Of a stretch of 64,000 nt of DNA, positions 1 through 64,000 are shown piece by piece (the first letter of the stretch is position 1; each line of letters opens with the position of its first letter). The notes under the pieces are model-generated. The model worked only from the letters and a program-made list of their open reading frames with translations, was not told the DNA's origin and did no database searches. Both the position numbers and the translations under genes were made by a program. Source of the DNA: Candidatus Latescibacterota bacterium (GTDB lineage: Bacteria; Latescibacterota; UBA2968; UBA8231); the NCBI GenBank assembly GCA_965206595.1, contig OZ242214.1, forward strand, positions 3,776,001 to 3,840,000, read 5' to 3'.

Positions 1-8
1 TCCGCTAC

Positions 9-2777
9 ATGTCCCACTACACGATACCGGGCAGCGAAGAAAACTCCCGCCGGTCACGGACCTTCCAGGCAAAGATGGCCAGCTCCATCGCGGACCTGTA
101 CGGAAGGGATCGGGTCGGGGTGTGCGCCTACTGGGGCTCGGGATGGGGGCATACTACCGAGGAGAACCTGGCCTGGACCCATGAGAACTACGCCCTCGGC
201 GTCAACCTGTACAACAGCCACGGCGCCCTCTACAGCACCATGGGTGGATGGTACGAGTGGGTTCCCCCGGCAATCCACTTCCGGCAACCCTGCTGGCAAT
301 ACTGGAAGCACTTCAGCGACTACGTCACGAGGCTGAGCTTCATCCTGAGTCAGGGGATCCCCCGGGCGGACGTTGCCCTGCTCTATCCCCTCACCACGGT
401 CCACGCCCACTGGCCGGGGGGCCCTCCCTCCGTCGAGGGGACCCGGCGGAAGTTCGTCGACCCGGGGGCCTTCGGCGACGCCGCCCACGAGACTGCGAGA
501 GCGACCTACGAGGTGGCCAAACGCATCTACAGGAGCGGCATCGACCTCGACTTCATCGACGATCGCTCCCTTTGCCGCGGCGATGTGGCCAAAGGAGAGC
601 TGATGGTGGCAGGCATGGCGTTCCGCGCCGTGGTCCTGCCGCCGATGACGACGATTCGGACGGAGACCCTCGAGCGCATCGGGGCGTTCCACGACAGCGG
701 CGGGGTCGTGGTTGCCTTCGGACGCCTGCCCCATGCCTCGCCGGAACGTGGACGGGACGACCCGAACATCCGGGCTTTGCTCGAGAGGATCTTCGGCGTG
801 AAATCGAGCGACGGAATCGACGGCGCGGTGCGGCGGGAGAACGACGAAGGTGGAAAGGCCTTCTTCCTGCCGGATGGAGACGCGTCGATTGCGGAAATCC
901 TGTCCGCTGCCATCGTGCAGGACGTGGCGGCCTCGGAGAAGGAGGTCTTCCATACGCATCGGAAAATCGGGGATCTCGAGGTCTACTTCCTGTTCAACGC
1001 CAGGGCGGAGAAGAGGGACGTCTCCGTGCATCTGAGAGCGTTCGGCGAGCCGGAAATCTGGGATGCCTTCACGGGAGAAACCGCACCCCACCACCGTTTC
1101 GAGATCCGGGACGACGGCACGCGGGTGCGCCTGGAGATGGATCCCCGCGGGGGGACGCTGCTGGTCCTCTCCCCGCCCCGTGGAAGGCCGCAGGTTCTCG
1201 AGGACGACCTGACCATGATGACCTCGGTGGAATCCAGCGGGAAGAGCCTTCAGGTTCGCGGGTTCTGCGCAGCCGGGGGGAAGAAGAAGGTGCGCCTCCT
1301 CCACGAAGGGGAGGGCCGGCTTGCGCATGCGGAAGTCGACGAACCGGAAGCTCCGATATCCCTCGACGGACCGTGGACCATCCGCCTGGAGCCCACCATG
1401 GACAACCGCTGGGGCGACTTCCGGTATCCACCCTCCGCGGAGTGGATCGGCGCCGAAGCCCGGCGGTTTCGGTACATGGAAGAAGAGGAACGGGCAGGCA
1501 CCGGGCAGGGATGGCACGAAGCGGATTTCGACGATTCCCGGTGGGAGCGGGTCACCTGTTCGTACGGCCCGTACTGGTGGACGATCGGTCCCTTCGACGG
1601 GGGAGAACCGCAGGGGATGTTCGACAAGGGGCGAGCCGGAAAAATCGGGACGGACGAACCATGCGAAGTGGAGGGAATGACCTTCCGCTGGCGGAAGTAC
1701 AGCTTCTCCCGGCAGTTCGGCCACGAGGGAAAAGAAGCGCACAACGGCTTCGGGGGAGGCCTGCGCGGCGTCTCGGAGAGGTTCCTCGTGTTCGATACCG
1801 CCAGCGAGGACCGCGACGCCGCGCGCTACCTCTTCACCAGCGTCCACTCCCCCCGCGAAGAGGAGTACATCCTCAACTTCGGGGGAACCGCGGAGTTCGC
1901 CAGGGAAGCCTGGATAAACGGCAAACCGGCTGTCTCGGTCTCCTCCCGGGAGGGGGATGCACAGGCGCCGGTTACCCTGAAAGAGGGGTGGAACTCCGTT
2001 CTGCTGAGACTGGTTCAGCCGAAGGGTGAGGGGCTGGCGACCTTCGCCGTGCTGCACAAGCCCGGGGACGCACCTCCGTGCGAACCCTGCGTACCTCTGC
2101 TACGGTGGTTCGCCAAACCGCAGGAGCTCCTCTTCGACATCACACCCCGAAAGGAGCGCCGCGTCGGGTGGTACCGATTCTCCGCGCCCCCGGGGCTCGA
2201 ATCCATGACCCTGAACCTGAAGGCGGAAGCGGTCACTGCATGGATCGATGGACAGCCTGTCGCCGTGGAGCAGGGCCGGATCGTCCTGGAAGCCCCGAGG
2301 GAAGGGACCTGCCGGATCGCCCTGAGAGTGGAGCAGGAGCCGGGGCGCTACGCCGGAGCCGCCTTCGAGTCGCCGGTTGCCTTTACGTGCGCGCAGGGAA
2401 GGATCCCCCTCGGAGACTGGTGCGGGCACGGGCTCGCGACCTATTCGGGAGGGGCCGTGTACGGCAAGGGGGTGATGCTGGAAAAGCCGCACCTGCGGGG
2501 GAAGGTCCTGCTCGATCTGGGGAGGGTGGCCACGACGGCGGAAGTGCACGTGAACGGGAAGCCGGCCGGAGTCAGAATGGCCAGGCCCTGGAGCTTCGAC
2601 GTCACCAGCCTGGTCGAGGAGGGAGAGAACCGGATCCAGGTGAAGGTGGTCAACACCCTGGCGAACCACATGAGCACCTACCCGACTCGGTACGTGTACG
2701 AAGGACAGGCGGTGTCCGGTCTTTTGGGGCCGGTGACGATTCAGTTCCTCGCGAAGGCCGTCCTCACTATTGAATAA
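9..2777 (+). CDS. Large glycoside hydrolase, GH106 (alpha-L-rhamnosidase)-like with C-terminal GH2-type sugar-binding domain; probably 5'-truncated by the window edge
   Basis: The frame is open to the window start. Motifs ADVALLYP, DLDFIDD and VVLPP are present. The C-terminus LDLGRVATTAEVHVNGK...FDVT...GENRIQVKVVNTLAN...SGLLGPV is typical of GH106/GH2 beta-sandwich ends. Confidence 0.7.
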   Translation: MSHYTIPGSEENSRRSRTFQAKMASSIADLYGRDRVGVCAYWGSGWGHTTEENLAWTHENYALGVNLYNSHGALYSTMGGWYEWVPPAIHFRQPCWQYWKHFSDYVTRLSFILSQGIPRADVALLYPLTTVHAHWPGGPPSVEGTRRKFVDPGAFGDAAHETARATYEVAKRIYRSGIDLDFIDDRSLCRGDVAKGELMVAGMAFRAVVLPPMTTIRTETLERIGAFHDSGGVVVAFGRLPHASPERGRDDPNIRALLERIFGVKSSDGIDGAVRRENDEGGKAFFLPDGDASIAEILSAAIVQDVAASEKEVFHTHRKIGDLEVYFLFNARAEKRDVSVHLRAFGEPEIWDAFTGETAPHHRFEIRDDGTRVRLEMDPRGGTLLVLSPPRGRPQVLEDDLTMMTSVESSGKSLQVRGFCAAGGKKKVRLLHEGEGRLAHAEVDEPEAPISLDGPWTIRLEPTMDNRWGDFRYPPSAEWIGAEARRFRYMEEEERAGTGQGWHEADFDDSRWERVTCSYGPYWWTIGPFDGGEPQGMFDKGRAGKIGTDEPCEVEGMTFRWRKYSFSRQFGHEGKEAHNGFGGGLRGVSERFLVFDTASEDRDAARYLFTSVHSPREEEYILNFGGTAEFAREAWINGKPAVSVSSREGDAQAPVTLKEGWNSVLLRLVQPKGEGLATFAVLHKPGDAPPCEPCVPLLRWFAKPQELLFDITPRKERRVGWYRFSAPPGLESMTLNLKAEAVTAWIDGQPVAVEQGRIVLEAPREGTCRIALRVEQEPGRYAGAAFESPVAFTCAQGRIPLGDWCGHGLATYSGGAVYGKGVMLEKPHLRGKVLLDLGRVATTAEVHVNGKPAGVRMARPWSFDVTSLVEEGENRIQVKVVNTLANHMSTYPTRYVYEGQAVSGLLGPVTIQFLAKAVLTIE

Positions 2778-2818
2778 GGATAAGTCAGCCTGATTTCACC
2801 CAGCCGAAGGAGAAACCC

Positions 2819-3934
2819 GTGAAAATCACCGATGTGAAAGTCTTCGCAGTGGGGGAGTTCGTGTACGTCAAGATCGCCGCCGACGGGTTGCACGGCATCG
2901 GGGAAGCCTCGCTCAGCGGGAGGTCCCTGGCGGTGGTCGGCGCCCTGGAACACCTGAAGCCCGTGCTGGTGGGCCAGGACGCCACGCGGATCGAGCATAT
3001 CTGGCAGGACATCTTCCGGGGCACCTTCTGGCGCGGAGGCCCGGTGCTGCAATCGGCGTTGGCCGGCGTCGACATTGCCCTCTGGGACCTGGCCGGCAAG
3101 GCGCTGGGGGTCCCGACCTACCGGCTTCTGGGGGGAGCGTCGCGAGACAAGGTCCTCCTCTACCGGCACACCGGCGGCGGTCCTGCCGAGGAATTGGTTC
3201 GCAACGCCCGCAGACTTATCGGCGAAGGCTGGCGGGTTCTGCGGATTTCACCGATTCGCTGCGACGGCGCCTTCGATCCCAGGGAGGCGGTGCGGCGCGG
3301 TATCGAACATTTCGTTGCTCTTCGCGAGGCCATCGGCGACGAGGTGGAGATCATCCTCGAAGTGCACACGCGCCTCACGCCGCCGCGCGCCATCGAACTG
3401 TGCAACGGCATCGAGGCCTTTCACCCGTTCTACGTCGAGGACCCGATCCGCTCCGAGAACCCCGCCTCCTTCAGGACGCTGCGCGAACACACCAGCGTCC
3501 CCCTCGGCACCGGCGAGCAGCTGCCGACGAAATGGGCGTTCCGCGAGCTGATCGAGGAAGAGCTGGTCGACTACCTGAGGGTGGACATCTGCCACAGCGG
3601 CGGCATCACCGAAGGGAGGAAGATCGCGGCGATGGGGGAAGTGCATTATCAGGAGCTCGCCTGCCACTACACCTCGAGCCCGGTGAGCACCGCGGCCATG
3701 CTGCACCTGAACCTGTCCGTCCCCAACTGCGCGGTGCAGGAGTACTCGCCGCCCGCTCCCTGGATGAACGAGGTGATCGAGCACGATTTCCGCACCGAGG
3801 ACGGCTACCTGCTGCGGTCTGATGCTCCCGGGCTGGGGATCGATCTGAACGAGGAAGCGGCCGCGTCCTACCCTCACACCGGGAGCGAGCCGCCCCACCT
3901 GCGCCGGGAGGACGGCTCGGTGCAGGACTGGTAG
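2819..3934 (+). CDS. Enolase-superfamily sugar-acid dehydratase (galactonate dehydratase DgoD-like)
   Basis: GTG start after an AGGAG RBS. Motifs GIGEA, SALAGVDIALWDLAGK and metal ligands E-V-H / VEDP / TGE. The C-terminus RREDGSVQDW is typical of the DgoD/RspA group. Confidence 0.85.
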   Translation: MKITDVKVFAVGEFVYVKIAADGLHGIGEASLSGRSLAVVGALEHLKPVLVGQDATRIEHIWQDIFRGTFWRGGPVLQSALAGVDIALWDLAGKALGVPTYRLLGGASRDKVLLYRHTGGGPAEELVRNARRLIGEGWRVLRISPIRCDGAFDPREAVRRGIEHFVALREAIGDEVEIILEVHTRLTPPRAIELCNGIEAFHPFYVEDPIRSENPASFRTLREHTSVPLGTGEQLPTKWAFRELIEEELVDYLRVDICHSGGITEGRKIAAMGEVHYQELACHYTSSPVSTAAMLHLNLSVPNCAVQEYSPPAPWMNEVIEHDFRTEDGYLLRSDAPGLGIDLNEEAAASYPHTGSEPPHLRREDGSVQDW

Positions 3935-4062
3935 TCCGGCTCAGGCGCCTTGCGCATAGGGTGCCCTGCCGGCCGGGTTTTCCACCATTTCCGGGACAGC
4001 ATACCAGGATCCGGCTGCGCCGGAGGCTCTCAGGGCGGCGCCCGCCGGACAAACCTTCCGCC

Positions 4063-4908
4063 TCAGGCGGCGAAGTTCTTCTCGTCGAAATACAGGTTGT
4101 CGTCGATCGGTTTGCCGCGGGCGACCCATACGTCGCGGAACAGGGTGCGGCGCTTGGGCGGCATCGCGGCCACGACTTCAGGCGGCACGCTGCTCCGGCC
4201 CCACCGGCAGTTCACCGTGTTGTAGAGGCTGAACAGGCACAACCGGTCCCGTTCCCTGTTGGTCCAGGTCGACCCGGAATGGCAAATGCCCTCGGTGAAG
4301 ACGACGACAGATCCCGGGGGGCAGGTGTAGGTCTCCCACAGGGGGCTGTCCCGGCCGCTGACCTCGTCCGGCAGCTCAAAGGCCGCCTTGTGGCTTCCCG
4401 AGATGAACAGGGTGACCCCGTCTCCAGGGCCCACCTCGTTCAGCTCCCACACCACGCGCGTGAGGCCCGCGTGGATCTTCCCCGGCACCATCTGGTAGAG
4501 GTGGGAATCTCCACAGAGGTTGAAGTATCCGCTCCCTCCGTGGGCGCCGAACTTGTCGTCGCCGAAGGGCCTCCGTTCGGTGCGGGTGCGCTCGAAGCGG
4601 AAGCCGTAGCAGTCCTCGCTGGCCAGCCCCTGATGCGACACGATCTCGTTCAAGATCCCGGCGAGGACGGGATGATCGAGAAGGACCTGCGAGGGCCCGC
4701 CCACGGAATTCCGCTCCTCCGGCGGCAGGGATTCCGGTTCGTCCAACAGCTTGTGCTGATGTTCGAGAACCGCTCCCAACTCGTCATGGCTCAAAAGCCC
4801 GGGAAGGCAGATCCACCCCTTGACGTCGAAGGTGTATCTCTGTCCCTCGGTCATGGGAACGATCGGCAGACCGTCTCCATTCGTCGTCGGCAACAGCTGG
4901 CTGTCCAT
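4063..4908 (-). CDS. PhyH-family Fe(II)/2-oxoglutarate dioxygenase with HxG motif
   Basis: QRYTFDVKGWI, GAHGGSG, VWELNEV..GDG.T.FISGSHKA, CPPGSVVVFTEGICHSG, RDR. Confidence 0.85.
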   Translation of the reverse strand: MDSQLLPTTNGDGLPIVPMTEGQRYTFDVKGWICLPGLLSHDELGAVLEHQHKLLDEPESLPPEERNSVGGPSQVLLDHPVLAGILNEIVSHQGLASEDCYGFRFERTRTERRPFGDDKFGAHGGSGYFNLCGDSHLYQMVPGKIHAGLTRVVWELNEVGPGDGVTLFISGSHKAAFELPDEVSGRDSPLWETYTCPPGSVVVFTEGICHSGSTWTNRERDRLCLFSLYNTVNCRWGRSSVPPEVVAAMPPKRRTLFRDVWVARGKPIDDNLYFDEKNFAA

Positions 4909-4939
4909 TCTCTTCCTTTCTCACATGTGAAGGCGGGGA

Positions 4940-5166
4940 TGTCGAATGCTCGTGCCGGAAACCCGGAGCCCGGAGCTTCCCTGGACAGGTAGCAAATTCG
5001 GGTAGCGCCTGTGGGGTGGGCGATACGGCCCGCCCTGGGGACGGCCGGCCGATTCGCGGCGGTGTCGAATGCTTCGTGCCGGAACCCGGCCCCCCGGGAG
5101 CTTCTCCGCCAGGCAGCAATCGCGGAGCAAGGGCTGGGGGACGGGATGCCCCGCCCTGAGGACGGC
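4940..5166. repeat. Two degenerate ~105-bp direct repeats (4940-5045 and 5063-5166)
   Basis: Both copies read TGTCGAATGCT(T)CGTGCCGGAA...GGAGCTTC...CAGG(T/C)AGCAA...CCCGCCCTG(G/A)GGACGGC. Confidence 0.75.
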
Positions 5167-5173
5167 AAGTAGA

Positions 5174-5977
5174 TTACAACCCCTGGATCCACGCCGCGTT
5201 CTGCGCCAGCTCCCGCACGTCCCCGGGCCGGTTTATCTCGTACATGAAAACCCCGTCATAGCCGACGCCGGCGAGCGCCCGGTTCACTTCCTTCCAGGCG
5301 ATGTTCCCGCGCCCAGGCAGCAGATGCTCATCCCGCTCGCCGTGGTTGTCGTGCAGGTGCAGTGTGATCAGATAGCGCCCGACGGCGCGCAGGGCCGCGG
5401 CTGGATCGCCGCTGAGGTTGCGGTGGCCGGTGTCGATCACGGCGCCCGCGTTCGGCGCACCGAGATCATCCAGCAAGGCGACGAGGCGTTGCGGATCGTG
5501 GGTGTACCCCCTGGGGCCGGTGTTTTCCAGGGCCAGCCGCACGCCGGCCGGCGCGGCGTACTCGGCGACCTCCCCGAGGTTCTGCAGGAAAACCGCGCGC
5601 TTCTCGAGGCCATGCGCTTCGTCCGGCTCGGGAATGGCGATGTCGTGGGTCACCAGGATGCAGCCCCCGAGGTCGGCGGCCAGGTCCACCGCCCGCTTGT
5701 GATCCACGAGCGCCTTGCGGCGCTGAGCCGGATCGAGACTCCCCAGATCGCAGGCCGGATCGCGGTGCTTCAGGTGGATGTGGATGGAGTTGAGGTGGAA
5801 CCCCATGCCGGGAAGTGCCTGTTGCAGGAAGGCGCGGAACCCGGAGTCGGCGAAGGCGAAGTTGGGGTGGTAGTCGCACAGTTCCAGCGACTCGATGCCC
5901 GCCTCGCTGAACTTCGCCAGTACCTCCCTGGTGAGGGGCTCGCTGCGAAACGGTATGGTCGAAGCGCCGAGTTTCAC
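5174..5977 (-). CDS. Sugar phosphate isomerase/epimerase (xylose-isomerase-like TIM barrel)
   Basis: LALENT, VIDTGH, LHLHDNHGERDEHLLPGRGNIAW, GYDGVFMYE. Confidence 0.9.
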   Translation of the reverse strand: MKLGASTIPFRSEPLTREVLAKFSEAGIESLELCDYHPNFAFADSGFRAFLQQALPGMGFHLNSIHIHLKHRDPACDLGSLDPAQRRKALVDHKRAVDLAADLGGCILVTHDIAIPEPDEAHGLEKRAVFLQNLGEVAEYAAPAGVRLALENTGPRGYTHDPQRLVALLDDLGAPNAGAVIDTGHRNLSGDPAAALRAVGRYLITLHLHDNHGERDEHLLPGRGNIAWKEVNRALAGVGYDGVFMYEINRPGDVRELAQNAAWIQGL

Positions 5978-6164
5978 GGCTTTTCACCTTCTTCCTACAC
6001 GGAAGCCCCGGCGCTTCCGGTTGGCGCGCGGACGTGGGCGGGAATGCAACGATCCCGTCTGCCGTGCGGTGGACCGGGGAAGGCTGAATGGTATATCTTG
6101 GCGGCCCCTTCAGCAACCGCTCCATCCTTCGCGGATTCCTGATCCGGATGTCGAGGAAAAAGAG

Positions 6165-7712
6165 ATGGCCCTGATCGATATCGGCTCCACCAGGCAGCTC
6201 TTTGTCGACGATTACCTGATCGAAAGCATGACGAACACGCGGCAGATCATGAACCCTGCCGTGAAGGTGCCGCACAATCCCGTCATCCGGGCCGAGCGCC
6301 CCTGGGAAGGGACGCATGTCGCCCTGAAAAACGTCATCTACGACCGGCAGGACCGGATCTTCCGGATGTGGTATACACCGCATCGGTACATTGCCAGGCG
6401 CCAGGGGGATGAGATCGCAATAGCGGACGAGTACGAAGGGCCTCGACACGCCACCTGCCTGGCGACCTCGGAGGATGGGATCCACTGGGAGCGGCCGGAG
6501 CTGGGGCTGGTCGACTTCAACGGGTCGACACGGAACAACCTCCTGCCGCCGAAGAGCTGCATTCCCGAGCTCTTCCCCCCCGAATCGGGACCCGGGTTCT
6601 ATTTCTTCGAAGACCCCCATGAGAAGGACCCAGGCAAACGCTTCAAGGGATTGATCCGGACCTACGCTGCCTGGGCTGCCGATCCCGACAGACGGGAAGC
6701 GGGCTCCGGTGGCACGGACGCGGCAACGGCAGGGCAGAAGTTCCACCTCTACTTCTCGCCCGACGGATTCGAGTGGACTGCCTACGAGGACAACCCCGTC
6801 ATCGACTATTCGCCCAAGCCGGGCCGCTGGGGGCCGACCGATTTCATGGGCTGGGACCCGGTCCGCCAGGTGTACGCCGTCCACATGGAGAACAACCTGC
6901 ACTGGCGCGGTCCTCTCGGAAAAAGGGTGATCGGCCGGGCCGAAAGTCCCGACATGATCCATTGGAGCGAGGCGGAGACGATCCTCGTGCCCGGCAAGCG
7001 CGACACCCCGGACACGGAGTACTACGCGCTGCCGGTCACCGTGTACGAAGGGCTGTACGTGGGAGTGCTATGGAACTTCCGCACGACCAACCTCACCCAC
7101 CACCCCCAGATCGTCTTCAGCAGGAACGGCATCCACTACAACCGGGAATACCGGGAGCCATTCATCGCCCGCGGGCCCCGGGACCACTTCGACGCCAACT
7201 CCGTGTACGCGCGGGCCCCGATCGTCCATGGCGACCGCATCCTCGTCTACTACTACGGCACCAACAGCCGCTCGCCGGAACAGGCGTTCGACCTCGGCGA
7301 GAAGGCGACTACGGCCATCGGACTGGCGACGCTCCCCCTCGACGGGTTCGTTTCGCTGGACGGGGCCAAGGGCCCTCCCGACTACCGGCCGGCTCCTACC
7401 GACATCGAGCCGCACAGCCTGATGGCGACCCGTTCCTTCGGCTTTTCAGGGGAGCGGTTGTACCTGAACCTGCAAGCCCCCCCGCGCTTCAACAGCGCCG
7501 GGCAATGCGAGGTGCGGGTGGAGATCCTGACCGCCAACCACGAACGCATTCCCGGATTCACCGCCGCGGACGCCGATGCGCTGACGACCACCGGCACCGC
7601 CCACGCCGTCAGCTGGAACGGAAATTCGCAGGTCGGCCGGTTTCAGGGTCGGGCGATCCGGCTGCGGTTCTACTTCAGGAACACCAAGCTTTACTCGTTC
7701 CAGTTCCGCTAG
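6165..7712 (+). CDS. Uncharacterised GH32/GH43-like five-bladed beta-propeller protein with C-terminal beta-sandwich
   Basis: Start refined to ATG 6165 (MALIDIGSTRQLFVDD) after GAGGAAAAAGAG. Motifs NPVIRAERPWEG, ATSEDGIHWERP, SPDGFEW, ESPDMIHWS and the C-terminus LRFYFRNTKLYSFQFR. Paralog of 28676-30190. Confidence 0.75.
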   Translation: MALIDIGSTRQLFVDDYLIESMTNTRQIMNPAVKVPHNPVIRAERPWEGTHVALKNVIYDRQDRIFRMWYTPHRYIARRQGDEIAIADEYEGPRHATCLATSEDGIHWERPELGLVDFNGSTRNNLLPPKSCIPELFPPESGPGFYFFEDPHEKDPGKRFKGLIRTYAAWAADPDRREAGSGGTDAATAGQKFHLYFSPDGFEWTAYEDNPVIDYSPKPGRWGPTDFMGWDPVRQVYAVHMENNLHWRGPLGKRVIGRAESPDMIHWSEAETILVPGKRDTPDTEYYALPVTVYEGLYVGVLWNFRTTNLTHHPQIVFSRNGIHYNREYREPFIARGPRDHFDANSVYARAPIVHGDRILVYYYGTNSRSPEQAFDLGEKATTAIGLATLPLDGFVSLDGAKGPPDYRPAPTDIEPHSLMATRSFGFSGERLYLNLQAPPRFNSAGQCEVRVEILTANHERIPGFTAADADALTTTGTAHAVSWNGNSQVGRFQGRAIRLRFYFRNTKLYSFQFR

Positions 7713-7788
7713 CGGATTGCCCGGGCATCCTTGCCACGAGCGTGCCGCCCACCACAACGCATGAGAGGATTGGCAGGAGATTGATCGC

Positions 7789-9774
7789 ATGACACAAAAT
7801 CGGATTGACGGATCAGGGGCAACGATGGCTGCGGCGGGTTCGTCCTCGGGGCCGGGCGCGGTTCCAGGGATGGTCGAGGTCACCGCGACCCGGGTATCGC
7901 CGCCCCCCGGGTGGGCGCTCCTCGAACGCCGGTTGATGAAGCTGATGGAGGATGCGGTCGAGCCGATGGTCGACAAGTACGCGGAAAAGGGGGGTGCGTT
8001 CTACTACGCCGACGACGTCGACGACCTCTACGAAAGGGTGTACAACTGGGGCCTGTTCTACGCCATGGGAGCGGACCGGAAGGTGCTCGACCTCGGATTG
8101 CAGCAGTGGCACGCAACCACGCGTTTCTTCGCCGACGACATCGTCAGCCGCGTCCATCCCCGCTTCCACCCCCAGATTCACAACGAGTATTACAACCTGG
8201 CTTCCGCCGGCGCCAACGAGTGGTACCACCAGGGCGAGGGCAACATGGCCTTCTACCATTTCGGCCTGGCCGATCCCACCATTTCGGAAAACCTGCGCCG
8301 CGCCAGGCGGTTCGCGGCGATGTTCATGGACGAGGATCCCGAGGCCCCCAACTACGATCCCCAACACAGGGTCTTCCGCAGCCCCATCCAGACCAGCGTC
8401 GGCCCCATGCGGCACGCGACCGTGGACAACGTGATTACGTGGCTGCAGGGAGGGGAAACCGGATACGAGAAGGGATACCGCCCCTACAAGGTGCGGGCCA
8501 CCCTCGATCCGGTGGTGACCGACCTCGAGGGGAACTGGTTCGAGAATCCCGCGCGCCGCGACGAGATCCTCAGGCTGTTCGACCACATCGTCCTCAATGG
8601 CGACGTCCCCCACAGCCTCGCCGCCACCGGCCTCATCACCAACGCCTTCCTCTACACCGGCGAGGAGAAGTACAGGCAGTGGGTGCTCGACTACACCGAG
8701 GGATGGATGGAGCGCATCGAGCGCAACGGCGGCATCCTCCCCGACAACGTCGGACCGACCGGCAGGATCGGCGAAAACCGCAACGGCCTGTGGTGGGGCG
8801 GGCTCTACGGCTGGAACACCTTCGTCGGCCACTACATCATGTTCAGCTCGCTCACCATCGCCGCCGAGTGCGCCCTCCTGCTCAGCGGCGACTTCGGCTA
8901 TCTCGAGCTGCTGCGCTCGCAGATCCGGCTGCTCGTGGACAACGCCATCTTTCGCGAGGACGGGCAGCTCCTGTTGCCGGCCCGCTACGGTGCGGACGGG
9001 TGGGAGTACGCGAGGGACAACTACGACTATGAGAAAGGCAGGTTCGTGCCCTACCGCATGCAGGAGCTGGCCCATCTCTACCACGCCTCGATGGCCCCGG
9101 AGGACTACGACCTGATCGCGAGGATCCGGGACACCGACAAAATGCGCGACTGGAACCACGTGCCCGTCCTCGGGGAGAAGAGCTACGCCGACACCGAGCT
9201 GGCCCGCTTCCAGTACTACGACGGCAAGAACCCGGACTGGCCCGAGAAGATCCTGAAGGCCGAGTATCAGAATGCCCTGAGCGACTTCGAGTCGATACGG
9301 AACGAAACCCGGGATTCCTTGGCCTTGATCGCCGACAACGCCTCTTCCCCCACGACGGTCTACACCAAGGGGTTGACGCAGGTGACGATGGGGGCGCCGC
9401 AATCGGTGTACACCGGAGGGCTGTTGCGCGCCACCGTCCGCTACTTCGATACGGACCGCACCCGGCCCGGACTGCCGCCCGACGTCGCCGCCCTCGTCGA
9501 CAGACTGGGAGCCGACAGCGCCGGCATTCAGCTCGTCAACCTGAATCCCGGCGAGAGGCGCAACCTGATCGTGCAGGCCGGGGCTTTCGCCGAGCACGAG
9601 TTCCTCGAATTGACCTGCGACGGTAAAACCGTCCCCGTGGAGTCGAAGTATTTTGCCGTGCAACTCCTTCCCGGCGCATCCGTCCGGCTCGACCTCGGCA
9701 TGCGACGCTTCGCCCACCGGCCGACCTATGCCTTCCCCTGGCACGGGGACTCGATCCCGGTGCCTTACCAGTAG
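7789..9774 (+). CDS. Conserved hypothetical protein, possibly an alpha-helical barrel carbohydrate-active enzyme (start may be the later Met of MVEVTAT)
   Basis: 661-aa ORF with host-like codon usage. Aromatic/acidic motifs DDVDDLYE, WYHQGEG, ILPDNVGPTG, WWGGLYGW, RPGLPPDVAALV. Closely spaced between the propeller and dehydratase genes. Confidence 0.65.
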   Translation: MTQNRIDGSGATMAAAGSSSGPGAVPGMVEVTATRVSPPPGWALLERRLMKLMEDAVEPMVDKYAEKGGAFYYADDVDDLYERVYNWGLFYAMGADRKVLDLGLQQWHATTRFFADDIVSRVHPRFHPQIHNEYYNLASAGANEWYHQGEGNMAFYHFGLADPTISENLRRARRFAAMFMDEDPEAPNYDPQHRVFRSPIQTSVGPMRHATVDNVITWLQGGETGYEKGYRPYKVRATLDPVVTDLEGNWFENPARRDEILRLFDHIVLNGDVPHSLAATGLITNAFLYTGEEKYRQWVLDYTEGWMERIERNGGILPDNVGPTGRIGENRNGLWWGGLYGWNTFVGHYIMFSSLTIAAECALLLSGDFGYLELLRSQIRLLVDNAIFREDGQLLLPARYGADGWEYARDNYDYEKGRFVPYRMQELAHLYHASMAPEDYDLIARIRDTDKMRDWNHVPVLGEKSYADTELARFQYYDGKNPDWPEKILKAEYQNALSDFESIRNETRDSLALIADNASSPTTVYTKGLTQVTMGAPQSVYTGGLLRATVRYFDTDRTRPGLPPDVAALVDRLGADSAGIQLVNLNPGERRNLIVQAGAFAEHEFLELTCDGKTVPVESKYFAVQLLPGASVRLDLGMRRFAHRPTYAFPWHGDSIPVPYQ

Positions 9775-9785
9775 AAAGGGATACG

Positions 9786-11015
9786 ATGAGCAACCTCGAG
9801 ATTCGCGATGTGCGCGCGATCATCACCCACCCACCCGGGGCGCGCACGCTCACGGTCGTCAAGGTGGAAACCAGCGAACCGGAGCTCTACGGAGTGGGGT
9901 GCGCCTCGTTCTGCACGCGGCCGACGGCCGTCGCCGCGGCGGTGGACGACTATCTGAAGCCCCTTCTGTCCGGCAAGAACCCCGCCGAGATCGAAGACAT
10001 ATGGCAGTCGTGCTACGCCTCGTCCTACTGGCGCAGCGGCCCCATCCTCAACAACGCCATCAGCGGCGTGGATCAGGCCCTGTGGGACATCAAGGGCAAG
10101 GTGGCGGGGATGCCGGTGTACGAGCTGTTCGGCGGCAAATCCAGGGAGGCCGCGGCGGTGTACGTGATCCCCCAGGGACGGGACCGCGCCCAGTACGAGG
10201 AGCACACCCGCGAGCTCCTGGAACGGGGCTTCCGCCACATCAAGATCGGGTGGGGAAGCGGGATGACGGAACGGGACAGGAGCTTCTACGGGCCGACGGT
10301 CATTACCGGCAAGGCCTCAATGGACGACGGGGACATCCTCGAGCCCTCGGCGGTCTGCCGCAATATCGTCGGGACTTTCGAACAGTTCCGCTCCACTTTC
10401 GGGCCGGAACCGGAGATCCTCTTCGACGTCAAGGCCGTGATGCCTCCCATCCAGGGTCTCGCCCTGGCCAAGGACGTCGAGCAGTACAAGCCCTATTTCA
10501 TGGAGGACATCTTCACCCCGGAGGACAACGACTACTTCCGCCTCGTGCGCGAGCAGACGAGCACGCCGATGGCGATGGGGGAGCTCTACAGCAATCCACA
10601 GGAGGTCGTCCCGGTTATCAAGGACCGGCTGATCGACTTCCTGCGGCTGCACGTCTCGGCGATCGGCGGGCTGACGCCGGCGCGCAAGCTGGCGGCCCTG
10701 TGCGAAGCCTTCAACGTCCGCACCGCCTGGCACGGCTCGGCCGACGTCTCCCCCGTCGGGCACGCCGCCAACCTGATGCTGGATCTGAACGTGTGGAATT
10801 TCGGCGTTCAGGAGGCATCCGTTTACCTGAACACCCACCCGACCTTGAAGGAGGTGTTCCCCGGCACGCCGGAACTGCGCGGCGGCTACATGTGGCCGAA
10901 CGAAAAAACCGGGATCGGGGTGGACATCGACGAACAGCTCGCCGCCCGCTTCCCGGCAAAAGACCCTGGTGTGCGCACCAATACAAGGCGCCCCGACGGC
11001 ACCCTGATACGGTAG
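9786..11015 (+). CDS. Enolase-superfamily dehydratase, RspA/mannonate dehydratase (ManD)-like
   Basis: VKVETSEPELYGVGCA, YWRSGPILNNAISGVDQALWDIKGK, FMED, AMGE, TAWHG, NFGVQE. Confidence 0.85.
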   Translation: MSNLEIRDVRAIITHPPGARTLTVVKVETSEPELYGVGCASFCTRPTAVAAAVDDYLKPLLSGKNPAEIEDIWQSCYASSYWRSGPILNNAISGVDQALWDIKGKVAGMPVYELFGGKSREAAAVYVIPQGRDRAQYEEHTRELLERGFRHIKIGWGSGMTERDRSFYGPTVITGKASMDDGDILEPSAVCRNIVGTFEQFRSTFGPEPEILFDVKAVMPPIQGLALAKDVEQYKPYFMEDIFTPEDNDYFRLVREQTSTPMAMGELYSNPQEVVPVIKDRLIDFLRLHVSAIGGLTPARKLAALCEAFNVRTAWHGSADVSPVGHAANLMLDLNVWNFGVQEASVYLNTHPTLKEVFPGTPELRGGYMWPNEKTGIGVDIDEQLAARFPAKDPGVRTNTRRPDGTLIR

Positions 11016-11084
11016 CTCCCGTTTTCCTCCACGCCCATCTGCCCAGCGAAGGTTGGAGATCCCAAACAGATCAGGAGCAAGAAC

Positions 11085-11900
11085 ATGCAGCCCGGTATCG
11101 ATCAACTCGTCGACGAACTCCAGATCAACGGCTTCGCAGTGTTGGAGGACCTCATACCCGTGGACACGATCGACCGGATCTACGCGCGCTCTAAGCCGAT
11201 GATGGACCGGGTCGAGGCATGGAACTCGACCGCGTTGAAGGGGGAGCGCTCAACGGGCCAGGGACGCGTGACGCAGAAGCAGCGGTTCAAGATCTACCCC
11301 CCGTTCGAGATGCCGTTCTGCGATCCCGTCATCACCGAGAACCCGCTGGTGCTCGAGCTCCTCGAACGCGTTTGGGGAACCGGCGACATCGAGTTCGAGG
11401 ACTATTCCTCGAACTGTCCTGCACCCGGCACCGAGTACCAGAACTGGCACCGCGACGGGATGCTGCTCGCCGCCAACCTCACCCTGCCGGTCTATCCCGC
11501 CCTCAGTCTGAACTTCCCCCTCGTCGACACGAACGAGGAGAACGGCAGCACCGAGCTCATCCCCTGTACGCATCACTGCTCCATTGCCCGGCTGCACCAC
11601 GTCCCCGGCTCGGAAAGGGCCCAGTCATTGAACGAGATCATCGGAAGGGGGCGCTATCCTTCGAAGATGCGCCTGAACCTCGAGCGCGGGAGCGCCTGGA
11701 TCTGCGATCCGCGGGTCATCCATCGCGGCACCCCGAACCGCTCGGATCACACGCGCATCATGCTCGGCATCGGCTACACCCAGTCGTGGTTCGGGGGGCG
11801 GGACCGCGACGCCGTGCCGGAACTGACCCGGGACCAGTTCAATCAGCTGTCAGACCGGGGGAAGCGCCTGCTGCGGAACTGCATCATCGTCGGCGCCTGA
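11085..11900 (+). CDS. PhyH-family Fe(II)/2-oxoglutarate dioxygenase (canonical HxD)
   Basis: YQNWHRDG, PLVDTNEENGSTELIPCTH, DPRVIHRGTPNRSDHTR. Confidence 0.9.
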   Translation: MQPGIDQLVDELQINGFAVLEDLIPVDTIDRIYARSKPMMDRVEAWNSTALKGERSTGQGRVTQKQRFKIYPPFEMPFCDPVITENPLVLELLERVWGTGDIEFEDYSSNCPAPGTEYQNWHRDGMLLAANLTLPVYPALSLNFPLVDTNEENGSTELIPCTHHCSIARLHHVPGSERAQSLNEIIGRGRYPSKMRLNLERGSAWICDPRVIHRGTPNRSDHTRIMLGIGYTQSWFGGRDRDAVPELTRDQFNQLSDRGKRLLRNCIIVGA

Positions 11901-11941
11901 ACGCTCGGGACGATTTGAGGCTGCATCGGGTTGTGGCTCGT

Positions 11942-12526
11942 CTACTTTCGCATCGCATCCATGTCGACTCCAGCCCTAGCCAAGAGATCTTTCATAGCTT
12001 CGGCCCTAATGATATCACCGTTTCGAACATGGTCGGCGTACCGAGAATGCATATCATTAATGATAAAACGCTTATAGTATGTTCCAGCTGGCTTTGGTAA
12101 AACCAGCTTTGCTATCCGACCACCAAACCAAATCACAGCCACACACCCGAGAGCGGACAGCCATCCAAGGTGCCACCAAATAAGCCCGACAGCTACGCCA
12201 CAGCCAAGGTTTACGACTAGGGAAAATTTCGGTAGCCATGACGGGGTAATGGCTACCTGAAATCCCGTTGATGAACCCGTACCGACCAGCCCGGCGACGT
12301 TGTCAGATAGCAGCCCTTCGACCTCCAACGAGCGCATGGCGTCTAACCTCTCGCTTATCTCTCTGGTCATAGCAAGAGTCGCCGCCGTGAAGTCCGGATC
12401 AAAATCCGTCCATTTCTTTTCCAAGAAAAGCTCTCTGCCCATAGAAAGAGTCGCCCCCTGGAATTGCATTACGTAGGCAAATAGAACCGCCATAATCACA
12501 GCGAGAATCCACAAGATAACATCCAT
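11942..12526 (-). CDS. Hypothetical membrane protein in AT-richer islet
   Basis: 194-aa ORF with a GGAGGGA RBS. It has an N-terminal hydrophobic helix and two further hydrophobic segments. Base composition is atypical for the window. Confidence 0.6.
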   Translation of the reverse strand: MDVILWILAVIMAVLFAYVMQFQGATLSMGRELFLEKKWTDFDPDFTAATLAMTREISERLDAMRSLEVEGLLSDNVAGLVGTGSSTGFQVAITPSWLPKFSLVVNLGCGVAVGLIWWHLGWLSALGCVAVIWFGGRIAKLVLPKPAGTYYKRFIINDMHSRYADHVRNGDIIRAEAMKDLLARAGVDMDAMRK

Positions 12527-12786
12527 TTAATCCCTCCAAAAAGCTTTAGTCATAGGACAAGCTGCCATCCGACCGATGCAAATAAATGGTAGACTTTCTG
12601 AGATTTTGCATTGTTCTTTTCCGTATTCCACATAATGGATGATGGTTAAAGTCCGGTTTTTCCAGGTCGATGTTGAACTTACAATTCCACCCGACGCTCT
12701 CTACCTGACCCGTCCATAGAAAGTTGAAATATCAAAGTAATAGCTCGTACCATCTTCGCATCCAATATAGTCCACTGTTTTTCCAT

Positions 12787-13008
12787 CTATGCATAGTGGA
12801 GCGGTGTATGGCTCTTATCATCTCTCGCGTGGACATCGGCACCCTGATCCAGCAGGGATTTGGTCAGCACGGGCAAATTCAGGGCTGCTGTAACGTGAAG
12901 GCCAATCAGGTCATCAATTCCCATCTCTTTAACAAATTGATAACTCTCGTTCGCCAGGATTTCTCTCTCTGCCAGTAGTACCATATGCGCGTCCTCCTCT
13001 GTGTTCAT
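12787..13008 (-). pseudogene. Truncated ankyrin-repeat protein fragment
   Basis: GLHVTAALNLPVLTKSLLDQGADVHARDDKSHTPLHYA* is one full ankyrin repeat plus the start of a second, then a stop. Confidence 0.65.
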
Positions 13009-13236
13009 TCTGTTTTCCCTATACCTTTCTGGATCTCAGATTCCCCTGGAGAAACCCCTTTCTTCTCACCGCCCCCCAAAGGGCATGTGCCAGGTGCCCA
13101 TTTCAGTCACGCTTAGTCAGGTGACGGCGTAGCGGTCAGCGTAGAATCCCAATCCTATCGCATCCATAAACGCTGCTGCATATCACGGCCACTTTCATGC
13201 CGAAAGCTGCGCAGTTCCCTATAGTGCCTGCAGCCA

Positions 13237-13611
13237 TCATTTCCCTATTTCGGAAGGCCTTTTCGGACAAAATTGAATATCCGAATACCCCTCATTTCGT
13301 CTGTCCTTGAAGTAGCGCCAAACTGCCTTAGCCACACCGATGTTCAAATGTCCAGGATCTTGGGCAGCGGAGCCCCTTAAACTCAAGGGGATTCCTAGGG
13401 AATCCAGGAGTGTTCGAGGCAATGGAGGGCATTGCCACACGAATTTCCCATTTTTGTACAAGTAGACATCAAACCCCCTATTAGGGGTTTCCCACGAGTG
13501 ATGTACCCACGTCTTCTTGCCATTCGGTGTGGTTCCACCTAGCCATCCGGGCGTCTTGAACGTGATCATCGAGCATTCCTCCGTCTTCTCGGGTAAGGGG
13601 AACAGGGACAC
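13237..13611 (-). CDS. Hypothetical protein, divergent from the IS1-like relic
   Basis: Open ORF with protein-like composition in the AT-richer islet. No recognisable motif; the true start may be the internal Met (MITFKTPG). Confidence 0.45.
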   Translation of the reverse strand: MSLFPLPEKTEECSMITFKTPGWLGGTTPNGKKTWVHHSWETPNRGFDVYLYKNGKFVWQCPPLPRTLLDSLGIPLSLRGSAAQDPGHLNIGVAKAVWRYFKDRRNEGYSDIQFCPKRPSEIGK

Positions 13612-13735
13612 GCGCCTTACCCGTTAAGGACCACGGCTCCCCACCATCATTTGAGCCCGACTTGGTAGCCCAGGTCGGGTTCGTATTTCCAAAGATACCA
13701 CTGTCTTCTTAAAAAGCAATCTACCTAGAAAAATG

Positions 13736-13766
13736 GTATAACTAGCTACGGTTCAGCTAGTTATAC
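13736..13766. promoter_or_regulatory. Perfect 12-bp inverted repeat upstream of the IS1-like transposase relic
   Basis: GTATAACTAGCT-N7-AGCTAGTTATAC. Its role is inferred. Confidence 0.5.
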
Positions 13767-13801
13767 TTTGGTTTGAATACGGAATTCCGTATCATTTCAG
13801 G

Positions 13802-14275
13802 ATGGAATTCCTCCCCCGCCACAAGTGCGAAATGATCCTTTCCCCTGATGGTCGAAGTGGGCTCCATGCACTCGATCAGTCGCATTATCAACACGGTAAC
13901 GAAGCTGCTGATCGACGCAGGCGAAGCAGCCGCCAGCTATCACCGTCCGCAACGTCTCTGTCAAACGCGTCTAATGCGATGAGATTCGGACGGTTCTGCT
14001 TCGCGAAGAAGAAAACCCTTAGAGCGAGCGAAAAGACTCCTCAAGGGCGCCGGGGAACGTGTGGACTTGGACGGCCATCGACAGCGACACCAAGCTGATC
14101 CTCGCCTATGAGGTTGGCGACCGTTCAAGGGCCACGGCGCGGGAATTCAATCTGTGGCGACGGATCGCCAACCGGGGTGCAACTGACTACGGGCGGGTAT
14201 AGCGCTTATTTCGATTCCGTGGACATGGTTTTCGGGTTCGAGGTGGATTACGCGCAGCTGGTGAAGCTGTACTAA
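13802..14275 (+). pseudogene. Degraded IS1-family transposase
   Basis: Frameshifted pieces read MVEVGSMHSISRIINTVTKLLIDAGEAAASYH, CDEI/FCFAKKK, NVWTWTAIDSDTKLILAYEVGDRSRATAREF and VQLTTGGYSAYFDSVDMVFGFEVDYAQLVKLY*. These are hallmark segments of single-ORF IS1-like DDE transposases, with TTDG degraded to TTGG. Confidence 0.8.
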
Positions 14276-14459
14276 GAGACGTGGGAATTCGGAGAAACAA
14301 GAGGCGCATTTCCGCGCTACCCTTTAGTCAGTTGACGACGGCGTAGGTCCCCCCTTCAGCTATCTACTGCACGTCTGTGTAGCATACGAGATAACTCCCG
14401 CCTTTCCCGGTTGCCCGCGGTGTCACGCACCCCGGTTTCTCTGCCTGCACCACCAGGAC

Positions 14460-16049
14460 CTACAGCCTGTACGCGAACAGCTTCGCCTGAAACATCCTGA
14501 CGCGGATGGCCGCCATCTCGCCGACCGCGGAGATGTCGGCGTTTCCCCTCCAGGTGACGACCCGGTCCTCCTCGTCCCCGGTCAGAAGGTCGCACTCCCC
14601 GAAGGAGTAGCCCTGCAGCGGATTGGCATCCAGGCACGTCATCGTGGGAACGCGGGGCAGCAGCTCGACGCTGATCCAGCCTCCCGGGGCGCAGCGGTAG
14701 TTCAGGCGCAGCTCCCTCTCCAGCCGGAACACGGTGGGAATGGTGAAGCGTCCTTCCGATTCGGCTTCCACGGCGCACAGACGATGGGGCCGCCAGCGCG
14801 CCCAGCGGTTCTGGTTTGGCGCCAGCTGCGGAAAGATCGCGGCCTGGTGCTCCTCCTTTACGGTGTGAAGAGTGGAGCGTCCCTCGTAGGGCACCGCCCA
14901 GTTGCCGTCGGGGAGCTCCACCAGACCCTGGCGCCAGACGTGTATCTGGCCCTCTTCACCGCTTCTCCGCGGACCAAGGCCGGTTATCGGCCGGCGCTCG
15001 GGCCGGGTCCAGACCAGGCCGTCGCGGCTGAAGGCGATCTGCATGTCCACGTGGTCGGTAACCCCGTGGAACACCGGAAGGAACATGCCGTGAAGCTCCT
15101 GCCGCCCCGGGTACGGGAAGTAGCACGCCCCGTAGAAGGAAATGTCGAGAGGGTCCTGGGCGTCGGGATGGATCAGCAGCTTGGCCGCCGGCCAGTTGCG
15201 GAAGTCCTTGGTCCGCGCCAACCCGACGGCGCGGCGCACCACCTCGGTCTCCGGCATGCTCGTTCCCAGGCTCTGCGGCTCGACCGGGGCGCAGCCCTGC
15301 GGCTGGAGATAGGAGAAATAGGTCTGGTTGTGCTCGTCGTAACAGAGAGCCATGCCCCCGTTCACCGAATACGTGGCGAGGGGTTTTTCGATCTTCGTCC
15401 AGTTGAACCGGTCCGGAGAGATGTGTCCCTCCAGCGCCCCCTTGAGAACCACCTTGCGTCCGCTGTACGCCTCGCCCTCGTAATGTTCGGCGCGCCAGCA
15501 CCGGTCCGCCTCGTCACCGTCGACCTCCTCGCCGGTGTCGCGGTCGAGCCAGAATCCGGCGGCGCTCAGGGCTTTGTAGCGCTCGGCGGGCGGCGCCCCG
15601 GGGTCTTCGAGCATGCTGCCGGGTACCGGGGTCTTGAGGATGTTGTTCCCGGTGGACCCGTCGAACTCCGTCTGGTTCAGGACCGGCCGTTCCCAGCTGT
15701 AGCCGTCGTCGCTCACGGCGTAGCAGCTTCTGTCTCCGACGTTGTAGATCATGTGCAGCCGGCCATCCTCGTGCCAGAAATCGGAGGGGCCCATGTGGTC
15801 CTCCTGCTCCCATTCCTTCTCGCGCCTCAGAAACGGTTCCGACTTGTCCGCTTCCTCCACCCGCAGCTGCACGCCGACCGGACCGTCGAACATCTCGTAG
15901 CGCCCATCGCGGGTGATGCTCCTGTGGCCGGAGAAGATCTCCTGCAGGTCCACCATCGCCATCCAGGTACCGGGATTGAACCGCGGGCGCACCCAGTCTC
16001 CGGGAAAGTAGCTGCCTCGTTCCAGGATCTTCTGCCTCTGCTCGGTCAT
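14460..16049 (-). CDS. Uncharacterised GH32/GH43-like beta-propeller protein, distant paralog of 6165-7712
   Basis: Start refined to ATG 16049 (MTEQRQK) after GGAGG. Motifs YAVSDDGYSWERP, ISPDRFNW, IAFSRDGLVWTRP and the C-terminus AAIRVRMFQAKLFAYRL. Confidence 0.7.
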   Translation of the reverse strand: MTEQRQKILERGSYFPGDWVRPRFNPGTWMAMVDLQEIFSGHRSITRDGRYEMFDGPVGVQLRVEEADKSEPFLRREKEWEQEDHMGPSDFWHEDGRLHMIYNVGDRSCYAVSDDGYSWERPVLNQTEFDGSTGNNILKTPVPGSMLEDPGAPPAERYKALSAAGFWLDRDTGEEVDGDEADRCWRAEHYEGEAYSGRKVVLKGALEGHISPDRFNWTKIEKPLATYSVNGGMALCYDEHNQTYFSYLQPQGCAPVEPQSLGTSMPETEVVRRAVGLARTKDFRNWPAAKLLIHPDAQDPLDISFYGACYFPYPGRQELHGMFLPVFHGVTDHVDMQIAFSRDGLVWTRPERRPITGLGPRRSGEEGQIHVWRQGLVELPDGNWAVPYEGRSTLHTVKEEHQAAIFPQLAPNQNRWARWRPHRLCAVEAESEGRFTIPTVFRLERELRLNYRCAPGGWISVELLPRVPTMTCLDANPLQGYSFGECDLLTGDEEDRVVTWRGNADISAVGEMAAIRVRMFQAKLFAYRL

Positions 16050-16221
16050 TCTCGACCTCCAGGTGTTCGTATCGTGAAAGTGCGTCGATTCACCAGCTTT
16101 GCTCCCCGGGTGGAGAGCTCCGCTTTTCATCCCTCAGGCGGTATTTGGCAGCGACCCACCGCTGGTGCGGTACGGCGCCCCGGCCCGTCGTGGATGTATC
16201 CTCTTTCGACGGTCTTCAAGG

Positions 16222-17136
16222 CTACCCGGTCCCGCTGCCTTCGGGTTGCGCCATCTCGTCCTTGTGCGGCGCCCGGTGGGGTGCCGGCTCCTGTCCCGGC
16301 TTCGTCAGGGTCGCGCCGTCGTCCTCGACCAGGGGCCGGCTGTACGCATAGGCCGGCTCCAGAGCGGCGCGTTGTACATCCGTCAGTTCACCCACCCACG
16401 CGGGCAGTGCGGTCTCGACGTAGTCCTGGTGGTAATTGAGGTATTTGGGGCCGTAGCGGTAGAAGAGGGAGCGCCGGTTGTGCTCCGCGGTCCAGGGCAG
16501 GGCCCCGTGGATGGTGGCTTCCAGGAAGATCACCAGATCCCCCGCCTTGCCGCCGACGTTGCGCACCACTTCCCGGTCGGTGTTGTAGAGCAGGATCTCT
16601 TCCGGGCATTTGTAATTCGCCTTGTGGCTGCCCGGTATCACCGCCAGCCCACCGTCTCCGGGATTGATATCCGCCAGCTGGAACTGAAAAACCGCCAGGC
16701 CCGTGCGGATCTCGCCGTTGGCATAGTGGTAGAACTGGCCTCCGTCGAATATCCGGCTGGTTGCACCGTGCAGGCCGTGGCCACCGGTACCCTTCCTGGC
16801 GAAGCTGATGAACGGCAGGTGGTCCATTCGCCACCCGCGGCCGAAGAGGGTATTGAGATAGGGGATGAGCTTCGCATGGGCGACCAGATCGCGGAAAGGC
16901 CGGCACCATGGCTGCTCCCATGTAAGCATTCCCTCTGCCGTGCCTTTCCCCAACTCCCCATCCATGCCGCCGCCGTACTGGGTCCCCTCTGGAAAGAAAC
17001 CCTCCGCTTCCTCGTCGACGTTGGCCTCCACGGCCTCGTTGAGGTCCCGTACTTCTTCGGCAGTCAGAAAGGCTTCCACATGCAGAAACCCCTGCAAATC
17101 CAGGAGGAACTTCTCGCGTTCGTCCATTTCGATCAT
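16222..17136 (-). CDS. PhyH-family Fe(II)/2-oxoglutarate dioxygenase with HxA motif
   Basis: EKFLLDLQGFL, GHGLHGAT, FQLADINPGDGGLAVIPGSHKAN, KAGDLVIFLEATIHGALPW, RRSLFYRY. Confidence 0.88.
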   Translation of the reverse strand: MIEMDEREKFLLDLQGFLHVEAFLTAEEVRDLNEAVEANVDEEAEGFFPEGTQYGGGMDGELGKGTAEGMLTWEQPWCRPFRDLVAHAKLIPYLNTLFGRGWRMDHLPFISFARKGTGGHGLHGATSRIFDGGQFYHYANGEIRTGLAVFQFQLADINPGDGGLAVIPGSHKANYKCPEEILLYNTDREVVRNVGGKAGDLVIFLEATIHGALPWTAEHNRRSLFYRYGPKYLNYHQDYVETALPAWVGELTDVQRAALEPAYAYSRPLVEDDGATLTKPGQEPAPHRAPHKDEMAQPEGSGTG

Positions 17137-17206
17137 GGCAATCGACCCTATCGGACAGGGGGAAAGGCGACAGTCGGCGGCGTAAGGAGAGCTGACGCTT
17201 GCAATC

Positions 17207-17983
17207 CTATTCCACTACCGCTTCCCGCAGAGCTTCGATCTGGGAATCGCCGAGGCCGATGGCGCGGGCGTACTCTTCGACGCCGCCGTGTCGCTCATCG
17301 AGATCCCCCAGCACGCCCAGCATGATCCCGGGAGGGCAGGTCCGGGCCTGGTATTCCTGCCAGGTGATCTCCCTTGCGGAAATTTCCGGGTTGTCGTCCA
17401 GGTAGCGGGCAAGCAGGAACCGGCCGCTCAGGCTGTAGTCCCGGGCGATGACCTCGTAAGGTACTCCGGCTATTCCAAGGACCAGCGCCGCAATCATTCC
17501 CGTCCTGTCGGTTCCGGCCGAACAGTGGAAGAGGGCCGGCAACGAGTCGGGCAGGGCGAGGAGCGACAGGATCTCGCGCACCTGCGGACCGCGCCTGTCG
17601 AGGATGAGGGTGTACGCCCGGCGCTTGGTCTCGGCCACCCCCTCCGGCCGGGTAATGTCCGCCGCTTCCCGCCAGGGGTCGTCCCCGACCATGTTCTGAT
17701 GGTACCAGGTCACCCGGTCCGACCTCAGGAAGGGATGGCCCAGGGTCTGCAGCTCCACGCTCTTGCGCAGGTCGACGACCGTGCGAAGGCCGTAGTCGAG
17801 AAGGGCCTGCTGCGAGTCCGCATCGAGCCGGTGCAGGGAGTCGGCCCGCAGCAGCCTTCCCCAGCGGGTCCGCCTTCCGTCCCGCGTCTCGTAGCTCCCC
17901 AGATCCCGGATGTTGTAGCTCCCCGGGATGTTCAGTCGTCGTCTCGGATCGAGGCCGTCATCCATTGGGGCACCTGCCTCCAT
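17207..17983 (-). CDS. Tyrosine-protein phosphatase family (Y_phosphatase3/IphP-like)
   Basis: NIRDLGSY, LLRADSL, VVDLR, P-loop FHCSAGTDRTG, DYSLS. Confidence 0.9.
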   Translation of the reverse strand: MEAGAPMDDGLDPRRRLNIPGSYNIRDLGSYETRDGRRTRWGRLLRADSLHRLDADSQQALLDYGLRTVVDLRKSVELQTLGHPFLRSDRVTWYHQNMVGDDPWREAADITRPEGVAETKRRAYTLILDRRGPQVREILSLLALPDSLPALFHCSAGTDRTGMIAALVLGIAGVPYEVIARDYSLSGRFLLARYLDDNPEISAREITWQEYQARTCPPGIMLGVLGDLDERHGGVEEYARAIGLGDSQIEALREAVVE

Positions 17984-17998
17984 TAGTGCAAACGGGGG

Positions 17999-19417
17999 TC
18001 AATACTGGCTTTCCCTCGTCGTCAGCGGACACCACCTGAACATATCGAGGTATTCGATCAACGCATCGGTGGCTTCCTGCGTGCCTGCGCGCCTCAACAC
18101 CAGCACCGCCTTCGCCCGAACGTAGCGGTTCTCGTGGTGCAAATACCGGGGCATCCTCGGCACGACTTCGGCAGCCTGCGGACCCAGCTTCGCCAGGGCC
18201 AGCAGACAGTGGCGGACCACCCAATCATCGGGATCGTCGAGGGCGTCGACGAGAGACGGGATCGCCGCCGTCGCCGCGTCCCCGACATTGCCGAGCGCGT
18301 AGGCGGCCCTGATGCGGACCTGGTCGTCCTCGTCTTTCAGAGCAGCCTGCAGTGTTGCGACCGCCGGCGCCGCCGGCAGGCCCATGTCCCCCAGAACATC
18401 GACGGCCGCGGCCCTGGTCTCGGGGCGCTCCGCCCCGGCCGCTTCCTCGAGCGCCGACACCGCCGCCGGGCCGACTGCCGCCAGGCCGTAGCCGGCGTTT
18501 CGCCGCAAGTCCTCGTCGTCGGATGACAACCGCGCAATCAGCCCGGGCACCGCCGGCGCGCCCATGGCAGCGAGGGCATAGGCTGCCTGCAAGCAGGTAG
18601 TCTCATTTCCATCCGAGAGCCGCGCGGCCAGCTCACCGTCATCGCCGCCCTGCCCTCGAGCGCCGGCGCCGTTGCCTCCGGCGCTCCATTCCCACATCGC
18701 TTTCCACATGGGGTCGCGGCGATCGTCCGTTTCCGGCCAACGGAGATCGTCCGAATCCCAGGTCGGCGAATCGGGTTCCTCCATGCGCGCAAAGAGGAAC
18801 TTGAACATGAAACGCTGCCCATTGCCCGTTTTCTCCGACCTGCGATGCCACAGATCGTAGTGAACGATGGTTACGGTGCCGGCTGCCCCACAGAGGGGTA
18901 TCTCCTCTCCCACCTCGGAGTCCGGCTCGCGGTTGTAGTATTGCGAACCGGGAACCACCGTGGTCGGGCCCAGCTCGAGGGTGGTGTCCTGCGGATAGTA
19001 GAAGGCCATGCACCAGCGGGTGCGGTGATGACGCTGACTCCTGCCGTCCTTGTGCAGGGGCGACTGCGCTTCGGCGTGGACAGGACGGCGGTGACAGTAG
19101 CGGTTGGCGTTGAGATCGTATCCGGCCCCCAGTATGCTGCCGAGAGTGCCGCTAACCCTGGGATGGCTGAGGACCTGTTGCAGCTCCGGCACCACCGCAA
19201 GGATGTTGTTTCCCGGATTCCCCGCGATTTCCATCGCTTTCTCCGTGCGCTCGAAGACGGTCTCGTGAAAGTCGGCGGGCATGTCCGCCTCGAAGGTGAT
19301 GCAGCCTTTGCGGAGGAACTCCCGCATGCCATCGTCGCTCAACATTTCCCTGTTGGCCATTTCAGCTGCTCCGTGCCTGACCCGGTAGCCGGGAACGGTT
19401 GTCGTAACGGCGGGCAT
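17999..19417 (-). CDS. PhyH-like dioxygenase fused to C-terminal HEAT repeats (start may be internal, MANREM)
   Basis: N-terminal LHKDG, FYYPQDTTLELGPTTVVPGSQY, VHYDLWHR. C-terminal repeats AAYALAAMG..AVPGL, RAAAVDVLGDMG, VRIRAAYALGNVG. Confidence 0.85.
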   Translation of the reverse strand: MPAVTTTVPGYRVRHGAAEMANREMLSDDGMREFLRKGCITFEADMPADFHETVFERTEKAMEIAGNPGNNILAVVPELQQVLSHPRVSGTLGSILGAGYDLNANRYCHRRPVHAEAQSPLHKDGRSQRHHRTRWCMAFYYPQDTTLELGPTTVVPGSQYYNREPDSEVGEEIPLCGAAGTVTIVHYDLWHRRSEKTGNGQRFMFKFLFARMEEPDSPTWDSDDLRWPETDDRRDPMWKAMWEWSAGGNGAGARGQGGDDGELAARLSDGNETTCLQAAYALAAMGAPAVPGLIARLSSDDEDLRRNAGYGLAAVGPAAVSALEEAAGAERPETRAAAVDVLGDMGLPAAPAVATLQAALKDEDDQVRIRAAYALGNVGDAATAAIPSLVDALDDPDDWVVRHCLLALAKLGPQAAEVVPRMPRYLHHENRYVRAKAVLVLRRAGTQEATDALIEYLDMFRWCPLTTRESQY

Positions 19418-19624
19418 GCGGCATGGCGACCTCCACCTGTTCGATGCGCGAATTGTTCGAGTATGCCCGAATGCTGTTGCAAAAACGTTTTTCTAACCAA
19501 ACTTTCGGCCGACACGCCTCAACAGCACGAGCGAGGCAGGGAATTTCCCCAAACACGACTTCCCGCTCAAGGAAATTCTCTCCCCCCTCCACTGGCAGCC
19601 ATACGAAACCGGGCAATCGCTCCC

Positions 19625-21592
19625 TTGTCTCAAGAAGAATCGGAACAGCCGGCCTCGGGAGTGACGCCGCGTTCGCTGGCGATCGGCGCCGGACTCAGCC
19701 TGGTGATCGGGCTGGGGGTGCCCTACGGCGCCCTGGTCATCATGGGCAGCCAGATGAGCTCGTTGAACGCTCCGGCCGCCTTCTTCCTGTTCTTTTTGTG
19801 GGTCGGCGTCGCCCAGGTGGTGCTGGGATTGATCCACCGCAGGCTCGCCCTTGGCCGGGGAGAGCTGCTGACCATCTACATCATGATGGTCGTCGCCACG
19901 GCGTTTTCGGGCGGCGAGCGCAACGGGTTCTGCCTGATGCTGCTGTCGTCGACCGCCGGTATCCGTTACCTCGCCACGCCGGAAAACAACTGGGGCGAGC
20001 GGGTTCACCCCTACGTCGCCGAGTGGATGGTCCCCCGGGACGAGTTGGGGATCCGCTGGTTTTTCGAGGGGATGCCCGAGGGGGAGTCCATCCCCTGGGA
20101 CATGTGGTTGCCGCCCCTGTTCTGGTGGCTGCTGTTCATGGTGGCGCTGTGGATGGTCAGCATCTGCACCATGGTGATTCTCCGCCGCCAGTGGGTCGAA
20201 CACGAGCACCTGATCTATCCCCTAACCAAGGTTCCCCTGGCGATGGTCGAACCGCCGCCGCAGGGTTCGCTGGTGGCGCCCTTTTTCCGGAAGGGTCTGA
20301 TGTGGGTCGGGTTGCTGATATCGTTCGGCCGCGAGAGCCTCAACGCGCTGAACCACTACTTCCCGTTCGTTCCCGTCATCCCGAGGTATTTCGGGGGAAT
20401 TCAATTACTGCGAGGAACTTCGCGCGCCTATTTCTCGCTGAACCTGATGATCCTGGGGTTCGCCTATTTCCTCAAGGCGGACGTCATGCTCGGGATGTGG
20501 GTGTTCCACCTGCTGCGGCGCCTGCAGGAAGGTGTGCTGCACATGACCGGCGCCGGCATCGGGGAATCGCTGTCCCGCTATGGCGGCGGCGGCGGGGTAA
20601 ACGGAATCCTCGCCCACCAGAGCATAGGGGCGATGATTGCGCTGGTGCTCTTCGGGCTGTGGATCGCACGGGAACATCTGCAGGCGGTTTTCCGCAAGGC
20701 GTTCCGCGGGGACGCGTCCGTCGACGATTCCGGTGAGATCCTGTCCTACCGCACCGCCGTGTGGGGGATGATCGTCGGCCTGGCCGTGATGATCCTGTGG
20801 CTGTGGCGCGCCGGACTTCCCCTGTGGGCGGGGCCGCTGTTCCTGTTCGGGGTGCTGGTGACCTTCGTCAGCCTGACGCGCATCATCGCCGAGGCCGGCC
20901 TGCCCATGGTGTTTCCCCGCAACATCCCCCTGGACTTCGTGGTCTCCGGGATCGGGGTGCGCTACCTGGGGCCTGCGGGGATGGCGGCGCTGGGTCCCAC
21001 GGTGATATGGACGGAATCGCTGGCGAGCACGATGATGGCGCACACCGCCACCGGGTTGAAGCTCAGCGGCGAGATCGCCCATCGGAAGCGCTGGCTGTTG
21101 CTGGCAATCGCCGTCGCCATCGCCGTCTCCGGGATCAGCACCTTCTGGACCTCGTTGGCGATTTCCTATGGCGAGGGGGGAATCAACGTCGCTCGCTTCG
21201 TGGAAGGGTTGCCGGACTTCACCTGGGAGTACGTGGGGCTGCGGGTCGACGAGAACGCGGGACCGAACTGGCTGGGTTGGCTCATCCGGCTGTCCGGGGC
21301 GGGGGTGATGGCGGGCCTTCTCTTTCTGAACCGCCGTTTCCTGTGGTGGCCGCTGCACCCTCTCGGGTTCGTCGTCAGCATGGACCGGGTGATGGACACC
21401 GCCTGGTTTCCGGTCTTTCTGGCCTGGCTGCTGAAGATCGTCCTCCTGAAGTATGGCGGCCTCAAGGCCTATCGGGCGCTGTGGCCCCTGTTCTACGGGT
21501 TGATCCTCGGCCAGTTCGTCGCCGGGGGATTCTGGCTGATCGTCGACTACTTCACGGGGACGACGGGCAATGGACTGGGTATGGCTTACTAG
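19625..21592 (+). CDS. Polytopic membrane protein, DUF6785/DUF6784-like (putative transporter)
   Basis: The coding-like part begins near TTG 19625; the earlier ORF extension overlaps the divergent gene. Many TM helices; motifs ATPENNW, RRQWVEHEHLIYPL, WWPLHPLG, KYGG, PLFYGLILG. Confidence 0.8.
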   Translation: MSQEESEQPASGVTPRSLAIGAGLSLVIGLGVPYGALVIMGSQMSSLNAPAAFFLFFLWVGVAQVVLGLIHRRLALGRGELLTIYIMMVVATAFSGGERNGFCLMLLSSTAGIRYLATPENNWGERVHPYVAEWMVPRDELGIRWFFEGMPEGESIPWDMWLPPLFWWLLFMVALWMVSICTMVILRRQWVEHEHLIYPLTKVPLAMVEPPPQGSLVAPFFRKGLMWVGLLISFGRESLNALNHYFPFVPVIPRYFGGIQLLRGTSRAYFSLNLMILGFAYFLKADVMLGMWVFHLLRRLQEGVLHMTGAGIGESLSRYGGGGGVNGILAHQSIGAMIALVLFGLWIAREHLQAVFRKAFRGDASVDDSGEILSYRTAVWGMIVGLAVMILWLWRAGLPLWAGPLFLFGVLVTFVSLTRIIAEAGLPMVFPRNIPLDFVVSGIGVRYLGPAGMAALGPTVIWTESLASTMMAHTATGLKLSGEIAHRKRWLLLAIAVAIAVSGISTFWTSLAISYGEGGINVARFVEGLPDFTWEYVGLRVDENAGPNWLGWLIRLSGAGVMAGLLFLNRRFLWWPLHPLGFVVSMDRVMDTAWFPVFLAWLLKIVLLKYGGLKAYRALWPLFYGLILGQFVAGGFWLIVDYFTGTTGNGLGMAY

Positions 21593-22882
21593 TGTCATGT
21601 CGTGTAATTAACTGTACAAACAATTGAAAGTGCCGTAGGTTTCCCTTATCCCCCTTCTGAAAGGAGAGACCTATGGTGACGGGGCGTCCATTAACGCCGT
21701 TAGAGCTGAGTCCGTCGGACCGGGAACGACTGGAATCGATGGCCAAATCACGAAGTCTTCCCCACGGATTGGTGCGGCGAGCCGAGATGGTGCTGCTGGC
21801 CGCCGATGGCTGGCCCAATGAAGCGGTCGCTTCCGCGGTGGGTGTGACGCGAGCTACGGTGGGCAAATGGCGCCGGCGTTTTCTCGACAACGGACTCAAT
21901 GGCTTGTATGATGAACTACGTTCAGGGGCGCCGCGATCGATCACGGACGAGCAGGTAGCCGAGGTGGTATACAAGACCCTGAAGACAAGCCCAAAGACGA
22001 AACACAGTGGTCGGTGCGCTCCATGGGCGAAGAAACCGGCCTGACCAAGGACGCGGTTCATCGCATTTGGCGCACGTATGGTTTGCAGCCCCATCGACAC
22101 AAGCGCTTCAAGCTTTGAAGACCAAGCCCAAAGACGAAACACAGTGGTCGGTGCGCTCCATGGGCGAAGAAACCGGCCTGACCAAGGACGCGGTTCATCG
22201 CATTTGGCGCACGTATGGTTTGCAGCCCCATCGACACAAGCGCGATCCTTTCTTTGTCGACAAAGTACGGGATATCGTCGGCTTGTACCTGAATCCCCCC
22301 GAGCACGCCCTGGTGCTGTGCGTGGACGAGAAGAGCCAGATCCAGGCGTTGGAACGAAGTCAGCCCATGCTGCCCCTGGGACTGGGATACGTGGAAGGGA
22401 TTACGCACGACTACAAGCGGCACGGCACCACCACCCTGTTTGCCGCCCTGGACATCGCCACCGGGGAAGTGATGACCCAGTGCAAGCCCCGTCATCGTCA
22501 CCAGGAGTTCCTCCAGTTCCTGCGCCACATCGAGGCCAACGTGCCCGCTGACCTCGATATTCATCTCGTCGTCGACAACTACGCCACGCATAAGCATGCC
22601 AAGGTCAAGCGATGGCTGGCACGGCGTCCCCGATTTCACCTTCACTACACTCCCACGTATGCTTCGTGGCTCAATCAGGTGGAGATCTGGTTCAATATCC
22701 TCACCCGCCAGGCGGTTCGGCGCGATTCGTTCCGCAAGGTGTCGGAGCTCATCGAGCGAATCGAACGCTACACGGCCAAATGGAACGCCAACGCACACCC
22801 TTTCGTCTGGACGGCTACGGCGGATTCCATCCTCGCCAAAATCAAGAGACTTTGTGAACGAATCTCTGCGACAGGACACTAG
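21589..22882 (+). mobile_element. IS630-family insertion sequence
   Basis: Both ends carry CTAG (21589-21592 and 22879-22882). The imperfect terminal inverted repeats are CTAGTGTCATGTCG and CGACAGGACACTAG. The enclosed transposase is IS630-type. Confidence 0.9.
21673..22882 (+). pseudogene. IS630 transposase disrupted by internal tandem duplication and frameshift
   Basis: HTH part MVTGRP...TVGKWRRRF...RSGAPR. DDE part [53 protein letters not shown]. Segment 21980-22106 is repeated at 22116-22243. Confidence 0.85.
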
Positions 22883-23005
22883 TTTCCGGCCAGCTCTTGA
22901 TCCGCGGAAGAGTGTCTTAGGTATTTGTTCTGTAGCAGACAAGGAGCGTGGAATTGCACCCACTTCCGAGAAAGACCTCCATGCGCACTCCCCTGATAAA
23001 CGCCG

Positions 23006-23755
23006 ATGGCTGACCCCCGCGTCGTCATGACCGGCGCCGCCGGCAACGTCGGCACCACCCTGTGGCGGGCCTGGGAGGAAGAAGACCGCTACGAACTCAC
23101 CCTGACCGATCGCCAACCGATCGAGGGGGCACGGTCGAGGACCGAGATCGGCGACGTCCGCGATCCCGGATTCATGCGCAGGATCTGCCGCGACCAGGAC
23201 GTACTCCTTCACCTGGCCTTTCTGAGGGACGGGAACGGACCCGACAGCGGCGCGTCGACCGATATCGGGCTGTCGCTGGCGCTGTGGGAGACCGCCCGCA
23301 ATTCCGGCATCGGCAGGATCGTGTTTGCCAGTACGAACAAGGTCACCAACTGCAACCGGAATGAAGGGGGCCTTTCGGCGTTGCAGACACCGGATCAGTT
23401 CAATCCCGACAGCTGGTACGGCGCCATGAAAGGGATGGCCGAGATCGGCGGCCGCATGATGGCGAATTCCGGTGACATGCGCTTTGTCGCCATCCGCATC
23501 GGCACCTACACGGGGGAAACCGAACCGGACACTCTGCGCGCCTGCGCCTACCTGCTGTCGCCGCGCGACTGCGTCCAGCTCTTCGGCCTCGCCGTGGACT
23601 ACAGGGGACCGGAGAAGTTCATCGTCACCTACGGAACCTCCGGCAACGCCTGGGGCCGTCACCGCGGCCCCCTCGACATCAGCCCGGCGGTCGAAATCCT
23701 CGGATACGAACCCAGGGACAACATGATGCAGTTCCGCAGCCGCTTCGAGAGCTGA
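23006..23755 (+). CDS. NAD-dependent epimerase/dehydrogenase (extended SDR, uronate dehydrogenase-like)
   Basis: MTGAAGNVG, IVFAST, PDSWYGAMKG, IRIG, LSPRDCVQLF. Confidence 0.85.
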   Translation: MADPRVVMTGAAGNVGTTLWRAWEEEDRYELTLTDRQPIEGARSRTEIGDVRDPGFMRRICRDQDVLLHLAFLRDGNGPDSGASTDIGLSLALWETARNSGIGRIVFASTNKVTNCNRNEGGLSALQTPDQFNPDSWYGAMKGMAEIGGRMMANSGDMRFVAIRIGTYTGETEPDTLRACAYLLSPRDCVQLFGLAVDYRGPEKFIVTYGTSGNAWGRHRGPLDISPAVEILGYEPRDNMMQFRSRFES

Positions 23756-23798
23756 CCGGCATGTCGCAACTGCGCCTGGCCCGCAGAATGGAGGAACC

Positions 23799-24623
23799 AT
23801 GATCATCGACGCCCACCTTCACGTCTGGAGCGACGACTTCGAAAGCTATCCCTTTGCCGAGGGGGTGGAGGAGAAGGAAGGAGCACCGGTGGAGCTGTTG
23901 AACGAGACCATGGACGAGGCGGGAGTGGACAAGGCCGTGATCGTCCAGCCGGTCTATTACCTCTACGACAACCGCTACTTGGCGGAGTGTCTGCGGCGTT
24001 TCCCGGGGAAGTTCGCCGCCATCGGTCTGGTCGACCGCCATGCCCCGGATGCGCCCGACCAGCTCCAGCACCTTGTCGAGGAGCACGGGTTCGGCGGCCT
24101 GCGCATTCACCTGTCCCGGCCCGACGATCCTGCGGAATGGGCCGCCCACCACCAGGACCGGACATGGCGGCGGGCGGAGGAGTTGGGGGCCTGCTTCATC
24201 GTCTACGGACCGGCCGCCCTTCTGCCGGCCGTCGAACCCATCATCGCCCGCTTCCCCGGAGTCAAGGTCGTTCTCGACCACATGGGCCGCGCTCCCACCG
24301 ACGAAGATCCACCCTACCCGCTCCTCGGCATCGTCCTGAACCTGGCCCGGTATCCCAACGTGTACGTCAAGTTCACCCCCCAGGGGCTCAGCCCGAAGCT
24401 GCCCTATCCCCACCGGGACACCTTCCCTACCTTCCGGCGAATCTACGATGCCTACGGTCCCGAGCGCCTGATGTGGGGGACCGACTTCCCGCACGTGCTG
24501 AAAACCCCGGGATATCCCCCCGCGCTGGAGCTGTTCCGGACCCACATGGATTTTTTCACCGAGGAGGACAGGGAGTGGCTGTTCTGCAAGACCGCCCTCA
24601 CCGTCTGGACCTTTGCAACCTGA
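23799..24623 (+). CDS. Amidohydrolase 2 family (sugar-lactonase-like)
   Basis: MIIDAHLHVW, GLRIH, VVLDHMG, PNVYVK, RLMWGTDFP. Confidence 0.9.
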   Translation: MIIDAHLHVWSDDFESYPFAEGVEEKEGAPVELLNETMDEAGVDKAVIVQPVYYLYDNRYLAECLRRFPGKFAAIGLVDRHAPDAPDQLQHLVEEHGFGGLRIHLSRPDDPAEWAAHHQDRTWRRAEELGACFIVYGPAALLPAVEPIIARFPGVKVVLDHMGRAPTDEDPPYPLLGIVLNLARYPNVYVKFTPQGLSPKLPYPHRDTFPTFRRIYDAYGPERLMWGTDFPHVLKTPGYPPALELFRTHMDFFTEEDREWLFCKTALTVWTFAT

Positions 24624-24793
24624 GGCTCGATCCGCACCGTCTGCCGGCACCCCGAACCATGGCTTCTCCGGGCACGGGGACGAGCCCCGTACCGTCCCTG
24701 ATAGTTTCCAGCTTCCGCTTTGCCCGGTTCCGACCCTCGTCATTCGCTGACTAAAAAACGATTCCCTGGAAATCGACAAGAACAGGAGAAACG

Positions 24794-26578
24794 ATGGACA
24801 TGACCGCGCATTCGAGTGCACAGGACGCTCCGACCGTTCTTCCCGACGGGACCCGGTTCCCGATCTGGGATGATGAGACGGACTACCGGAAAGCCTACTA
24901 CGTCGACCAGCAGCACCCCGGAGCCTCCGACGACAACCCGGGCACGGAAGAGGCGCCCTTTTTCACCATCCAGCGAGCCGCCGAGGCCGTCGGGCCGGCA
25001 GAGAAGGTGCTGATCAAGTCGGGGGTCTACCGCGAGTGGGTCCACCCGCTCCGCGGCGGCACGGGGACCGGGGGTATGGTCGGTTTCGAGGCGGCTCCCG
25101 GCGCCGAGGCCGTTATCCGCGGATCCCGGGTGCTGAGCGACCCGTGGACCAATCTGGAGGAGCCCCATTCGGTCAGCGTGTGGAGGACGGAGCTGCCCGA
25201 GTCCTTCTTCGCAGGGGATCATCCCTTTGCCGTGGTCAACACCACCGACGAGGACTTCGAGCTCATGCGCTGGGCGCGCGGGTCCAAGGGGATTGTCCCG
25301 CACAGTTTGCCCCGCGCCCTGGTCTTCCAGGACGGCCGGAGGCTGACCCAGCTGAGCGCGCTGGCGGACCTTGCCCGGGTGCCAGGGGCGTTCTGGATCG
25401 ACTCGGAGGACCGCAAGCTGTACCTGCATCCCTTCGACCGCCGCCACCCCGACGCCTGCGAAATCGAGGCCACCACCCAACAGTTTCTGTTCAACCCGAA
25501 GGTCAGGGGGCTGGGGTACATCCGCATCAGCGGGTTGACCTTCGAGCACGCCGGCAACGGCTTCATCCGCTCCGGAAACGGGGCGGTGGCGGCCTGGGGA
25601 GGCCACCACTGGATCATCGAGGACAACACCGTCCGTCACATCAATTCGGTGGGCATCGAGATCGGCGGCTTCACCGACGAGCGGGCCGAGGATGAAAACC
25701 GCGATAAACTGGATGAGACGACGGGCGGCCATCTGGTCAGGCGCAATCACGTGTACGACTGCGGCACGGGCGGCATTCAGGGAACCGTCGTTCCGAGAAG
25801 CCTGGTGGCCGGCAACCACATCCACGACTGCGGCTGGCAGGAGGTTCAGTCCTACCAGGAAACCGCAGGTATCAAGATCCTGCTCACCCTCGACACGGTG
25901 GTACAGTGCAATCACATCCACCACTGTTACGCCGCCCCGGGAATCTGGATGGATTTCGTCAACCGGAATTCCCGGGTGTGCCGCAACCTGCTGCACGACA
26001 TCGCGACCTTCAACGGGGCGATCTTCTTCGAGGCCTCCAACGTCCCCAACCTGATCGACCACAACGTCATCTACAACGTGAAGGCGGGCAGCGGCATTTA
26101 CCAGCGGGACTGCGACCAGCTTCTGATCGCCCACAACCTCGTACGGAACTGCGACCATGCCGGGATCCACATGCGCAAGACGCCGACAAGGGACCGCGTT
26201 GGCGTCTGCAAGGACAACCGCGTGATCAACAACATCCTCGCGAACTGTTCGCTGGCGTTCGACTACGAGGTCATGGAGAACGTCTCGGACAACAACATCC
26301 TCTCCGGGATGGGCGAGGGGTTCGGCCTGGAGGACTGGCAGGCATCCGGTCTCGACATTCACAGTCGAACCGCCCGACTCGAGATGGCGATCGATCCAGG
26401 GTACCAGCTTCTCACCTGGTCGTCGGCGACCGATGCGGTCCCGACTGTGCCGCGCGACGAGCTGTTGAATTGCGACTACTTCGGCGGTTCGTATCCCGGG
26501 GATGAAGTCCCGGTCGGTCCCTTTACCGAAGGCTTGAGCGCGGTGCCCCGCCGGCTGCGGCTGGCACCCGGCAGATGA
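24794..26578 (+). CDS. Right-handed parallel beta-helix protein with N-terminal DUF1565-like segment
   Basis: ASDDNPGTEEAPFFTIQRAA...IKSGVYRE, then repeated N-ladder strands (IIEDNTVRH, VRRNHVYDCG, VAGNHIHDCG, GIWMD, IDHNVIYN). No signal peptide visible. Confidence 0.85.
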   Translation: MDMTAHSSAQDAPTVLPDGTRFPIWDDETDYRKAYYVDQQHPGASDDNPGTEEAPFFTIQRAAEAVGPAEKVLIKSGVYREWVHPLRGGTGTGGMVGFEAAPGAEAVIRGSRVLSDPWTNLEEPHSVSVWRTELPESFFAGDHPFAVVNTTDEDFELMRWARGSKGIVPHSLPRALVFQDGRRLTQLSALADLARVPGAFWIDSEDRKLYLHPFDRRHPDACEIEATTQQFLFNPKVRGLGYIRISGLTFEHAGNGFIRSGNGAVAAWGGHHWIIEDNTVRHINSVGIEIGGFTDERAEDENRDKLDETTGGHLVRRNHVYDCGTGGIQGTVVPRSLVAGNHIHDCGWQEVQSYQETAGIKILLTLDTVVQCNHIHHCYAAPGIWMDFVNRNSRVCRNLLHDIATFNGAIFFEASNVPNLIDHNVIYNVKAGSGIYQRDCDQLLIAHNLVRNCDHAGIHMRKTPTRDRVGVCKDNRVINNILANCSLAFDYEVMENVSDNNILSGMGEGFGLEDWQASGLDIHSRTARLEMAIDPGYQLLTWSSATDAVPTVPRDELLNCDYFGGSYPGDEVPVGPFTEGLSAVPRRLRLAPGR

Positions 26579-26597
26579 TCCGCAGGAGTCGAACGCA

Positions 26598-27296
26598 ATG
26601 CGCATTCTCGTAACCGGTGCCGCCGGCCAGGTCGGCGGCGCCGTGGCACGCGGCCTGCTGAAACGCCACCAGGTGCGCGGTCACGACCGCCGGCCCATGC
26701 CCGAGCTCGATGACACCGTCGTCAGCGACCTGAGCGATTTCGATGCCGTCCTCGAGGCCACCCGCGGCGTCGATGGGGTAGCCCACATCGGAGGCCTGCC
26801 GGGAGGCGACGAGTGGGAGGCCATCCACCAGAGCAACATAATCGGCACCTACAACGTGTTCGAAGCCTGCCGCCGCAACGGCGTCAGGCGCGTGGCCTTC
26901 GCGAGCCGCATCGGCGTGTATGGCGAGTTTCCGCGGGGGGTCACCCTTTCCGTGGACCTCGTACCCACCCCCGTCGGCTTCTACACCATTAGCAAGGTCT
27001 TCGGCGAATCGATCGCGTACTCCTATGCCAGCGAGCACGGCATGGGTTGCGTCTGCGTCCGCATCGGCAGCTTCACCCTGGAGCGCGACCAGCCGGAGTC
27101 CCCCCTCCATCTCAGCCACGGCGACTGCGTGCGGGTGTTCGAACAGGCGCTGGTGCACCCCGGGGTGACCTTCGCCGTCGTCTTCGGTGTATCCGACAGC
27201 AACTGGCCGCTCTACGATCTGGACCACGGCCGCCGGGTTATCGGATACCACCCGCAGGACCGGTCCTTCGTTCCGGAAGACAAGTGGCGGAAGTAG
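26598..27296 (+). CDS. NAD-dependent epimerase/dehydrogenase (uronate dehydrogenase-like)
   Basis: MRILVTGAAGQVG, NIIGTYNVFEACRRNGVRRVAFAS, FYTISKVFGE, VRIG, LSHGDC, FGVSD. Confidence 0.88.
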   Translation: MRILVTGAAGQVGGAVARGLLKRHQVRGHDRRPMPELDDTVVSDLSDFDAVLEATRGVDGVAHIGGLPGGDEWEAIHQSNIIGTYNVFEACRRNGVRRVAFASRIGVYGEFPRGVTLSVDLVPTPVGFYTISKVFGESIAYSYASEHGMGCVCVRIGSFTLERDQPESPLHLSHGDCVRVFEQALVHPGVTFAVVFGVSDSNWPLYDLDHGRRVIGYHPQDRSFVPEDKWRK

Positions 27297-27779
27297 ATCC
27301 GGCCAGGGTTTCCCGTTGCCGATCCAAGGGCCCGGGGTCGCTGAGCGCCTGACGGGTTGGCGGCGACCCGGCGCAGACTCAAGGGGACGGCAAGCTCTAC
27401 CCCGGCAGCGTCGGCGCAATGCTACCGCGGTTTCGGCGCGCAGCAGAATTTGGCGGCTCCGCGGCACTCGAACGGGAGCTTTGGAATCTCCTTTTTTTGC
27501 CTTACATTGGCTGCGTTTTCCCCGGGCGGCAGCTACCGCAAGGGTCGGACCCAGGCAGTTCGAATCTTTCAGGATCTCCCTTGTGTGATCGAGTCGCGAG
27601 AGTGGAATTCTCCATGGGTCTCCATGCGCTCCACCTGTGCGACCCCGGGTCCGAGAGCGGACCGGGGCATGGAACCGGAACTATAGGAACCGTAAGAAAC
27701 CAGCGGTTACCTTCGAGCAGCAGGAAGACGAAGAAAAAGAGATATAGCAAGAGGCCAATCCTGCGAAAGGAGCAATGCA

Positions 27780-28532
27780 ATGTTGGATATCGTCACGAGC
27801 GGTGGGCCGTTGATGGTACCTCTGATCGGGTGCGCTGTCTTGTCCCTCGCCCTGATTATCGAGCGCGTGGTGGTGTTCCGCCGACTTCCCGACCGCGACA
27901 GAGCCCGGGAAGAGCTGGAACGGGTGGAAAGCGCGCTGGTCGACAGAGGAGAGGAAGCAGTAGTCGAGGAATGCAACCAAGGGAAGGGTGTTCTCAACTA
28001 CATGTTTGCCTCTCTCCTGCAACGCTACGACGTCCTGATGATCGAGCAGCGGGAATTCCAGGGGACGCACGAGGAGATCATACGTCTGTCCGAGGCGGCG
28101 GGGGGCGCCCAGATAGGCCGCTTCCTGGTTATGGAGAACGCCTTGAAAGACCTGAAGGATGAACTGGTGATCCAGACGGAAGAGGCCTTGCGCGGATACC
28201 TCGGAAAGCATCTGCCCGTTTTACAAACGATCGGGACCATCAGTCCACTGCTGGGACTGCTGGGAACGATCATAGGTATGATCATCGCCTTCGAGTCCAT
28301 CGCGGTGTCCGGGACCGGAGATCCGAAGGTCGTAGCCGGTGGCATATCGCAGGCCCTTGGCACGACGGCGGGGGGGCTGATCATCGCCATCCCCACGATC
28401 GTGGCCTACCGTTATCTGGCGCGCAGGGCCGAGGTATGCAAGGAACGGGTGGAGGTATACGGACACGCGTTTTCAAACGCCTTGATCATGGCGGGAAAGC
28501 GGCGTGAAGAGGCGCAACAAGGGCAGGGTTAG
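27780..28532 (+). CDS. exbB: MotA/TolQ/ExbB proton channel family protein (no adjacent exbD)
   Basis: AAGGAG RBS; SGGPLMVPL..., TIGTISPLLGLLGTIIGMI, VAGGISQALGTTAGGLIIAIP. Confidence 0.88.
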   Translation: MLDIVTSGGPLMVPLIGCAVLSLALIIERVVVFRRLPDRDRAREELERVESALVDRGEEAVVEECNQGKGVLNYMFASLLQRYDVLMIEQREFQGTHEEIIRLSEAAGGAQIGRFLVMENALKDLKDELVIQTEEALRGYLGKHLPVLQTIGTISPLLGLLGTIIGMIIAFESIAVSGTGDPKVVAGGISQALGTTAGGLIIAIPTIVAYRYLARRAEVCKERVEVYGHAFSNALIMAGKRREEAQQGQG

Positions 28533-28593
28533 CCAACCTGTTCTGGGCGGGCGAAGTTACGGGATGTTTCCGCCTGCCATCGCTGGTACCAAT

Positions 28594-28651
28594 GGCTGTA
28601 CCCCTGTTCTTGAAGCCCCCTCGGCTGTACCCCTGTTCTTGAAGCCCCCTC
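28594..28651. repeat. Perfect 29-bp tandem duplication
   Basis: GGCTGTACCCCTGTTCTTGAAGCCCCCTC at 28594-28622 and 28623-28651. Confidence 0.9.
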
Positions 28652-28675
28652 GACAGACAAGAGTCAGCCCTCTCG

Positions 28676-30190
28676 ATGATCGACATCGGAACGACCAAGC
28701 AGCTCTTCTTCGACGACTACCTGATCGAAGCCCTGACCAAGGCCAGGCAGGGCATGAACCAGGCGGTCAAGGTGGACGACAACCCCATCCTGCGGCCGGA
28801 GCGACCCTGGGAGGGAAACCACGTGAGGCCCGAAAAAGTGGTTTTCGACCCCGGGGATCAGGTCTTCAGGATGTGGTACAACGCATCTACCACTTCGGTT
28901 CGGCTCGAAAACGGCAAGCCCGTTCCCGGCGGCGCTGCCGGTTTCGAGCTGGACACACAGGGGGGCGTGACCTGCCTGGCCATCTCCCGGGACGGCGTCC
29001 ACTGGGAGCGGCCCTCGCTCGGGCTCGTGGAGTTCGAGGGATCTAAGGACAACAACATCCTCCCCGTAAAAGGGAATCTGCCCACCCACCCGGATTTCAG
29101 AGACCCGCACGAGACGGACCCCGCAAAGCTGTACAAGGCCATGCGCCTGACCGGCGGCACACGGACGCGGGGCATGCAATACGACCTCTTCCATTCCCCG
29201 GACGGGTTCGAGTGGACTGCTTACGAGGGCAACCCCGTCATCGACACCGGACAGGAATTGGGACGCTGGTCGGGCCGCTTTCAGGGATGGGACCCCATAC
29301 GCGAAACCTACTACGTCACGATGGAGGCCGGTCACCACTGGCGGGGTCCCTACGGCAAGCGCCTGGTAGGCAAGGCGGAAAGCCCGGACATGATCCACTG
29401 GAGCGAGCCCGAGATCATCCTGGTACCGGACCGGGAGGACTTCCCCGACACCGAGTTCTACAGCATGCCGGTCCTGCCCTACGAGGGGATTTACGTCGGG
29501 TTGCTGTGGATCTTTCGCACCACCAACGTCACCCATCACCCGGAGCTCGTCTTCAGCCGGAACGGCTTTCACTGCCAGCGCAACTACCGGGAGCCGTTCA
29601 TTCCCCGCGGGTCCGCCCGGGCGGACTTCGACTCGAGCAGCGTCTACGCCCAGGACGTCATCGTCCACGGGGACCGCATACTCACCTACTACATCGGCAC
29701 GAACAGCCGCTCTCCCGAGATCGCATTGGAGCTCGGCGACAAGGCCGCGACCGGCATCGGCCTGGCAGTTTCGCGGCTCGACGGGTTCGTCTCCCTGGAC
29801 AGCGGCAAAGGCTGGATGGTTTCCGACCTGTCCGAGGACGAGCTCGCGAAGACCACCGGCGAGCGGGTGCTCTTCACGGAGCCGGAGTCGTTCGGCCAGA
29901 TGGTGACCCGCCCATTCCGCTTCTCCGGGTCGCGCCTGCGTGTGAACGCGAGCATGGCGCCGGTCGCCGCCGGCCCGGGTCCCGGCGAGGTGCGGGTGGA
30001 GATTCTGAGGCCGAACTTCAAGAAGCTGCCCGGGTTCACCTTCGACGACGCCGACCCGATGACCCGTTCCAGTCTGGACCATGCCGTTTCCTGGAACGGC
30101 AGTTCCGACCTGAGCGCGCTGGCCGGCCGCTCGATAAAGCTTCGCTTCTATTTCAAGAACGCCAAGCTCTACTCCTTCCAATTCAGATAG
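28676..30190 (+). CDS. Uncharacterised GH32/GH43-like beta-propeller protein, close paralog of 6165-7712
   Basis: MIDIGTTKQLFFDD, NPILRPERPWEG, SPDGFEWTAYEGNPVID, AESPDMIHWS, LRFYFKNAKLYSFQFR. Confidence 0.8.
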   Translation: MIDIGTTKQLFFDDYLIEALTKARQGMNQAVKVDDNPILRPERPWEGNHVRPEKVVFDPGDQVFRMWYNASTTSVRLENGKPVPGGAAGFELDTQGGVTCLAISRDGVHWERPSLGLVEFEGSKDNNILPVKGNLPTHPDFRDPHETDPAKLYKAMRLTGGTRTRGMQYDLFHSPDGFEWTAYEGNPVIDTGQELGRWSGRFQGWDPIRETYYVTMEAGHHWRGPYGKRLVGKAESPDMIHWSEPEIILVPDREDFPDTEFYSMPVLPYEGIYVGLLWIFRTTNVTHHPELVFSRNGFHCQRNYREPFIPRGSARADFDSSSVYAQDVIVHGDRILTYYIGTNSRSPEIALELGDKAATGIGLAVSRLDGFVSLDSGKGWMVSDLSEDELAKTTGERVLFTEPESFGQMVTRPFRFSGSRLRVNASMAPVAAGPGPGEVRVEILRPNFKKLPGFTFDDADPMTRSSLDHAVSWNGSSDLSALAGRSIKLRFYFKNAKLYSFQFR

Positions 30191-30297
30191 TCCCGGGCAG
30201 GAGGCCGCAACTGGGCCGTGTTCAACAGCGAGAAGATGGGAAGATTCAGAGCCCCCGCAGTAGATTGGCGCAACCGCGAAAAGAGCGGAGGAGCAGG

Positions 30298-31338
30298 ATG
30301 GACATTCTCGAACGCTACGTAGCCATCGACGACAAGTGCGCATGGCCGAACCTGACGCTCATGCCGGACGGCAGCATCGTGGCGACCATCTTCGGCGAGC
30401 CCTGCCACCAGCTGTGGGAAGGGTCGCCCGAATGCTGGATCAGCAGCGACGGAGGCAGGCTCTGGTCCTTCCTCAGCGTTCCGGTTCAGCACGAACGGGG
30501 CCGCACCCGAGGCGACCTGGCCGCGGGTCTGACCCACGACGGGGCCTTCGTGGTCCTGTGCAGCGGCCGCAGGTTCGCGCCGCCCCGGGGGGAGCTGCTC
30601 GAGCGGCCCAGAACCAGGGAGGAGACGGGAAACCAGGACGCGGTGGTCTGCCGTTCCACGGACGGGGGCCGAACTTGGAGCAGGGACGGGGCCATCCACT
30701 ATCCCCCGAACGTCGACAACGCCGTCCCGTTCGGAGACGTGGTGAAGCTTCCCGGGAATCGTCTGGCCGTTTCCTGCTATTCGGCCGAAGACGACCGCGC
30801 CGAGGACGAAAGCGGCGACAGCGCCTGGATCTACTTCAGCGACGATGACGGGCGAACCTGGGGGGATGCCCGGCTCATCGGCGCGGACAGGTACAACGAA
30901 ACCGACCTGCTGGTCCTGGGGGCGGGCAAGCTGCTCGCCGCCAGCCGCACGGCGAGAACAGCCGAGACCGAGATCTTTGCCTCCGGAGACGGAGGGCAAA
31001 CCTGGACCTGCCGCGGTGCGGTGACGCCCTCCAGGCATATGCCCGCCCATCTGCTGCAGCTCCAGGACCAATCGATCCTGCTCACCTACGGGGTGCGCCT
31101 GCGGGGCATGCTCGGAGTCTGCGCCATGATCAGTCGCGACGAAGGCGTCTCCTGGGACCATCCCCGGGTACTGTTCAATACCGATGTCTACCAGTCGGAT
31201 ACCAGTCCCATAGGGGTCGATGGCGGCTACCCCTCGAGCTTGCAGTTGGAAGACGGCACCATCCTCACCGCCTACTACTGCCAGCGCATTCCCATGCACC
31301 AGCGCTATCACATGGGTGTCGTTCTCTGGCGCGATTGA
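30298..31338 (+). CDS. BNR/Asp-box (sialidase-like) beta-propeller protein
   Basis: Start refined to ATG 30298 after GGAGGAG. Asp-boxes SSDGGRLW, STDGGRTW, SDDDGRTW, SGDGGQTW, SRDEGVSW; C-terminal DGGYPSS...ILTAYY. Confidence 0.88.
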   Translation: MDILERYVAIDDKCAWPNLTLMPDGSIVATIFGEPCHQLWEGSPECWISSDGGRLWSFLSVPVQHERGRTRGDLAAGLTHDGAFVVLCSGRRFAPPRGELLERPRTREETGNQDAVVCRSTDGGRTWSRDGAIHYPPNVDNAVPFGDVVKLPGNRLAVSCYSAEDDRAEDESGDSAWIYFSDDDGRTWGDARLIGADRYNETDLLVLGAGKLLAASRTARTAETEIFASGDGGQTWTCRGAVTPSRHMPAHLLQLQDQSILLTYGVRLRGMLGVCAMISRDEGVSWDHPRVLFNTDVYQSDTSPIGVDGGYPSSLQLEDGTILTAYYCQRIPMHQRYHMGVVLWRD

Positions 31339-31475
31339 TCCTGGAAATCAGCGCCCCGGCGACCGGGACCATTTACGCCCCAGGCCGGGCCGTCGCGGGC
31401 AGGATTTCGATTGAAGCCTTGCTTCCCGCAGGGCTGCGACAGCATCTCGCAGCTTCACCGTGTGGAACCGCAGAC

Positions 31476-32234
31476 ATGACTGACGATCTCGATCCCAGGC
31501 GGCACCTGGAACTCGAAGGCACCGTCAACACGAGGGACATAGGCGGATACGCGACCCGGGACGGGCGGCGGACCCGCTGGGGCAGACTGCTGCGGTCCGA
31601 CTCCCTGCACCGGCTCTCACCACGGTCGCGGCAGGCCCTCCTCGATTTCGGTTTGCGTTCGGTTCTCGACCTGAGAAAGAGCCTGGAGATGCAGAAGAAC
31701 CGCAACGTCTTCTTCGGCTCAGACAAGGTGAAGTACTACCATCAGAACATGGTCGGAGATACCCTGATCCGGGAACGCGAAAGCATCCCGGAGTCTCTCG
31801 ATTACGTCGAGCACATGCGCTGGTCCTACTCGGTGGTTCTCGACCGGCGCAAGTCCCAGATACACGACACGCTCTGCCTTCTGGCGCAGTCGGAGACGCT
31901 TCCCGCCCTCGTCCACTGCGCCGGCGGCACCGAAAGGACGGGGCTCATCGTCGGCCTGGTCCTCGGGATCGCCGGAGTCCCCGATGAGACGATCGCCGAA
32001 GACTTCGCCCTCACCGCCCGCTTCTCATACGGCCCCTATCTCGAAGCTCACCCTGAGCTCAGCGCCGGCGACTACACCTTGGAGGACCACCGGAACCGGG
32101 AGTGCCGGCCCGATACCATGCTCGCCGTGCTCCGCACCCTCGAGGAGCGCTATTGCGGCGTCGTGGGCTACGCCCGCAACATCGGCATGAGCGAGGAGCA
32201 GATCCATTCCCTCCGCGAGGCCATTGTCGAATAG
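31476..32234 (+). CDS. Tyrosine-protein phosphatase family, paralog of 17207-17983
   Basis: Start refined to ATG 31476 (MTDDLDPRR, matching the paralog MDDGLDPRR). Motifs NTRDIGGY and VHCAGGTERTG. Confidence 0.88.
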   Translation: MTDDLDPRRHLELEGTVNTRDIGGYATRDGRRTRWGRLLRSDSLHRLSPRSRQALLDFGLRSVLDLRKSLEMQKNRNVFFGSDKVKYYHQNMVGDTLIRERESIPESLDYVEHMRWSYSVVLDRRKSQIHDTLCLLAQSETLPALVHCAGGTERTGLIVGLVLGIAGVPDETIAEDFALTARFSYGPYLEAHPELSAGDYTLEDHRNRECRPDTMLAVLRTLEERYCGVVGYARNIGMSEEQIHSLREAIVE

Positions 32235-32626
32235 GCAGCCAATTGCCGGTTATCCGGAGAGGCTGTCCGCGGTCTCGGTCGTGCGTCTTCTGGAAGAACG
32301 AGCGAACGTCGAGATCCGGGTGTGACGTGGTTTCCACGCATCCTGTCAGGGGAAGCGCTTCGCGGTGCTGTTGGCGGGAGACAGCGTGCTCGGTGGCACT
32401 TGCCGCTGTTACATATGAAACGAGCTCCCAACCGGGTTCGCGAAGTCTTTGTCGGGACCCCTGACGCCAGCTGCCGCGTTCCTTCAGCAGGACGGCTCTG
32501 ACGATCTCGGATGCTTGACACGTCGTCGATCCTCGATCTCTTTCCCCGAATGGGCGGCTCCAAAAAACCCGCAGAGCGGTGACGGCCGCCACCCTTCACA
32601 CATCCAGCCTTCAGTCAGACCGAACC

Positions 32627-33550
32627 ATGGAAAAGACACCCCTGGGAAAGACCGGGCTGGAAGTGAGCCGCCTGGGAATCGGCCTTTCGGAGATCGGTTA
32701 CATCCTGACCCGGGACGACCAGGAGCAGGCCGCCCGCGTCCTGAATTCGGCGCTGGACGCCGGCATCAACTTCCTCGACACCGCGGCCTGTTATGGCATC
32801 AGCGAAGAGCTGGTGGGCAAAACGGTATCCCATCGCCGCAGCGAGTTCCTGCTGGCGACCAAGGCCGGACATTTCGTCCCTCGCGGGCAGGGCGAAGACT
32901 GGACGTACGATGTCGTCGCCAACAGCATTGACCGCAGCCTGCGGCTGATGAACACCGACTACCTCGATCTGGTGCAGTTGCACTCCTGCCGGATCGACGT
33001 GCTCGAGCGCGGCGACGTCACCCGGGCGCTGGAGGACGCCAGGGCGGCCGGGAAGACGCGCTCCATCGGCTACTCGGGGGACAACGAGAACGCCGAATGG
33101 GCCGTCGACAGCGGGCAGTTCGAGACCCTGCAGACCTCCTTCAACCTGGTGGACCAGGGAGCGCGCCGGAAAATCTTCCCAGCCGCCGAAGCCAGGGGCA
33201 TGGGCATCATCATCAAGCGCCCCATTGCCAACGCCGTATGGGGGGCCGCGCGGGATCCCAGGCCGTACGAGCACCTTCCCGAATACACCGCCGAGTACTA
33301 TCGGCGCGCAGGGATGCTGCGCACCGAAGGGCCGCTTCCCGAAGAGCCGGACGACCGCATCCTGCTGGCCATGGGATTCGCCTTCGGCCACCCGGAGGTC
33401 GACGTCGCGATCATCGGCACGAAACAGCCCCAGCACATGCTGGCGAACATCGACCTGGTGTCGAAGCGGCTGCCGATCGCGCCCGAGACGGTCGAAGCGC
33501 TGCGGGATCGCTACGACCGTCTCGAAGAGGACTGGGAACAGTGCGGGTAG
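32627..33550 (+). CDS. Aldo/keto reductase
   Basis: MEKTPLGKTGLEVSRLGIG, GINFLDTAACYG.SEE, LATK, SLRLMNTDYLDLVQLH, GKTRSIGYS. Confidence 0.92.
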   Translation: MEKTPLGKTGLEVSRLGIGLSEIGYILTRDDQEQAARVLNSALDAGINFLDTAACYGISEELVGKTVSHRRSEFLLATKAGHFVPRGQGEDWTYDVVANSIDRSLRLMNTDYLDLVQLHSCRIDVLERGDVTRALEDARAAGKTRSIGYSGDNENAEWAVDSGQFETLQTSFNLVDQGARRKIFPAAEARGMGIIIKRPIANAVWGAARDPRPYEHLPEYTAEYYRRAGMLRTEGPLPEEPDDRILLAMGFAFGHPEVDVAIIGTKQPQHMLANIDLVSKRLPIAPETVEALRDRYDRLEEDWEQCG

Positions 33551-33617
33551 CTGTCCAGGCGGCAGGATGGCTGCGATTCCAGGAAAGATGTTTCAGACGA
33601 AAGCGGGAGAACGCTGA

Positions 33618-34805
33618 ATGACTGATTTAGGGGAACGCGCGGAAAGCGAACGGGGACATGTACGCATCACCGGGGTCACGGCCATGCAGCTCAGGAATTC
33701 CACCGGGCAAAGCCTGGTGCGCGTGGACACCGACTCCGGTCTATTCGGTATCGGCGAAGCGGGAGCCCGGGGTCCGATGTGCAGGGCGCACCTGGAATGG
33801 CTCGCAGGCAAGGTGCTCCTCGGCGCCGACCCGCTCAACATCGACAAGCTCTATCACCAGATGATGGGGCTGCAGCATGCCTACCAGGCGCACGTACCCG
33901 TGGTCAGCGGCGTCGACATCGCCCTGTGGGACCTGGCCGGGAAGATTCTCGGCGTTTCGGTCAGCGAGCTGCTGACCGGCCGCTTTCGCGAGCGCGTCGA
34001 CATGTATTTCAACGGCGATCCCTCCGACTGGAGCGAGCGCTCCGCGGTCGACGACTTCGCCGCGGAATTCAAGTCCCATCCCTACGGGTTCCGCACCCTG
34101 AAATGCAGCTTCCCGATGCCCGAAGAGGAACGTCTCTCGCGGCCGTTCGCCGGGGCGGAACCGAATCAGTCGCTGAAGGGGAGCGACCTGAAGATCATCC
34201 GGGATGGAGTCGGGACCATGCGCGACGCCCTGGGGTGGGATTACGACTTCATCACTCACTGTCACAACGAATGGGACGTGCCGACCGCGATCGGTATCTG
34301 CCAGGCGATCGAGGAATCGCGTCCCGTCTGGATAGAGGATCCGCTGCAGGTCTGGTCCGGCGACGGCTACCGGGCGCTCAGGGCGTCATCGCGGGTGCCG
34401 GTCTGCACCGGGGAGAAGATCGAGGGGTATCGCGATTTCTTTCCCTTTATCGCCGAGGGGTGCATCGACGTGCTCCATCCCGACCTGTGCTGGTGCGGCG
34501 GCATCAGCGGCGGACGCAAGATCGCCGAGCTCGCCGACCACTTCGGCCTTCCTGTGGCGCTCCACAACTGCGGCACCCTCGTTCACAACATGGCCAACAT
34601 CCATTTCGGAGCGTGTGTGCGCAATTTCAGCATGAGCGAGACGCGCCTGTACGAACACCGCTACATTGCCGACATGGGAGGGCTCGACGGCTTCGATATC
34701 GTCGACGGCAAGATCGCGGTACCGGACGGTCCCGGGTTGGGGATCGAGCTCGTGCCCGAGGTGTTGCGCGCCGAGCTCCCGGAAGGCGAGCCGTTCTGGG
34801 AGTAA
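33618..34805 (+). CDS. Mandelate racemase/muconate lactonising enzyme family dehydratase
   Basis: VRVDTDSGLFGIGEA, VSGVDIALWDLAGK, HCH, WIEDP, CTGE, HPD, ALHN, PDGPGLG. Confidence 0.88.
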   Translation: MTDLGERAESERGHVRITGVTAMQLRNSTGQSLVRVDTDSGLFGIGEAGARGPMCRAHLEWLAGKVLLGADPLNIDKLYHQMMGLQHAYQAHVPVVSGVDIALWDLAGKILGVSVSELLTGRFRERVDMYFNGDPSDWSERSAVDDFAAEFKSHPYGFRTLKCSFPMPEEERLSRPFAGAEPNQSLKGSDLKIIRDGVGTMRDALGWDYDFITHCHNEWDVPTAIGICQAIEESRPVWIEDPLQVWSGDGYRALRASSRVPVCTGEKIEGYRDFFPFIAEGCIDVLHPDLCWCGGISGGRKIAELADHFGLPVALHNCGTLVHNMANIHFGACVRNFSMSETRLYEHRYIADMGGLDGFDIVDGKIAVPDGPGLGIELVPEVLRAELPEGEPFWE

Positions 34806-34854
34806 CCGATACACCGCCGCCGATCGGCCCCCGGGAAACGGAAGACAAGGGAAC

Positions 34855-35964
34855 ATGAAGATCGAACGAATTGAAGTAAGGTCGGTCGCTCCCCCGACGG
34901 AGCAGTTCACCTGGTCCGACGATCTCCCGGCGCAGTTCGCGACCAACACGGTGCTGCGCCTGTTCGCCGGCGGCATCGAGGCGGTCTCCGGTGTCTGGAA
35001 CGCGACCTCGTACGGGTTCGAGAAATACACTGCCGAGGCGATCCGTCACGTCGCCCCCATCCTCATCGGGCGCGACCCCCTGCAGCGGGAAGCACTCTTC
35101 CACGACATCCGGCCTCGCGTGTTTCCGCTGCCGCCGCAGGTGCTCGCATCCATCGACATCGCGCTCTGGGACCTGGCCGGAAAAGCTGCAGGGATGCCGA
35201 TCTACCGAATGCTGGGGGCCGCGCGGGAGCGCATCCGCTCCTACGCGAGCACACCGCTGCTCGAGGATGTCCCGGCCTACCTGAAGTTCGTCGAGGATCT
35301 GCTCGGCGAGGGCTACACCGCGGTCAAGTTCCACACCTGGTGCATCCCCGACAGGGACCTCGAGCTGTCCCGCGAGGTGGCGCGGGAGTTCGACACCTCG
35401 AAGACCGACTTCATGCTCGACGCCGAGAACAACTACGACCGCGGCAGCTCCCTGAAGGTCGCCAGGGAGATCGAGGAGCTCGGGTTCACCTGGTTCGAGG
35501 CGCCGCTGCCGGACTGGGATCTCGACGGCTACCGGGAGCTGACCCGCAGGACCTCCATCCCGGTGCTGCCGTCGGGCAACTGGTTCATGGACCTGATGAG
35601 CTTCAGGGAGGCGATCGAGAGCAAGGCCTGGCGCTCAGCCCGCACCGACGTCCACATGATGGGCGGCATCACGCAGACGCAGAAGGCGATCGCCCTGACC
35701 GAGGCGGCCGGCATCAACTGCGAGATCATGTCCTGGGGATACAGCCTGAACTCCGCGGCCAACCTTCACCTGATGCTCGCCCACGACAACTGCTCCTTCT
35801 ACGAGCACTCCGTCCCTCAGAAGCCGTACGAGTACGGGATGATCGACGTCATCCGCTCCGATGCGGACGGCTACGTCCACGCCCCGCAAAAACCGGGACT
35901 CGGCCTCGACGTCGACTGGGAACAGATGAAGTCGGCGACGTTTCACGAATTCACCATCGAATAG
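34855..35964 (+). CDS. Mandelate racemase/muconate lactonising enzyme family protein
   Basis: Start refined to ATG 34855 (MKIERIEV). Motifs IDIALWDLAGK, SYAS, KFH, MLDA, WFEAP, PQKPGLG. Confidence 0.88.
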   Translation: MKIERIEVRSVAPPTEQFTWSDDLPAQFATNTVLRLFAGGIEAVSGVWNATSYGFEKYTAEAIRHVAPILIGRDPLQREALFHDIRPRVFPLPPQVLASIDIALWDLAGKAAGMPIYRMLGAARERIRSYASTPLLEDVPAYLKFVEDLLGEGYTAVKFHTWCIPDRDLELSREVAREFDTSKTDFMLDAENNYDRGSSLKVAREIEELGFTWFEAPLPDWDLDGYRELTRRTSIPVLPSGNWFMDLMSFREAIESKAWRSARTDVHMMGGITQTQKAIALTEAAGINCEIMSWGYSLNSAANLHLMLAHDNCSFYEHSVPQKPYEYGMIDVIRSDADGYVHAPQKPGLGLDVDWEQMKSATFHEFTIE

Positions 35965-36012
35965 CGCAGGACCTGCTGTCTGATGGTGTGACTGTGCAGT
36001 TCGGCGGGGGGG

Positions 36013-36723
36013 CTACTTCAGGATGTCGAGAGTCGCTGCGATAACGTCCTCGCCCTTCATCAGCCGGCACTTCGCCTCGCCGATCTTCCCCTCCACGAGT
36101 TGGCCTCGCTCTCGCAGGACCTCCTCCATACGGTCGAAGGCGATCGTGCCCCCCATCATCTCCGTCAAAGTCACCTCCACCTCCCCCCGCGCGGGGTGGT
36201 TGAGGATGACGACTTTCGGGTTTTCCGGTGAGATCGACTTGTGGCGATCGTCTCCCGCATAGTCCTCACCGATATGGATGGCCGAGTTGGACTTGTGGTC
36301 CACGCCCAGCAGTAACACGTAGCCGCCTCTCTTGCACAGCCGGTCCAAGGCGCAATCCCTTCCCAGGGCACCGCGGTCCAGGTCATCCACCAGACTATCC
36401 GCATCCGGTCCGATCGCCGTTGCCGCGTGTGTCGGGTGGAGACTGCGAACGGCTCCCGGGAAGTTTCGCCCCGCTTCCGTGATTGCTCCGTTCAACGAGG
36501 GCGAGACGAGGGGGTCGAAGTACTGGCAGCCGCTGTGGGTGAAGGTCGGCACCATCAGCGTCCCCCCGGGCCCGAGCAATTGCACGAATGCTTCCACCAC
36601 GGTCCGTGCTCCACCCTCGACGCGGCCCATGCTCGACAGGGAACTGTGGACCATGACGCTGTCGCCGGCCTTCAGGCCCATGGCCTCCAGACAGCTGATT
36701 ATTTCGGCTCGGGTAACATTCAT
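36013..36723 (-). CDS. AAC(3)/YokD-family N-acetyltransferase
   Basis: Start refined to ATG 36723 (MNVTRAEI). Motifs VMVHSSLSSMG.VEGGA, GTLMVPTFT, GAITE, RSLHPTH, LLLGV..NSAIHIGE. Confidence 0.85.
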   Translation of the reverse strand: MNVTRAEIISCLEAMGLKAGDSVMVHSSLSSMGRVEGGARTVVEAFVQLLGPGGTLMVPTFTHSGCQYFDPLVSPSLNGAITEAGRNFPGAVRSLHPTHAATAIGPDADSLVDDLDRGALGRDCALDRLCKRGGYVLLLGVDHKSNSAIHIGEDYAGDDRHKSISPENPKVVILNHPARGEVEVTLTEMMGGTIAFDRMEEVLRERGQLVEGKIGEAKCRLMKGEDVIAATLDILK

Positions 36724-36914
36724 TTCGCTTGCCTCGCGGCAGGTGATGTCGCGGCAGTGCCGTTTATGGAGAGCGTGAGTGTCCCGTCGCAGAAATATGT
36801 CGCCATTGAGACGCCGATCCATCCCGGCTCACGGGGTCCCAATTTTGTCAATCTATCTCTGCGGCGGAACACCAGGCATTGACGCGGCAGAACTCGCCGA
36901 TCGCCGGTCCGGAC

Positions 36915-37886
36915 TCACCGGTACACCGCCTGAATCAACGCCTTGATATAGCCGTTGGAATAGGCGCGGCTTGCCATGCCCGCGGTATCGCTCGGGATTC
37001 CGGGGGTGTGATCCATCATGATCGGCCCCTCGAACCGGACATCCCGGTAGGCTTCCATGGCAGCGACCATATCCATGTCGCCCTCGTCGAGAAACACCTC
37101 TTCGAACCGGTAGGGGGTACCGCGGATGTTGCGAAAGTGCACGAATACGATCTTGTTGCGCTCGCCGACCACGTGGATCGACTGCACGATATCCTCCCCC
37201 ATCTCTGCCACGCAGCCCTGGCAGAACAGCATGCCGCAGGCGTCGCTCGGGACCAGATCGAAAACCCTCTGGAAGTTCTCGATGCTCACCATGATGCGGG
37301 CGGCCCCACCAAGCGGTTCCGGAATCGGCGGGTCATCGGGATGGAAGGCGATGCGCACGCCGACATCTTCGGCAACCGGGACGACGCGCTGCAGAAAGTA
37401 TTCGAGATTCTCCCACAGCCGGTCCTCTGAAATGGCCAGATCCGGATAGTGGGGTGGGTCTTTCAGGTATTTCTCGTAATCGAAGGAGCTGTAGCTGATG
37501 CCGCCGCGACCGTAGGTGCTGCCGGTGCGGAAATGGCTGATCGCATAGAACGTCGTCGTCGTCGCGGGGACGCCCGCCGCGCCGATGGCCCGCAGCACCT
37601 TGATCCACCTCTCGATCTGTTCGTCTCTTCCCGGCAATCCGTGGATTATCCTGTCTCGGGGAATCTGGTTGGCGTGGAAGACGAAAAGCTCCAGTCCGTG
37701 ATCCTCCACCAGCCTTTCCATCTGCTTGAGCTCGTCCGTATGGTCCTCGCCATCACCCATTTCTTCGGGAAGGTGGACCATCAAGGACTCGATGCCGATC
37801 GCCAGGAAGAAGTTGAGCCTGTCAGGGGTAACGTCCTGCCAGTGCAGATAGTCCATCAACCTCGCGCCGCGGGCGCCTACGCTCAT
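36915..37886 (-). CDS. uxuA: Mannonate dehydratase UxuA family (start 37886 or 37856)
   Basis: GLPGRDEQIE, LWENLEYFLQRVVPVAEDVGVRIAFHPDDPP, FCQG, VHFRN, F.EVFLDEGDMDM, MDHTP, AYSNGYIKAL. Confidence 0.85.
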   Translation of the reverse strand: MSVGARGARLMDYLHWQDVTPDRLNFFLAIGIESLMVHLPEEMGDGEDHTDELKQMERLVEDHGLELFVFHANQIPRDRIIHGLPGRDEQIERWIKVLRAIGAAGVPATTTTFYAISHFRTGSTYGRGGISYSSFDYEKYLKDPPHYPDLAISEDRLWENLEYFLQRVVPVAEDVGVRIAFHPDDPPIPEPLGGAARIMVSIENFQRVFDLVPSDACGMLFCQGCVAEMGEDIVQSIHVVGERNKIVFVHFRNIRGTPYRFEEVFLDEGDMDMVAAMEAYRDVRFEGPIMMDHTPGIPSDTAGMASRAYSNGYIKALIQAVYR

Positions 37887-37896
37887 CGGGTGTCGG

Positions 37897-38832
37897 CTAT
37901 TGCTGTCGGCCGGGGGATTGAAATACAACCGGGGGCACCCGCTGACCGATTCCGAAACCGGGTTCGATGGCGCCGTCCCGCTCCACGATCCGGGCTTTGC
38001 ACAGCTGCGAGCCGAGCACCTCATTGACCTCGACCAGGGCCACCTGCCCACCCCCCTGGTCGTAGAGGGGCAACACGTCGCCCTGCTCTACGTGGTTCTG
38101 ACTGCCGATGCCGAGAAAAACCTCGTTCTCCTCTACCGACAACACCTTGGCATTCTCGCCGAGCAGGTCTATTGGAGGACGTTCGACCAGGGCCCTGACG
38201 ATCTGCGTGCTGAGATCGCCGAAAGCCTGGGCCGTCAGTTCCCCGAGCTGCAGTTCGAAAAACCGGTCGGAAGCGAACTCGGTGGAAAACAGCTCGCGAA
38301 ACTCCTTGTCCTGCTGCCGGGGCCGGCCGAACAGATCCAGTCCCAGCGGCCGCTCTTCCGATTTCCTGGACACGTCGAGGACATCGACGTCCTCTCCGGT
38401 CGCGACCTTGATCAAACGCACATCGCTGAGCGCGACCTGGGACGAATAGCTCTTGTAGCCGATGAGGTTGGGATCCCCCGCGGTGAAGCGGCGCATGCCG
38501 AAGCGATCCACTCTGCCGACGATGACGAAATCCGCCTCCAGGCAGCGGCCGAGGCTGACGGCGTTTTCCCCATCCTCCAGTTCTTCCCGCGCCGCCAGAA
38601 CCGAGTCCATGGGCACGACGTGAACGGTGGCTGCCTTCGACAGATACTGCCCCAGCAGCACGGGGACATCCCTGGCCAGGTTCCAATCCCCCTGAAACCC
38701 CGCGTCATCCTCGAAAGGCAGCAGGGCAATGCGCAGCGGGCTGTCGCCCTGCCACCGAGCCTTGGTTTGCGCCGGCGCCCCCAATCCACCGAAAACCACC
38801 AGGAGCCCGTTGAGGGCGCACAATCCCCTCAC
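37897..38832 (-). CDS. Exported CsgG/TolB-N-like domain plus FlgT-C-like domain protein
   Basis: Signal-like N-terminus. RIALLPFED...LGRCLEADFVIVGRVDRF is a CsgG/TolB-N-like fold. The C-terminus AKVLSVEENEVFLGIGSQNHVEQGDVL...VALVEVNEV is FlgT-C-like. Its start overlaps the upstream stop. Confidence 0.65.
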   Translation of the reverse strand: MRGLCALNGLLVVFGGLGAPAQTKARWQGDSPLRIALLPFEDDAGFQGDWNLARDVPVLLGQYLSKAATVHVVPMDSVLAAREELEDGENAVSLGRCLEADFVIVGRVDRFGMRRFTAGDPNLIGYKSYSSQVALSDVRLIKVATGEDVDVLDVSRKSEERPLGLDLFGRPRQQDKEFRELFSTEFASDRFFELQLGELTAQAFGDLSTQIVRALVERPPIDLLGENAKVLSVEENEVFLGIGSQNHVEQGDVLPLYDQGGGQVALVEVNEVLGSQLCKARIVERDGAIEPGFGIGQRVPPVVFQSPGRQQ

Positions 38833-39617
38833 TGTTCAGAATCCGTCGCCTGCGTCACTGCCGTCTTCTCGATTTTCCGATCGAATTCAAAAAAGATGTC
38901 CACCGTTTCCAGGGGCTGTCCGGAGGCGTCGAATTTCAGCACGAAATCCTCGAGGGTGAGCTGTACTCGCGCCACTTCTTCATCCAGGGGAGCAAACGCG
39001 AGCATGCCGCTGTAACTCTCACCCTTGAACACCCGCGTATCTTCGAGGTATGCCGAGCTGCGCACATTCCCCATGCGCGTGTCGAAGCGATAGAACTCGT
39101 TGCCGCTCTGACCGCGGACGCTGCGGTAGTAGCGTTCGAAACTCTCGTGCGGGGAATGGGACGGAATACCGTAAGAGTGAAGTACCTCACCGAGGTCGGT
39201 GCGGAGCACGGCCGCGAGAGGATCGAGCAGGACCTTGGCATAGGTGTCATTGCTCACCGTGATCCTGAAGACGGTAAAGCGATTCGGCGTGTGCCCGAGG
39301 ACCGGGTCGATCCAGTTGCCGTACGTGTAGGGATTCGTCGAAAAACGACCCCGGTAGGAATCGTCGGGGAACTCCCCGTTCAGGGCCTCTTCCGTCATGT
39401 ATTCGACCCTGATCCGCAGGCCCGAAAGCGAATAGGTGACGGCACCGTCCCCCTCGACGATATAGCTGTCCGCAGAAGCCTGCACGGCCTGCGGTACGAG
39501 ATGGCTGTTGTAGAGGATCGCCGGAGGCGTGAGAAAACACCCGCTCAGAAGCAGCCAGAATATGCCGAAGGGCATGGCGGACGATCTTGCCGATTTGCCG
39601 GGTTCGGGGATTTTCAT
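38829..39617 (-). CDS. Hypothetical lipoprotein
   Basis: Lipobox LLSGC after a hydrophobic stretch; beta-rich body (NPYTYGNW, FTVFRITVSN). 4-bp overlaps with both neighbours. Confidence 0.7.
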   Translation of the reverse strand: MKIPEPGKSARSSAMPFGIFWLLLSGCFLTPPAILYNSHLVPQAVQASADSYIVEGDGAVTYSLSGLRIRVEYMTEEALNGEFPDDSYRGRFSTNPYTYGNWIDPVLGHTPNRFTVFRITVSNDTYAKVLLDPLAAVLRTDLGEVLHSYGIPSHSPHESFERYYRSVRGQSGNEFYRFDTRMGNVRSSAYLEDTRVFKGESYSGMLAFAPLDEEVARVQLTLEDFVLKFDASGQPLETVDIFFEFDRKIEKTAVTQATDSEQ

Positions 39618-40870
39618 TCTACAGCACCGCCTTCACTGAAGTAGTCGATCTGCTGCTGCGCGATGGAGCCTTCCTGGGTCAGGGCAAAAACGACGACGTT
39701 GATGCCAAACCGCAGCTGCGGCTCATTGCCGAAATTCTCCGCCCATCTGTGGACATAGCCCTTGTCCGAGTACAGGGCGACGAGACGGTTGCCGATGAAC
39801 ACACCTTCGAGCCGATACGACTGCTGCGGGAGAATGCGGCCGGCGATCGCCCACTGCTCCTGTTCCGACGGAACATCCAGCTCCGATCCCACGGGAGGAC
39901 CGTCGAAATCATAGAACACGTGGTAGAGGGGATGGGTATTCGGTATGGGTCGAAACTTGCCCTGTGTCCCCAGTGCATCGCGGAAGATCTGGCGCAACGA
40001 CGCCTCTGCCTGGCTGTACTCCAGCGTGGCATTGGCATTGTCGGCGAAGATGAACCCGCCGCGGCGCATGTATTCTCCCAGGTTCGTGAGCTCCCTCCCC
40101 GTCAGTTCAAAAGCCTCTTCCGCGGTGATGTAAACGAAGGGGGTGCGAAACAGCTCCTGTGAATCGACGAAGAGATGGGCATCGACCCTGGCCGTGATTC
40201 CAGTCTGGGCATTGACTGCGTCGACCAGGTTGGGAATCGCTTTTGCAGCGCTGTCGAAAGCCGGTTCCAGATCGGTAGCCCACGCCGTACCCAGGTACAC
40301 AAACCCCTTGACTTTGCGGCGATCCGTCGGATCCTGAATGATGAGGCCCTTGTACTTGCCGGTATCGAGTGCATCGAGGTCGAGCAGCTCCTCGCGCATG
40401 GCGATGCGCTTCTCCGGCTCTTTGGTCCCGGTGACCCTCGCCGCCGAGAACTGGACGGGTCCGGTCTGAAGGTCGATCTCGACACCGGTGTCGATGGCGT
40501 ACCCGAAGGTCTCGACTCGCCCGAACATCGACGCTCCCGCGAGACCCCTGGACGCGGGCATGGACAATCTGGGCTTCAGGGCGCTCACCTTTTTGGTAAT
40601 GGCTCGCGGCCTCAGGCGCTGGCGCTTGAGCTGGAACGGCTTTGTCGCCCGCGGCTTGCGAATGATGAGCCTGGCGACAGCGGGCGGCGGGGCCTCATCC
40701 TTCGGCAGCGCCACCAAGTAGACGAAGGCCACCCCCAGGAACCCCATGCTGATCAACAGACCGATGGCGACGAGCCGGTTGGTCTCGCCCCGCAGGCGGG
40801 GCCGGTCGATGCGATCGCTCGGGGCGCCGAAGCGGGTGAACGCAGTTGTCGTGAGGTTCGCGTCCATCAT
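39614..40870 (-). CDS. Membrane-anchored DUF4159-domain protein with extended Pro/Lys/Arg-rich linker
   Basis: TM segment LVAIGLLISMGFLGVAFVYLVAL, then linker PPPAVARLIIRKPRATKPFQLKRQRLRPR. C-terminal PFVYIT, NLGEYMRRGGFIFADN, HPLYH..YDF, LEGVFIGNRL, GINVVVFALT. Confidence 0.8.
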   Translation of the reverse strand: MMDANLTTTAFTRFGAPSDRIDRPRLRGETNRLVAIGLLISMGFLGVAFVYLVALPKDEAPPPAVARLIIRKPRATKPFQLKRQRLRPRAITKKVSALKPRLSMPASRGLAGASMFGRVETFGYAIDTGVEIDLQTGPVQFSAARVTGTKEPEKRIAMREELLDLDALDTGKYKGLIIQDPTDRRKVKGFVYLGTAWATDLEPAFDSAAKAIPNLVDAVNAQTGITARVDAHLFVDSQELFRTPFVYITAEEAFELTGRELTNLGEYMRRGGFIFADNANATLEYSQAEASLRQIFRDALGTQGKFRPIPNTHPLYHVFYDFDGPPVGSELDVPSEQEQWAIAGRILPQQSYRLEGVFIGNRLVALYSDKGYVHRWAENFGNEPQLRFGINVVVFALTQEGSIAQQQIDYFSEGGAVE

Positions 40871-41250
40871 TCGGGAACCGACAGGCTGACCACGGTCGAG
40901 GCCGGCCCCAGAAAAGCGTTCTCATCGGCGGCCCTCACCTGGACCTGGAGCACGGAACCGGCTTCGAGACTCAGGCTGGTTTCCTCGAGGCTTCTCGCCT
41001 CCGGATCGTCGACCGAGCGCGTCTCCACGCTCCCCGTTGCGTCGGTAAAACCGACGACGAAGGCGGCGACGTTTTGCGTCGAGTCGATCTGCCAGGACAC
41101 CTGGACCGCGTCCCCATCCACGCTTGCCTCCACATCCGTCGGCGTCGCGAGGTAATTCTGGTGGTACTGCTGGGGCATCTCGACATCGTTGCTGCAGCCC
41201 AGGGCGATGACGAGCATGGCCGCGAGCCCGGGAACCTTGGCTATCGACAT
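40867..41250 (-). CDS. Small lipoprotein with fibronectin type III-like domain
   Basis: Start refined to ATG 41250 (MSIAKVPG). Lipobox IALGC; FN3-like TPTDVEASVDGDAVQVSW...VQVRA...GPAS. Confidence 0.7.
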   Translation of the reverse strand: MSIAKVPGLAAMLVIALGCSNDVEMPQQYHQNYLATPTDVEASVDGDAVQVSWQIDSTQNVAAFVVGFTDATGSVETRSVDDPEARSLEETSLSLEAGSVLQVQVRAADENAFLGPASTVVSLSVPE

Positions 41251-41284
41251 TCGCAGTTGCCTTCCTCGAACCGGAACGGGGGAC

Positions 41285-41848
41285 TTAGAAGCGGGCCACG
41301 ACGGCCGCTCCGGGAGTCCCGGGATTTGCAAACGGCACAACGCTCACCGACGCGTCCGCACGAGCCGCGGCCCCACCGAGGACCAGGACGTCGACGAGAT
41401 TGTAGCCATACACCGCCACGGCGAGAGCACCGAACAGCCGGCGCCGCGTGTGCGAGCTATCGAGATCATCCTTTTTCTCCGACAGCCGCTGCCAGCTCTC
41501 TTCGGCTTCCTCGAAAGAGCCGCCCTGCCGCAGGGAATGGTAGCGCTCCTTCTCCAGGCTGAATTGCGCCGACTGGGTGTTGTAATCCTCGTGCGATGTC
41601 AACCAGACCACCAGACAGGCCACCTCGGCCACCACCAGGGCGGTGCCGCGGCTGCGATGTCCGGCCGCCAGCTGTCCCAGCCCCGGGAACACCGCGGAGA
41701 GAGCGATTGCCCGAGGCCGCGTCAGCGCCTGCTTGCCGGACCCGAGCCGTTCGCCCGGCGCATCCTCGGCCTGCGTTTGAGCGCCGCCCGCCAGCAGCGC
41801 TCCCATAACCATTGACAGCACCCACCCTCGCTTGCTCATACGCTCCAT
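41285..41848 (-). CDS. DUF5683-like exported/membrane protein
   Basis: Signal peptide; ALSAVFPGLGQL motif; VYGYNLVD; C-terminal VVARF. Confidence 0.65.
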   Translation of the reverse strand: MERMSKRGWVLSMVMGALLAGGAQTQAEDAPGERLGSGKQALTRPRAIALSAVFPGLGQLAAGHRSRGTALVVAEVACLVVWLTSHEDYNTQSAQFSLEKERYHSLRQGGSFEEAEESWQRLSEKKDDLDSSHTRRRLFGALAVAVYGYNLVDVLVLGGAAARADASVSVVPFANPGTPGAAVVARF

Positions 41849-41911
41849 GACGCCGTCTCAAATGGCGCCCCCGTGATGTCCTGCGGTGTATGCACGTCGA
41901 AAAGACCCCGC

Positions 41912-44900
41912 CTACAACCGGGTCGAGACGATCCAGTCCCTGTGCGCCTTGGCGAACTGGAACACCTCTTTGCTTGCCCGTTTGTCTTCGTACATCTCGA
42001 TCACCCGGTCGTATGTCTCGACTGCATCGCGCCATTGACCGAGGCCTTCCAGACAGACGCCCATGTTGCTCAGCGCGCCCAGCGCACTCTCCGTGTCCGG
42101 ATAGCGCGCGCGAATATCCTCGAAAGAGCTCACGGCGCGCGCGAAATATTGCTTCCTGATGGCCCCCTCCTCCACCGCCTCGGCCGAATCCATCAAGGCG
42201 ACCGCCCGCTCGTAATGATCGTAGGCGATGGCCTCCGTGATCTCGGAGATCAGGCGCGGCACCTGGGCTGCCACTGGATCTTCCGGAAAGCGATCCTGGA
42301 CGAGCTTGTAGGCCAGCATCGCCTCTTCATATGACCCGCGGTTATAGGCATCGTCGGCGAGAGTGAATTGGGCAGCGGCTGCGAATTCGCTCTGCGGATA
42401 GCGTTCGAGGAGTGTTCGGAAAGCTGCCATCGCCTCCGCCTCCCGTTTCAACTCGAGCAGACACCACGCCAGATTGTACTGCGAGTTATCGGCCGTGGTA
42501 TCGTCGGGAAACCTTGTGACAATACGGCTGTAGTAGGGGATGGCAGCTTCGAATTCCCCCAACTGGTAGTGGCTTTCGGCGAGGCCGAACAGGATATCCT
42601 GCAGGGCACGCGCCTGCGGATAGTCGCGCAGCAGCTGTTCGAACATGGTCCAGGCGTCACGGAAATCCCTCAAGCTGTAGTGGGTATTGGCCAGGTAGAA
42701 TCCCACCATCAGACGGTGGTCCGGACCCAGGTCCGCGGCCGCCAGATCCGTGAAGACCTTCCTGGCGCGCTCGAGCTCTCCCCGGTCGAAATAGTGAACG
42801 CCTAGGGTCAACCGCATGTCCGTGGAAAAAAACGAGGCCGGGAACCTGCGCAGGGCCTCCTGAAACACCTTGGCCGCCTCGGCGCTACGGCCCATACGTG
42901 CCAGCGCATCCCCTAGCAGGAAGTAGGCCTTCTCCGCGCGGCCGTACTTCTGGCCCGGTGCCAGCGCATCGTCGAACTGCAGATCGATCAGCTGCCTGGC
43001 GACGACGATCGTCTCCGCGAAGTTGTCGTCCTCGTAGTGGAGATCCATTACGCGCGTCAGGAGAGCGGCCTGTTCCTCGGGGGTCCCCGCCTCGGCGGCC
43101 ATGGCGGCGAGCGTCTTCACCGCCTCGCTGCCGCGGTCCTGCTTCAGGTAGACGAGCGCCAGGGCGTCCTTGGCTGAACGAACCTTGCCCTGTTCCTGTA
43201 CGTTTCCGGCGATCCAGTTGAAGTCCTCTTCCGCAAGACCGTACTGCCCGGCGACAAATGCGGCGTTGCCGCGGCTGAACCGCAACGCCTCTTCCAGGTC
43301 GGCACCGATTGGATAGGTAAGGGCGGCGGTGAAATGGGTTACGGCTGTGCCGTAGTCGTTCAGGCCGCTGTAAGCCTGTCCGAGGAGATAGTTGAAACTG
43401 GCGCGCTGAACGTCCTCGCCCGCCTTCGCCAGACCGGCCTCCAGGACGCGGGCAGCGTGATCGAAGCGACCCGTATTTACCAGGCTGTGCCCGGCGCCCA
43501 GGCGCGACCGTGCGTACAGGGAGGAGGTTTCCGGCACCGCCAGGAAAGCGGTCACAGCGCCGTCAAGGTCGGCCACGGCCTGTTGCGACAGCCCCAGGCG
43601 CATGTGGGCGACGTCGACGTAGTCGCTGGCGGCGTGGTTGTCGAGGAGCTGCCGCGCGCTCGCCGCGGCTTCGCCGTACCTGCCGCGATCGAAGTAGAGC
43701 TCCCCGAGCTGCACGAGGGCCCGGGCGGCCTGGCTCCGGTTTTCCGCCTCGTCGATGATCGCCCGGTATTCCGCCTCTGCCAGGGCAACGGAGTCGTCGC
43801 TTCCCAGAGACTGGTAGGCCAGCGCCCTGTTGAAGCGCGCGTCGAGGAAGTAGGATGACGTTTCATCCATGCACAACGTGTCGTACTGGGCGACGGCCAG
43901 CTGCAGCCACTGCCGGCCCGCACCCGGGCGGGCCTCGGACTCTTCCTCGTCGGCCAGCTGCTGATAGGCGCTGCCGATGCGGTAGCGCACACGGCCCTCG
44001 GGAAACCCGGCGACGTTGGCGATATCGGCGAATCCGTCGAGATAGGTTTCGTACTCCCGCACGGACTCCACGTAGCGGGCCTGCGAAAAGAAACTCTCCG
44101 CCAGGGCATACTGAATGCGCGCCCTCAGCGTCCGGTCGGAGGATTGATCGATCGCCTCCCGGTAAGTGCGGATACTGGCATCGAGATCTCCCCTCTCCCG
44201 ATGCAGGTCGGCCATACGCAGGTACGCCTCTTCGACCAGCTTGCGCTCCGAGCCGAACAGGGTGACCGCCTGCCGGTACGCCTCCAGCCCTTCGTCGTAC
44301 CGTCCCCAGCGAGCATAGGAGGTACCGATGCGGATCTGGGCCTTTGCAGCCAGCTCCAGCGCCGTCTCGTTCACCAGGCCGGCGATCTTCTCCCGCCGTA
44401 TCCGCCGCAACTCCACCTCGGTGAGATTTTCGATCTTCTGCCGGATTATCAACTGGCGGTAGCTGTCTATGGCCCGTGCATACCTGCCCGTCTCCAGGTA
44501 GCACTCGCCGATCTGGAAAAGGCTGCGATCGGCCTGGTACCCGCTGGGGAAACGGGCGAGGAGCCGTTCGAATGCGGAAATCGCCCGGTCGTATTCCCCC
44601 ATCTCGTAGAGCGCCCAACCCGTGTTGTAGTAGCCGACGATGACCTGCGGGTGGTCTGGATAGGCATTGATCAGTGCATCGGCCGCCTCGATGACCTGCG
44701 GAAACTTCCCGGCCTTGAAGTAGAGATCGATGAGCCGTCCGTATGCCAGGACCTTCAGGACTTCGCTGGTCGAACCGTCGATCACCTGTTGAAAAGCGTC
44801 GACAGTCGCTGCAAACGCCTCATCGGCCTGTACCTGCAGTCGTGCCCGCCCGACCTCGTCACCCTCCTCCTCCGCCTGCTGCGCGAAGCCGGCATGGAGC

Positions 44901-45172
44901 TTGGAGAAGGAATTGCCGATCTGGTAGTGGGCGGCTTCCTGGACGGGAAATTCATCATCACCCACGGCGACCTGGATGCCCTCCACGTCCAGGGCCCGGC
45001 TGCGTATCCGCAGGACCGCTTCGTACTTGGTGATCGCCTGATCGTAGGCACCTTCGGCATAGAATCGCTGACCCTCGCGAAAGGTGCTCACCATGTCTTC
45101 CTGGTTGGGCACACGCGAGGCGAGAAAGGTGCCCCCGGCGGTAATCAAAGTCAGCAAAAGAAAGAGGTTCAT
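41912..45172 (-). CDS. Large exported tetratricopeptide-repeat protein (BamD/CpoB-type TPRs)
   Basis: Signal peptide followed by many TPR units with YP/FP-S turns (LLARFPSG, LLERYPQSEFAAAAQFTLA, RYPDTE). Confidence 0.9.
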   Translation of the reverse strand: MNLFLLLTLITAGGTFLASRVPNQEDMVSTFREGQRFYAEGAYDQAITKYEAVLRIRSRALDVEGIQVAVGDDEFPVQEAAHYQIGNSFSKLHAGFAQQAEEEGDEVGRARLQVQADEAFAATVDAFQQVIDGSTSEVLKVLAYGRLIDLYFKAGKFPQVIEAADALINAYPDHPQVIVGYYNTGWALYEMGEYDRAISAFERLLARFPSGYQADRSLFQIGECYLETGRYARAIDSYRQLIIRQKIENLTEVELRRIRREKIAGLVNETALELAAKAQIRIGTSYARWGRYDEGLEAYRQAVTLFGSERKLVEEAYLRMADLHRERGDLDASIRTYREAIDQSSDRTLRARIQYALAESFFSQARYVESVREYETYLDGFADIANVAGFPEGRVRYRIGSAYQQLADEEESEARPGAGRQWLQLAVAQYDTLCMDETSSYFLDARFNRALAYQSLGSDDSVALAEAEYRAIIDEAENRSQAARALVQLGELYFDRGRYGEAAASARQLLDNHAASDYVDVAHMRLGLSQQAVADLDGAVTAFLAVPETSSLYARSRLGAGHSLVNTGRFDHAARVLEAGLAKAGEDVQRASFNYLLGQAYSGLNDYGTAVTHFTAALTYPIGADLEEALRFSRGNAAFVAGQYGLAEEDFNWIAGNVQEQGKVRSAKDALALVYLKQDRGSEAVKTLAAMAAEAGTPEEQAALLTRVMDLHYEDDNFAETIVVARQLIDLQFDDALAPGQKYGRAEKAYFLLGDALARMGRSAEAAKVFQEALRRFPASFFSTDMRLTLGVHYFDRGELERARKVFTDLAAADLGPDHRLMVGFYLANTHYSLRDFRDAWTMFEQLLRDYPQARALQDILFGLAESHYQLGEFEAAIPYYSRIVTRFPDDTTADNSQYNLAWCLLELKREAEAMAAFRTLLERYPQSEFAAAAQFTLADDAYNRGSYEEAMLAYKLVQDRFPEDPVAAQVPRLISEITEAIAYDHYERAVALMDSAEAVEEGAIRKQYFARAVSSFEDIRARYPDTESALGALSNMGVCLEGLGQWRDAVETYDRVIEMYEDKRASKEVFQFAKAHRDWIVSTRL

Positions 45173-45270
45173 TTTTTCGGCCTTGCGATTCGCCCCCTGT
45201 CAAGTGATCCGGTTAATCAGCATTTGCAGTCGGACCCCGGCACGAATCAGCTATTGTTTTCCACGACGCC

Positions 45271-48200
45271 TCAGTCGTCCTCGAATCCCAGGATGGCGTT
45301 GATGAAGGCAGCGGTGAAGCGCTCCCCCCGGAATTCGTCCGCCGCGGGATCATCGAACTTCTTTGTCCGCAGCCGCACGCCGGCGTTGGTCGAGATGATA
45401 TATCCGAAATACCTCGACAGATTCGTCATCATCAACACGGTGTCGCGCTGCTCGAAGCTCTCTTCCGGTTCGGCGAAATCGGTCACCGAGTAGGGGAACT
45501 TCGACGTAATCCCCTGCACACCGAGCTGAAAACGGGTTCTGGTCGTCAGGCGGTATTCCAGTTTCATCAGGGGAATGAGGTGCCGCTGGTGCGCAACGGG
45601 CAGATCCAGGCTGCGCTTCCACTCCTTCCGGTAGCGGATCTTGAAACCGGAAAAAAGACTCAGGCGATCCCAGATTTTCCAGTTGTAATCGATCCTGTGG
45701 GCCATCGTCCAGCGGCTCAGGCGATCGCTTTCCTGCCCGGTCCCGTCCCAGAGCTCCCCTCCGTGCTGATGGTTGACCTCGACCTTGACCTTGTTGTGCA
45801 TGGCGAGATTCGGCACGGTCCGCCAGCGGGCTTCGGTGAAAAGACGCACCAGGGTGCTGTTCTTGTAGTTTAGCGGATCTTCCAGCGGCTCTTCCTGAAA
45901 CGGCACGATGTTGATGTTGCGGGCCAGTCCCGGGAAGTTGGTTGCCTGAATATCCGCCTGGGTAAGGACCCTGTCGCTGTAGACGCTCAGCGGATCTTCC
46001 ACTCCGTCCCGTATGCGTTCCAGCGACAGCTCGGTGAAGAACCTGCCGATTGTCGGCACCTGCCGATTGTAGTCGAGGCGCGAATACAGAACCTCGCTGG
46101 GCACCGATCCGGCTATCTGTTCGGCGTCCAGCAGCCCCAGCGCCAGGCTCAGACCGGCGAGCGGTTTGTATTTTCCGTACAGGTGCATCCCCCTGAGATC
46201 GGGATCGTAGGGCAGGTCCGCTTCCCAGTCGTTCTCCCGCGAATCGATGAAATCGTTGTGGTTGAAATCGACGCCGTACTCGAAGACCTGGGGGTCGACA
46301 TCATACATCAGGAACGGTTCGAGGTCGTCGGGCTGCTGGTTCAGGTTCCGGTTGGTGTCGGGAATGCCGTCGTTGTCCGCATCGAGCCCAGGGAACACGC
46401 CATCGATATCGTGCTGTCCCTGCTTCTTGTCGAAATAGTTGGTGTACCAGCTGTCCGGATAGCGGTCGTTGTCGTCATTGTCCTCGACGAGCCTGTGAAG
46501 GATGGTGTTGTTGTAGGCGATCGGGGTCCCCGACAGATTGAACTCGTCGGCAGCGATGAAGCTGCGGAATTCCGTGGTGAACAAGGGGCCCATGGAAAAC
46601 AGTTCGCCGCGCAGGTCCCAGCGCCGGAAATCCCGATGCAGGGTCACGTAGTAGGCGTTGTCCGAAATGGTGTGGCGCGCTCCGGGAGTCTGTTCCCGCT
46701 CCAGGGCATTGATGGCGATGGCGTCCTGGGGAACGCGCGGTCCCGGCAGTCCGCTCGGGTACATTGAGAACTGGCTGCCGCGGGCGAACTCGGCGTTGAG
46801 CTCGAATCCCTTGACGACCCCGTAGACATTGGCGCTGGCCAGCCGCAGTCCCGTCGGCACCCCGACCTTTACCCGAACGCGCTTCGGCACCCCGTCCCGG
46901 GGATTGCCCCCGGCGCGGGCGACGGTGCGGAAGAACGGGGCGTAGCGGTAGCGGTCCTGGTGGCTGTCGGGGGGTAGAAACTCCGTCGACCGGGCAATGG
47001 GAATTTCCGACAGTTCAAGCCGGTAGTCGTTGGCCAGGACAAGCTCGACTTCGACCGAGGTTATGAACTGCTGCACGGACTCGAGGTCGATGTAGAGAAT
47101 GCCGTAGGTCTCGCCGTCGAAGGCCTGGGGAAGATCCTCTTTCGTGTACATACCGAGAAAATCGCCGGAGGGCTCGGCCAGTTCGTGGGCGAACTCGGAG
47201 TGCACGGTTTTTCCGCTTTCCTCGTCCACAACATGGTCGGGACCGTGGAGCTTGAAGTCCCTGTAGTAGAGGTGGTCGATGAAAAACGGGAACTCGTAGC
47301 CCCGGTAGAAGACGTCGACGTCGGTGGCGAGGTAGTTTATGTAGGATTCATAGGTGCTGAAGGCCCCGCCCCGGTTGACGGTCTGGTAGTCGTTGGAGGC
47401 CGGCCGCGGAGGCAATCCCTTGCGGTTGCCGTTGCTCAGCAGCTCCTGGACGTATATCTGGCGGTCGTCGCCGCGTTTGTGAAGGTGGACGACAAAGGGC
47501 TCCAACTCCGGGCGCAGGACCCCGTCCACGTAGACGTTGACGTCGTGCAGCACCGGTCCGCCCCGGCCATCCAGAGGCGAGTCATCGAGGATGCGGATGG
47601 CGATCAGTGCCGGCGCCGTCTGCACGGCCCCCGGCCTGCCCTGAAGGCTCTCGAACTTGCTCGCCATGAGCGGCTCGTACTGATGCACGTTGAGAAAGGT
47701 GCCGCCGAAGTTGAGGAACCCGACTTTGCGCTCGTAGTGAGCGCCCAGCATCATGGTCGGAACCCTGGCGTTGATGTCCCCGGCCGTGGACGGGCCCTGG
47801 CCGGAGTTGCGCGAAAAGGGGAGCGTCGAGAACAGTGCCGAGAAACTGTCTTTCCCGGTGCCGGCGTCGACCCTGAGACCGTTCAGATTGGAGAGTTTCA
47901 TCGTCAGCGGGGTCAACGACGTGCGGATCTCGTCCCCGTAGATGAATTTGGCCTGCCAGGCGTCGGTGCCGTCCGTGCCGACTATGACGTGGCCGAAGAG
48001 ACGCTCGAAGGCGTTTCCCGTCTGTCCGTGCCCGCCGCTTTCGCCGATCGCGGAGTAACCCCGCTGCACACCGAGGCCCCGGCGCTCGACCCAGGTAACG
48101 GCCTCGGTCCCGTAGAGCAGAGGGTCTCCCATGGAGTTGTAGTGATACCGGAGATTGCTGCTGAGCTCCGGCCGGCGGGAATAGTTCTCGAATCCGTAGT

Positions 48201-48423
48201 TCGTGTAGGGCACCTCGTCGAACCGGCCCACGAAGGGTTGCTCGAACAGAATCCGCGACGGACCCAGCCCGACCCGCTCCGGTTCTTCCGCCGCCTCCTG
48301 GCCGCGTCCGGACCCGGGGACGAGGAGGAGGAATACCGCGCACAATGCGGCCCTTCCGGCAGCTGCGGACACTGGAGTTTTCGATTCCGCGTCGTTCACG
48401 GGTGCTGAGTCGTCTGTTGCCAC
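45271..48423 (-). CDS. Large predicted outer-membrane beta-protein, paralog 3 of an uncharacterised family
   Basis: Signal-like segment; IYGDEIRTSLTPLT..LNGLRVD, LVEDNDDNDRYPD, DGVFPGLDADNDGIPD, EPFLMYDVDP, RENDWEADLPYDPDLRG. The C-terminal region is made of amphipathic beta-strands. Confidence 0.7.
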   Translation of the reverse strand: MATDDSAPVNDAESKTPVSAAAGRAALCAVFLLLVPGSGRGQEAAEEPERVGLGPSRILFEQPFVGRFDEVPYTNYGFENYSRRPELSSNLRYHYNSMGDPLLYGTEAVTWVERRGLGVQRGYSAIGESGGHGQTGNAFERLFGHVIVGTDGTDAWQAKFIYGDEIRTSLTPLTMKLSNLNGLRVDAGTGKDSFSALFSTLPFSRNSGQGPSTAGDINARVPTMMLGAHYERKVGFLNFGGTFLNVHQYEPLMASKFESLQGRPGAVQTAPALIAIRILDDSPLDGRGGPVLHDVNVYVDGVLRPELEPFVVHLHKRGDDRQIYVQELLSNGNRKGLPPRPASNDYQTVNRGGAFSTYESYINYLATDVDVFYRGYEFPFFIDHLYYRDFKLHGPDHVVDEESGKTVHSEFAHELAEPSGDFLGMYTKEDLPQAFDGETYGILYIDLESVQQFITSVEVELVLANDYRLELSEIPIARSTEFLPPDSHQDRYRYAPFFRTVARAGGNPRDGVPKRVRVKVGVPTGLRLASANVYGVVKGFELNAEFARGSQFSMYPSGLPGPRVPQDAIAINALEREQTPGARHTISDNAYYVTLHRDFRRWDLRGELFSMGPLFTTEFRSFIAADEFNLSGTPIAYNNTILHRLVEDNDDNDRYPDSWYTNYFDKKQGQHDIDGVFPGLDADNDGIPDTNRNLNQQPDDLEPFLMYDVDPQVFEYGVDFNHNDFIDSRENDWEADLPYDPDLRGMHLYGKYKPLAGLSLALGLLDAEQIAGSVPSEVLYSRLDYNRQVPTIGRFFTELSLERIRDGVEDPLSVYSDRVLTQADIQATNFPGLARNINIVPFQEEPLEDPLNYKNSTLVRLFTEARWRTVPNLAMHNKVKVEVNHQHGGELWDGTGQESDRLSRWTMAHRIDYNWKIWDRLSLFSGFKIRYRKEWKRSLDLPVAHQRHLIPLMKLEYRLTTRTRFQLGVQGITSKFPYSVTDFAEPEESFEQRDTVLMMTNLSRYFGYIISTNAGVRLRTKKFDDPAADEFRGERFTAAFINAILGFEDD

Positions 48424-48432
48424 TCTGTGGTC

Positions 48433-51231
48433 CTAGAACGAAGGCCGCAGACCGGCGATCGCCCGGAGAAAGATGCGTGAGTAGTCAACGTCCTGATCCC
48501 TGCGCGAACGGTCGGAGAACCTTCGTGCCCGGCGCTCGAAACCGGCATTGATATTGAGTTGGTAACCGACATAGGATGAGGTGTTCGACACCATGGCTAC
48601 GTAGACCTCCGAATCGAAGTCGGATCCCGGAACAACCTCACTGCGGAAAGTGCTTTTGAGAAAGGGGAATCCCTGGGCGCCCAGCTTTACCGTGGTGCGG
48701 GTCGAGACGGGATATTCGAGGCGCAGAATCGGATAGAAATAGCGCTCGTGGATTTCGAGAACCCGCCGTTCGTCGTCTTCGAGGCGCTGCCGGAGCCATT
48801 TTACCTGTGGAATCACCCGCAGCTGTTTCCACGGACGCCACTCGTAGTCAGCCTTGACGACCACAGCGAGATCGGTGACCGCGTTGTCCGGCTGAATCGC
48901 CGTGCTCTGCTGGAAATTCCTGTCGTACTTGAAGCTCATTTCCAGGTTCAACTTCGGCACGCGGATGTAGCGAACCCGGGTGTAGGTGGTGTTCACCCAA
49001 CTGTCGCGCATCAACAGGGGATCCGGCAGGAGCACGGCGCCGCCCAGCGGGTTGAGCAGTTCCTCCTGCGTCAAGCGAACCAGGGGAACGATGTCGGGCT
49101 CGAAATAGATGGGATTGCGACCCACTCCGAATACGTCGTCCCTGATTTCGTCGCGCACCCGCTTCAACCGTTCCGCGGCGTAGATGTCGATGAGAAACGG
49201 TATGCGACGCTCGTATTCCCAGCGGCCGTACAGCATCTCGGCGCGAGTACCGGCGGAAGCGGCATTCGTTCTGTGGAAACCGACGGTTACGGCCATGCCC
49301 TTGCGCGGACGGAACACGCCGAACAGGTGTCCCCCCCGGCGGTCCGGATCGTAGGGCAGGTCCGCCTTCTGGTCGTCTTCGCGCACGTCGATGACGGCGT
49401 TGTTGTTCATGTCGTCGCCGTACTCGTAGGCGTCGGGACTGACCTCGTAGAGCAGAAAGGGCTCGAAGTAATCAGGCACCCTGTTGACGTTCTCGTTGAT
49501 ATCGGGGCGGCCGTTCTGATCGGCGTCCAGACCGGGGAAGATCCCGTCGGGATCCATGATGTAGCGGCCCCCGGTTATCACGTTTGTGGTCTTGCGCAGA
49601 AAGTAGACGTCCGGGTACTGGTCCTTGTCGTCGTTGTCGTCGACCGTGGGAAACTCGATCGTGTAGGTCCCGTCGGCGAGATTCGGGCCGATCCGGGTGG
49701 GCAGCCGCGGTTCGTGTATGTTTCGCGGATACGAAAACACCGCCAGGGAGCTCGCATACGAGTCGTCCTGCACCGAGAGGGTGGTCGAGTAGTTCTCGTC
49801 AATTCCGAAGACCTCCCCCCCAAGGCTGAACCGATCCCAATCCCGCCGGCCGACGACGAACCAGGCGGGGCTCTGGCTCCTGAACTGACCGCCGCTGGAA
49901 CCAGTGAGGGCCGGGTAGGCGCGATGGTCGAAATTCCTCACGTACTCCGCGTGGAGCAGGTACCCCTTCAAATCCAGATTTATGTGAACACTTGCAAGTG
50001 AGCGGGCCGTCTGGCGGCCGTAGCGCACCCGCACCCGGCGGTAATCGTCCAGGTCTGAAGGCCGGCCCTCCGCCCGGGCGGCGGTGTAGAAATACGTCGC
50101 CGGGTTGGTGGACAACCCGTTGAACACCTCGGACAGCTCGACCTTGTAATCTCCCGCCACATCCATGTCCACCTGGGCCCGGTCGACTACGAGCGAGTCC
50201 GGTCCCTCCATCACGAAAGCGGGCACCCTGAACCAGAACAGCAGGCTGCCCTTTTCCTCTGTCTCGAAATACCCCTGCGTCGTGGGCTCGACGTGTTCGG
50301 CGTTGATGTCCAGGCGGCCGGAACTGTCGGTGATGACCGGCGGTATGATCGTGCGGTCCGGGTGCGCGGTCACCGTGAGCGTCAGGGCGTCTGGGGAAAG
50401 TTTGTCGTACTGGCCACGGCTGTGCACGAGCTCACGGCCGTTGATCAGGACGGCGATGCGGCGCACCCGCACGCCGGCATTGTCGTCGGGATCCTGGTCG
50501 GCGACGCGCACCACGAGCCACTCGGGGGGGTGGATGGTAGCGGGCAAGCTGCCGGTGATACTGCTTTCGCCAATCTCCCGGAAGCTGTCCGTGCGGAACT
50601 GGTTGACCCAGCTGACACCGACGTCCAGCCTCGTCCACTGGGCCCGCAGGTCGCCGCCCAGCAGGTAGGTCGCCAGGCGCGGACGGGAGGTAGCGTACTG
50701 TCGGCCGTGAGCGCTCTGATCGGCGTTTCCGAAGGACTCGAAAATCGGACGGTCGACGCGCGATCCGACCAGGATCAGGGAAACCCTTTCTGATCGGGAG
50801 TCGAAGCGAATCCCGTTCATCGCCGCCAGATCAAGGGTCATGGGCGTGAACTTGGTGCGGATCCTGTCGCCGATCATCAAGCGCGTGCTGACCCCCTTGT
50901 AGCCGTCCTCGGCGATGACCAGCCGGTTCAGGTAGTCCTGGTACAACCTGGGTTTGCTGATGAGACTTCCGGGCTCGGGTGCGATCGAATGGAATTGCTG
51001 CAGCTCGAAGACATTGGTGCCGCTCATCACGAACTGCCCGAGGTTGTCGAACTGTGGCCTGCGATCCTTGCCGTAGAGAACCGTCTCGTAGGGCCAGTAG
51101 CCTTCGTAGGCGTAGTTGACGTAGGGCTCACCCGCGCGGTACAGCATTTGTGCTTCCAGGGCTTGGCTCCCGGGGCAGCCAAGCAACAGCGCGAGACAGA
51201 TGGCGGCGATGTGCCGCCGCTCCAGAAACAT
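48433..51231 (-). CDS. Large predicted outer-membrane beta-protein, paralog 2
   Basis: Signal peptide; MIGDRIRTKFTPMTL..MNGIRFD, VDDNDDKDQYPD, DGIFPGLDADQNGRPD, EPFLLYEVSP, REDDQKADLPYDPDRRG. Ends IFLRAIAGLRPSF. Confidence 0.7.
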   Translation of the reverse strand: MFLERRHIAAICLALLLGCPGSQALEAQMLYRAGEPYVNYAYEGYWPYETVLYGKDRRPQFDNLGQFVMSGTNVFELQQFHSIAPEPGSLISKPRLYQDYLNRLVIAEDGYKGVSTRLMIGDRIRTKFTPMTLDLAAMNGIRFDSRSERVSLILVGSRVDRPIFESFGNADQSAHGRQYATSRPRLATYLLGGDLRAQWTRLDVGVSWVNQFRTDSFREIGESSITGSLPATIHPPEWLVVRVADQDPDDNAGVRVRRIAVLINGRELVHSRGQYDKLSPDALTLTVTAHPDRTIIPPVITDSSGRLDINAEHVEPTTQGYFETEEKGSLLFWFRVPAFVMEGPDSLVVDRAQVDMDVAGDYKVELSEVFNGLSTNPATYFYTAARAEGRPSDLDDYRRVRVRYGRQTARSLASVHINLDLKGYLLHAEYVRNFDHRAYPALTGSSGGQFRSQSPAWFVVGRRDWDRFSLGGEVFGIDENYSTTLSVQDDSYASSLAVFSYPRNIHEPRLPTRIGPNLADGTYTIEFPTVDDNDDKDQYPDVYFLRKTTNVITGGRYIMDPDGIFPGLDADQNGRPDINENVNRVPDYFEPFLLYEVSPDAYEYGDDMNNNAVIDVREDDQKADLPYDPDRRGGHLFGVFRPRKGMAVTVGFHRTNAASAGTRAEMLYGRWEYERRIPFLIDIYAAERLKRVRDEIRDDVFGVGRNPIYFEPDIVPLVRLTQEELLNPLGGAVLLPDPLLMRDSWVNTTYTRVRYIRVPKLNLEMSFKYDRNFQQSTAIQPDNAVTDLAVVVKADYEWRPWKQLRVIPQVKWLRQRLEDDERRVLEIHERYFYPILRLEYPVSTRTTVKLGAQGFPFLKSTFRSEVVPGSDFDSEVYVAMVSNTSSYVGYQLNINAGFERRARRFSDRSRRDQDVDYSRIFLRAIAGLRPSF

Positions 51232-51233
51232 GG

Positions 51234-53933
51234 TCAGCCTATGAAGACCTTGAAGAAGTACTCCACGAATCCCACTGACGGCCGCTGCGATCCCGTGAAG
51301 CTGGTGGAGGTGCGGTAGCCCCCGAACAGAAGGGCGAGATCGTAGCCGCGGTGATTGCTCCTGTTCTGCAGAAACGCCGTGTACGTCCGGCGGCGGAAAT
51401 CCCGCTCGGGACTTGTCGGGTCGAGAGATTTCTCCGGCAGGAAGGGCAGACCTTGAACGCCGGTTTTCAGGTCCGTGTGCGGACCGATGCGGCAGTCGAT
51501 TCGCAGAACAGGGATGATCCAGCGCGTCTGCCGGTCGGGGATGGCCCGCTCGGGAAACTTGCTGCGCTGAAAAACATGCTTGAACTGCGGCAGGATGGTG
51601 AACCGCTTCAGGCGCCAGGTATAGTCGGCCATGTTGACCATGGCGAAGTGGGTGATGGTTCCCGGCGCCGCCGTCTTCGGATCGTCAAGGGACGGCCCCG
51701 TCAGATCGACATAGTTGAAGGAGACGACATTGCGAAAATTCAAGCCTTCGATGGTCTTCAGCTCGGTTTCGAAATGGGTCAGATTGTCGACGCTGTCCCG
51801 GCGCTGGAGCAGGTCCGGCTCCAACTCGTAGCGGCTCGAACGGGTCAGACCGGAGGGCAGCGTTTCCGTTTCGATGAACTGGTAGATGGTGTTGCGAATA
51901 TCGTCCTGCACCCACTTGATCCGGTGGTTAAGACGAATTTCACCCAGCTCTTCCCAAGTGCGCTCGTACCGACCTTCGAGATAACCGGCATCGTTGGACA
52001 AACCCAGAGCCGGCTGGCGGATGCGATAGGCCCCGAAACGCACCTTCGTGCGCGCCGTCGGCCTGACCGAGGCGAAGGCGTGCAGGCCGCGATGGTCAGC
52101 CGGATAGAGGTAATCCGGCAGATTGTCGTTTTCCCGCAGGTCGGCGATGCCGTTGTTGTTGAAATCGTCGCCGAACACCATTTCGGGCGGATCCACGTAG
52201 TATCCCAGAAACGGGGTAAATGCATTTCCGCCCACGTTCAGGTCGAGGATCCCGTCGTGGTTGAGGTCCAGCCCGGGAAAGACCCCGTAGCCTTCACCCG
52301 AAGAGCGCGTGAAAAAAGCAAGCGGATCCCCGTGTTCGGTCCAGTCGGGCCAGGCATCCAGATCGTCGTTGTCCTCGACTAGGGCGAAACGTTCGTAAAC
52401 CTTGCCGCCGACCGTGTGTCCGATAGCGGACCCGCGGAAGATCGAGAAATCGGTAGTGTAGTCAGCGGGGACATCGAACCACTCGATGCCGACGTCCGCT
52501 TGCGAACTGACTGGTCTAAGGAGGTTGAGGTAGAAAGTGGAACTGTCGCGATCGTGGCGGCCGCCGCCGGGTGAGGGCACCTTGAGAAACCGGGTGCTCC
52601 GGGCGAACTCCCCCTGGAGACGGCTTCCCAGGATTTTGGCTTCGAAGTCGAGCCCCAGTATTCCCAGCCCGGTTGGAAACCCGTAGCGGAAGGTGACGCG
52701 GCGGAGGTTGGAGTTGCTGCCTGGATTGCCGCTGGCCCGCAACGTGTTGTTCCAGTCGTAGAAGAGATCACCGTATTCGGTTCCGGAATCGAACAGCGGT
52801 ACCTGCATCCCTCCGACCACGTCGACGCTGTAGTCGTTGGCCAGAATGGCCTCGAAGCGAACGTCTTTCGTCGCTTCCGGAACCTCGTACTCGTAAAAGA
52901 TCACGTCGGTGCCGTTGGCTGCCAGGGGAGCGCTTCCCGAGGCCGGCGCCGCTTCCAGCGAGATCCGATCCAGCAAGATTGGAAAAAAACTTTCGTTGCT
53001 TGCGGCGACGGCTGCCGGCAACCAGGGTCCATTGCGCCGGATGTGCTCCACGTCTCCCGGACTCAACGGAATGGTGTTGCTGCGATCGAAAGTGATGGGG
53101 ATGTGCTCGAGGAGGCGCTCGATCCTTCCCACCCGGAGCTGCTCCACCGCCTCGCCGTCGGCAAACATCGTCACCCCGTAGATCGCCGCCCCCGGTGCCG
53201 TGTCGTGTGGCGCATCATCGGTAAAGAAGACGAACACCCGGCGCAGCCCGCCGTCCCGGACCACTCCCGGGACATCCCCCTTCAAGCCGTTGAGATTGGC
53301 ACTGGCCTCACCGTCGAAGCGGTGAGCGTTGACGTAGGTCGTTCCTATCCTGAGGAGGTCTCCGATCTGGCTCTCCCAGTGAGCGCCGAACAGGGTGGTA
53401 CCGAAAACTCGGCGCTGTTCGATAAACGCGTCGCTCGGCACATAGGAGCTGGGAGCTGTGAGCGGATCTCGCAGATGCGTGGCGATTACGCTGAATCTGC
53501 TTTTGCGCGAAGAGCCGTCCCAGCGGATCCCGTTGAAATTCGGGATGTTCAAGGTCATGGGAGTGAAGGTGGTGCGCAGGTGCTCACCGATTATCAGGCG
53601 GGTGGACCAGCGGCCGAACCCCTCGTCGGCGATGACGAGCTTCTGGAAGAAATTGTTATAGCCCCCGCTGCGCGCTTCGAAGCTGCCTATCCGGCCCGGG
53701 GCATTGCGGCGTACCTCGCTGAATTCCAGGATATCGACGCCATCGATCAGAAGGTCGCCGAAGATGTCGAAACGGCGGTTCTCCCCTTCGAAATCGTAGT
53801 CCCGGTAACCGTTGGCGCCGTAGTTCTCGAATACCTCGTTTGCCCACTGTGTGCGAAAGTCCCTGGACAGGAACTGGGCATCGGACGAGAAAGCTGACAG
53901 GAAAAGACAGAAAGACAGGCTGAGAAGACGCAT
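51234..53933 (-). CDS. Large predicted outer-membrane beta-protein, paralog 1
   Basis: Signal peptide; IIGEHLRTTFTPMTL..FNGIRWD, LVEDNDDLDAWPD, GVFPGLDLNHDGILD, PFLGYYVDP, RENDNLPDYLYPADHRG. Ends VEYFFKVFIG. Confidence 0.7.
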   Translation of the reverse strand: MRLLSLSFCLFLSAFSSDAQFLSRDFRTQWANEVFENYGANGYRDYDFEGENRRFDIFGDLLIDGVDILEFSEVRRNAPGRIGSFEARSGGYNNFFQKLVIADEGFGRWSTRLIIGEHLRTTFTPMTLNIPNFNGIRWDGSSRKSRFSVIATHLRDPLTAPSSYVPSDAFIEQRRVFGTTLFGAHWESQIGDLLRIGTTYVNAHRFDGEASANLNGLKGDVPGVVRDGGLRRVFVFFTDDAPHDTAPGAAIYGVTMFADGEAVEQLRVGRIERLLEHIPITFDRSNTIPLSPGDVEHIRRNGPWLPAAVAASNESFFPILLDRISLEAAPASGSAPLAANGTDVIFYEYEVPEATKDVRFEAILANDYSVDVVGGMQVPLFDSGTEYGDLFYDWNNTLRASGNPGSNSNLRRVTFRYGFPTGLGILGLDFEAKILGSRLQGEFARSTRFLKVPSPGGGRHDRDSSTFYLNLLRPVSSQADVGIEWFDVPADYTTDFSIFRGSAIGHTVGGKVYERFALVEDNDDLDAWPDWTEHGDPLAFFTRSSGEGYGVFPGLDLNHDGILDLNVGGNAFTPFLGYYVDPPEMVFGDDFNNNGIADLRENDNLPDYLYPADHRGLHAFASVRPTARTKVRFGAYRIRQPALGLSNDAGYLEGRYERTWEELGEIRLNHRIKWVQDDIRNTIYQFIETETLPSGLTRSSRYELEPDLLQRRDSVDNLTHFETELKTIEGLNFRNVVSFNYVDLTGPSLDDPKTAAPGTITHFAMVNMADYTWRLKRFTILPQFKHVFQRSKFPERAIPDRQTRWIIPVLRIDCRIGPHTDLKTGVQGLPFLPEKSLDPTSPERDFRRRTYTAFLQNRSNHRGYDLALLFGGYRTSTSFTGSQRPSVGFVEYFFKVFIG

Positions 53934-53942
53934 GGAGCCCGG

Positions 53943-56090
53943 CTAATACACCATGCCCACGACACCCGCAGCGGTTTCGGCATCGGGCTCGATATCCACG
54001 ACCAGACGGTACAGGTAGAGTCCCGGAGGAAGCAGCTCGCCGCCCTGATCGCGTCCGTCCCATGAGAAGGGAAGTCCGGTCCGTCCGCCCGGGCCTGGCA
54101 CATAGTAACCGGCATCCAGGCGCTGGTCGGGCAGGGTCCGGACCAGAGACCCGCCAAGATCATAGATCCCGACCTGCACCGGTGCGTCGGACACGCGGCC
54201 CAGAATGAATCCGAGGCTGAACCTGTCGTTGATCCCGTCATCGTTCGGCGAGAAGACCGCAGGGAAAGGGTGCACATCGCTGAGAATGGAGAGAGCGAAG
54301 CTCGTTGCCGCCGAGACCACCGAATAGGGCTCTCCCGTCAGCGGATCCACTCCTTCCCGCTGCTGTACGGAGAGAGGAGAGTTGGAGTCGGGTGCGTAGA
54401 GCAACCCCTGGAATTCATGACTGGCAGCAAGCAGCCGGGTCGTGAAGGGGATTTCGAGTTCCAGGCTGGCGCTGATCGGGGGATCGAAGGCGATAACCAG
54501 CGAGTCAGCCGTCGCGTAGGTGCCCGCGGCATCGATGCCGACCTCTCCGCTCACCGCCGGGATATCGAGCTGTGCCGGCCATGGCGTCAGGATGACGAGC
54601 CGTTGGACGCCGGCGTCGTCATCTCCGATTTCCAGGTCGAGGGAATAGGTGAACGTGGAATCGACCCCGATCGACACCAGCGACGGCGCGATCGAGGCCA
54701 AGGCGTCGGTTGCTGCCAGCGGTCCTCTGTTGTAGAAGAAAACAAGGCTGTCGAGCTGCGGACTCGCGAAAGGATCGGGTGTCCGCATGCGCAGTTGGAA
54801 CTGGAGAAAGCGCCGCGGTTCGGGTACGGTCAGGCGAGTCTCCGGATCCGGACTCCAGGCCGACCAACCGCTCCAGTTCTCCCCGTCGTCACCGCTGCGG
54901 AACTGGACTGCTATTTCAGCAGTGGCCGAAACGGAATCGAAGCGCACGGCTCGGTCATAATTTTTACGCTCGGGGACACCGAAATCCAATGGTGGAGACA
55001 GATAAGTCCCCCTCTCATCGAACCCGTTTCCGAAGACTTCCAGCTCCCCCACTCGCGGAGCGGCGTTGCGATTGGCGAATTCGGTGACCACCATGCGGAC
55101 ATAGCGCGCGATGATGGTCGCAAAATCGACGGCGGTCTCACGGAAGTCGGTGATCTGGTTCCGGGAGCCCACATCGAGGTAGCTCACGCCATCCTTGCTC
55201 ACCAGAACACTATAGCCGCGCAGCGAGTTGTCTTCGTAGCTTCCGGAGCTCCCCGGGGGCTGCGTTATCACCTTGACGCGGTTGATGGGAAACAGGCGCC
55301 CGAGGTCGACCTCGACCTCATCGAACAGCACCCTGCCCCCCTTTGCATAACTGACCGGGGAACCGATATCGCCGTCGATGAGCTTTAGGTCCTTCGAGAA
55401 CGTGTTGAAGGCGAGATTCTGTCCCTCAAAAGAACGCAGCCGCAGGCCGCCGCGACTGCCGTCGAGACCCCCGGGGAATCCCGCCACGGATCGCGCTCTG
55501 GTGAGATCGAGGTCGGCGAACTCGGCAAATCCGCCCGGGTCGAGGCTGCCGGCCTGGACCGAACGCCAAGTGACTGCCGCTTCCTTGCCGTCCACGTCTT
55601 CGCTATGACTGGACAGCTTGTTGAGCCGCAGCGTCATCCAGTCGGCGCCGTCTTCGTTGTCGAGAGCGAAGTCGGTCCAGAACCACGGTGTCAGGCGGTC
55701 GGTGGGAGAACTCGGCAGGAGTACGCCCTCGGCCTCCAGCACGACGAACATCCCATAGCCTCCGGAGGTCCCGTCGTGCTCGACGACCGCAGCGACCATG
55801 TTGGTACGCCTGTTGAACGGAACATCGTAGACCTCAACCGATCCGGGGTCGTCGTCCGTTCCAACCAGATCGCCGTTGAGATAGAGGCTGTAGCGATCCG
55901 CAGCGGCGATGCGGATGCGGCCATCGACAGCATCCGCGAATTCGGCGAAACCCAGGTAAAAGGTTGTGGTTGCCCACGTATCGACGGAAGCGCGTTCGAG
56001 GATCTGGGAGGAGGCCTGCGAAGCGATTGCCGCCACAAGCAAGGCACTCGGAAGGCGCCACCCGGCTCTATGTAGTGGTCCGGTTCCCAA
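53943..56090 (-). CDS. Secreted protein with lectin-like and discoidin (F5/8 type C, CBM32-like) domains and C-terminal FlgD-Ig/CHU_C-like domain
   Basis: Likely TTG start near 56090 before the signal peptide (WRLPSALLVAAIASQASSQ). Motifs IAAADRYSLYLNG, VEVDLG..PINRV...YSVLVSKDG...ARYVRM...ELEVFG and FSPNDDGIND...IYDLGGSLVRTL...WDGRDQGGELLPPGLYLY. Confidence 0.75.
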   Translation of the reverse strand: MGTGPLHRAGWRLPSALLVAAIASQASSQILERASVDTWATTTFYLGFAEFADAVDGRIRIAAADRYSLYLNGDLVGTDDDPGSVEVYDVPFNRRTNMVAAVVEHDGTSGGYGMFVVLEAEGVLLPSSPTDRLTPWFWTDFALDNEDGADWMTLRLNKLSSHSEDVDGKEAAVTWRSVQAGSLDPGGFAEFADLDLTRARSVAGFPGGLDGSRGGLRLRSFEGQNLAFNTFSKDLKLIDGDIGSPVSYAKGGRVLFDEVEVDLGRLFPINRVKVITQPPGSSGSYEDNSLRGYSVLVSKDGVSYLDVGSRNQITDFRETAVDFATIIARYVRMVVTEFANRNAAPRVGELEVFGNGFDERGTYLSPPLDFGVPERKNYDRAVRFDSVSATAEIAVQFRSGDDGENWSGWSAWSPDPETRLTVPEPRRFLQFQLRMRTPDPFASPQLDSLVFFYNRGPLAATDALASIAPSLVSIGVDSTFTYSLDLEIGDDDAGVQRLVILTPWPAQLDIPAVSGEVGIDAAGTYATADSLVIAFDPPISASLELEIPFTTRLLAASHEFQGLLYAPDSNSPLSVQQREGVDPLTGEPYSVVSAATSFALSILSDVHPFPAVFSPNDDGINDRFSLGFILGRVSDAPVQVGIYDLGGSLVRTLPDQRLDAGYYVPGPGGRTGLPFSWDGRDQGGELLPPGLYLYRLVVDIEPDAETAAGVVGMVY

Positions 56091-56239
56091 TTTGGCAACC
56101 CTTTGTTTTTTTCTGGCGTTAAGGCGGGAAACCGGGCCGTTCGTCGGGATCCGATTGTCCCCGCACGGGGGCGGACAGCTCCTCATACGCCGGTTCCTTT
56201 GTCGATTACCTACCGCAAGCACCTGGCGGAGCGCGCCAC

Positions 56240-56273
56240 AAAAAAGGTGCCACCGGGAACTACCGGTGGCACC
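56240..56273 (-). terminator. Intrinsic terminator after the first gene of the envelope operon
   Basis: Perfect 11-bp stem GGTGCCACCGG/CCGGTGGCACC with a 6-nt loop, followed on the minus strand by TTTTTT, 20 bp after the stop at 56294. Confidence 0.85.
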
Positions 56274-56293
56274 CCGAAACAACTGCAAGCTCC

Positions 56294-58312
56294 TTATTTG
56301 AGGAAGGTGACCTTCTTGCTGAGGCTCAGATTGGGAGCTTCGATCTTGTAGATGTACACGCCGCTGGACACTTCCACCCCGTCGGCATTCCTGCCGTCCC
56401 AGGTGACCTCGAAATTGCCGGCGGGCAAGCTCTCATCAACCAGGTCGACGACGAACTGGCCTTGAGTGTTGAAGACTTTGACCGACACCGGCGCTTCCCA
56501 CGGAAGGGAGAAACGGATAGTGGTTTCCGGGTTGAAAGGATTTGGAAAAGCATCGCCCAGGGCAGCGGCATTCGGCGTGGCATCGCCTTCGACCTCCTCG
56601 ACCGCAGTCGCCGGGTCCCCGAGGCTTACGCGCTTCTGATCGTACGGCAACTGCACGAGCCAGTGGAAAGAATAGTAGCTGACGATCTGGTCCTCGGTCG
56701 GGGGCGGTGCCCAGTCATTCGTTCTCTGGCCGGGGTCATTCTCTCCGACGCTGATGTACATGCCGTCCCAAGCACTGTCGTCGTGATCGACGATCATCGT
56801 CCACTGCGGGTAGGAACTGGGGATATTCGTCGGCTGCAGCAGGAACAGGCCCGAGCCGTCGCCGCCGAGCACGGAACCGTAATCGGTGAGGTTCACGGCG
56901 GAGTGACCGATGGAGATCCAACCCCATTTGGTCGAGTTGAACCCGTACTTGGCCCCGTCGCCCGAGGTATTGCCGTAGGTGGGCTCGGCGCCGAAGCTGC
57001 CCGGGACATACATATCGCCGAAGCCGTCGCCGTTGCGGTTGATCCATCTGATGCCACCGCTGTCGTAATCCATGCTCATGACGATGGAGGTGTGGTGACC
57101 CGAGAGGGTCAGGCCGGTTGGATCGTTCTTGCCGGCGTAGTCTCTGGCTGACCAGCCAGGTCCGCCGACGCGGTCGCTGCCGTTGTTGTCATACAGAAAG
57201 ATGTCGGACAGATCCCACAGATCGAGATTTTCACCACTGTCCAGATCCCAGACCGCAACCGTGCCCACTGTGCCGTCTACGCCCGTGGTGGTGTAAATCT
57301 TGTTGTTGCCGGGATCGACTGCGACTCCGTACTTGCGCGTCGGCTGAAGCTCTCTGTAGTCGATGAAACCGTTGACGGCCCCATGGTCCGCACCCCAGCT
57401 CTCGTCGACGGAAGCCGACTGTGTTGCCGGATCGTAAGAGCCCCTGAAGAGCAGTCCGCCACCCTGATTCTGGCCGTTGGCAACGTACGTCCGCATATCG
57501 TCGGTGACGTTGCCGCTGGTTCCCAACGGAGTCATGTCGAAGACGTGAAACGGCAGGGGGCGGTCGCTCTCCGCCCACCAGAACACGTGCCGGCCGACGG
57601 GAATGTCGCCCGCGTCGGGGGCTGAATTGTGGATTTCGGTGCGGTCGATGTACGTCGCCGCTTCCGGGTTGTTGATGAAGTCGTTGTTCATGTCGACGAC
57701 CCACTCGTAGGGCCGCGTCAGCGTCTCGGCGTCGGGATCGATGATGAGCATTTCGCCCGTTCCCTGCCTGCCGGGAGCATAACCGACGATGTGCGCCGTG
57801 GCGTCGGCGTCGAAGGCTGCGAGGAACAGGTCGTACGAACCCCGGGACACGACGTTCCCTTCCATGTCGCGGCCGTTCCAGACAATGGTGTTGTCGCCGG
57901 TGTCGAAACGTTCGCCGGAAGACCTGTAGACCAACAGGTCCACGTTCTGGTAAACATGCCAGCCCGGCTCGGCGTAATCTCCGAGAACGTGCGGAGCCGG
58001 TCCTTCACCTGTGATGGTCAGCGGCGGATTCTCTCCCTTGGTGTAGATGATCAGCCACACGGTAGCGGAACCGCTCTGCGTTCCTTCGAGCGTGAAGGGA
58101 ATGGACAGATCGGAACCGTCGAATGCGTAGTCTTCTATTGGTGAAAGACCGCTGATGACGACCGTCTCTGGACGGCCGCCGCTGGTCATGTCGTTGAGCC
58201 CCAGACTTCCGTCCCCCACGAAGCGCGAGAAACGCTCTTCCTGGGCATTCGACACACCCGCAAGGAGCACCAGGGATGCCGCTCCTGCTCCAATTATGCG
58301 ATACAAAGACAT
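56294..58312 (-). CDS. Secreted protein with N-terminal FlgD-Ig-like domain, central beta-propeller-like region and C-terminal FlgD-Ig/T9SS type A-like domain
   Basis: AGGAGG RBS and signal peptide (VSNA|Q). N-terminal GDNTIVWNGRDMEGNVVSRGSYDLF. C-terminal FPNPFNPETTIRFSLP...VFNTQGQFVVDLVD...VTWDGRNADGVEVSSGVYIYKI...KKVTFLK. Confidence 0.85.
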   Translation of the reverse strand: MSLYRIIGAGAASLVLLAGVSNAQEERFSRFVGDGSLGLNDMTSGGRPETVVISGLSPIEDYAFDGSDLSIPFTLEGTQSGSATVWLIIYTKGENPPLTITGEGPAPHVLGDYAEPGWHVYQNVDLLVYRSSGERFDTGDNTIVWNGRDMEGNVVSRGSYDLFLAAFDADATAHIVGYAPGRQGTGEMLIIDPDAETLTRPYEWVVDMNNDFINNPEAATYIDRTEIHNSAPDAGDIPVGRHVFWWAESDRPLPFHVFDMTPLGTSGNVTDDMRTYVANGQNQGGGLLFRGSYDPATQSASVDESWGADHGAVNGFIDYRELQPTRKYGVAVDPGNNKIYTTTGVDGTVGTVAVWDLDSGENLDLWDLSDIFLYDNNGSDRVGGPGWSARDYAGKNDPTGLTLSGHHTSIVMSMDYDSGGIRWINRNGDGFGDMYVPGSFGAEPTYGNTSGDGAKYGFNSTKWGWISIGHSAVNLTDYGSVLGGDGSGLFLLQPTNIPSSYPQWTMIVDHDDSAWDGMYISVGENDPGQRTNDWAPPPTEDQIVSYYSFHWLVQLPYDQKRVSLGDPATAVEEVEGDATPNAAALGDAFPNPFNPETTIRFSLPWEAPVSVKVFNTQGQFVVDLVDESLPAGNFEVTWDGRNADGVEVSSGVYIYKIEAPNLSLSKKVTFLK

Positions 58313-58944
58313 GCAATTCCTCCTTTGGGAATGTGGATTTTCTCCGTGGAAACTACTTCAAAAATTGGCTTACGCCTGCTGTCGTTGAGGTCGCGTTCTA
58401 TACCCGTTCGCCTTCCTTTCACCTCTCTCCGGCAATTTAGCAACCTAGATCCTGTTTGGAGTTTGTCCGCCAAAAAAAACCCGCGCGGCTCGTATTGGAA
58501 TCTTCCCCACTACGTCCTGCGGGAGTGGCGAACCAGTTTCGTCCGCTATAAGCCCTGCAGAAAATTTTGACTAATGCCGGATTTCCCTCCCTGGTAGCCT
58601 CTCCTGCCATTCCCCAGCTTTCACTAAGGGCGGCCAAGCTACGGCGCTCATCCGAAGAAAGCAAGGGATATGTTTGAAGACCCGGCTCTCAGGATGGAAA
58701 CCAAAAAGAACCTCGCCATGCCTGAGCCGGGTGACGATCGCAGCAGGCCATGGGAGGATCAGCGCCCCTGGAAGGGGCATTTTCCCAATCTGGGGCGTGG
58801 CGGTTTCAACTACTGGCTCCGGCCGCCGGACCCGTACTGCCTCGAGCTCGCACCCACCCAGGTCGCCTCTACACCCGCTATCCCTTTCCATACGGGTCCA
58901 TACGGGGTGCCGGCGACGACGATCAGCTGCCTCGACCGAACAAT

Positions 58945-58982
58945 GTAGTGGTAAAAGTAGTGGTAAAAAGTAGTGGTAAAAA
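58945..58982. repeat. Three tandem copies of GTAGTGGTAAAA(A)
   Basis: Units at 58945-58956, 58957-58969 and 58970-58982. Confidence 0.9.
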
Positions 58983-59123
58983 CCTCGGTTGGCTCCGCAA
59001 GCGCCATGCCGGATTACTTGGCAGAGCAGGGACAGTCAACCATGTTACCCACGGCCGAACTTGGCCGCTCATGTTGGAAGGCGTCCAAAGGACGCCAAAC
59101 CCGCAAGGAAGAAACCGGACCTC

Positions 59124-60383
59124 ATGGCGTCCACCTCAACCCCGCTGCCCGGCTGTCCAGTCTCGGGACCACCTCCGAGCGAGGGCGAGATCGAGTGCCG
59201 CAGCCTCCAACCTGCGGATTACCCAGTTGTAAAAGAGATTGTCGCCGCATCTTTCCCCCAGGCAGTACAGGCGAACCCGCAAGTCCTGGAATCCTATGAA
59301 CAGGAACCATGGTACGATCCTGCCCACCTTTTCGTTGCCGTCGTCGACGGCCAAGTGGCAAGCCACATGGGAGTTCGCGACGGTCTCCTGTGGTGTTCGG
59401 GTGTCGCTGTTCCCGCGGGGCTCGTCGGCGCGGTATGCACGGCGCCCCCTCTCCGCGGCCGGGGTATCGGGGCGCAGCTGATGCGCGCCTCCTTCGCCGT
59501 CATGAAGCGCCGCGGTCTGGCCGTTTCATATCTGCACACATCCCCCGAACGCTACCGGTTCTACAACCGCCTGCGCTACAGGAAGGCCATCCTCGAGAGC
59601 CCGCGCCTCGTCATCGATCTCGACAGAGCCGGCCTTGACATTGATCTCGAAGGGGCCCAGCATGCAGAACCGCGAACCGCGACCGCTGCAGATGCCCAGA
59701 CTCTCAACGGGATCTACGCCGCTCATTACAGTCAGGTCAGCGGATCATGGTCGAGGACGGTGCCGTTTTGGGAGCGCAGGCTGCTGCAGAAGCCGAAGCT
59801 CTTCGGGGCACAGCCCACAGCCTTCCGCGTCGCCGGCGGCCACCGGCCAGTGGCCTATGCCGCCCTGCTCGAAGCGGCGGCCACGGGCACGGTCAGCGAG
59901 TGGGGATGTCTGCCCGGTGCCGGGGATGTCGCCGCGGGGTTGCTGCAGACCACGTTGCGGGACTGGCGAAACCGGGGTGTGCGGGTGGCCGAGCTGACGC
60001 TGTCTTCCCGCAATCCTCTGCGGCCGCGGATCGAGGATCTGTGCAGCGACCGGTCGGGGCACAGCGAAGTCTGGGTGCGGGTTCAGGACAGGGTCCTGTT
60101 CGTGCAACGGATCGCTCCGCTGCTCGACGCGCGCGCCATCGCTGCCGGGCTCAGTGTGAAGGTGCGGTTCTCCGGTGACGAAGGCACTCTGGAAGTCGGC
60201 AGAGGAGAGCCCCTGCAGCTGGAAATCGAAGACAGCGACCTCTTCTCCCTGGTGTACAACGGCCGCCGCCTGCCCGGTCTGATGGATGAAGGCGGCCTCA
60301 CCGCAACCCCCCGAGATCGTGCCATGCTGGCGCTGCTGTTTCCGGATACCGGCGCGGCGCGCTGTGCTCAGGACGCGTATTGA
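59124..60383 (+). CDS. Eis-like tandem GNAT acetyltransferase
   Basis: Start refined to ATG 59124 (MASTST). Motifs VGAVCTAPPLRGRGIGAQLM and SYLH...FYNRL; a second GNAT-like module and an SCP2-like tail (LFSLVYNG). Confidence 0.8.
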   Translation: MASTSTPLPGCPVSGPPPSEGEIECRSLQPADYPVVKEIVAASFPQAVQANPQVLESYEQEPWYDPAHLFVAVVDGQVASHMGVRDGLLWCSGVAVPAGLVGAVCTAPPLRGRGIGAQLMRASFAVMKRRGLAVSYLHTSPERYRFYNRLRYRKAILESPRLVIDLDRAGLDIDLEGAQHAEPRTATAADAQTLNGIYAAHYSQVSGSWSRTVPFWERRLLQKPKLFGAQPTAFRVAGGHRPVAYAALLEAAATGTVSEWGCLPGAGDVAAGLLQTTLRDWRNRGVRVAELTLSSRNPLRPRIEDLCSDRSGHSEVWVRVQDRVLFVQRIAPLLDARAIAAGLSVKVRFSGDEGTLEVGRGEPLQLEIEDSDLFSLVYNGRRLPGLMDEGGLTATPRDRAMLALLFPDTGAARCAQDAY

Positions 60384-60442
60384 GCCGCTCCTTTCCCCGG
60401 GCGCCTGCCTGTCGCGGGCCCCTTTTCTGAAGGCGTCGCAGC

Positions 60443-62377
60443 ATGTTCCCGAGTCCGTCTGAAAACGTCACGAAACGCTCATTTCTGATCGGAACGGCGG
60501 TGAGTGTTTTTGTTGGCGTGGGTGTGATATACGGGGAAAACGTCATTCGCGGGAGCCGCATGGCCCAGGACTTCGCCTCTCCCATAGCCCTGTTCATCCT
60601 CTTTGTCCTGGTGGCGGCGTTGAATCCGCTGATGGGTCGGTTGCACCGCCCCTGGCATCTTTCCGCCGCGGAGACAACCCTCGTCTACATCATGGCCCTG
60701 GCCGCGGCGACGATCCCCTCGATGGGGCTCACCTCTTTCTTCATTCCGTATTTGAGCGGCGCTCAGTATTACGCCACGCCGGAGAACAGGTGGGGAGAGA
60801 TTTTCATGTGGCACGTCCCGGACTGGCTGGTGCCGCAGGATCCCAAGGCGATCCAGGATTTCTACGAGGGGAACCCCGACGGGGCTATCGCCTGGGATGT
60901 GTGGCTGCCCCCGCTGATCTCGTGGGCGCCGTTCCTGCTGGCGCTGTTTCTGGTGATGATCGCCGTGATGGTCATTCTCAGACGGCAGTGGATGGACCAC
61001 GAGCGTCTGCAATACCCGCTGATGCAGCCATCGCTGGCGATGATCGCCCAGGAGAAAGGGAAGCTGCTGCCGCCCCTGTTCCGCAGGCTTTCTTTCTGGG
61101 TCGGCCTGAGCATTCCCTTCGCCGTCGGGTGTTTCATCGCCCTGCACCAATACGATCCCAGCGTACCCGACATCTCGCTGTACACGTCAATGCCGTTTTT
61201 ACAGCGCACGACAGTCCTCATCCCTCACCTGAGCTTTGCCACGATCGGCTTCACCTACTTCCTGAGCCGGGACATCTCCCTGGGAATCTGGTTGCTCAAC
61301 CTCATCGCCAAGCTGCAGGAAGGCGCCCTCCGATACCTGGGGATCACCGGCGACGAGACCATGGAATGGGTTACCGTACCCCTGTTGGGACACCAGAACA
61401 TGGGGGCCATGATCGTGTTCGTGCTCTGGGGTTTGTGGGTGGGCAGGAAGCATCTGCGCGCCGTCTTCCGCAAAGCCTTCCGGGGCGATGCCCGGGTGGA
61501 CGACAGTGAGGAGATGATGTCCTACCGGGCCGCCGTCTTCACCCTGCTGGGCGGGACCGGGTTCATGTGGTGGTGGCTGTGCAAGACGGGCCTGGCTCCC
61601 TGGTCCGCCGGTCTCACCCTGTTTGTCGCCTTCGTCATCTTCATCGGTCTGACACGGATGGTTACCGAGGGCGGGTTTTTCATCACCAGGGCGCCGATGA
61701 ACCCCGGAAATTTCATGGTTTCCGGCTTTGGGGTTCAGGCCCTGGGCGGGCCGGGGGTGACCGCATTGGGGTACACGTTCGTGTGGGCGGGTGAATTGCG
61801 GGTGTTCCTCATGGCCGCCTGTGCCAACGCCCTCAAGATTGCCGAACAGCACATCCGCGGCAGCCGGCGCACGCTTTTGTGGGCGATTCTGGTCGCTGTT
61901 CTCGTAAGCGCGGTCGGGTCGATCTGGATGCAGATGGCCGTGGGGTACAGCTACGGCGCCATCAACATGAGCGGTTTTTTTCGGGGCCTCGTGCACTACC
62001 CGTTCAACTTCACCGCGCGCAACCTGCTCAACGCGACCGGCCCCGTTTGGGAAGGTTGGATCTGGACCGTATACGGCGGCGGCTTGATGGGACTGCTGAT
62101 GTGGCTGAAACAGCGCTACCTGTGGTTTCCCATCCATCCGTTGAGCCTGCCGATCAGCTCCATGTGGATGACGGACTCGATCATGTTGAGCGTGTTCATT
62201 TCCTGGTCGATCAAGGGTCTGATCCTGAAATACGGAGGCTCACCTCTCTACCAGAAAGGCAAACCGTTCTTCATAGGTCTGGTCATCGGCCAGTTCTTCT
62301 CGATGGGGTTCTGGGTGGTCGTCGATTTCTTTACCGGAATGACCGACAACGTGGTCTTCAAGCTGATATACGAATAG
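60443..62377 (+). CDS. Polytopic membrane protein, DUF6785/DUF6784-like (putative transporter), paralog of 19625-21592
   Basis: ATPENRW, RRQWMDHERLQYPL, HLRAVFRKAFRGDARVDDSEE..SYR, WFPIHPL, KYGG, PFFIGLVIG. Confidence 0.85.
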   Translation: MFPSPSENVTKRSFLIGTAVSVFVGVGVIYGENVIRGSRMAQDFASPIALFILFVLVAALNPLMGRLHRPWHLSAAETTLVYIMALAAATIPSMGLTSFFIPYLSGAQYYATPENRWGEIFMWHVPDWLVPQDPKAIQDFYEGNPDGAIAWDVWLPPLISWAPFLLALFLVMIAVMVILRRQWMDHERLQYPLMQPSLAMIAQEKGKLLPPLFRRLSFWVGLSIPFAVGCFIALHQYDPSVPDISLYTSMPFLQRTTVLIPHLSFATIGFTYFLSRDISLGIWLLNLIAKLQEGALRYLGITGDETMEWVTVPLLGHQNMGAMIVFVLWGLWVGRKHLRAVFRKAFRGDARVDDSEEMMSYRAAVFTLLGGTGFMWWWLCKTGLAPWSAGLTLFVAFVIFIGLTRMVTEGGFFITRAPMNPGNFMVSGFGVQALGGPGVTALGYTFVWAGELRVFLMAACANALKIAEQHIRGSRRTLLWAILVAVLVSAVGSIWMQMAVGYSYGAINMSGFFRGLVHYPFNFTARNLLNATGPVWEGWIWTVYGGGLMGLLMWLKQRYLWFPIHPLSLPISSMWMTDSIMLSVFISWSIKGLILKYGGSPLYQKGKPFFIGLVIGQFFSMGFWVVVDFFTGMTDNVVFKLIYE

Positions 62378-62486
62378 CGGAGGAGGGCCGGGAAAACCGA
62401 GTCCGGGGTTTCGCGCGAGCGCGCGAGTACGGCGACCTGACTGCGTGACAATCCCTTCCCTGCTGCCCATGAAACAGAAGCAGGAG

Positions 62487-63428
62487 TCAGCTTTGTGCGT
62501 GGATTCCGGTTTCGTCGGCAACGACCGGTACGGGATCGGTTATGTAGTCGTCTCCGTCTCCGTTCACGGTCAGCACGACCGTGCCCAGGAGAAACCGCTC
62601 GTCGCCGAACTGCACCAGCTGGCAGGCATACGGATTGGGGGCCTGCGGATGGACGTCCCCCGTTCCGTGTATGGAGAACGGACCGCGAGGCGACGGGCCG
62701 ACCATCGAGTAGTCGCTGTTCTTGAATTCATGGCCGAAGTGCTTGTCGCGAAACTCCGGCAGGATGACGCGAAGGAAGGTCGCGAACAGGAGATAGTAAT
62801 GCCCGCCGATGCCATACACCTGGGGGACTTCGATCTCCTCGGTCATGACGTCGACGACGAGGGGCTGCTCCAGCTTCCAGTCGAGCATGTCCGTCGACGA
62901 GGCCACGGCGACACAGCCCTGGCCGTCGCTTTGGGTACGCGCGCAGACGTACTGGAGCACGCGGTCGCCGCAATCCAGCAGGAAGGGATCGCGCCAGTGC
63001 CCCATCGCCCGTTCGCCCGTGCCGATCTTCTCGTAGACGACGCCGTCGGCCTGCGTCACCGGGTTGCCCTCGGCCTTGGTCCAAGCCCTCAGGTCGTCGG
63101 ACACCGCCATGCCGACCCGTTGCACAAGGTGGGGGTCGTTGCGGCGGATGCCGGTGTAGGCCATCCAGAACCGGCCGCCGCGCTCGATGACGGAGCCGGT
63201 CGCCAGCTTCTTGCCGTCCCAGGCGTCGCCGGCACCCCGCTCCAGCGCCAGACCGACGTACTCCCAGTTGACGAGATCCCCGCTGACGGCGTGGCCGATG
63301 TCCCAGTTCCACCAGCGCTCGTCGAGAGGGAGGCTGTCGGGTGCGGTCAGGAAATAACAGTGGGCCTGCTGGCCCGCGTCGACGAAGTACCAGGCGTCGC
63401 CGATGTAGTTGCCGGGTAAGCTGAACAC
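62487..63428 (-). CDS. GH32/GH68-clan five-bladed beta-propeller glycoside hydrolase
   Basis: [42 protein letters not shown]. The nucleophile D, RDP and acid/base E fit clan GH-J. Confidence 0.85.
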
Positions 63429-63469
63429 GTCAGTATCCGCCTCCTGTTCGGGGAGTTGGGAGAGAATGC

Positions 63470-64000
63470 ATGGCTGATCCAGGACACCTCGCCCTGATCG
63501 ATCGGGGCCCTGACTCGTGGAACCAGTGGCGCCGGGACAATCCCGACACGGTTCCCGACCTGCGCGCCGCTCATCTCCGCGGCGCCACCCTTTGCGGCAT
63601 GGACCTGTCAGGCGCCAGGTTGTCTGTCGCCATCCTTCGCGGCGCCGACCTGACCGGCGCCAACCTGCGCCATGCGGACCTGAGCAGTGCCAATCTCGAT
63701 AGCGTCATCCTCCGTGGAGCCGATCTGACCGGGTCCGATCTCAGAGGCGCCAATCTGACGGGCGGCGACCTGCGGCGGGCGGATTTGGGCGGCGTCGACC
63801 TGCGCAGCGGCATCCTCAACAGGGCCGACCTCGAAGAGGCCGACCTGTCCGGGGCCAACCTCGGCAGCACCCTGCTGTACAACCCCGGGAACCTGACGAT
63901 CGCACAGCTGTGCAGCGCCGGATCGCTGTGGCTGACGGAACTGCACGAGCGCATGAGCCTGGTCGAAAACCACTGCCCCCACCTGCTGGAGCCGCCCGGG
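63470..64000 (+). CDS. Pentapeptide repeat protein (runs off the window end)
   Basis: Not in the ORF track because it has no stop in the window. It translates [25 protein letters not shown].. then A(D/N)LxG repeats ([19 protein letters not shown]...ADLSGANL). Confidence 0.88.

Follow-up and report, generated by a model that had tools for sequence, protein, structure and literature searches.

A conserved, apparently undescribed gene module of Latescibacterota with giant candidate outer-membrane barrels and linked ExbB-type motor genes

Positions 37897 to 58312 of a 64,000-nucleotide stretch of a Latescibacterota genome (the window; all coordinates are counted from its first letter) contain a module that we describe as a conserved, unnamed cell-envelope machine of uncultured bacteria, apparently undescribed. 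From sequence, models, and gene context, we infer its function: we give an even chance to a machine, energised by ExbB-ExbD, that captures and imports large glycans or glycoconjugates and works like SusC/SusD with unrelated outer-membrane parts. The host’s type IX secretion system (T9SS) probably delivers the module’s lectin-like subunit, G2.

Results

The locus and its genes

The original prediction listed 11 open reading frames, and all of them are real and lie on the minus strand in the places it gave (Table 1). The short gaps it reported between G2 and G3 (9 bp), G3 and G4 (2 bp), and G4 and G5 (9 bp) were confirmed, as were the 4-bp overlaps at G8/G9, G9/G10, and G10/G11, the paralogy of G3, G4, and G5 (pairwise identity of 27–32%, E = 1e-40 to 1e-74), and the domains assigned to G2 (F5/8C), G6 (TPR), G7 (DUF5683), G9 (DUF4159), and, by profile, G8 (FN3). 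The 11 genes do occur in the order described, but “11-gene operon” is too loose, because a terminator cuts off G1 and because G1 was detected at just 21 of 32 orthologous loci. This terminator, which had also been predicted, has a fold z score of -3.9, with none of 200 shuffles equally stable; it has the longest stem among 16 terminator-like sites, and shuffled sequences also yield 16 such sites. A scan for sigma-70 promoters found 1 site versus 3.5 expected. Export signals were judged from hydrophobicity and lipoboxes (G8 and G10) only. Our gene caller is approximate and overlooked one ExbD that tblastn recovered. The module’s neighbours in the window include GH32/43-like and UxuA genes.

Table 1. 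Features of the module and its motor gene in the window
Feature	Position	Strand	Basis
G1, secreted protein, 672 aa	56294..58312	-	PF13860 1.5e-14; TIGR04183 above cut-off
Terminator-like hairpin, 13 bp plus U-run, between G1 and G2, after G1	56244..56275	-	Stem and shuffles
G2, surface lectin-like subunit	53943..56090	-	Profile matches, tail motif; start codon uncertain
G3, barrel 1, 899 aa	51234..53933	-	AlphaFold2 pLDDT 87.3, pTM 0.86
G4, barrel 2, 932 aa, position-2 subfamily	48433..51231	-	Paralog of G3; position-2 clade support 1.0
G5, barrel 3, 1050 aa, position-3 subfamily	45271..48423	-	Paralog; position-3 group, weak support 0.27
G6, TPR scaffold, 1086 aa, putatively periplasmic	41912..45172	-	TPR profiles
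G7, DUF5683 protein	41285..41848	-	PF18935 above cut-off
G8, FN3 lipoprotein, 127 aa	40867..41250	-	Lipobox, invariant Cys, FN3 profile
G9, TonB-like candidate force transducer	39614..40870	-	PF13709 1.6e-28; TM helix and linker
G10, lipoprotein, DUF4352/Mpt63-like Ig sandwich	38829..39617	-	Model pLDDT 91.6, lipobox
G11, exported protein, weak CsgG/TolB_N and FlgT-C resemblance	37897..38832	-	Weak profile matches
ExbB/TolQ-type motor subunit, the module’s own exbB	27780..28532	+	PF01618; 78% identity to L091 exbB

Giant barrels of an unnamed family

In its AlphaFold2 model, G3 folds confidently as an outer-membrane beta-barrel with a predicted ~24 strands (counted from DSSP and alternation, without coordinates, with an uncertainty of about 2 strands). 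The model carries two large insertions, a beta-rich domain of 211 aa and an Asp/Asn-rich segment of 125 aa, which is the most conserved part. By DSSP of the model, about 49 residues precede strand 1, so there is no plug of TonB-receptor size. Taking a TonB receptor as a protein with 22 strands and an N-terminal plug of more than 100 residues, G3 as modelled is not one. The fold matches are outer-membrane barrels, none of them close: large barrels, with PapC and LptD among the matches, align with an rmsd of at least 7, and TonB-receptor structures with 8.9–13.

Searches of G3, G4, and G5 against Pfam and NCBIfam at E = 0.1 gave no match, including to the TonB-receptor barrel and plug families. 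(The search with PF00593 worked: it was positive in 3 controls and, elsewhere in the genome, gave 20 matches.) There was also no match to PF11751 or TIGR03519, which describe PorP/SprF barrels of ~300 aa, versus 900–1050 aa for G3–G5. A profile of the barrel gave one chance match among the sequences of solved structures and none in a plasmid collection. The ESM Atlas returned unnamed clusters alone; the nearest named family, DUF6029 at 0.89, is a lead only. Judged by their sequences, G3–G5 are members of an unnamed family of ~900 aa, and the host genome has 32 such barrels in 14 loci. (The tree behind the subfamilies in Table 1 was rooted at the midpoint and omits one near-duplicate barrel.) A clean correspondence to known T9SS, Bat, or TonB components, which would have refuted the prediction, did not emerge: no known family matches the barrels by sequence or by fold.

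Secreted subunits and the host T9SS

G1 has an internal FlgD-like Ig domain, an uncharacterised middle, and a type-A-like T9SS C-terminal domain (CTD). FlgD structures are the sole structure matches to its body. The CTD matches TIGR04183 over residues 589–668 of 672 (37.1 bits versus a cut-off of 23), which classes G1 as T9SS type-A cargo. G1 is accessory and separately terminated.

G2 has an N-terminal lectin/CBM-like domain, a CBM32-like F5/8C domain, a conserved middle domain, and a type-B-like CTD. Its profile matches a lectin structure (6t0q, E = 8e-14) and CBM32-like domains (E = 2e-7 to 2e-6); CBM32-like domains occur in adhesins too. The CTD scores 27.0 against CHU_C (cut-off 27) and 18.4 against TIGR04131 (cut-off 35), and the protein ends in V-x-V-[AV]-Y. 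CTDs of this type form a distinct class, with an aromatic final residue in 54 of the 59 G2-type proteins of the host genome. We ruled out a start of G2 at 56288 because that position is upstream of the terminator; the true start is likely the TTG at 56090 or a later codon.

G2-type genes cluster with barrel genes: 35 of the 59 are within 10 kb of one, a distance at which the share is 7 of 94 for the remaining CTD genes and 3.6% for genes overall. Conversely, a G2-type gene lies that close to 31 of the 32 barrels. At 29 of 32 orthologous loci, the cargo gene is directly upstream of a barrel gene.

The prediction also held that SusC, SusD, SprA, PorK-N, secretins, and ATPases are missing from the module. 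Profile searches with these families found no match in any of the 11 products, and none of the 11 is a T9SS core gene (SprA, PorKLMN, PorV, or PorU), but the rest of the genome has SprA, a PorV-like protein, PorU, and ~19 TonB-dependent receptors. A stand-alone secretion system that replaces T9SS is therefore not borne out, and the CTD proteins make better sense as substrates of T9SS in the service of the module. Across the phylum, SprA is found in 163 of 168 genomes, including all 61 genomes of the four families (f2, f3, f4, and f14) in which neither barrel nor G10 was detected. Because SprA is in all of these 61 genomes, the module is not part of the T9SS core. The host has an orthologue of a small PorP-like gene found with related modules (G000:C1:222100-223035, where G000 is the host genome; 142 bits). 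TIGR03519 found nothing in the host genome, with a control that was also silent, and there is no PorP gene at the locus. GldM/PorM gave no match in the host or in 61 genomes of the phylum, with silent controls in both searches.

Scaffold, lipoproteins, and candidate transducer

G6 was kept in all 19 orthologous regions and in all 27 long metagenome loci, and G7 in 16 of 19 and 21 of 27. Matches of G6 to PorW/PorE are generic TPR matches far under the cut-off. The FN3 profile matches G8 with E = 1.5e-11, and fn3 is matched by 5 of 18 members of its family.

G9 consists of an N-terminal TM helix, a linker rich in Pro, Arg, and Lys, and DUF4159 in the place where TonB has its C-terminal domain. 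A His in the TM helix is present in 34 of 34 metagenome-type copies and in 1 of 19 orthologues; the window copy lacks it.

The closest structural neighbours of the G10 model are 4r4g (Z = 9.2) and 3cfu (Z = 8.6); Foldseek gave no match at E = 0.001 or better, and the ESM Atlas returned only unnamed clusters. In sister copies of G10, the C-terminus bears either an AgmX/PglI (TonB-C-like) domain or another DUF4159. The AgmX/TonB-C-like tail was found in both sister copies (61 bits versus a cut-off of 40), and DUF4159 replaces it in 31 of 38 metagenome matches. The window’s G10 is not a broken gene, as 18 of 18 orthologues are just as short; going by these sequences, the subfamily is naturally short. 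An LptE-like plug is not suggested by the modelled Ig fold.

The CsgG/FlgT likeness that had been proposed for G11 is weakly supported (FlgT 3w1e, E = 0.024), and any ring role is putative. Below the cut-offs, 2 of 18 relatives match CsgG and 2 of 18 match FlgT_C; the window’s G11 itself has no match. G11 is present solely in the window’s subfamily of the module and was undetected in one- and two-barrel versions.

Linked motor genes

The suggestion of an ExbB-type motor gained support from conserved linkage. Among 19 orthologous regions, exbB-exbD-exbD directly follow G11 in 12, are inverted nearby in 2, and are reduced to exbB alone in 1; the other 4 have no motor gene within 19.5 kb. All 24 long metagenome loci have linked motor genes. 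In the window, exbB is inverted and displaced 9.4 kb from the module. Its identity to the exbB gene located after G11 in orthologous region L091 is 78%, versus 30–34% for the other ExbBs of the genome. Its ExbD partners are outside the window (G000:C1:3760559-3761421) and are 62% and 59% identical to the ExbD pair; in both, the TM Asp is within LTPLID. ExbB and ExbD linked to the module, as in Ton, Tol, and Agl systems, are thus found, with the genes dispersed in this genome. As for the transducer of such systems, the TM helix and linker are present, with DUF4159 as the C-terminal domain, a TonB-C-like domain on G10 paralogs, and no SHLS His in the window’s G9. At the junction of G11 and uxuA, misassembly was excluded as the cause of the missing motor genes: in 3 of 4 runs one contig reads across the junction, and in the fourth a shorter contig covers it.

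Distribution and simpler versions

The genes do recur together across genomes, in orthologous regions, metagenome loci, and two-barrel loci. Among 168 genomes of the phylum, the barrel is found in 106, G10 in 104, and the cargo tail in 105, and the barrel family is in all 76 genomes of the host’s family; because these genomes are related (a single family contributes 76 of the 168), the co-occurrence does not count as independent evidence.

One- and two-barrel versions of the module exist, some near an Ignavibacteria-named protein, with full two-barrel operons in four genomes (G011, G015, G022, and G016). These versions add a PorP/SprF-like gene. Wherever a metagenome locus extends far enough upstream (33 of 33), a separate PorP/PorV-like gene of ~310 aa lies beside cargo and giant barrel, as it does in 4 two-barrel loci; one small PorP-like gene passes the Pfam PorP_SprF cut-off. 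Some one-barrel modules (for instance L125) contain a GHL10 glycoside hydrolase gene with a CTD. Next to small cassettes one mostly finds PPIase, FG-GAP/ASPIC, and TPR proteins, not hydrolases; PMT-type glycosyltransferase-TPR genes also flank them, and a DUF6785 permease is weakly enriched (6 of 42, p ~0.01, uncorrected).

Discussion

Proposed function and alternatives

For the “secretion/surface-display or glycan-capture apparatus” first proposed, glycan capture is the better-supported half. In the mechanism we favour, G2 would leave via SprA with the help of a PorP-like shuttle and dock on the large outer domains of the barrels, which would be three non-redundant partners in one complex. 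Proton flow through ExbBD would pull on G9 and, via G6 and G10, open the pore, so that bound glycan could pass into the periplasm. The many motor-less cassettes of barrel plus cargo might share motors, as SusC/D pairs share TonB, and 32 barrels with 59 G2-type proteins fit many substrates. Import is favoured by the modelled barrel fold, the motor linkage, the TonB topology of G9, the AgmX tail of G10 relatives, the sugar-binding-type domains of G2, the GHL10 gene in cassettes, the shared distribution of barrel, G10, and cargo tail, and the GH32/43-like and UxuA neighbours. Against it, the barrel has no plug of TonB-receptor size that could gate the pore, 4 of 19 regions have no nearby motor gene, hydrolase neighbours are few, and the host already has its TonB-dependent receptors. 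For the window copy, with no TM His in G9, no TonB-C tail on G10, and dispersed exb genes, coupling is less clear. Just short of even, in our estimate, is the chance that the module is a further proton-motor trans-envelope class beside Ton, Tol-Pal, and Agl-Glt, in which a DUF4159-tipped transducer gates an unplugged 24-strand barrel whose substrate-binding lid is installed by T9SS, and jointly that this class is common to Latescibacterota and at least some Ignavibacteria/Bacteroidota relatives and forms a three-barrel hetero-oligomer here.

Large unplugged barrels of 24–26 strands, such as PapC and LptD, are exporters, and these two are among the fold matches. The barrels might accordingly secrete or hold in place a layer of polymer or protein on the surface, in the way that the Agl motor and Nfs proteins do for the Myxococcus spore coat. 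The PPIase foldases and PMT-type genes around small cassettes and the faint CsgG/FlgT likeness of G11 are in keeping with energised export or assembly. We consider this unlikely: the fold matches are generic, the 11 genes include no synthase, flippase, chaperone-usher subunit, or ATPase family, and T9SS already provides a way out for the cargo. Slightly more doubtful still is a machine for surface movement or focal adhesion, with a Myxococcus-type motor joined to a Bacteroidota-type adhesin. Its parts would be one ExbB, two ExbDs, a TonB-like transducer, and a TPR scaffold, which parallel the Agl-Glt core complex as given in PMC3169522, together with a type-B CTD and a PorP/SprF carrier, like SprB-SprF, in which type-B cargo is moved by a motor (PMC12635249). 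The AgmX/GltG-like tail on G10 paralogs and the one-copy versions of the module also suit movement. But that tail is on a lipoprotein, not an inner-membrane protein, and is mostly replaced by DUF4159 in metagenome copies; the GltG and GltJ models score far under their cut-offs; and 32 barrels in 14 loci are easier to square with diverse substrates than with a single motility engine.

The giant barrel could instead be a mere PorP/SprF substitute that carries and anchors type-B cargo for display, without transport. The cargo gene’s place directly upstream of the barrel gene, which relative to porP/sprF is the arrangement in Flavobacterium (PMC12618676), the near-constant proximity of the two gene types, and the lack of a PorP gene at the locus (and, with a silent control, of TIGR03519 matches in the genome) agree with this. 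It is nevertheless improbable, as a separate PorP/PorV-like gene accompanies cargo and barrel in the metagenome and two-barrel loci, the host keeps an orthologue of the small gene, orphan type-B cargo can use one common shuttle (PMC12618676), and a passive anchor leaves the motor genes unexplained. That the module energises T9SS in a lineage without PorL/PorM would account for the unmatched GldM, for which the controls were silent; this idea is largely refuted, and its chance very small, as SprA persists in all 61 genomes of the four families that yielded neither barrel nor G10.

Significance

Published work portrays Latescibacterota as degraders of polysaccharides that take up monomers via general porins (PMC4454575). 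The barrel family, present throughout the host’s family and in 32 copies in this genome, would be a missing uptake or surface route. If the module is a further proton-motor class as outlined above, these lineages would have in it a main route of glycan uptake, and DUF4159 and DUF5683 would gain a role. DUF4159 is offered as a new transducer domain for ExbBD motors, and the tail swaps of G10 (TonB-C-like, DUF4159, or none) point to the site of force transfer. Outside Bacteroidota, 163 of 168 genomes of one phylum have a T9SS translocon, which would be feeding a second machine. One-barrel versions near Ignavibacteria-named proteins may allow testing in cultured strains. Our literature search, which covered sources other than subscription journals and supplements, found no description of the module and nothing pairing type IX secretion with Latescibacterota; DUF4159 was named in a Pfam update alone, and Latescibacterota with beta-barrel gave only work on PQQ import.

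Comparison with known systems

Like SusC/SusD loci, the module pairs an outer-membrane barrel with a surface glycan-binding partner, has an ExbBD motor, and occurs as many paralogous cassettes per genome. Unlike SusC, its barrel has ~24 predicted strands, no plug-sized N-terminal domain, and no PF00593 match; its partner is T9SS-type cargo instead of a SusD lipoprotein, and there is no SusD-family lipoprotein adjacent to the barrels (G10 is an Ig sandwich and G8 is FN3). The transducer ends in DUF4159, and the module has its own TPR protein and lipoproteins and up to three different barrels.

Vs. Agl-Glt/Nfs, the shared parts are an ExbB-like gene with two ExbD-like genes, a TM protein resembling TonB, a TPR scaffold, and several outer-membrane barrels, with an AgmX/GltG-like domain on the module’s G10 paralogs. 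(The Agl-Glt core complex comprises AglRQS and GltD/E/G/C according to PMC3169522, whose Fig. S1 and Table S3 list Fibrobacter core-complex loci that may bear on the Glt comparison.) However, no Glt equivalog reaches the cut-off (best scores of 42 bits versus 650 for NF033760 and 20 versus 450 for NF033761, from the tail domain alone, with none from window proteins), the barrels belong to the unnamed ~900-aa family, and the surface subunit has a T9SS-type tail.

The simpler versions resemble SprB-SprF in having a type-B-like CTD gene directly followed by a PorP/PorV-like gene, with the T9SS translocon in the host (PMC12618676). In contrast to SprB-SprF, the module’s CTD is under the TIGR04131 cut-off, the shuttle is outside the window locus, and the module is embedded with ExbBD instead of the PorLM/PorKN energy chain.

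Motor-driven force transducers of the vWA type have a TM helix with a His motif, a linker, and a non-TonB C-terminal domain, and are neighboured by a TPR gene, one tolQ-like gene, and two tolR-like genes, with no role assigned in section 8 of PMC12204202. The module differs from these in its DUF4159 C-terminal domain and in its giant barrels and T9SS-type cargo, which that section does not describe.

A motor-linked module in Latescibacterota

The module belongs to a real, conserved, motor-linked envelope machine, whose architecture is well supported and whose function we infer. Its conserved core consists of a giant barrel, a TPR protein, a TM-DUF4159 protein, G10 (a lipoprotein), and ExbBD, together with a T9SS-type cargo (a protein with a T9SS-type C-terminal tail, or CTD) that is lectin-like and has its own small shuttle.

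The host genome is a single contig of 7.05 Mb, of which the window spans 3776001-3840000. Re-deriving ORFs from the window sequence returned the eleven minus-strand genes of the original prediction (G1-G11, in transcription order), with the same gaps and overlaps. The expected terminator is there as well: because this strong terminator separates G1 from G2, G2 starts later than its longest ORF, probably at a start codon at 56090. The proposed domains were confirmed for G1 (FlgD-Ig/CTD), G2 (lectin-like cargo), G6 (TPR), G7 (DUF5683), G8 (FN3 lipoprotein), and G9 (TM-linker-DUF4159). Domain searches found two carbohydrate-binding-type domains in G2 and detected no catalytic domain in it. Family searches gave no meaningful match for the three barrels (G3, G4, and G5), G10, or G11; the suggested CsgG/FlgT-like identity of G11 comes down to a faint resemblance to FlgT/CsgG. 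By modeling, the predicted fold of G10 is a DUF4352/Mpt63-like Ig sandwich.

Positions of features in the window and elsewhere in the host genome (G000, contig C1)
Feature	Position	Strand	Remarks
SprA	G000:C1:6656656-6662829		above cut-off
Adjacent PorU and PorV-like genes	G000:C1:137853-143000
Lone exbB	window 27780-28532	+	shares 78% identity with the exbB that follows G11 in related locus L091
Matching exbD pair	G000:C1:3760559-3761421		15 kb before the window
IS-like transposase fragment	window about 21787-22882
29-bp repeat unit	window about 28594		downstream of exbB
Short tandem repeat, TTTTACCACTAC-like	window 58950-58985		gap upstream of G1; about three copies
Low-GC region	window 12001-14000		GC 0.50 vs about 0.63 elsewhere; ORFs sparse; may be foreign or degenerate DNA
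DUF6785/DUF6784 membrane protein	window 60443-62377	+	weakly enriched at barrel loci: 6 of about 42 host paralogs lie near one
Locus without a barrel	G000:C1:215711-228894		also holds TolB-like propeller and CBM9-like genes
Two adjoining barrel genes	G000:C1:3746753-3752554		sister locus; identical tblastn scores, common N-terminus
W-G-x-I-K-type proteins (examples)	C1:327209-328108; C1:888876-889799

We kept 80 loci out of 223 relatives in GTDB genomes, and 32 of these are close orthologues. G2 lies ahead of the barrel in 29 of the 32, and three barrels followed by the TPR gene are seen in 25 (in the others the contig stops too early). Among 19 downstream regions, G6 and G9 are present in all, G10 in 18, and G7 and G8 in 16. 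G11-exbB-exbD-exbD comes directly next in 12 of the 19 and is inverted nearby in two; one more has G9-exbB, and four have no visible motor gene. Close relatives of G3 carry the names Candidatus Latescibacterota or Gemmatimonadetes. Some metagenome copies (locus L125) are flanked by an OPT transporter and peptidases.

The window copy is atypical: it has no TM histidine, no TonB-C tail, dispersed motor genes, and an extra G11. Sugar-catabolism genes and the transposase fragment lie between its split exbB and exbD genes. Public contigs back the present arrangement. The 29-bp unit is absent from the contigs of three of four runs and is a strain variant.

Simpler versions of the module

Of ten barrel clusters that we looked up, one, a distant cluster, has members named Ignavibacteria and Bacteroidetes. 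The 54 metagenome loci of this cluster (GC 0.32-0.58, taxa not given) have the order cargo, PorP/PorV-like gene, one barrel, TPR, G9, G10, plus exbB-exbD; in loci long enough for each part, the PorP/PorV-like gene was there in 33/33, the TPR gene in 27/27, and the motor genes in 24/24. The small gene, scanned in one copy, scored above the Pfam PorP_SprF cut-off and not above that of TIGR03519. In four genomes of family f10, the same gene set forms an operon with two barrels.

G9 has a TonB-type TM histidine pattern in 34/34 metagenome copies and in 4/4 f10/f6 copies checked; the window's subfamily has not kept it. Of 38 metagenome matches of G10, 31 carry a second DUF4159 at the C-terminus. 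The f10 copies and the host's two sister copies have an AgmX/TonB-C-like domain there, and in the window's subfamily G10 has no extra C-terminal domain. Some modules have an inserted GHL10 hydrolase.

Barrels and cargo

AlphaFold2 modeled mature G3 from 85 sequences with pLDDT 87.3 and pTM 0.86. Comparing its fold with known structures brought up outer-membrane barrels (MtrB, SlpA, LptD, TonB receptors, and PapC), but no near match: the highest TM is 0.27, and the highest Z, 13.7, comes with an rmsd of 7.7. From secondary structure, short turns alternating with long loops, and hydrophobic alternation (0.46 in counted membrane strands versus 0.31 in the remaining strands), G3 would have about 24 membrane strands, the first preceded by about 49 residues and strands 1 and 2 weakly alternating. 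Two large insertions would both lie on the long-loop side. The most conserved region of G3 is an Asp/Asn-rich insertion, which we take from its motif to be putatively calcium-binding. A search of 1.84 billion representatives places 956 clusters in the family (E 0.001 or better); the sequences of solved structures gave no match.

The host has 32 barrel paralogs in 14 clusters (our own grouping). Two sister loci, at 3.73-3.76 Mb and 6.49-6.51 Mb, hold further copies of G1, G2, and G6-G10, set around three or four barrels. The twin barrel genes in the former either arose by tandem duplication very recently or are an artefact of assembly. Small cassettes house the remaining barrels, with G2-type genes as their only module companions, and in the barrel tree these barrels form a clade of their own (support 1.0). 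Because the tree groups full-module barrels by position (supports 0.91, 1.0, and 0.27), we consider the three to be old, distinct subunits. The 215-229 kb locus without a barrel (G11, G10, a PorV/PorP-like gene, TPR, exbB, exbD, and G9) appears to be a remnant of the PorP-containing module type.

Two classes can be told apart among the CTD proteins of the host: 59 are G2-type and 94 are not. The last residue is aromatic in 54 of the 59 and K or R in 78 of the 94, and a barrel gene lies within 10 kb of 35 of the 59 versus 7 of the 94. The PorP-like gene of the barrel-less remnant may be the sole shuttle for all 59. A family of about 49 exported proteins of ~300 aa (one CBM9-like, 8 near barrel cassettes) ends in a W-G-x-I-K-type motif, a possible further sorting signal.

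Possible function

Where an ExbBD motor is coupled to a barrel in the outer membrane, work is done at that membrane, as is established for Ton, Tol, and Agl. Here, the motor would do such work through the linked giant barrel, and glycans would be caught, then imported, by that barrel together with the G2 cargo. We give glycan capture and import about an even chance. It is favored by the motor linkage, the carbohydrate-binding-type domains of G2 without detected catalysis, the GHL10 insertions, and the fact that barrels and cargo multiplied together. Export or assembly of surface material is unlikely, a role in motility or adhesion is slightly less likely, and a barrel serving as a passive anchor is less likely again. 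The idea that the giant barrel stands in for PorP loses weight because simpler versions have a PorP-like gene of their own beside it.

That the module energizes the T9SS is very improbable. In the host, SprA and PorU score above cut-off and a PorV-like gene adjoins porU; by homology these are a T9SS translocon in Latescibacterota. The genome also encodes about 19 TonB receptors, along with a single canonical exbB-exbD-exbD-tonB set. A GldM search gave no match, but its controls were silent too. Of 168 genomes of the phylum, 163 have SprA; barrel, G10, and cargo tail turned up in 106, 104, and 105, respectively. The genomes are related to one another, so this shared distribution should be read as a pattern, not as a statistical test. 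In families f2, f3, and f4 (56 genomes), barrel, G10, and cargo tail were all unfound, and f14 (5 genomes) gave one tail match only; all 61 have SprA.

Comparison with known systems

The machine is apparently undescribed so far: a full-text literature search, with most subscription papers outside its reach, found no description of the module. The module lacks the defining features that we tested of TonB receptors, SusD, and the T9SS core, an orthology test did not place it with Glt, and the giant barrels lack those tested for PorP. In layout, it most resembles the Agl-Glt core complex (PMC3169522) and vWA transducer clusters (PMC12204202). The cargo/shuttle pair seems borrowed from the type-B pair of the T9SS (PMC12618676; PMC12635249). 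In its proposed mode of working, the module would be closest to SusC/SusD.

Follow-up and report, generated by a model that had tools for sequence, protein, structure and literature searches.

Conservation of three paralogous outer-membrane barrel genes with proton-driven motor genes suggests an undescribed envelope-spanning machine in Latescibacterota

Three adjacent genes of a Latescibacterota bacterium raise the question of whether they encode three outer-membrane pores or the parts of a single one, and which task these proteins serve. The genes are located in the window, the 64-kb stretch of DNA that was analysed, and fill the region 45271-53933 exactly as three head-to-tail ORFs on the minus strand with intergenic gaps of 9 and 2 nt. 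Their products, A, B and C, share 27-32% pairwise identity (BLASTP, E = 4e-71, 6e-74 and 4e-42), so the three tandem paralogs that an earlier note had read from these sequences are real. The seven shared motifs listed there are all present and collinear, and two of the patterns are slightly wrong: the second motif, written as beginning with IG, reads YG in C, and the P-to-G spacing in the last motif, which begins with PFL, is five residues and not four. The strand-rich C-terminal tail also exists, with a length of 281-303 aa and not the approximately 250 aa given. About 12 more membrane-type strands, absent from the note, are located N-terminal to the Asp-rich core. Searches of PDB sequences with the alignments A1, A2 and A3 and with the protein P0233 gave a best E-value of only 0.09, and Pfam and NCBIfam contain no match to A, B or C. 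By sequence comparison the proteins are an unnamed family, for which none of the three resources provides a name. No description of the family was found in the main texts of open-access papers, although the supplements of outer-membrane protein surveys could list members, and tblastn against plasmids and phages returned no match. No Rfam or tRNA features are present in the 64-kb window. The features of the locus are summarized in Table 1.

Table 1. Features of the barrel locus in the window. Occurrence refers to 72 barrel loci with neighbours counted within 10-kb flanks.
Feature	Position	Strand	Description	Occurrence
First cluster gene	56294..58312	(-)	Secreted protein, FlgD-Ig / T9SS type A-like C-terminal domain	38/72
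Hairpin with T-run	56244..56275	(-)	13-bp hairpin and T-run 3' of the first gene, probable attenuating terminator	
Discoidin gene	53943..56090	(-)	Secreted discoidin protein (F5/8 type C, galactose-binding-like), T9SS type B-like tail	55/72
Barrel paralog A	51234..53933	(-)	899 aa; signal peptide, outer-membrane barrel of ~24-25 strands, inserted extracellular beta-sandwich, mid-chain Asp-rich plug; modelled	
Inserted domain of A	52686..53246	(-)	Predicted beta-sandwich inserted after strand 8 and before strand 9; strand parity places it outside the cell	
Asp-rich core of A	52080..52379	(-)	Segment between strands 12 and 13, predicted to plug the lumen	
Barrel paralog B	48433..51231	(-)	932 aa; fold predicted from full-length homology to A	
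Asp-rich core of B	49327..49644	(-)	Asp-rich segment	
Barrel paralog C	45271..48423	(-)	1050 aa; longer inserted domain; fold predicted by homology	
Asp-rich core of C	46183..46488	(-)	Asp-rich segment	
TPR gene	41912..45172	(-)	1086-aa TPR protein, N-terminal hydrophobic segment	54/72
DUF5683 gene	41285..41848	(-)	DUF5683 protein	19/72
Small lipoprotein gene	40867..41340	(-)	Small putative lipoprotein	16/72
DUF4159 gene	39614..40870	(-)	TonB/TolA-like protein: N-terminal TM helix, 117-aa Pro/Lys/Arg-rich linker, C-terminal DUF4159	49/72
Lipoprotein gene	38829..39617	(-)	Lipoprotein of no named family; short form in the window	42/72
Last cluster gene	37897..38832	(-)	Secreted protein	12/72
exbB/tolQ-family gene	27780..28532	(+)	Orthologous to the exbB that relatives carry within the cluster (72.5% to L041)	

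The structure of A was modelled with a pLDDT of 88.2 and a pTM of 0.88. The top fold matches of the model are all outer-membrane barrels, which supports the earlier assignment of the proteins to this class. The 24-stranded usher FimD superposes on model residues 79-851 (329 aligned, rmsd 4.9 A); identity to the FimD/PapC ushers is 8-10%. DSSP on the model together with covariation (399 rows, Neff 254), two lines that draw on overlapping alignments and are not independent, give 23 strands that pair sequentially and antiparallel (strands 3-25) and one or two more at the N-terminus. The last strand shows covariation with neither strand 1 nor strand 2. One chain alone is predicted to form a barrel of about 24-25 strands that would be closed. 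The wide fold search is headed by SlpA (Z 14.2, rmsd 8.0, 409 aligned) and the Foldseek search by MtrB (TMq 0.27). The LptD and TonB-dependent transporter matches span only part of the model, and SprA chain A is not among the matches listed, which contain one chain per entry, so that no family is excludable. An MtrB-type porin-cytochrome conduit was considered and rejected: 0 of the 772 ORFs in the 72 loci contain two or more CxxCH motifs. The inserted domain of A, searched alone, gave 0 chains with Z >= 5 (best Z 4.9) and no Foldseek match at E 0.001. In the model only about 45 residues precede the first strand, and residues 1-26 are a conserved, low-confidence segment that is a candidate TonB box only. 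The chain stops at the last strand, which is amphipathic and contains conserved Phe and Gly. An amphipathic terminal strand ending in an aromatic residue is a mark of BAM substrates; terminal F, W or Y is found in 0/40 A, 13/41 B and 17/54 C proteins, and in 8/14 proteins of the single-gene S type described below.

The Asp-rich core, which the earlier note had pointed out, is confirmed as a segment of 100-106 aa with an Asp content of 16-23% compared to 8% over the whole proteins. It contains the loops DADNDGIPD, DADQNGRPD and DLNHDGILD, and a loop of the form [DN]x[DN]x[DN]GxxD is found in 167 of 180 full-length family proteins. Loops of the DxDxDG type bind Ca2+, and the core loops may do so as well. 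Conservation of at least 85% is reached by 26 of the 87 columns of the core versus 48 of 733 in the rest of the protein. The top long-range covariation links the core to the polar, lumen-facing wall (N574-K654 with Z 12.9, Y559-D751, A578-S719, G558-Q808 and D570-E634). This covariation with the side facing the lumen makes an internal, mid-chain plug the most likely reading of the core. In the TonB-dependent transporter matches, model residues from about 530-550 align to chain residues 55-102, which we take to be the plug region of these transporters.

Metal-binding segments in the lumen of a large barrel are known from Deinococcus SlpA, which is trimeric and, according to an excerpt of PMC9388160, has Asp-coordinated metal sites in pore insertions. 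The three proteins might be a passive scaffold or porin trimer of the SlpA/OmpM kind with metal-stabilised luminal insertions, the motor genes of the cluster serving another task. The first place of SlpA in the wide fold search is in line with this, as are weak SlpA_C matches over about four strands (~90 residues) in 6 of 29 homologues (E 2.6e-6 to 3e-4, 20-27 bits at a cut-off of 35), three of the 29 having been chosen because they were already labelled SlpA_C. SlpA, however, is a homotrimer of 30-stranded barrels with an SLH domain and a coiled coil, and the trimer and the metal would be conjectural here. SLH had no match in the three window proteins and 29 homologues, and neither the scanned members nor the model of A contain a coiled coil. 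Furthermore, the TPR, DUF4159, lipoprotein and ExbB genes remain linked to the barrel genes over three candidate phyla and many paralogous loci. A passive scaffold is therefore very unlikely.

Relatives of the barrels are found mainly in Latescibacterota and also in KSB1 and Zixibacteria, and the family comprises 427 representatives when clustered at 50% identity. In the tree, each of A, B and C makes up a clade specific to its position, with SH-aLRT values of 98, 100 and 100, and the gene order A-B-C is kept in 36/36 loci that contain all three. The three stable clades thus travel together as the earlier note had anticipated, but the expectation that they always co-occur was too strong. In 13 loci the same partner genes accompany a single unsplit barrel gene, the S type, in place of A-B-C; the C clade also has orphan tandem expansions, and one A-B locus lacks C. 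The orphan C copies adjoin glycoside hydrolase, amidohydrolase and DUF6785 genes. Several family loci are present per genome, with five on contig OZ242318. According to the phylogeny, the single barrel is ancestral, one triplication in Latescibacterota gave rise to A, B and C, and later copies arose from the triplet as a whole.

The earlier note had further proposed, as one of its readings, that A, B and C each provide an arc of one giant SprA-like pore, which would have about 72-75 strands. The fixed order and adjacency of A-B(-C), the correlated divergence of the paralogs (Spearman 0.76-0.88 over 36 loci) and the missing covariation between the last and the first strands within a chain would agree with such a split barrel. 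Against it speaks the single chain, which by the model carries about 24-25 strands, superposes on FimD and for the most part curves as a 24-stranded barrel does. Each chain moreover has its own plug segment, and the S-type loci keep the partners without the triplet. A fused form was found neither among the best 150 of the 427 representatives (longest 1057 aa) nor, in a weak test, among proteins of 1832-5000 aa. We consider the split barrel highly improbable; three separate pores could plausibly make up a hetero-oligomer.

The barrel genes are part of a conserved cluster with ExbBD, TonB-like and TPR genes. This cluster was overlooked by the earlier note and is the most informative feature of the locus. 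ExbB is encoded in 24 of the 72 loci, a count that is low partly because of the 10-kb flank limit, and ExbD in 14, with two exbD genes in 10 loci and one in four. In the window the exbB gene is displaced 9.4 kb from the cluster and inverted relative to the relatives, and no exbD is present within the 64 kb. A TonB-type transmembrane motif, [SAG]xxxH, occurs in 19 of 42 scored homologues of the DUF4159 protein, including 13/13 copies from S-type loci, and is absent in 23, among them the window copy. The open-access literature contained one passing mention of DUF4159. The lipoprotein, which had no match in a PDB sequence search, is extended at the C-terminus in 16 of 43 copies, and the TonB_C-like AgmX/PglI domain scored above cut-off in 4/4 extended lipoproteins tested. 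A predicted complex of the L050 barrel, in two segments, with its lipoprotein scored 0.01, which is evidence neither for nor against contact. The TPR protein has no lipobox, and 0/40 of its full-length homologues contain one.

This arrangement resembles TonB-dependent transporters, including SusCD, in the plugged barrel linked to ExbB/ExbD and to a TM-anchored, Pro-rich transducer, in the surface binding partners and in the many paralogues per genome. The barrel of these transporters has 22 strands. The present barrels differ in having, by the model, at least 23 and probably 24-25 strands, in a main plug that is a mid-chain Asp-rich segment and not an N-terminal cork, in a transducer ending in DUF4159 instead of TonB_C, in the TPR protein of ~1080 aa and in the three fixed paralogues. 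The three window proteins and 29 homologues have no Plug or TonB_dep_Rec match in Pfam or NCBIfam. The cluster differs from Tol-Pal as well, since neither TolB nor Pal matched among the window cluster genes and the recurrent neighbour clusters scanned.

The conserved association of the barrels with a proton-driven motor cluster suggests an undescribed, energy-powered machine that spans the envelope. We tentatively favour, as the best explanation, the gating of non-canonical plugged barrels by a pmf-driven machine, with import as its probable purpose. Each paralog would be a single-chain outer-membrane barrel of about 24-25 strands, as modelled for A and expected for B and C, shut from inside by a mid-chain, Asp-rich and probably metal-stabilised plug and capped by the extracellular beta-sandwich. 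The barrels would form the outer-membrane end of a Tol/Exb/Agl-type machine, in which proton flow through ExbB-ExbD moves the TonB-like DUF4159 protein of the inner membrane. The TPR protein and the lipoprotein, which are linked genetically, may pass this movement to the periplasmic face of the barrels and thereby shift the plug. The copying of the triplet as a unit is explained most simply if the three proteins assemble side by side into one complex, where C might be an exchangeable subunit. The likely function would be the energised uptake of large or scarce solutes, for example fragments of glycans or peptides, which the co-encoded discoidin protein and other surface proteins would capture. 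Import is favoured by the several loci per genome, the position of orphan C copies beside catabolic genes, the sugar-binding-type domain in the most constant partner and the sugar-acid catabolism genes that surround the window cluster. Against it count the absence of any substrate-specific enzyme or regulator conserved beside the A-B-C loci (the largest cluster of that kind, DUF6785, occurs in 9/72 loci), the transmembrane His motif missing from more than half of the scored copies, and an inserted domain without a recognisable binding fold. The ~1080-aa TPR protein and the two ExbD genes, in addition, suit force transmission of the Agl-Glt kind at least equally well.

In a machine like the Agl-Glt system of Myxococcus (AglRQS, GltG/J, GltD/E, GltA/B/H, CglB), the ExbB and two-ExbD motor would pull via the TonB-like and TPR proteins on a three-barrel platform that holds or moves T9SS-exported adhesins for adhesion, gliding or surface remodelling, and the plugs would stay shut. 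The AgmX/PglI domain is that of GltG/GltJ, the TPR protein is close in length to GltD (1191 aa, in the part of PMC3169522 cited), and a hetero-oligomer of three different barrels corresponds to GltA/B/H, as an extract of PMC9946355 describes them. A surface protein is also present: in 6 loci a PorV/PorP-like barrel gene adjoins the gene of the discoidin protein with the type B-like tail. On the other hand, the barrels of 850-1050 aa are plugged and 3-4 times longer than GltA/B/H, which occur with GltK/GltC and for which the same part of PMC3169522 gives 209-275 aa, and conservation is highest in the large plugged lumen, which would be needless for a mere anchor. The AgmX/PglI domain is located on the lipoprotein, in contrast to the inner-membrane transducer of Agl-Glt, is optional (at most 16/43 copies) and is missing in the window copy; the surface proteins carry T9SS-like tails; and orphan C copies lie among catabolic genes. 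No NCBIfam Glt equivalog reached the cut-off, and no Glt barrel of the GltA/GltB/GltH type matched in the proteins scanned with Pfam and NCBIfam. A force machine of this kind is unlikely.

The tails also allow the barrel to be regarded as a pore for protein export that would be powered by ExbBD, serve in place of the T9SS translocon and let the co-encoded FlgD-Ig/T9SS-tailed proteins leave. The two genes upstream of the barrels encode type A-like and type B-like tails, in KSB1/Zixibacteria loci the PorV/PorP-like gene directly precedes the barrel, and the FCB-group context and the TPR gene are shared with T9SS SprA/Sov systems. Barrel size and mid-chain plug resemble those of the FimD/PapC ushers, the plug of which is, unlike the Asp-rich loops described here, a beta-sandwich. 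Proteins with T9SS tails normally use SprA, a single chain of ~2400 aa and 36 strands powered by GldLM; the barrels described here are smaller, go with ExbBD and do not match the SprA family. A general translocon would need neither up to five loci per genome nor tandem orphan C copies. Usher Pfam domains, usher N- and C-terminal periplasmic domains, chaperones and pilins had no match among the barrels, their homologues, the window genes and the recurrent neighbours. In favour of export, protein secretion in Myxococcus reportedly requires a TonB-dependent transporter (a passage of PMC6434023). We regard an export pore as quite unlikely. No open-access paper on Latescibacter and type IX secretion was found.

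Beyond gated import, the preferred reading, a bolder and somewhat doubtful proposal would add the cluster, as a fourth and so far undescribed output, to those of the Tol/Exb/Agl proton motor, namely TonB import, Tol-Pal and Agl-Glt. A transducer with DUF4159 at its tip, together with a TPR rod across the periplasm, would drive three different barrels of 24-25 strands joined in an obligate heterotrimer. Calcium-locked mid-chain plugs would gate these barrels, which would work with T9SS-displayed surface proteins. Such a myxobacterial/Bacteroidota hybrid might be the signature envelope machine of Latescibacterota, with C swapped to change specificity.

The unnamed family consists of large outer-membrane barrels whose predicted plug architecture is unlike that of TonB-dependent transporters, and which sit in a conserved pmf-coupled cluster of three uncultured FCB-group lineages. 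The single-barrel KSB1/Zixibacteria cluster represents a minimal version. If the favoured gating of the barrels is true, ExbBD motors can gate barrels beyond the 22-stranded receptors of the classical kind, a role as transducer tip falls to DUF4159, and the fixed A-B-C set exemplifies how a single type of subunit in a membrane complex gives way to three. Latescibacterota are predicted glycan degraders (an excerpt of PMC4454575), and the cluster would point to how they take up substrates or attach to surfaces.

Some minor observations concern single genes of the cluster. One homologue of the small putative lipoprotein matches fn3 weakly and below cut-off (E 0.008), and for the product of the last gene there is only a weak FlgT_C match, likewise in one homologue (E 0.04). 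The probable start of the discoidin gene is a TTG at 56090, the ORF being open from 56288. The hairpin and T-run upstream of it passed a strict automatic terminator test in 8 of 26 comparable loci.

The three tandem paralogs A, B and C described in the earlier note are encoded by ORFs that fill the interval given there, with 2 nt between A and B and 9 nt between B and C. Their products share 27–32% pairwise identity (BLASTP, E 4e-42 to 6e-74), which bears out their description as paralogs. Every shared motif listed in the note was found in collinear order, and two of its patterns contained minor errors. The Asp-rich core, a mid-chain segment of 100–106 aa, contains 16–23% Asp compared with 8% over the whole proteins. 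It is the best-conserved region, with 26 of 87 columns at least 85% conserved versus 48 of 733 outside. A DxDxDG-like loop is present in 167 of the 180 full-length family members. We take these loops to belong to a Ca2+-binding motif class, and the core may bind Ca2+ through them. SlpA, whose pore insertions contain Asp-coordinated metal sites, is a precedent (PMC9388160). Neither Pfam and NCBIfam nor a PDB sequence search returned any match for A, B or C. Judged by eye, the mature forms predicted for A, B, C and the two secreted proteins encoded upstream all have an N-terminal Gln (53933, 51231, 48423, 58312 and 56090, minus strand), which recalls the pyroglutamate "Q-rule" of Bacteroidota.

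Predicted barrel genes and other features of the window
Feature	Position	Strand	Remarks
Low-GC island	12001-14000		GC 0.50 vs about 0.63; ORFs short or broken; ankyrin-like fragment by eye
DUF6785/DUF6784 membrane protein	19423-21592	+	
IS-like HTH + DDE_3 transposase	21673-22882	+	two overlapping frames
Near-perfect duplication, 137 bp	21980-22243		within IS-like transposase region
exbB	27780-28532	+	orthologous to relatives' in-cluster exbB, displaced and inverted; 72.5% identity to in-cluster gene of relative locus L041
Perfect tandem duplication, 29 bp	28594-28652		follows exbB
AAC(3)-family acetyltransferase homologue	36013-36822	-	under all NCBIfam cut-offs; amid sugar-acid catabolism genes
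Barrel paralog C	45271-48423	-	ORF, 1050 aa; barrel predicted by homology to A
Barrel paralog B	48433-51231	-	ORF, 932 aa; barrel predicted by homology to A
Barrel paralog A	51234-53933	-	ORF, 899 aa
Strong terminator-like hairpin	56244-56275	-	between first and second cluster genes
Three copies of 12-13-bp repeat	58945-58982		divergent intergenic region, ~630 bp upstream of first cluster gene
DUF6785/DUF6784 membrane protein	60443-62377	+	

Mature A was modelled with AlphaFold2 from 118 aligned sequences (pLDDT 88.2, pTM 0.88; low confidence only at residues 1–26). By our own reading of the DSSP string, the model contains 25 candidate membrane strands, arranged as eight strands, an inserted beta-sandwich (mature residues 211–397), four strands, the Asp-rich segment (~500–594) and thirteen strands. 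The inserted domain modelled alone is a beta-sandwich (pLDDT 83), for which fold searches found no clear structural match (best Z 4.9). The best matches of the A model are all outer-membrane barrels, none of them close. Foldseek gave TMq ≤0.27 for MtrB, SlpA and the LptD and TonB-dependent transporters that the note had named for comparison, and SlpA came first in the wide fold search (Z 14.2, rmsd 8.0, 409 aligned). The model shows a barrel-type fold for A, as the note had inferred. A passive SlpA-like scaffold is very unlikely, and the family lacks defining features of SlpA/OmpM, as well as of SprA, fimbrial ushers and MtrB. The FimD usher, whose barrel has 24 strands, aligns to model residues 79–851 (Z 13.2, rmsd 4.9, 329 aligned), and a single A chain therefore spans nearly the full barrel circumference. 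This is unlike the one-third of a giant pore expected if A, B and C shared one split barrel, a proposal of the note that now appears extremely improbable. A weak test, the search for a fused A/B/C form among the best 150 of 427 family representatives and among proteins of 1832–5000 aa, found none. Porins and OpdK reach Z values similar to that of FimD over partial ranges of the model, so that the fold rows define a class and not a family.

Of the 418 family rows, 399 (Neff 254) entered the covariation analysis. They share sequences with the A model, so that the two lines of evidence overlap. The analysis places consecutive strands 3–25 in antiparallel pairs, with weaker links across the two insertions (scores about 5). 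These 399 rows gave no signal linking strand 25 back to strands 1 or 2, so the barrel would have either 24 or 25 strands, with its closure presumed. The strongest long-range pairs link the core to polar wall positions (N574–K654 at Z 12.9; further core–wall pairs are Y559–D751, A578–S719, G558–Q808 and D570–E634), which lie on the non-lipid face according to column hydropathy. The N-terminal hairpin (residues 33–46) covaries with strands 3–5. Because both elements covary with the barrel wall, the core would form a mid-chain luminal plug and the hairpin a small N-terminal one. The working mode may resemble that of TonB-dependent transporters; however, strand number and plug position differ, and the family is therefore not a member of that group.

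Searching with B and accepting E values up to 0.001 gave 427 representatives at 50% identity, and the longest protein among the best 150 has 1057 aa. A genome scan gave at least 582 confirmed matches. Named homologues are mostly from Candidatus Latescibacterota or MAGs labelled Gemmatimonadetes. No published description of the family was found in the open-access literature searched or in PMC4702930. The best 80 matches by similarity to B provided 71 loci, a set biased to B-containing loci. They are labelled mainly Latescibacterota, also KSB1, Zixibacteria and Zhuqueibacterota, with one record each labelled Myxococcales, Nitrospinota, Handelsmanbacteria and Cytophagia.

Clade labels were taken from a tree of 155 near-full-length genes, in which support for C was weak (0.57). 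In a second tree, of a 76-row subset dereplicated at 70% identity, clades A, B and C received SH-aLRT values of 98, 100 and 100. Since the labels came from the first tree, gene order is an independent test. The order A-B-C is kept in 36 of 36 loci holding all three. In 40 of the 42 B loci, A is the gene immediately before B, and the remaining two begin at a contig end. C follows in 38 (29 adjacent, nine at 2–6 kb); of the other four, contig ends truncate three, and L030 has no C. The expectation of three stable clades thus holds, whereas their constant co-occurrence fails in L030, in 13 loci where S-type barrels replace A-B-C (mostly one gene, two in L047) and in tandem orphan C copies (L058, L065, L068). 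The S-type loci L052 and L063 carry further barrel-gene pieces, and a family gene at L052:11923-14590 is broken into two ORFs by a frameshift or a sequencing error. In L056, L048, L061, L062 and L064 the retrieved stretch contains members of a divergent C-clade subgroup and neither A nor B; the L056 gene precedes genes resembling, by eye, those for type IV pilus assembly. Same-position genes are 39–45% identical across loci versus 30–32% for neighbours within one locus, and A/B/C distances correlate across loci (Spearman 0.76–0.88). This shows that the triplet was duplicated as a unit, and it says nothing of physical contact.

The barrels are linked to motor genes. Neighbour counts, which are lower bounds, cover the 71 loci and the window with flanks of up to 10 kb. 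Among these 72 loci, 55 encode a discoidin protein whose tail is T9SS type B-like, and 54 a ~1080-aa TPR protein. A DUF4159 protein is present in 49, a lipoprotein in 42, a protein whose tail is type A-like in 38, ExbB in 24, a DUF5683 protein in 19, a small lipoprotein in 16, ExbD in 14 (as two genes in 10 of them), another secreted protein in 12 and a PorV/PorP-like barrel, below the NCBIfam cut-off, in six. The 13 S-type loci retain the central set (discoidin 13, TPR 13, lipoprotein 12, DUF4159 11, ExbB 7). In the window exbBD is absent from the cluster itself, and exbD was not found anywhere in the 64 kb. The DUF4159 protein has a single TM helix followed by a Pro/Lys/Arg-rich linker of 112–139 aa. 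The TonB/TolA-type motif [SAG]xxxH is present in 19 of 42 scored copies (10 of 52 were unscorable) and in all 13 copies of S-type loci; it is absent from the window lineage. The lipoprotein is C-terminally extended in 16 of 43 copies, and all four extended copies tested carry, above cut-off, the AgmX/PglI domain, a TonB_C-like domain of Myxococcus GltG/GltJ. This domain, the long TPR protein, the paired ExbD genes and the three barrels parallel the Agl-Glt machinery (PMC5349195, PMC9946355 and PMC3169522). The cluster lacks defining features of Agl-Glt and of Tol-Pal, and an Agl-Glt-like machine is unlikely. Export of the T9SS-tailed neighbour proteins through the usher-sized pore is judged quite unlikely; type B tails bind PorP/SprF barrels (PMC11205867).

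We tentatively favour energised import through plugged barrels, because genomes carry more than one locus (contig OZ242318 alone has five), orphan C copies adjoin hydrolase and DUF6785 genes, the most constant partner, discoidin, has a sugar-binding-type domain, and Latescibacterota are predicted glycan degraders (PMC4454575). Against import, no conserved catabolic enzyme or regulator was found beside A-B-C loci within the same flanks of the 72 loci. In the proposed mechanism, ExbBD would energise the DUF4159 protein as transducer, its pull would pass through the TPR protein and the lipoprotein, and the plug would move; A, B and C may stand next to one another, C being the variable member. The boldest reading, that they form an obligate heterotrimer of plugged barrels serving as a fourth motor output, is rather doubtful. 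DUF6785 genes lie beside barrels in nine of 72 loci, including orphan C, and the DUF6785/DUF6784 protein could be an inner-membrane transporter partner.

The terminator-like hairpin in the window suggests higher expression of the first cluster gene. Similar hairpins follow the first gene in many relatives, eight of 26 passing a strict test. The triple repeat is a possible operator. Conserved NurA, HAS-barrel and HerA genes lie downstream of the S-type cluster in L037, L042, L044 and L045, a linkage that probably reflects shared synteny of close relatives.
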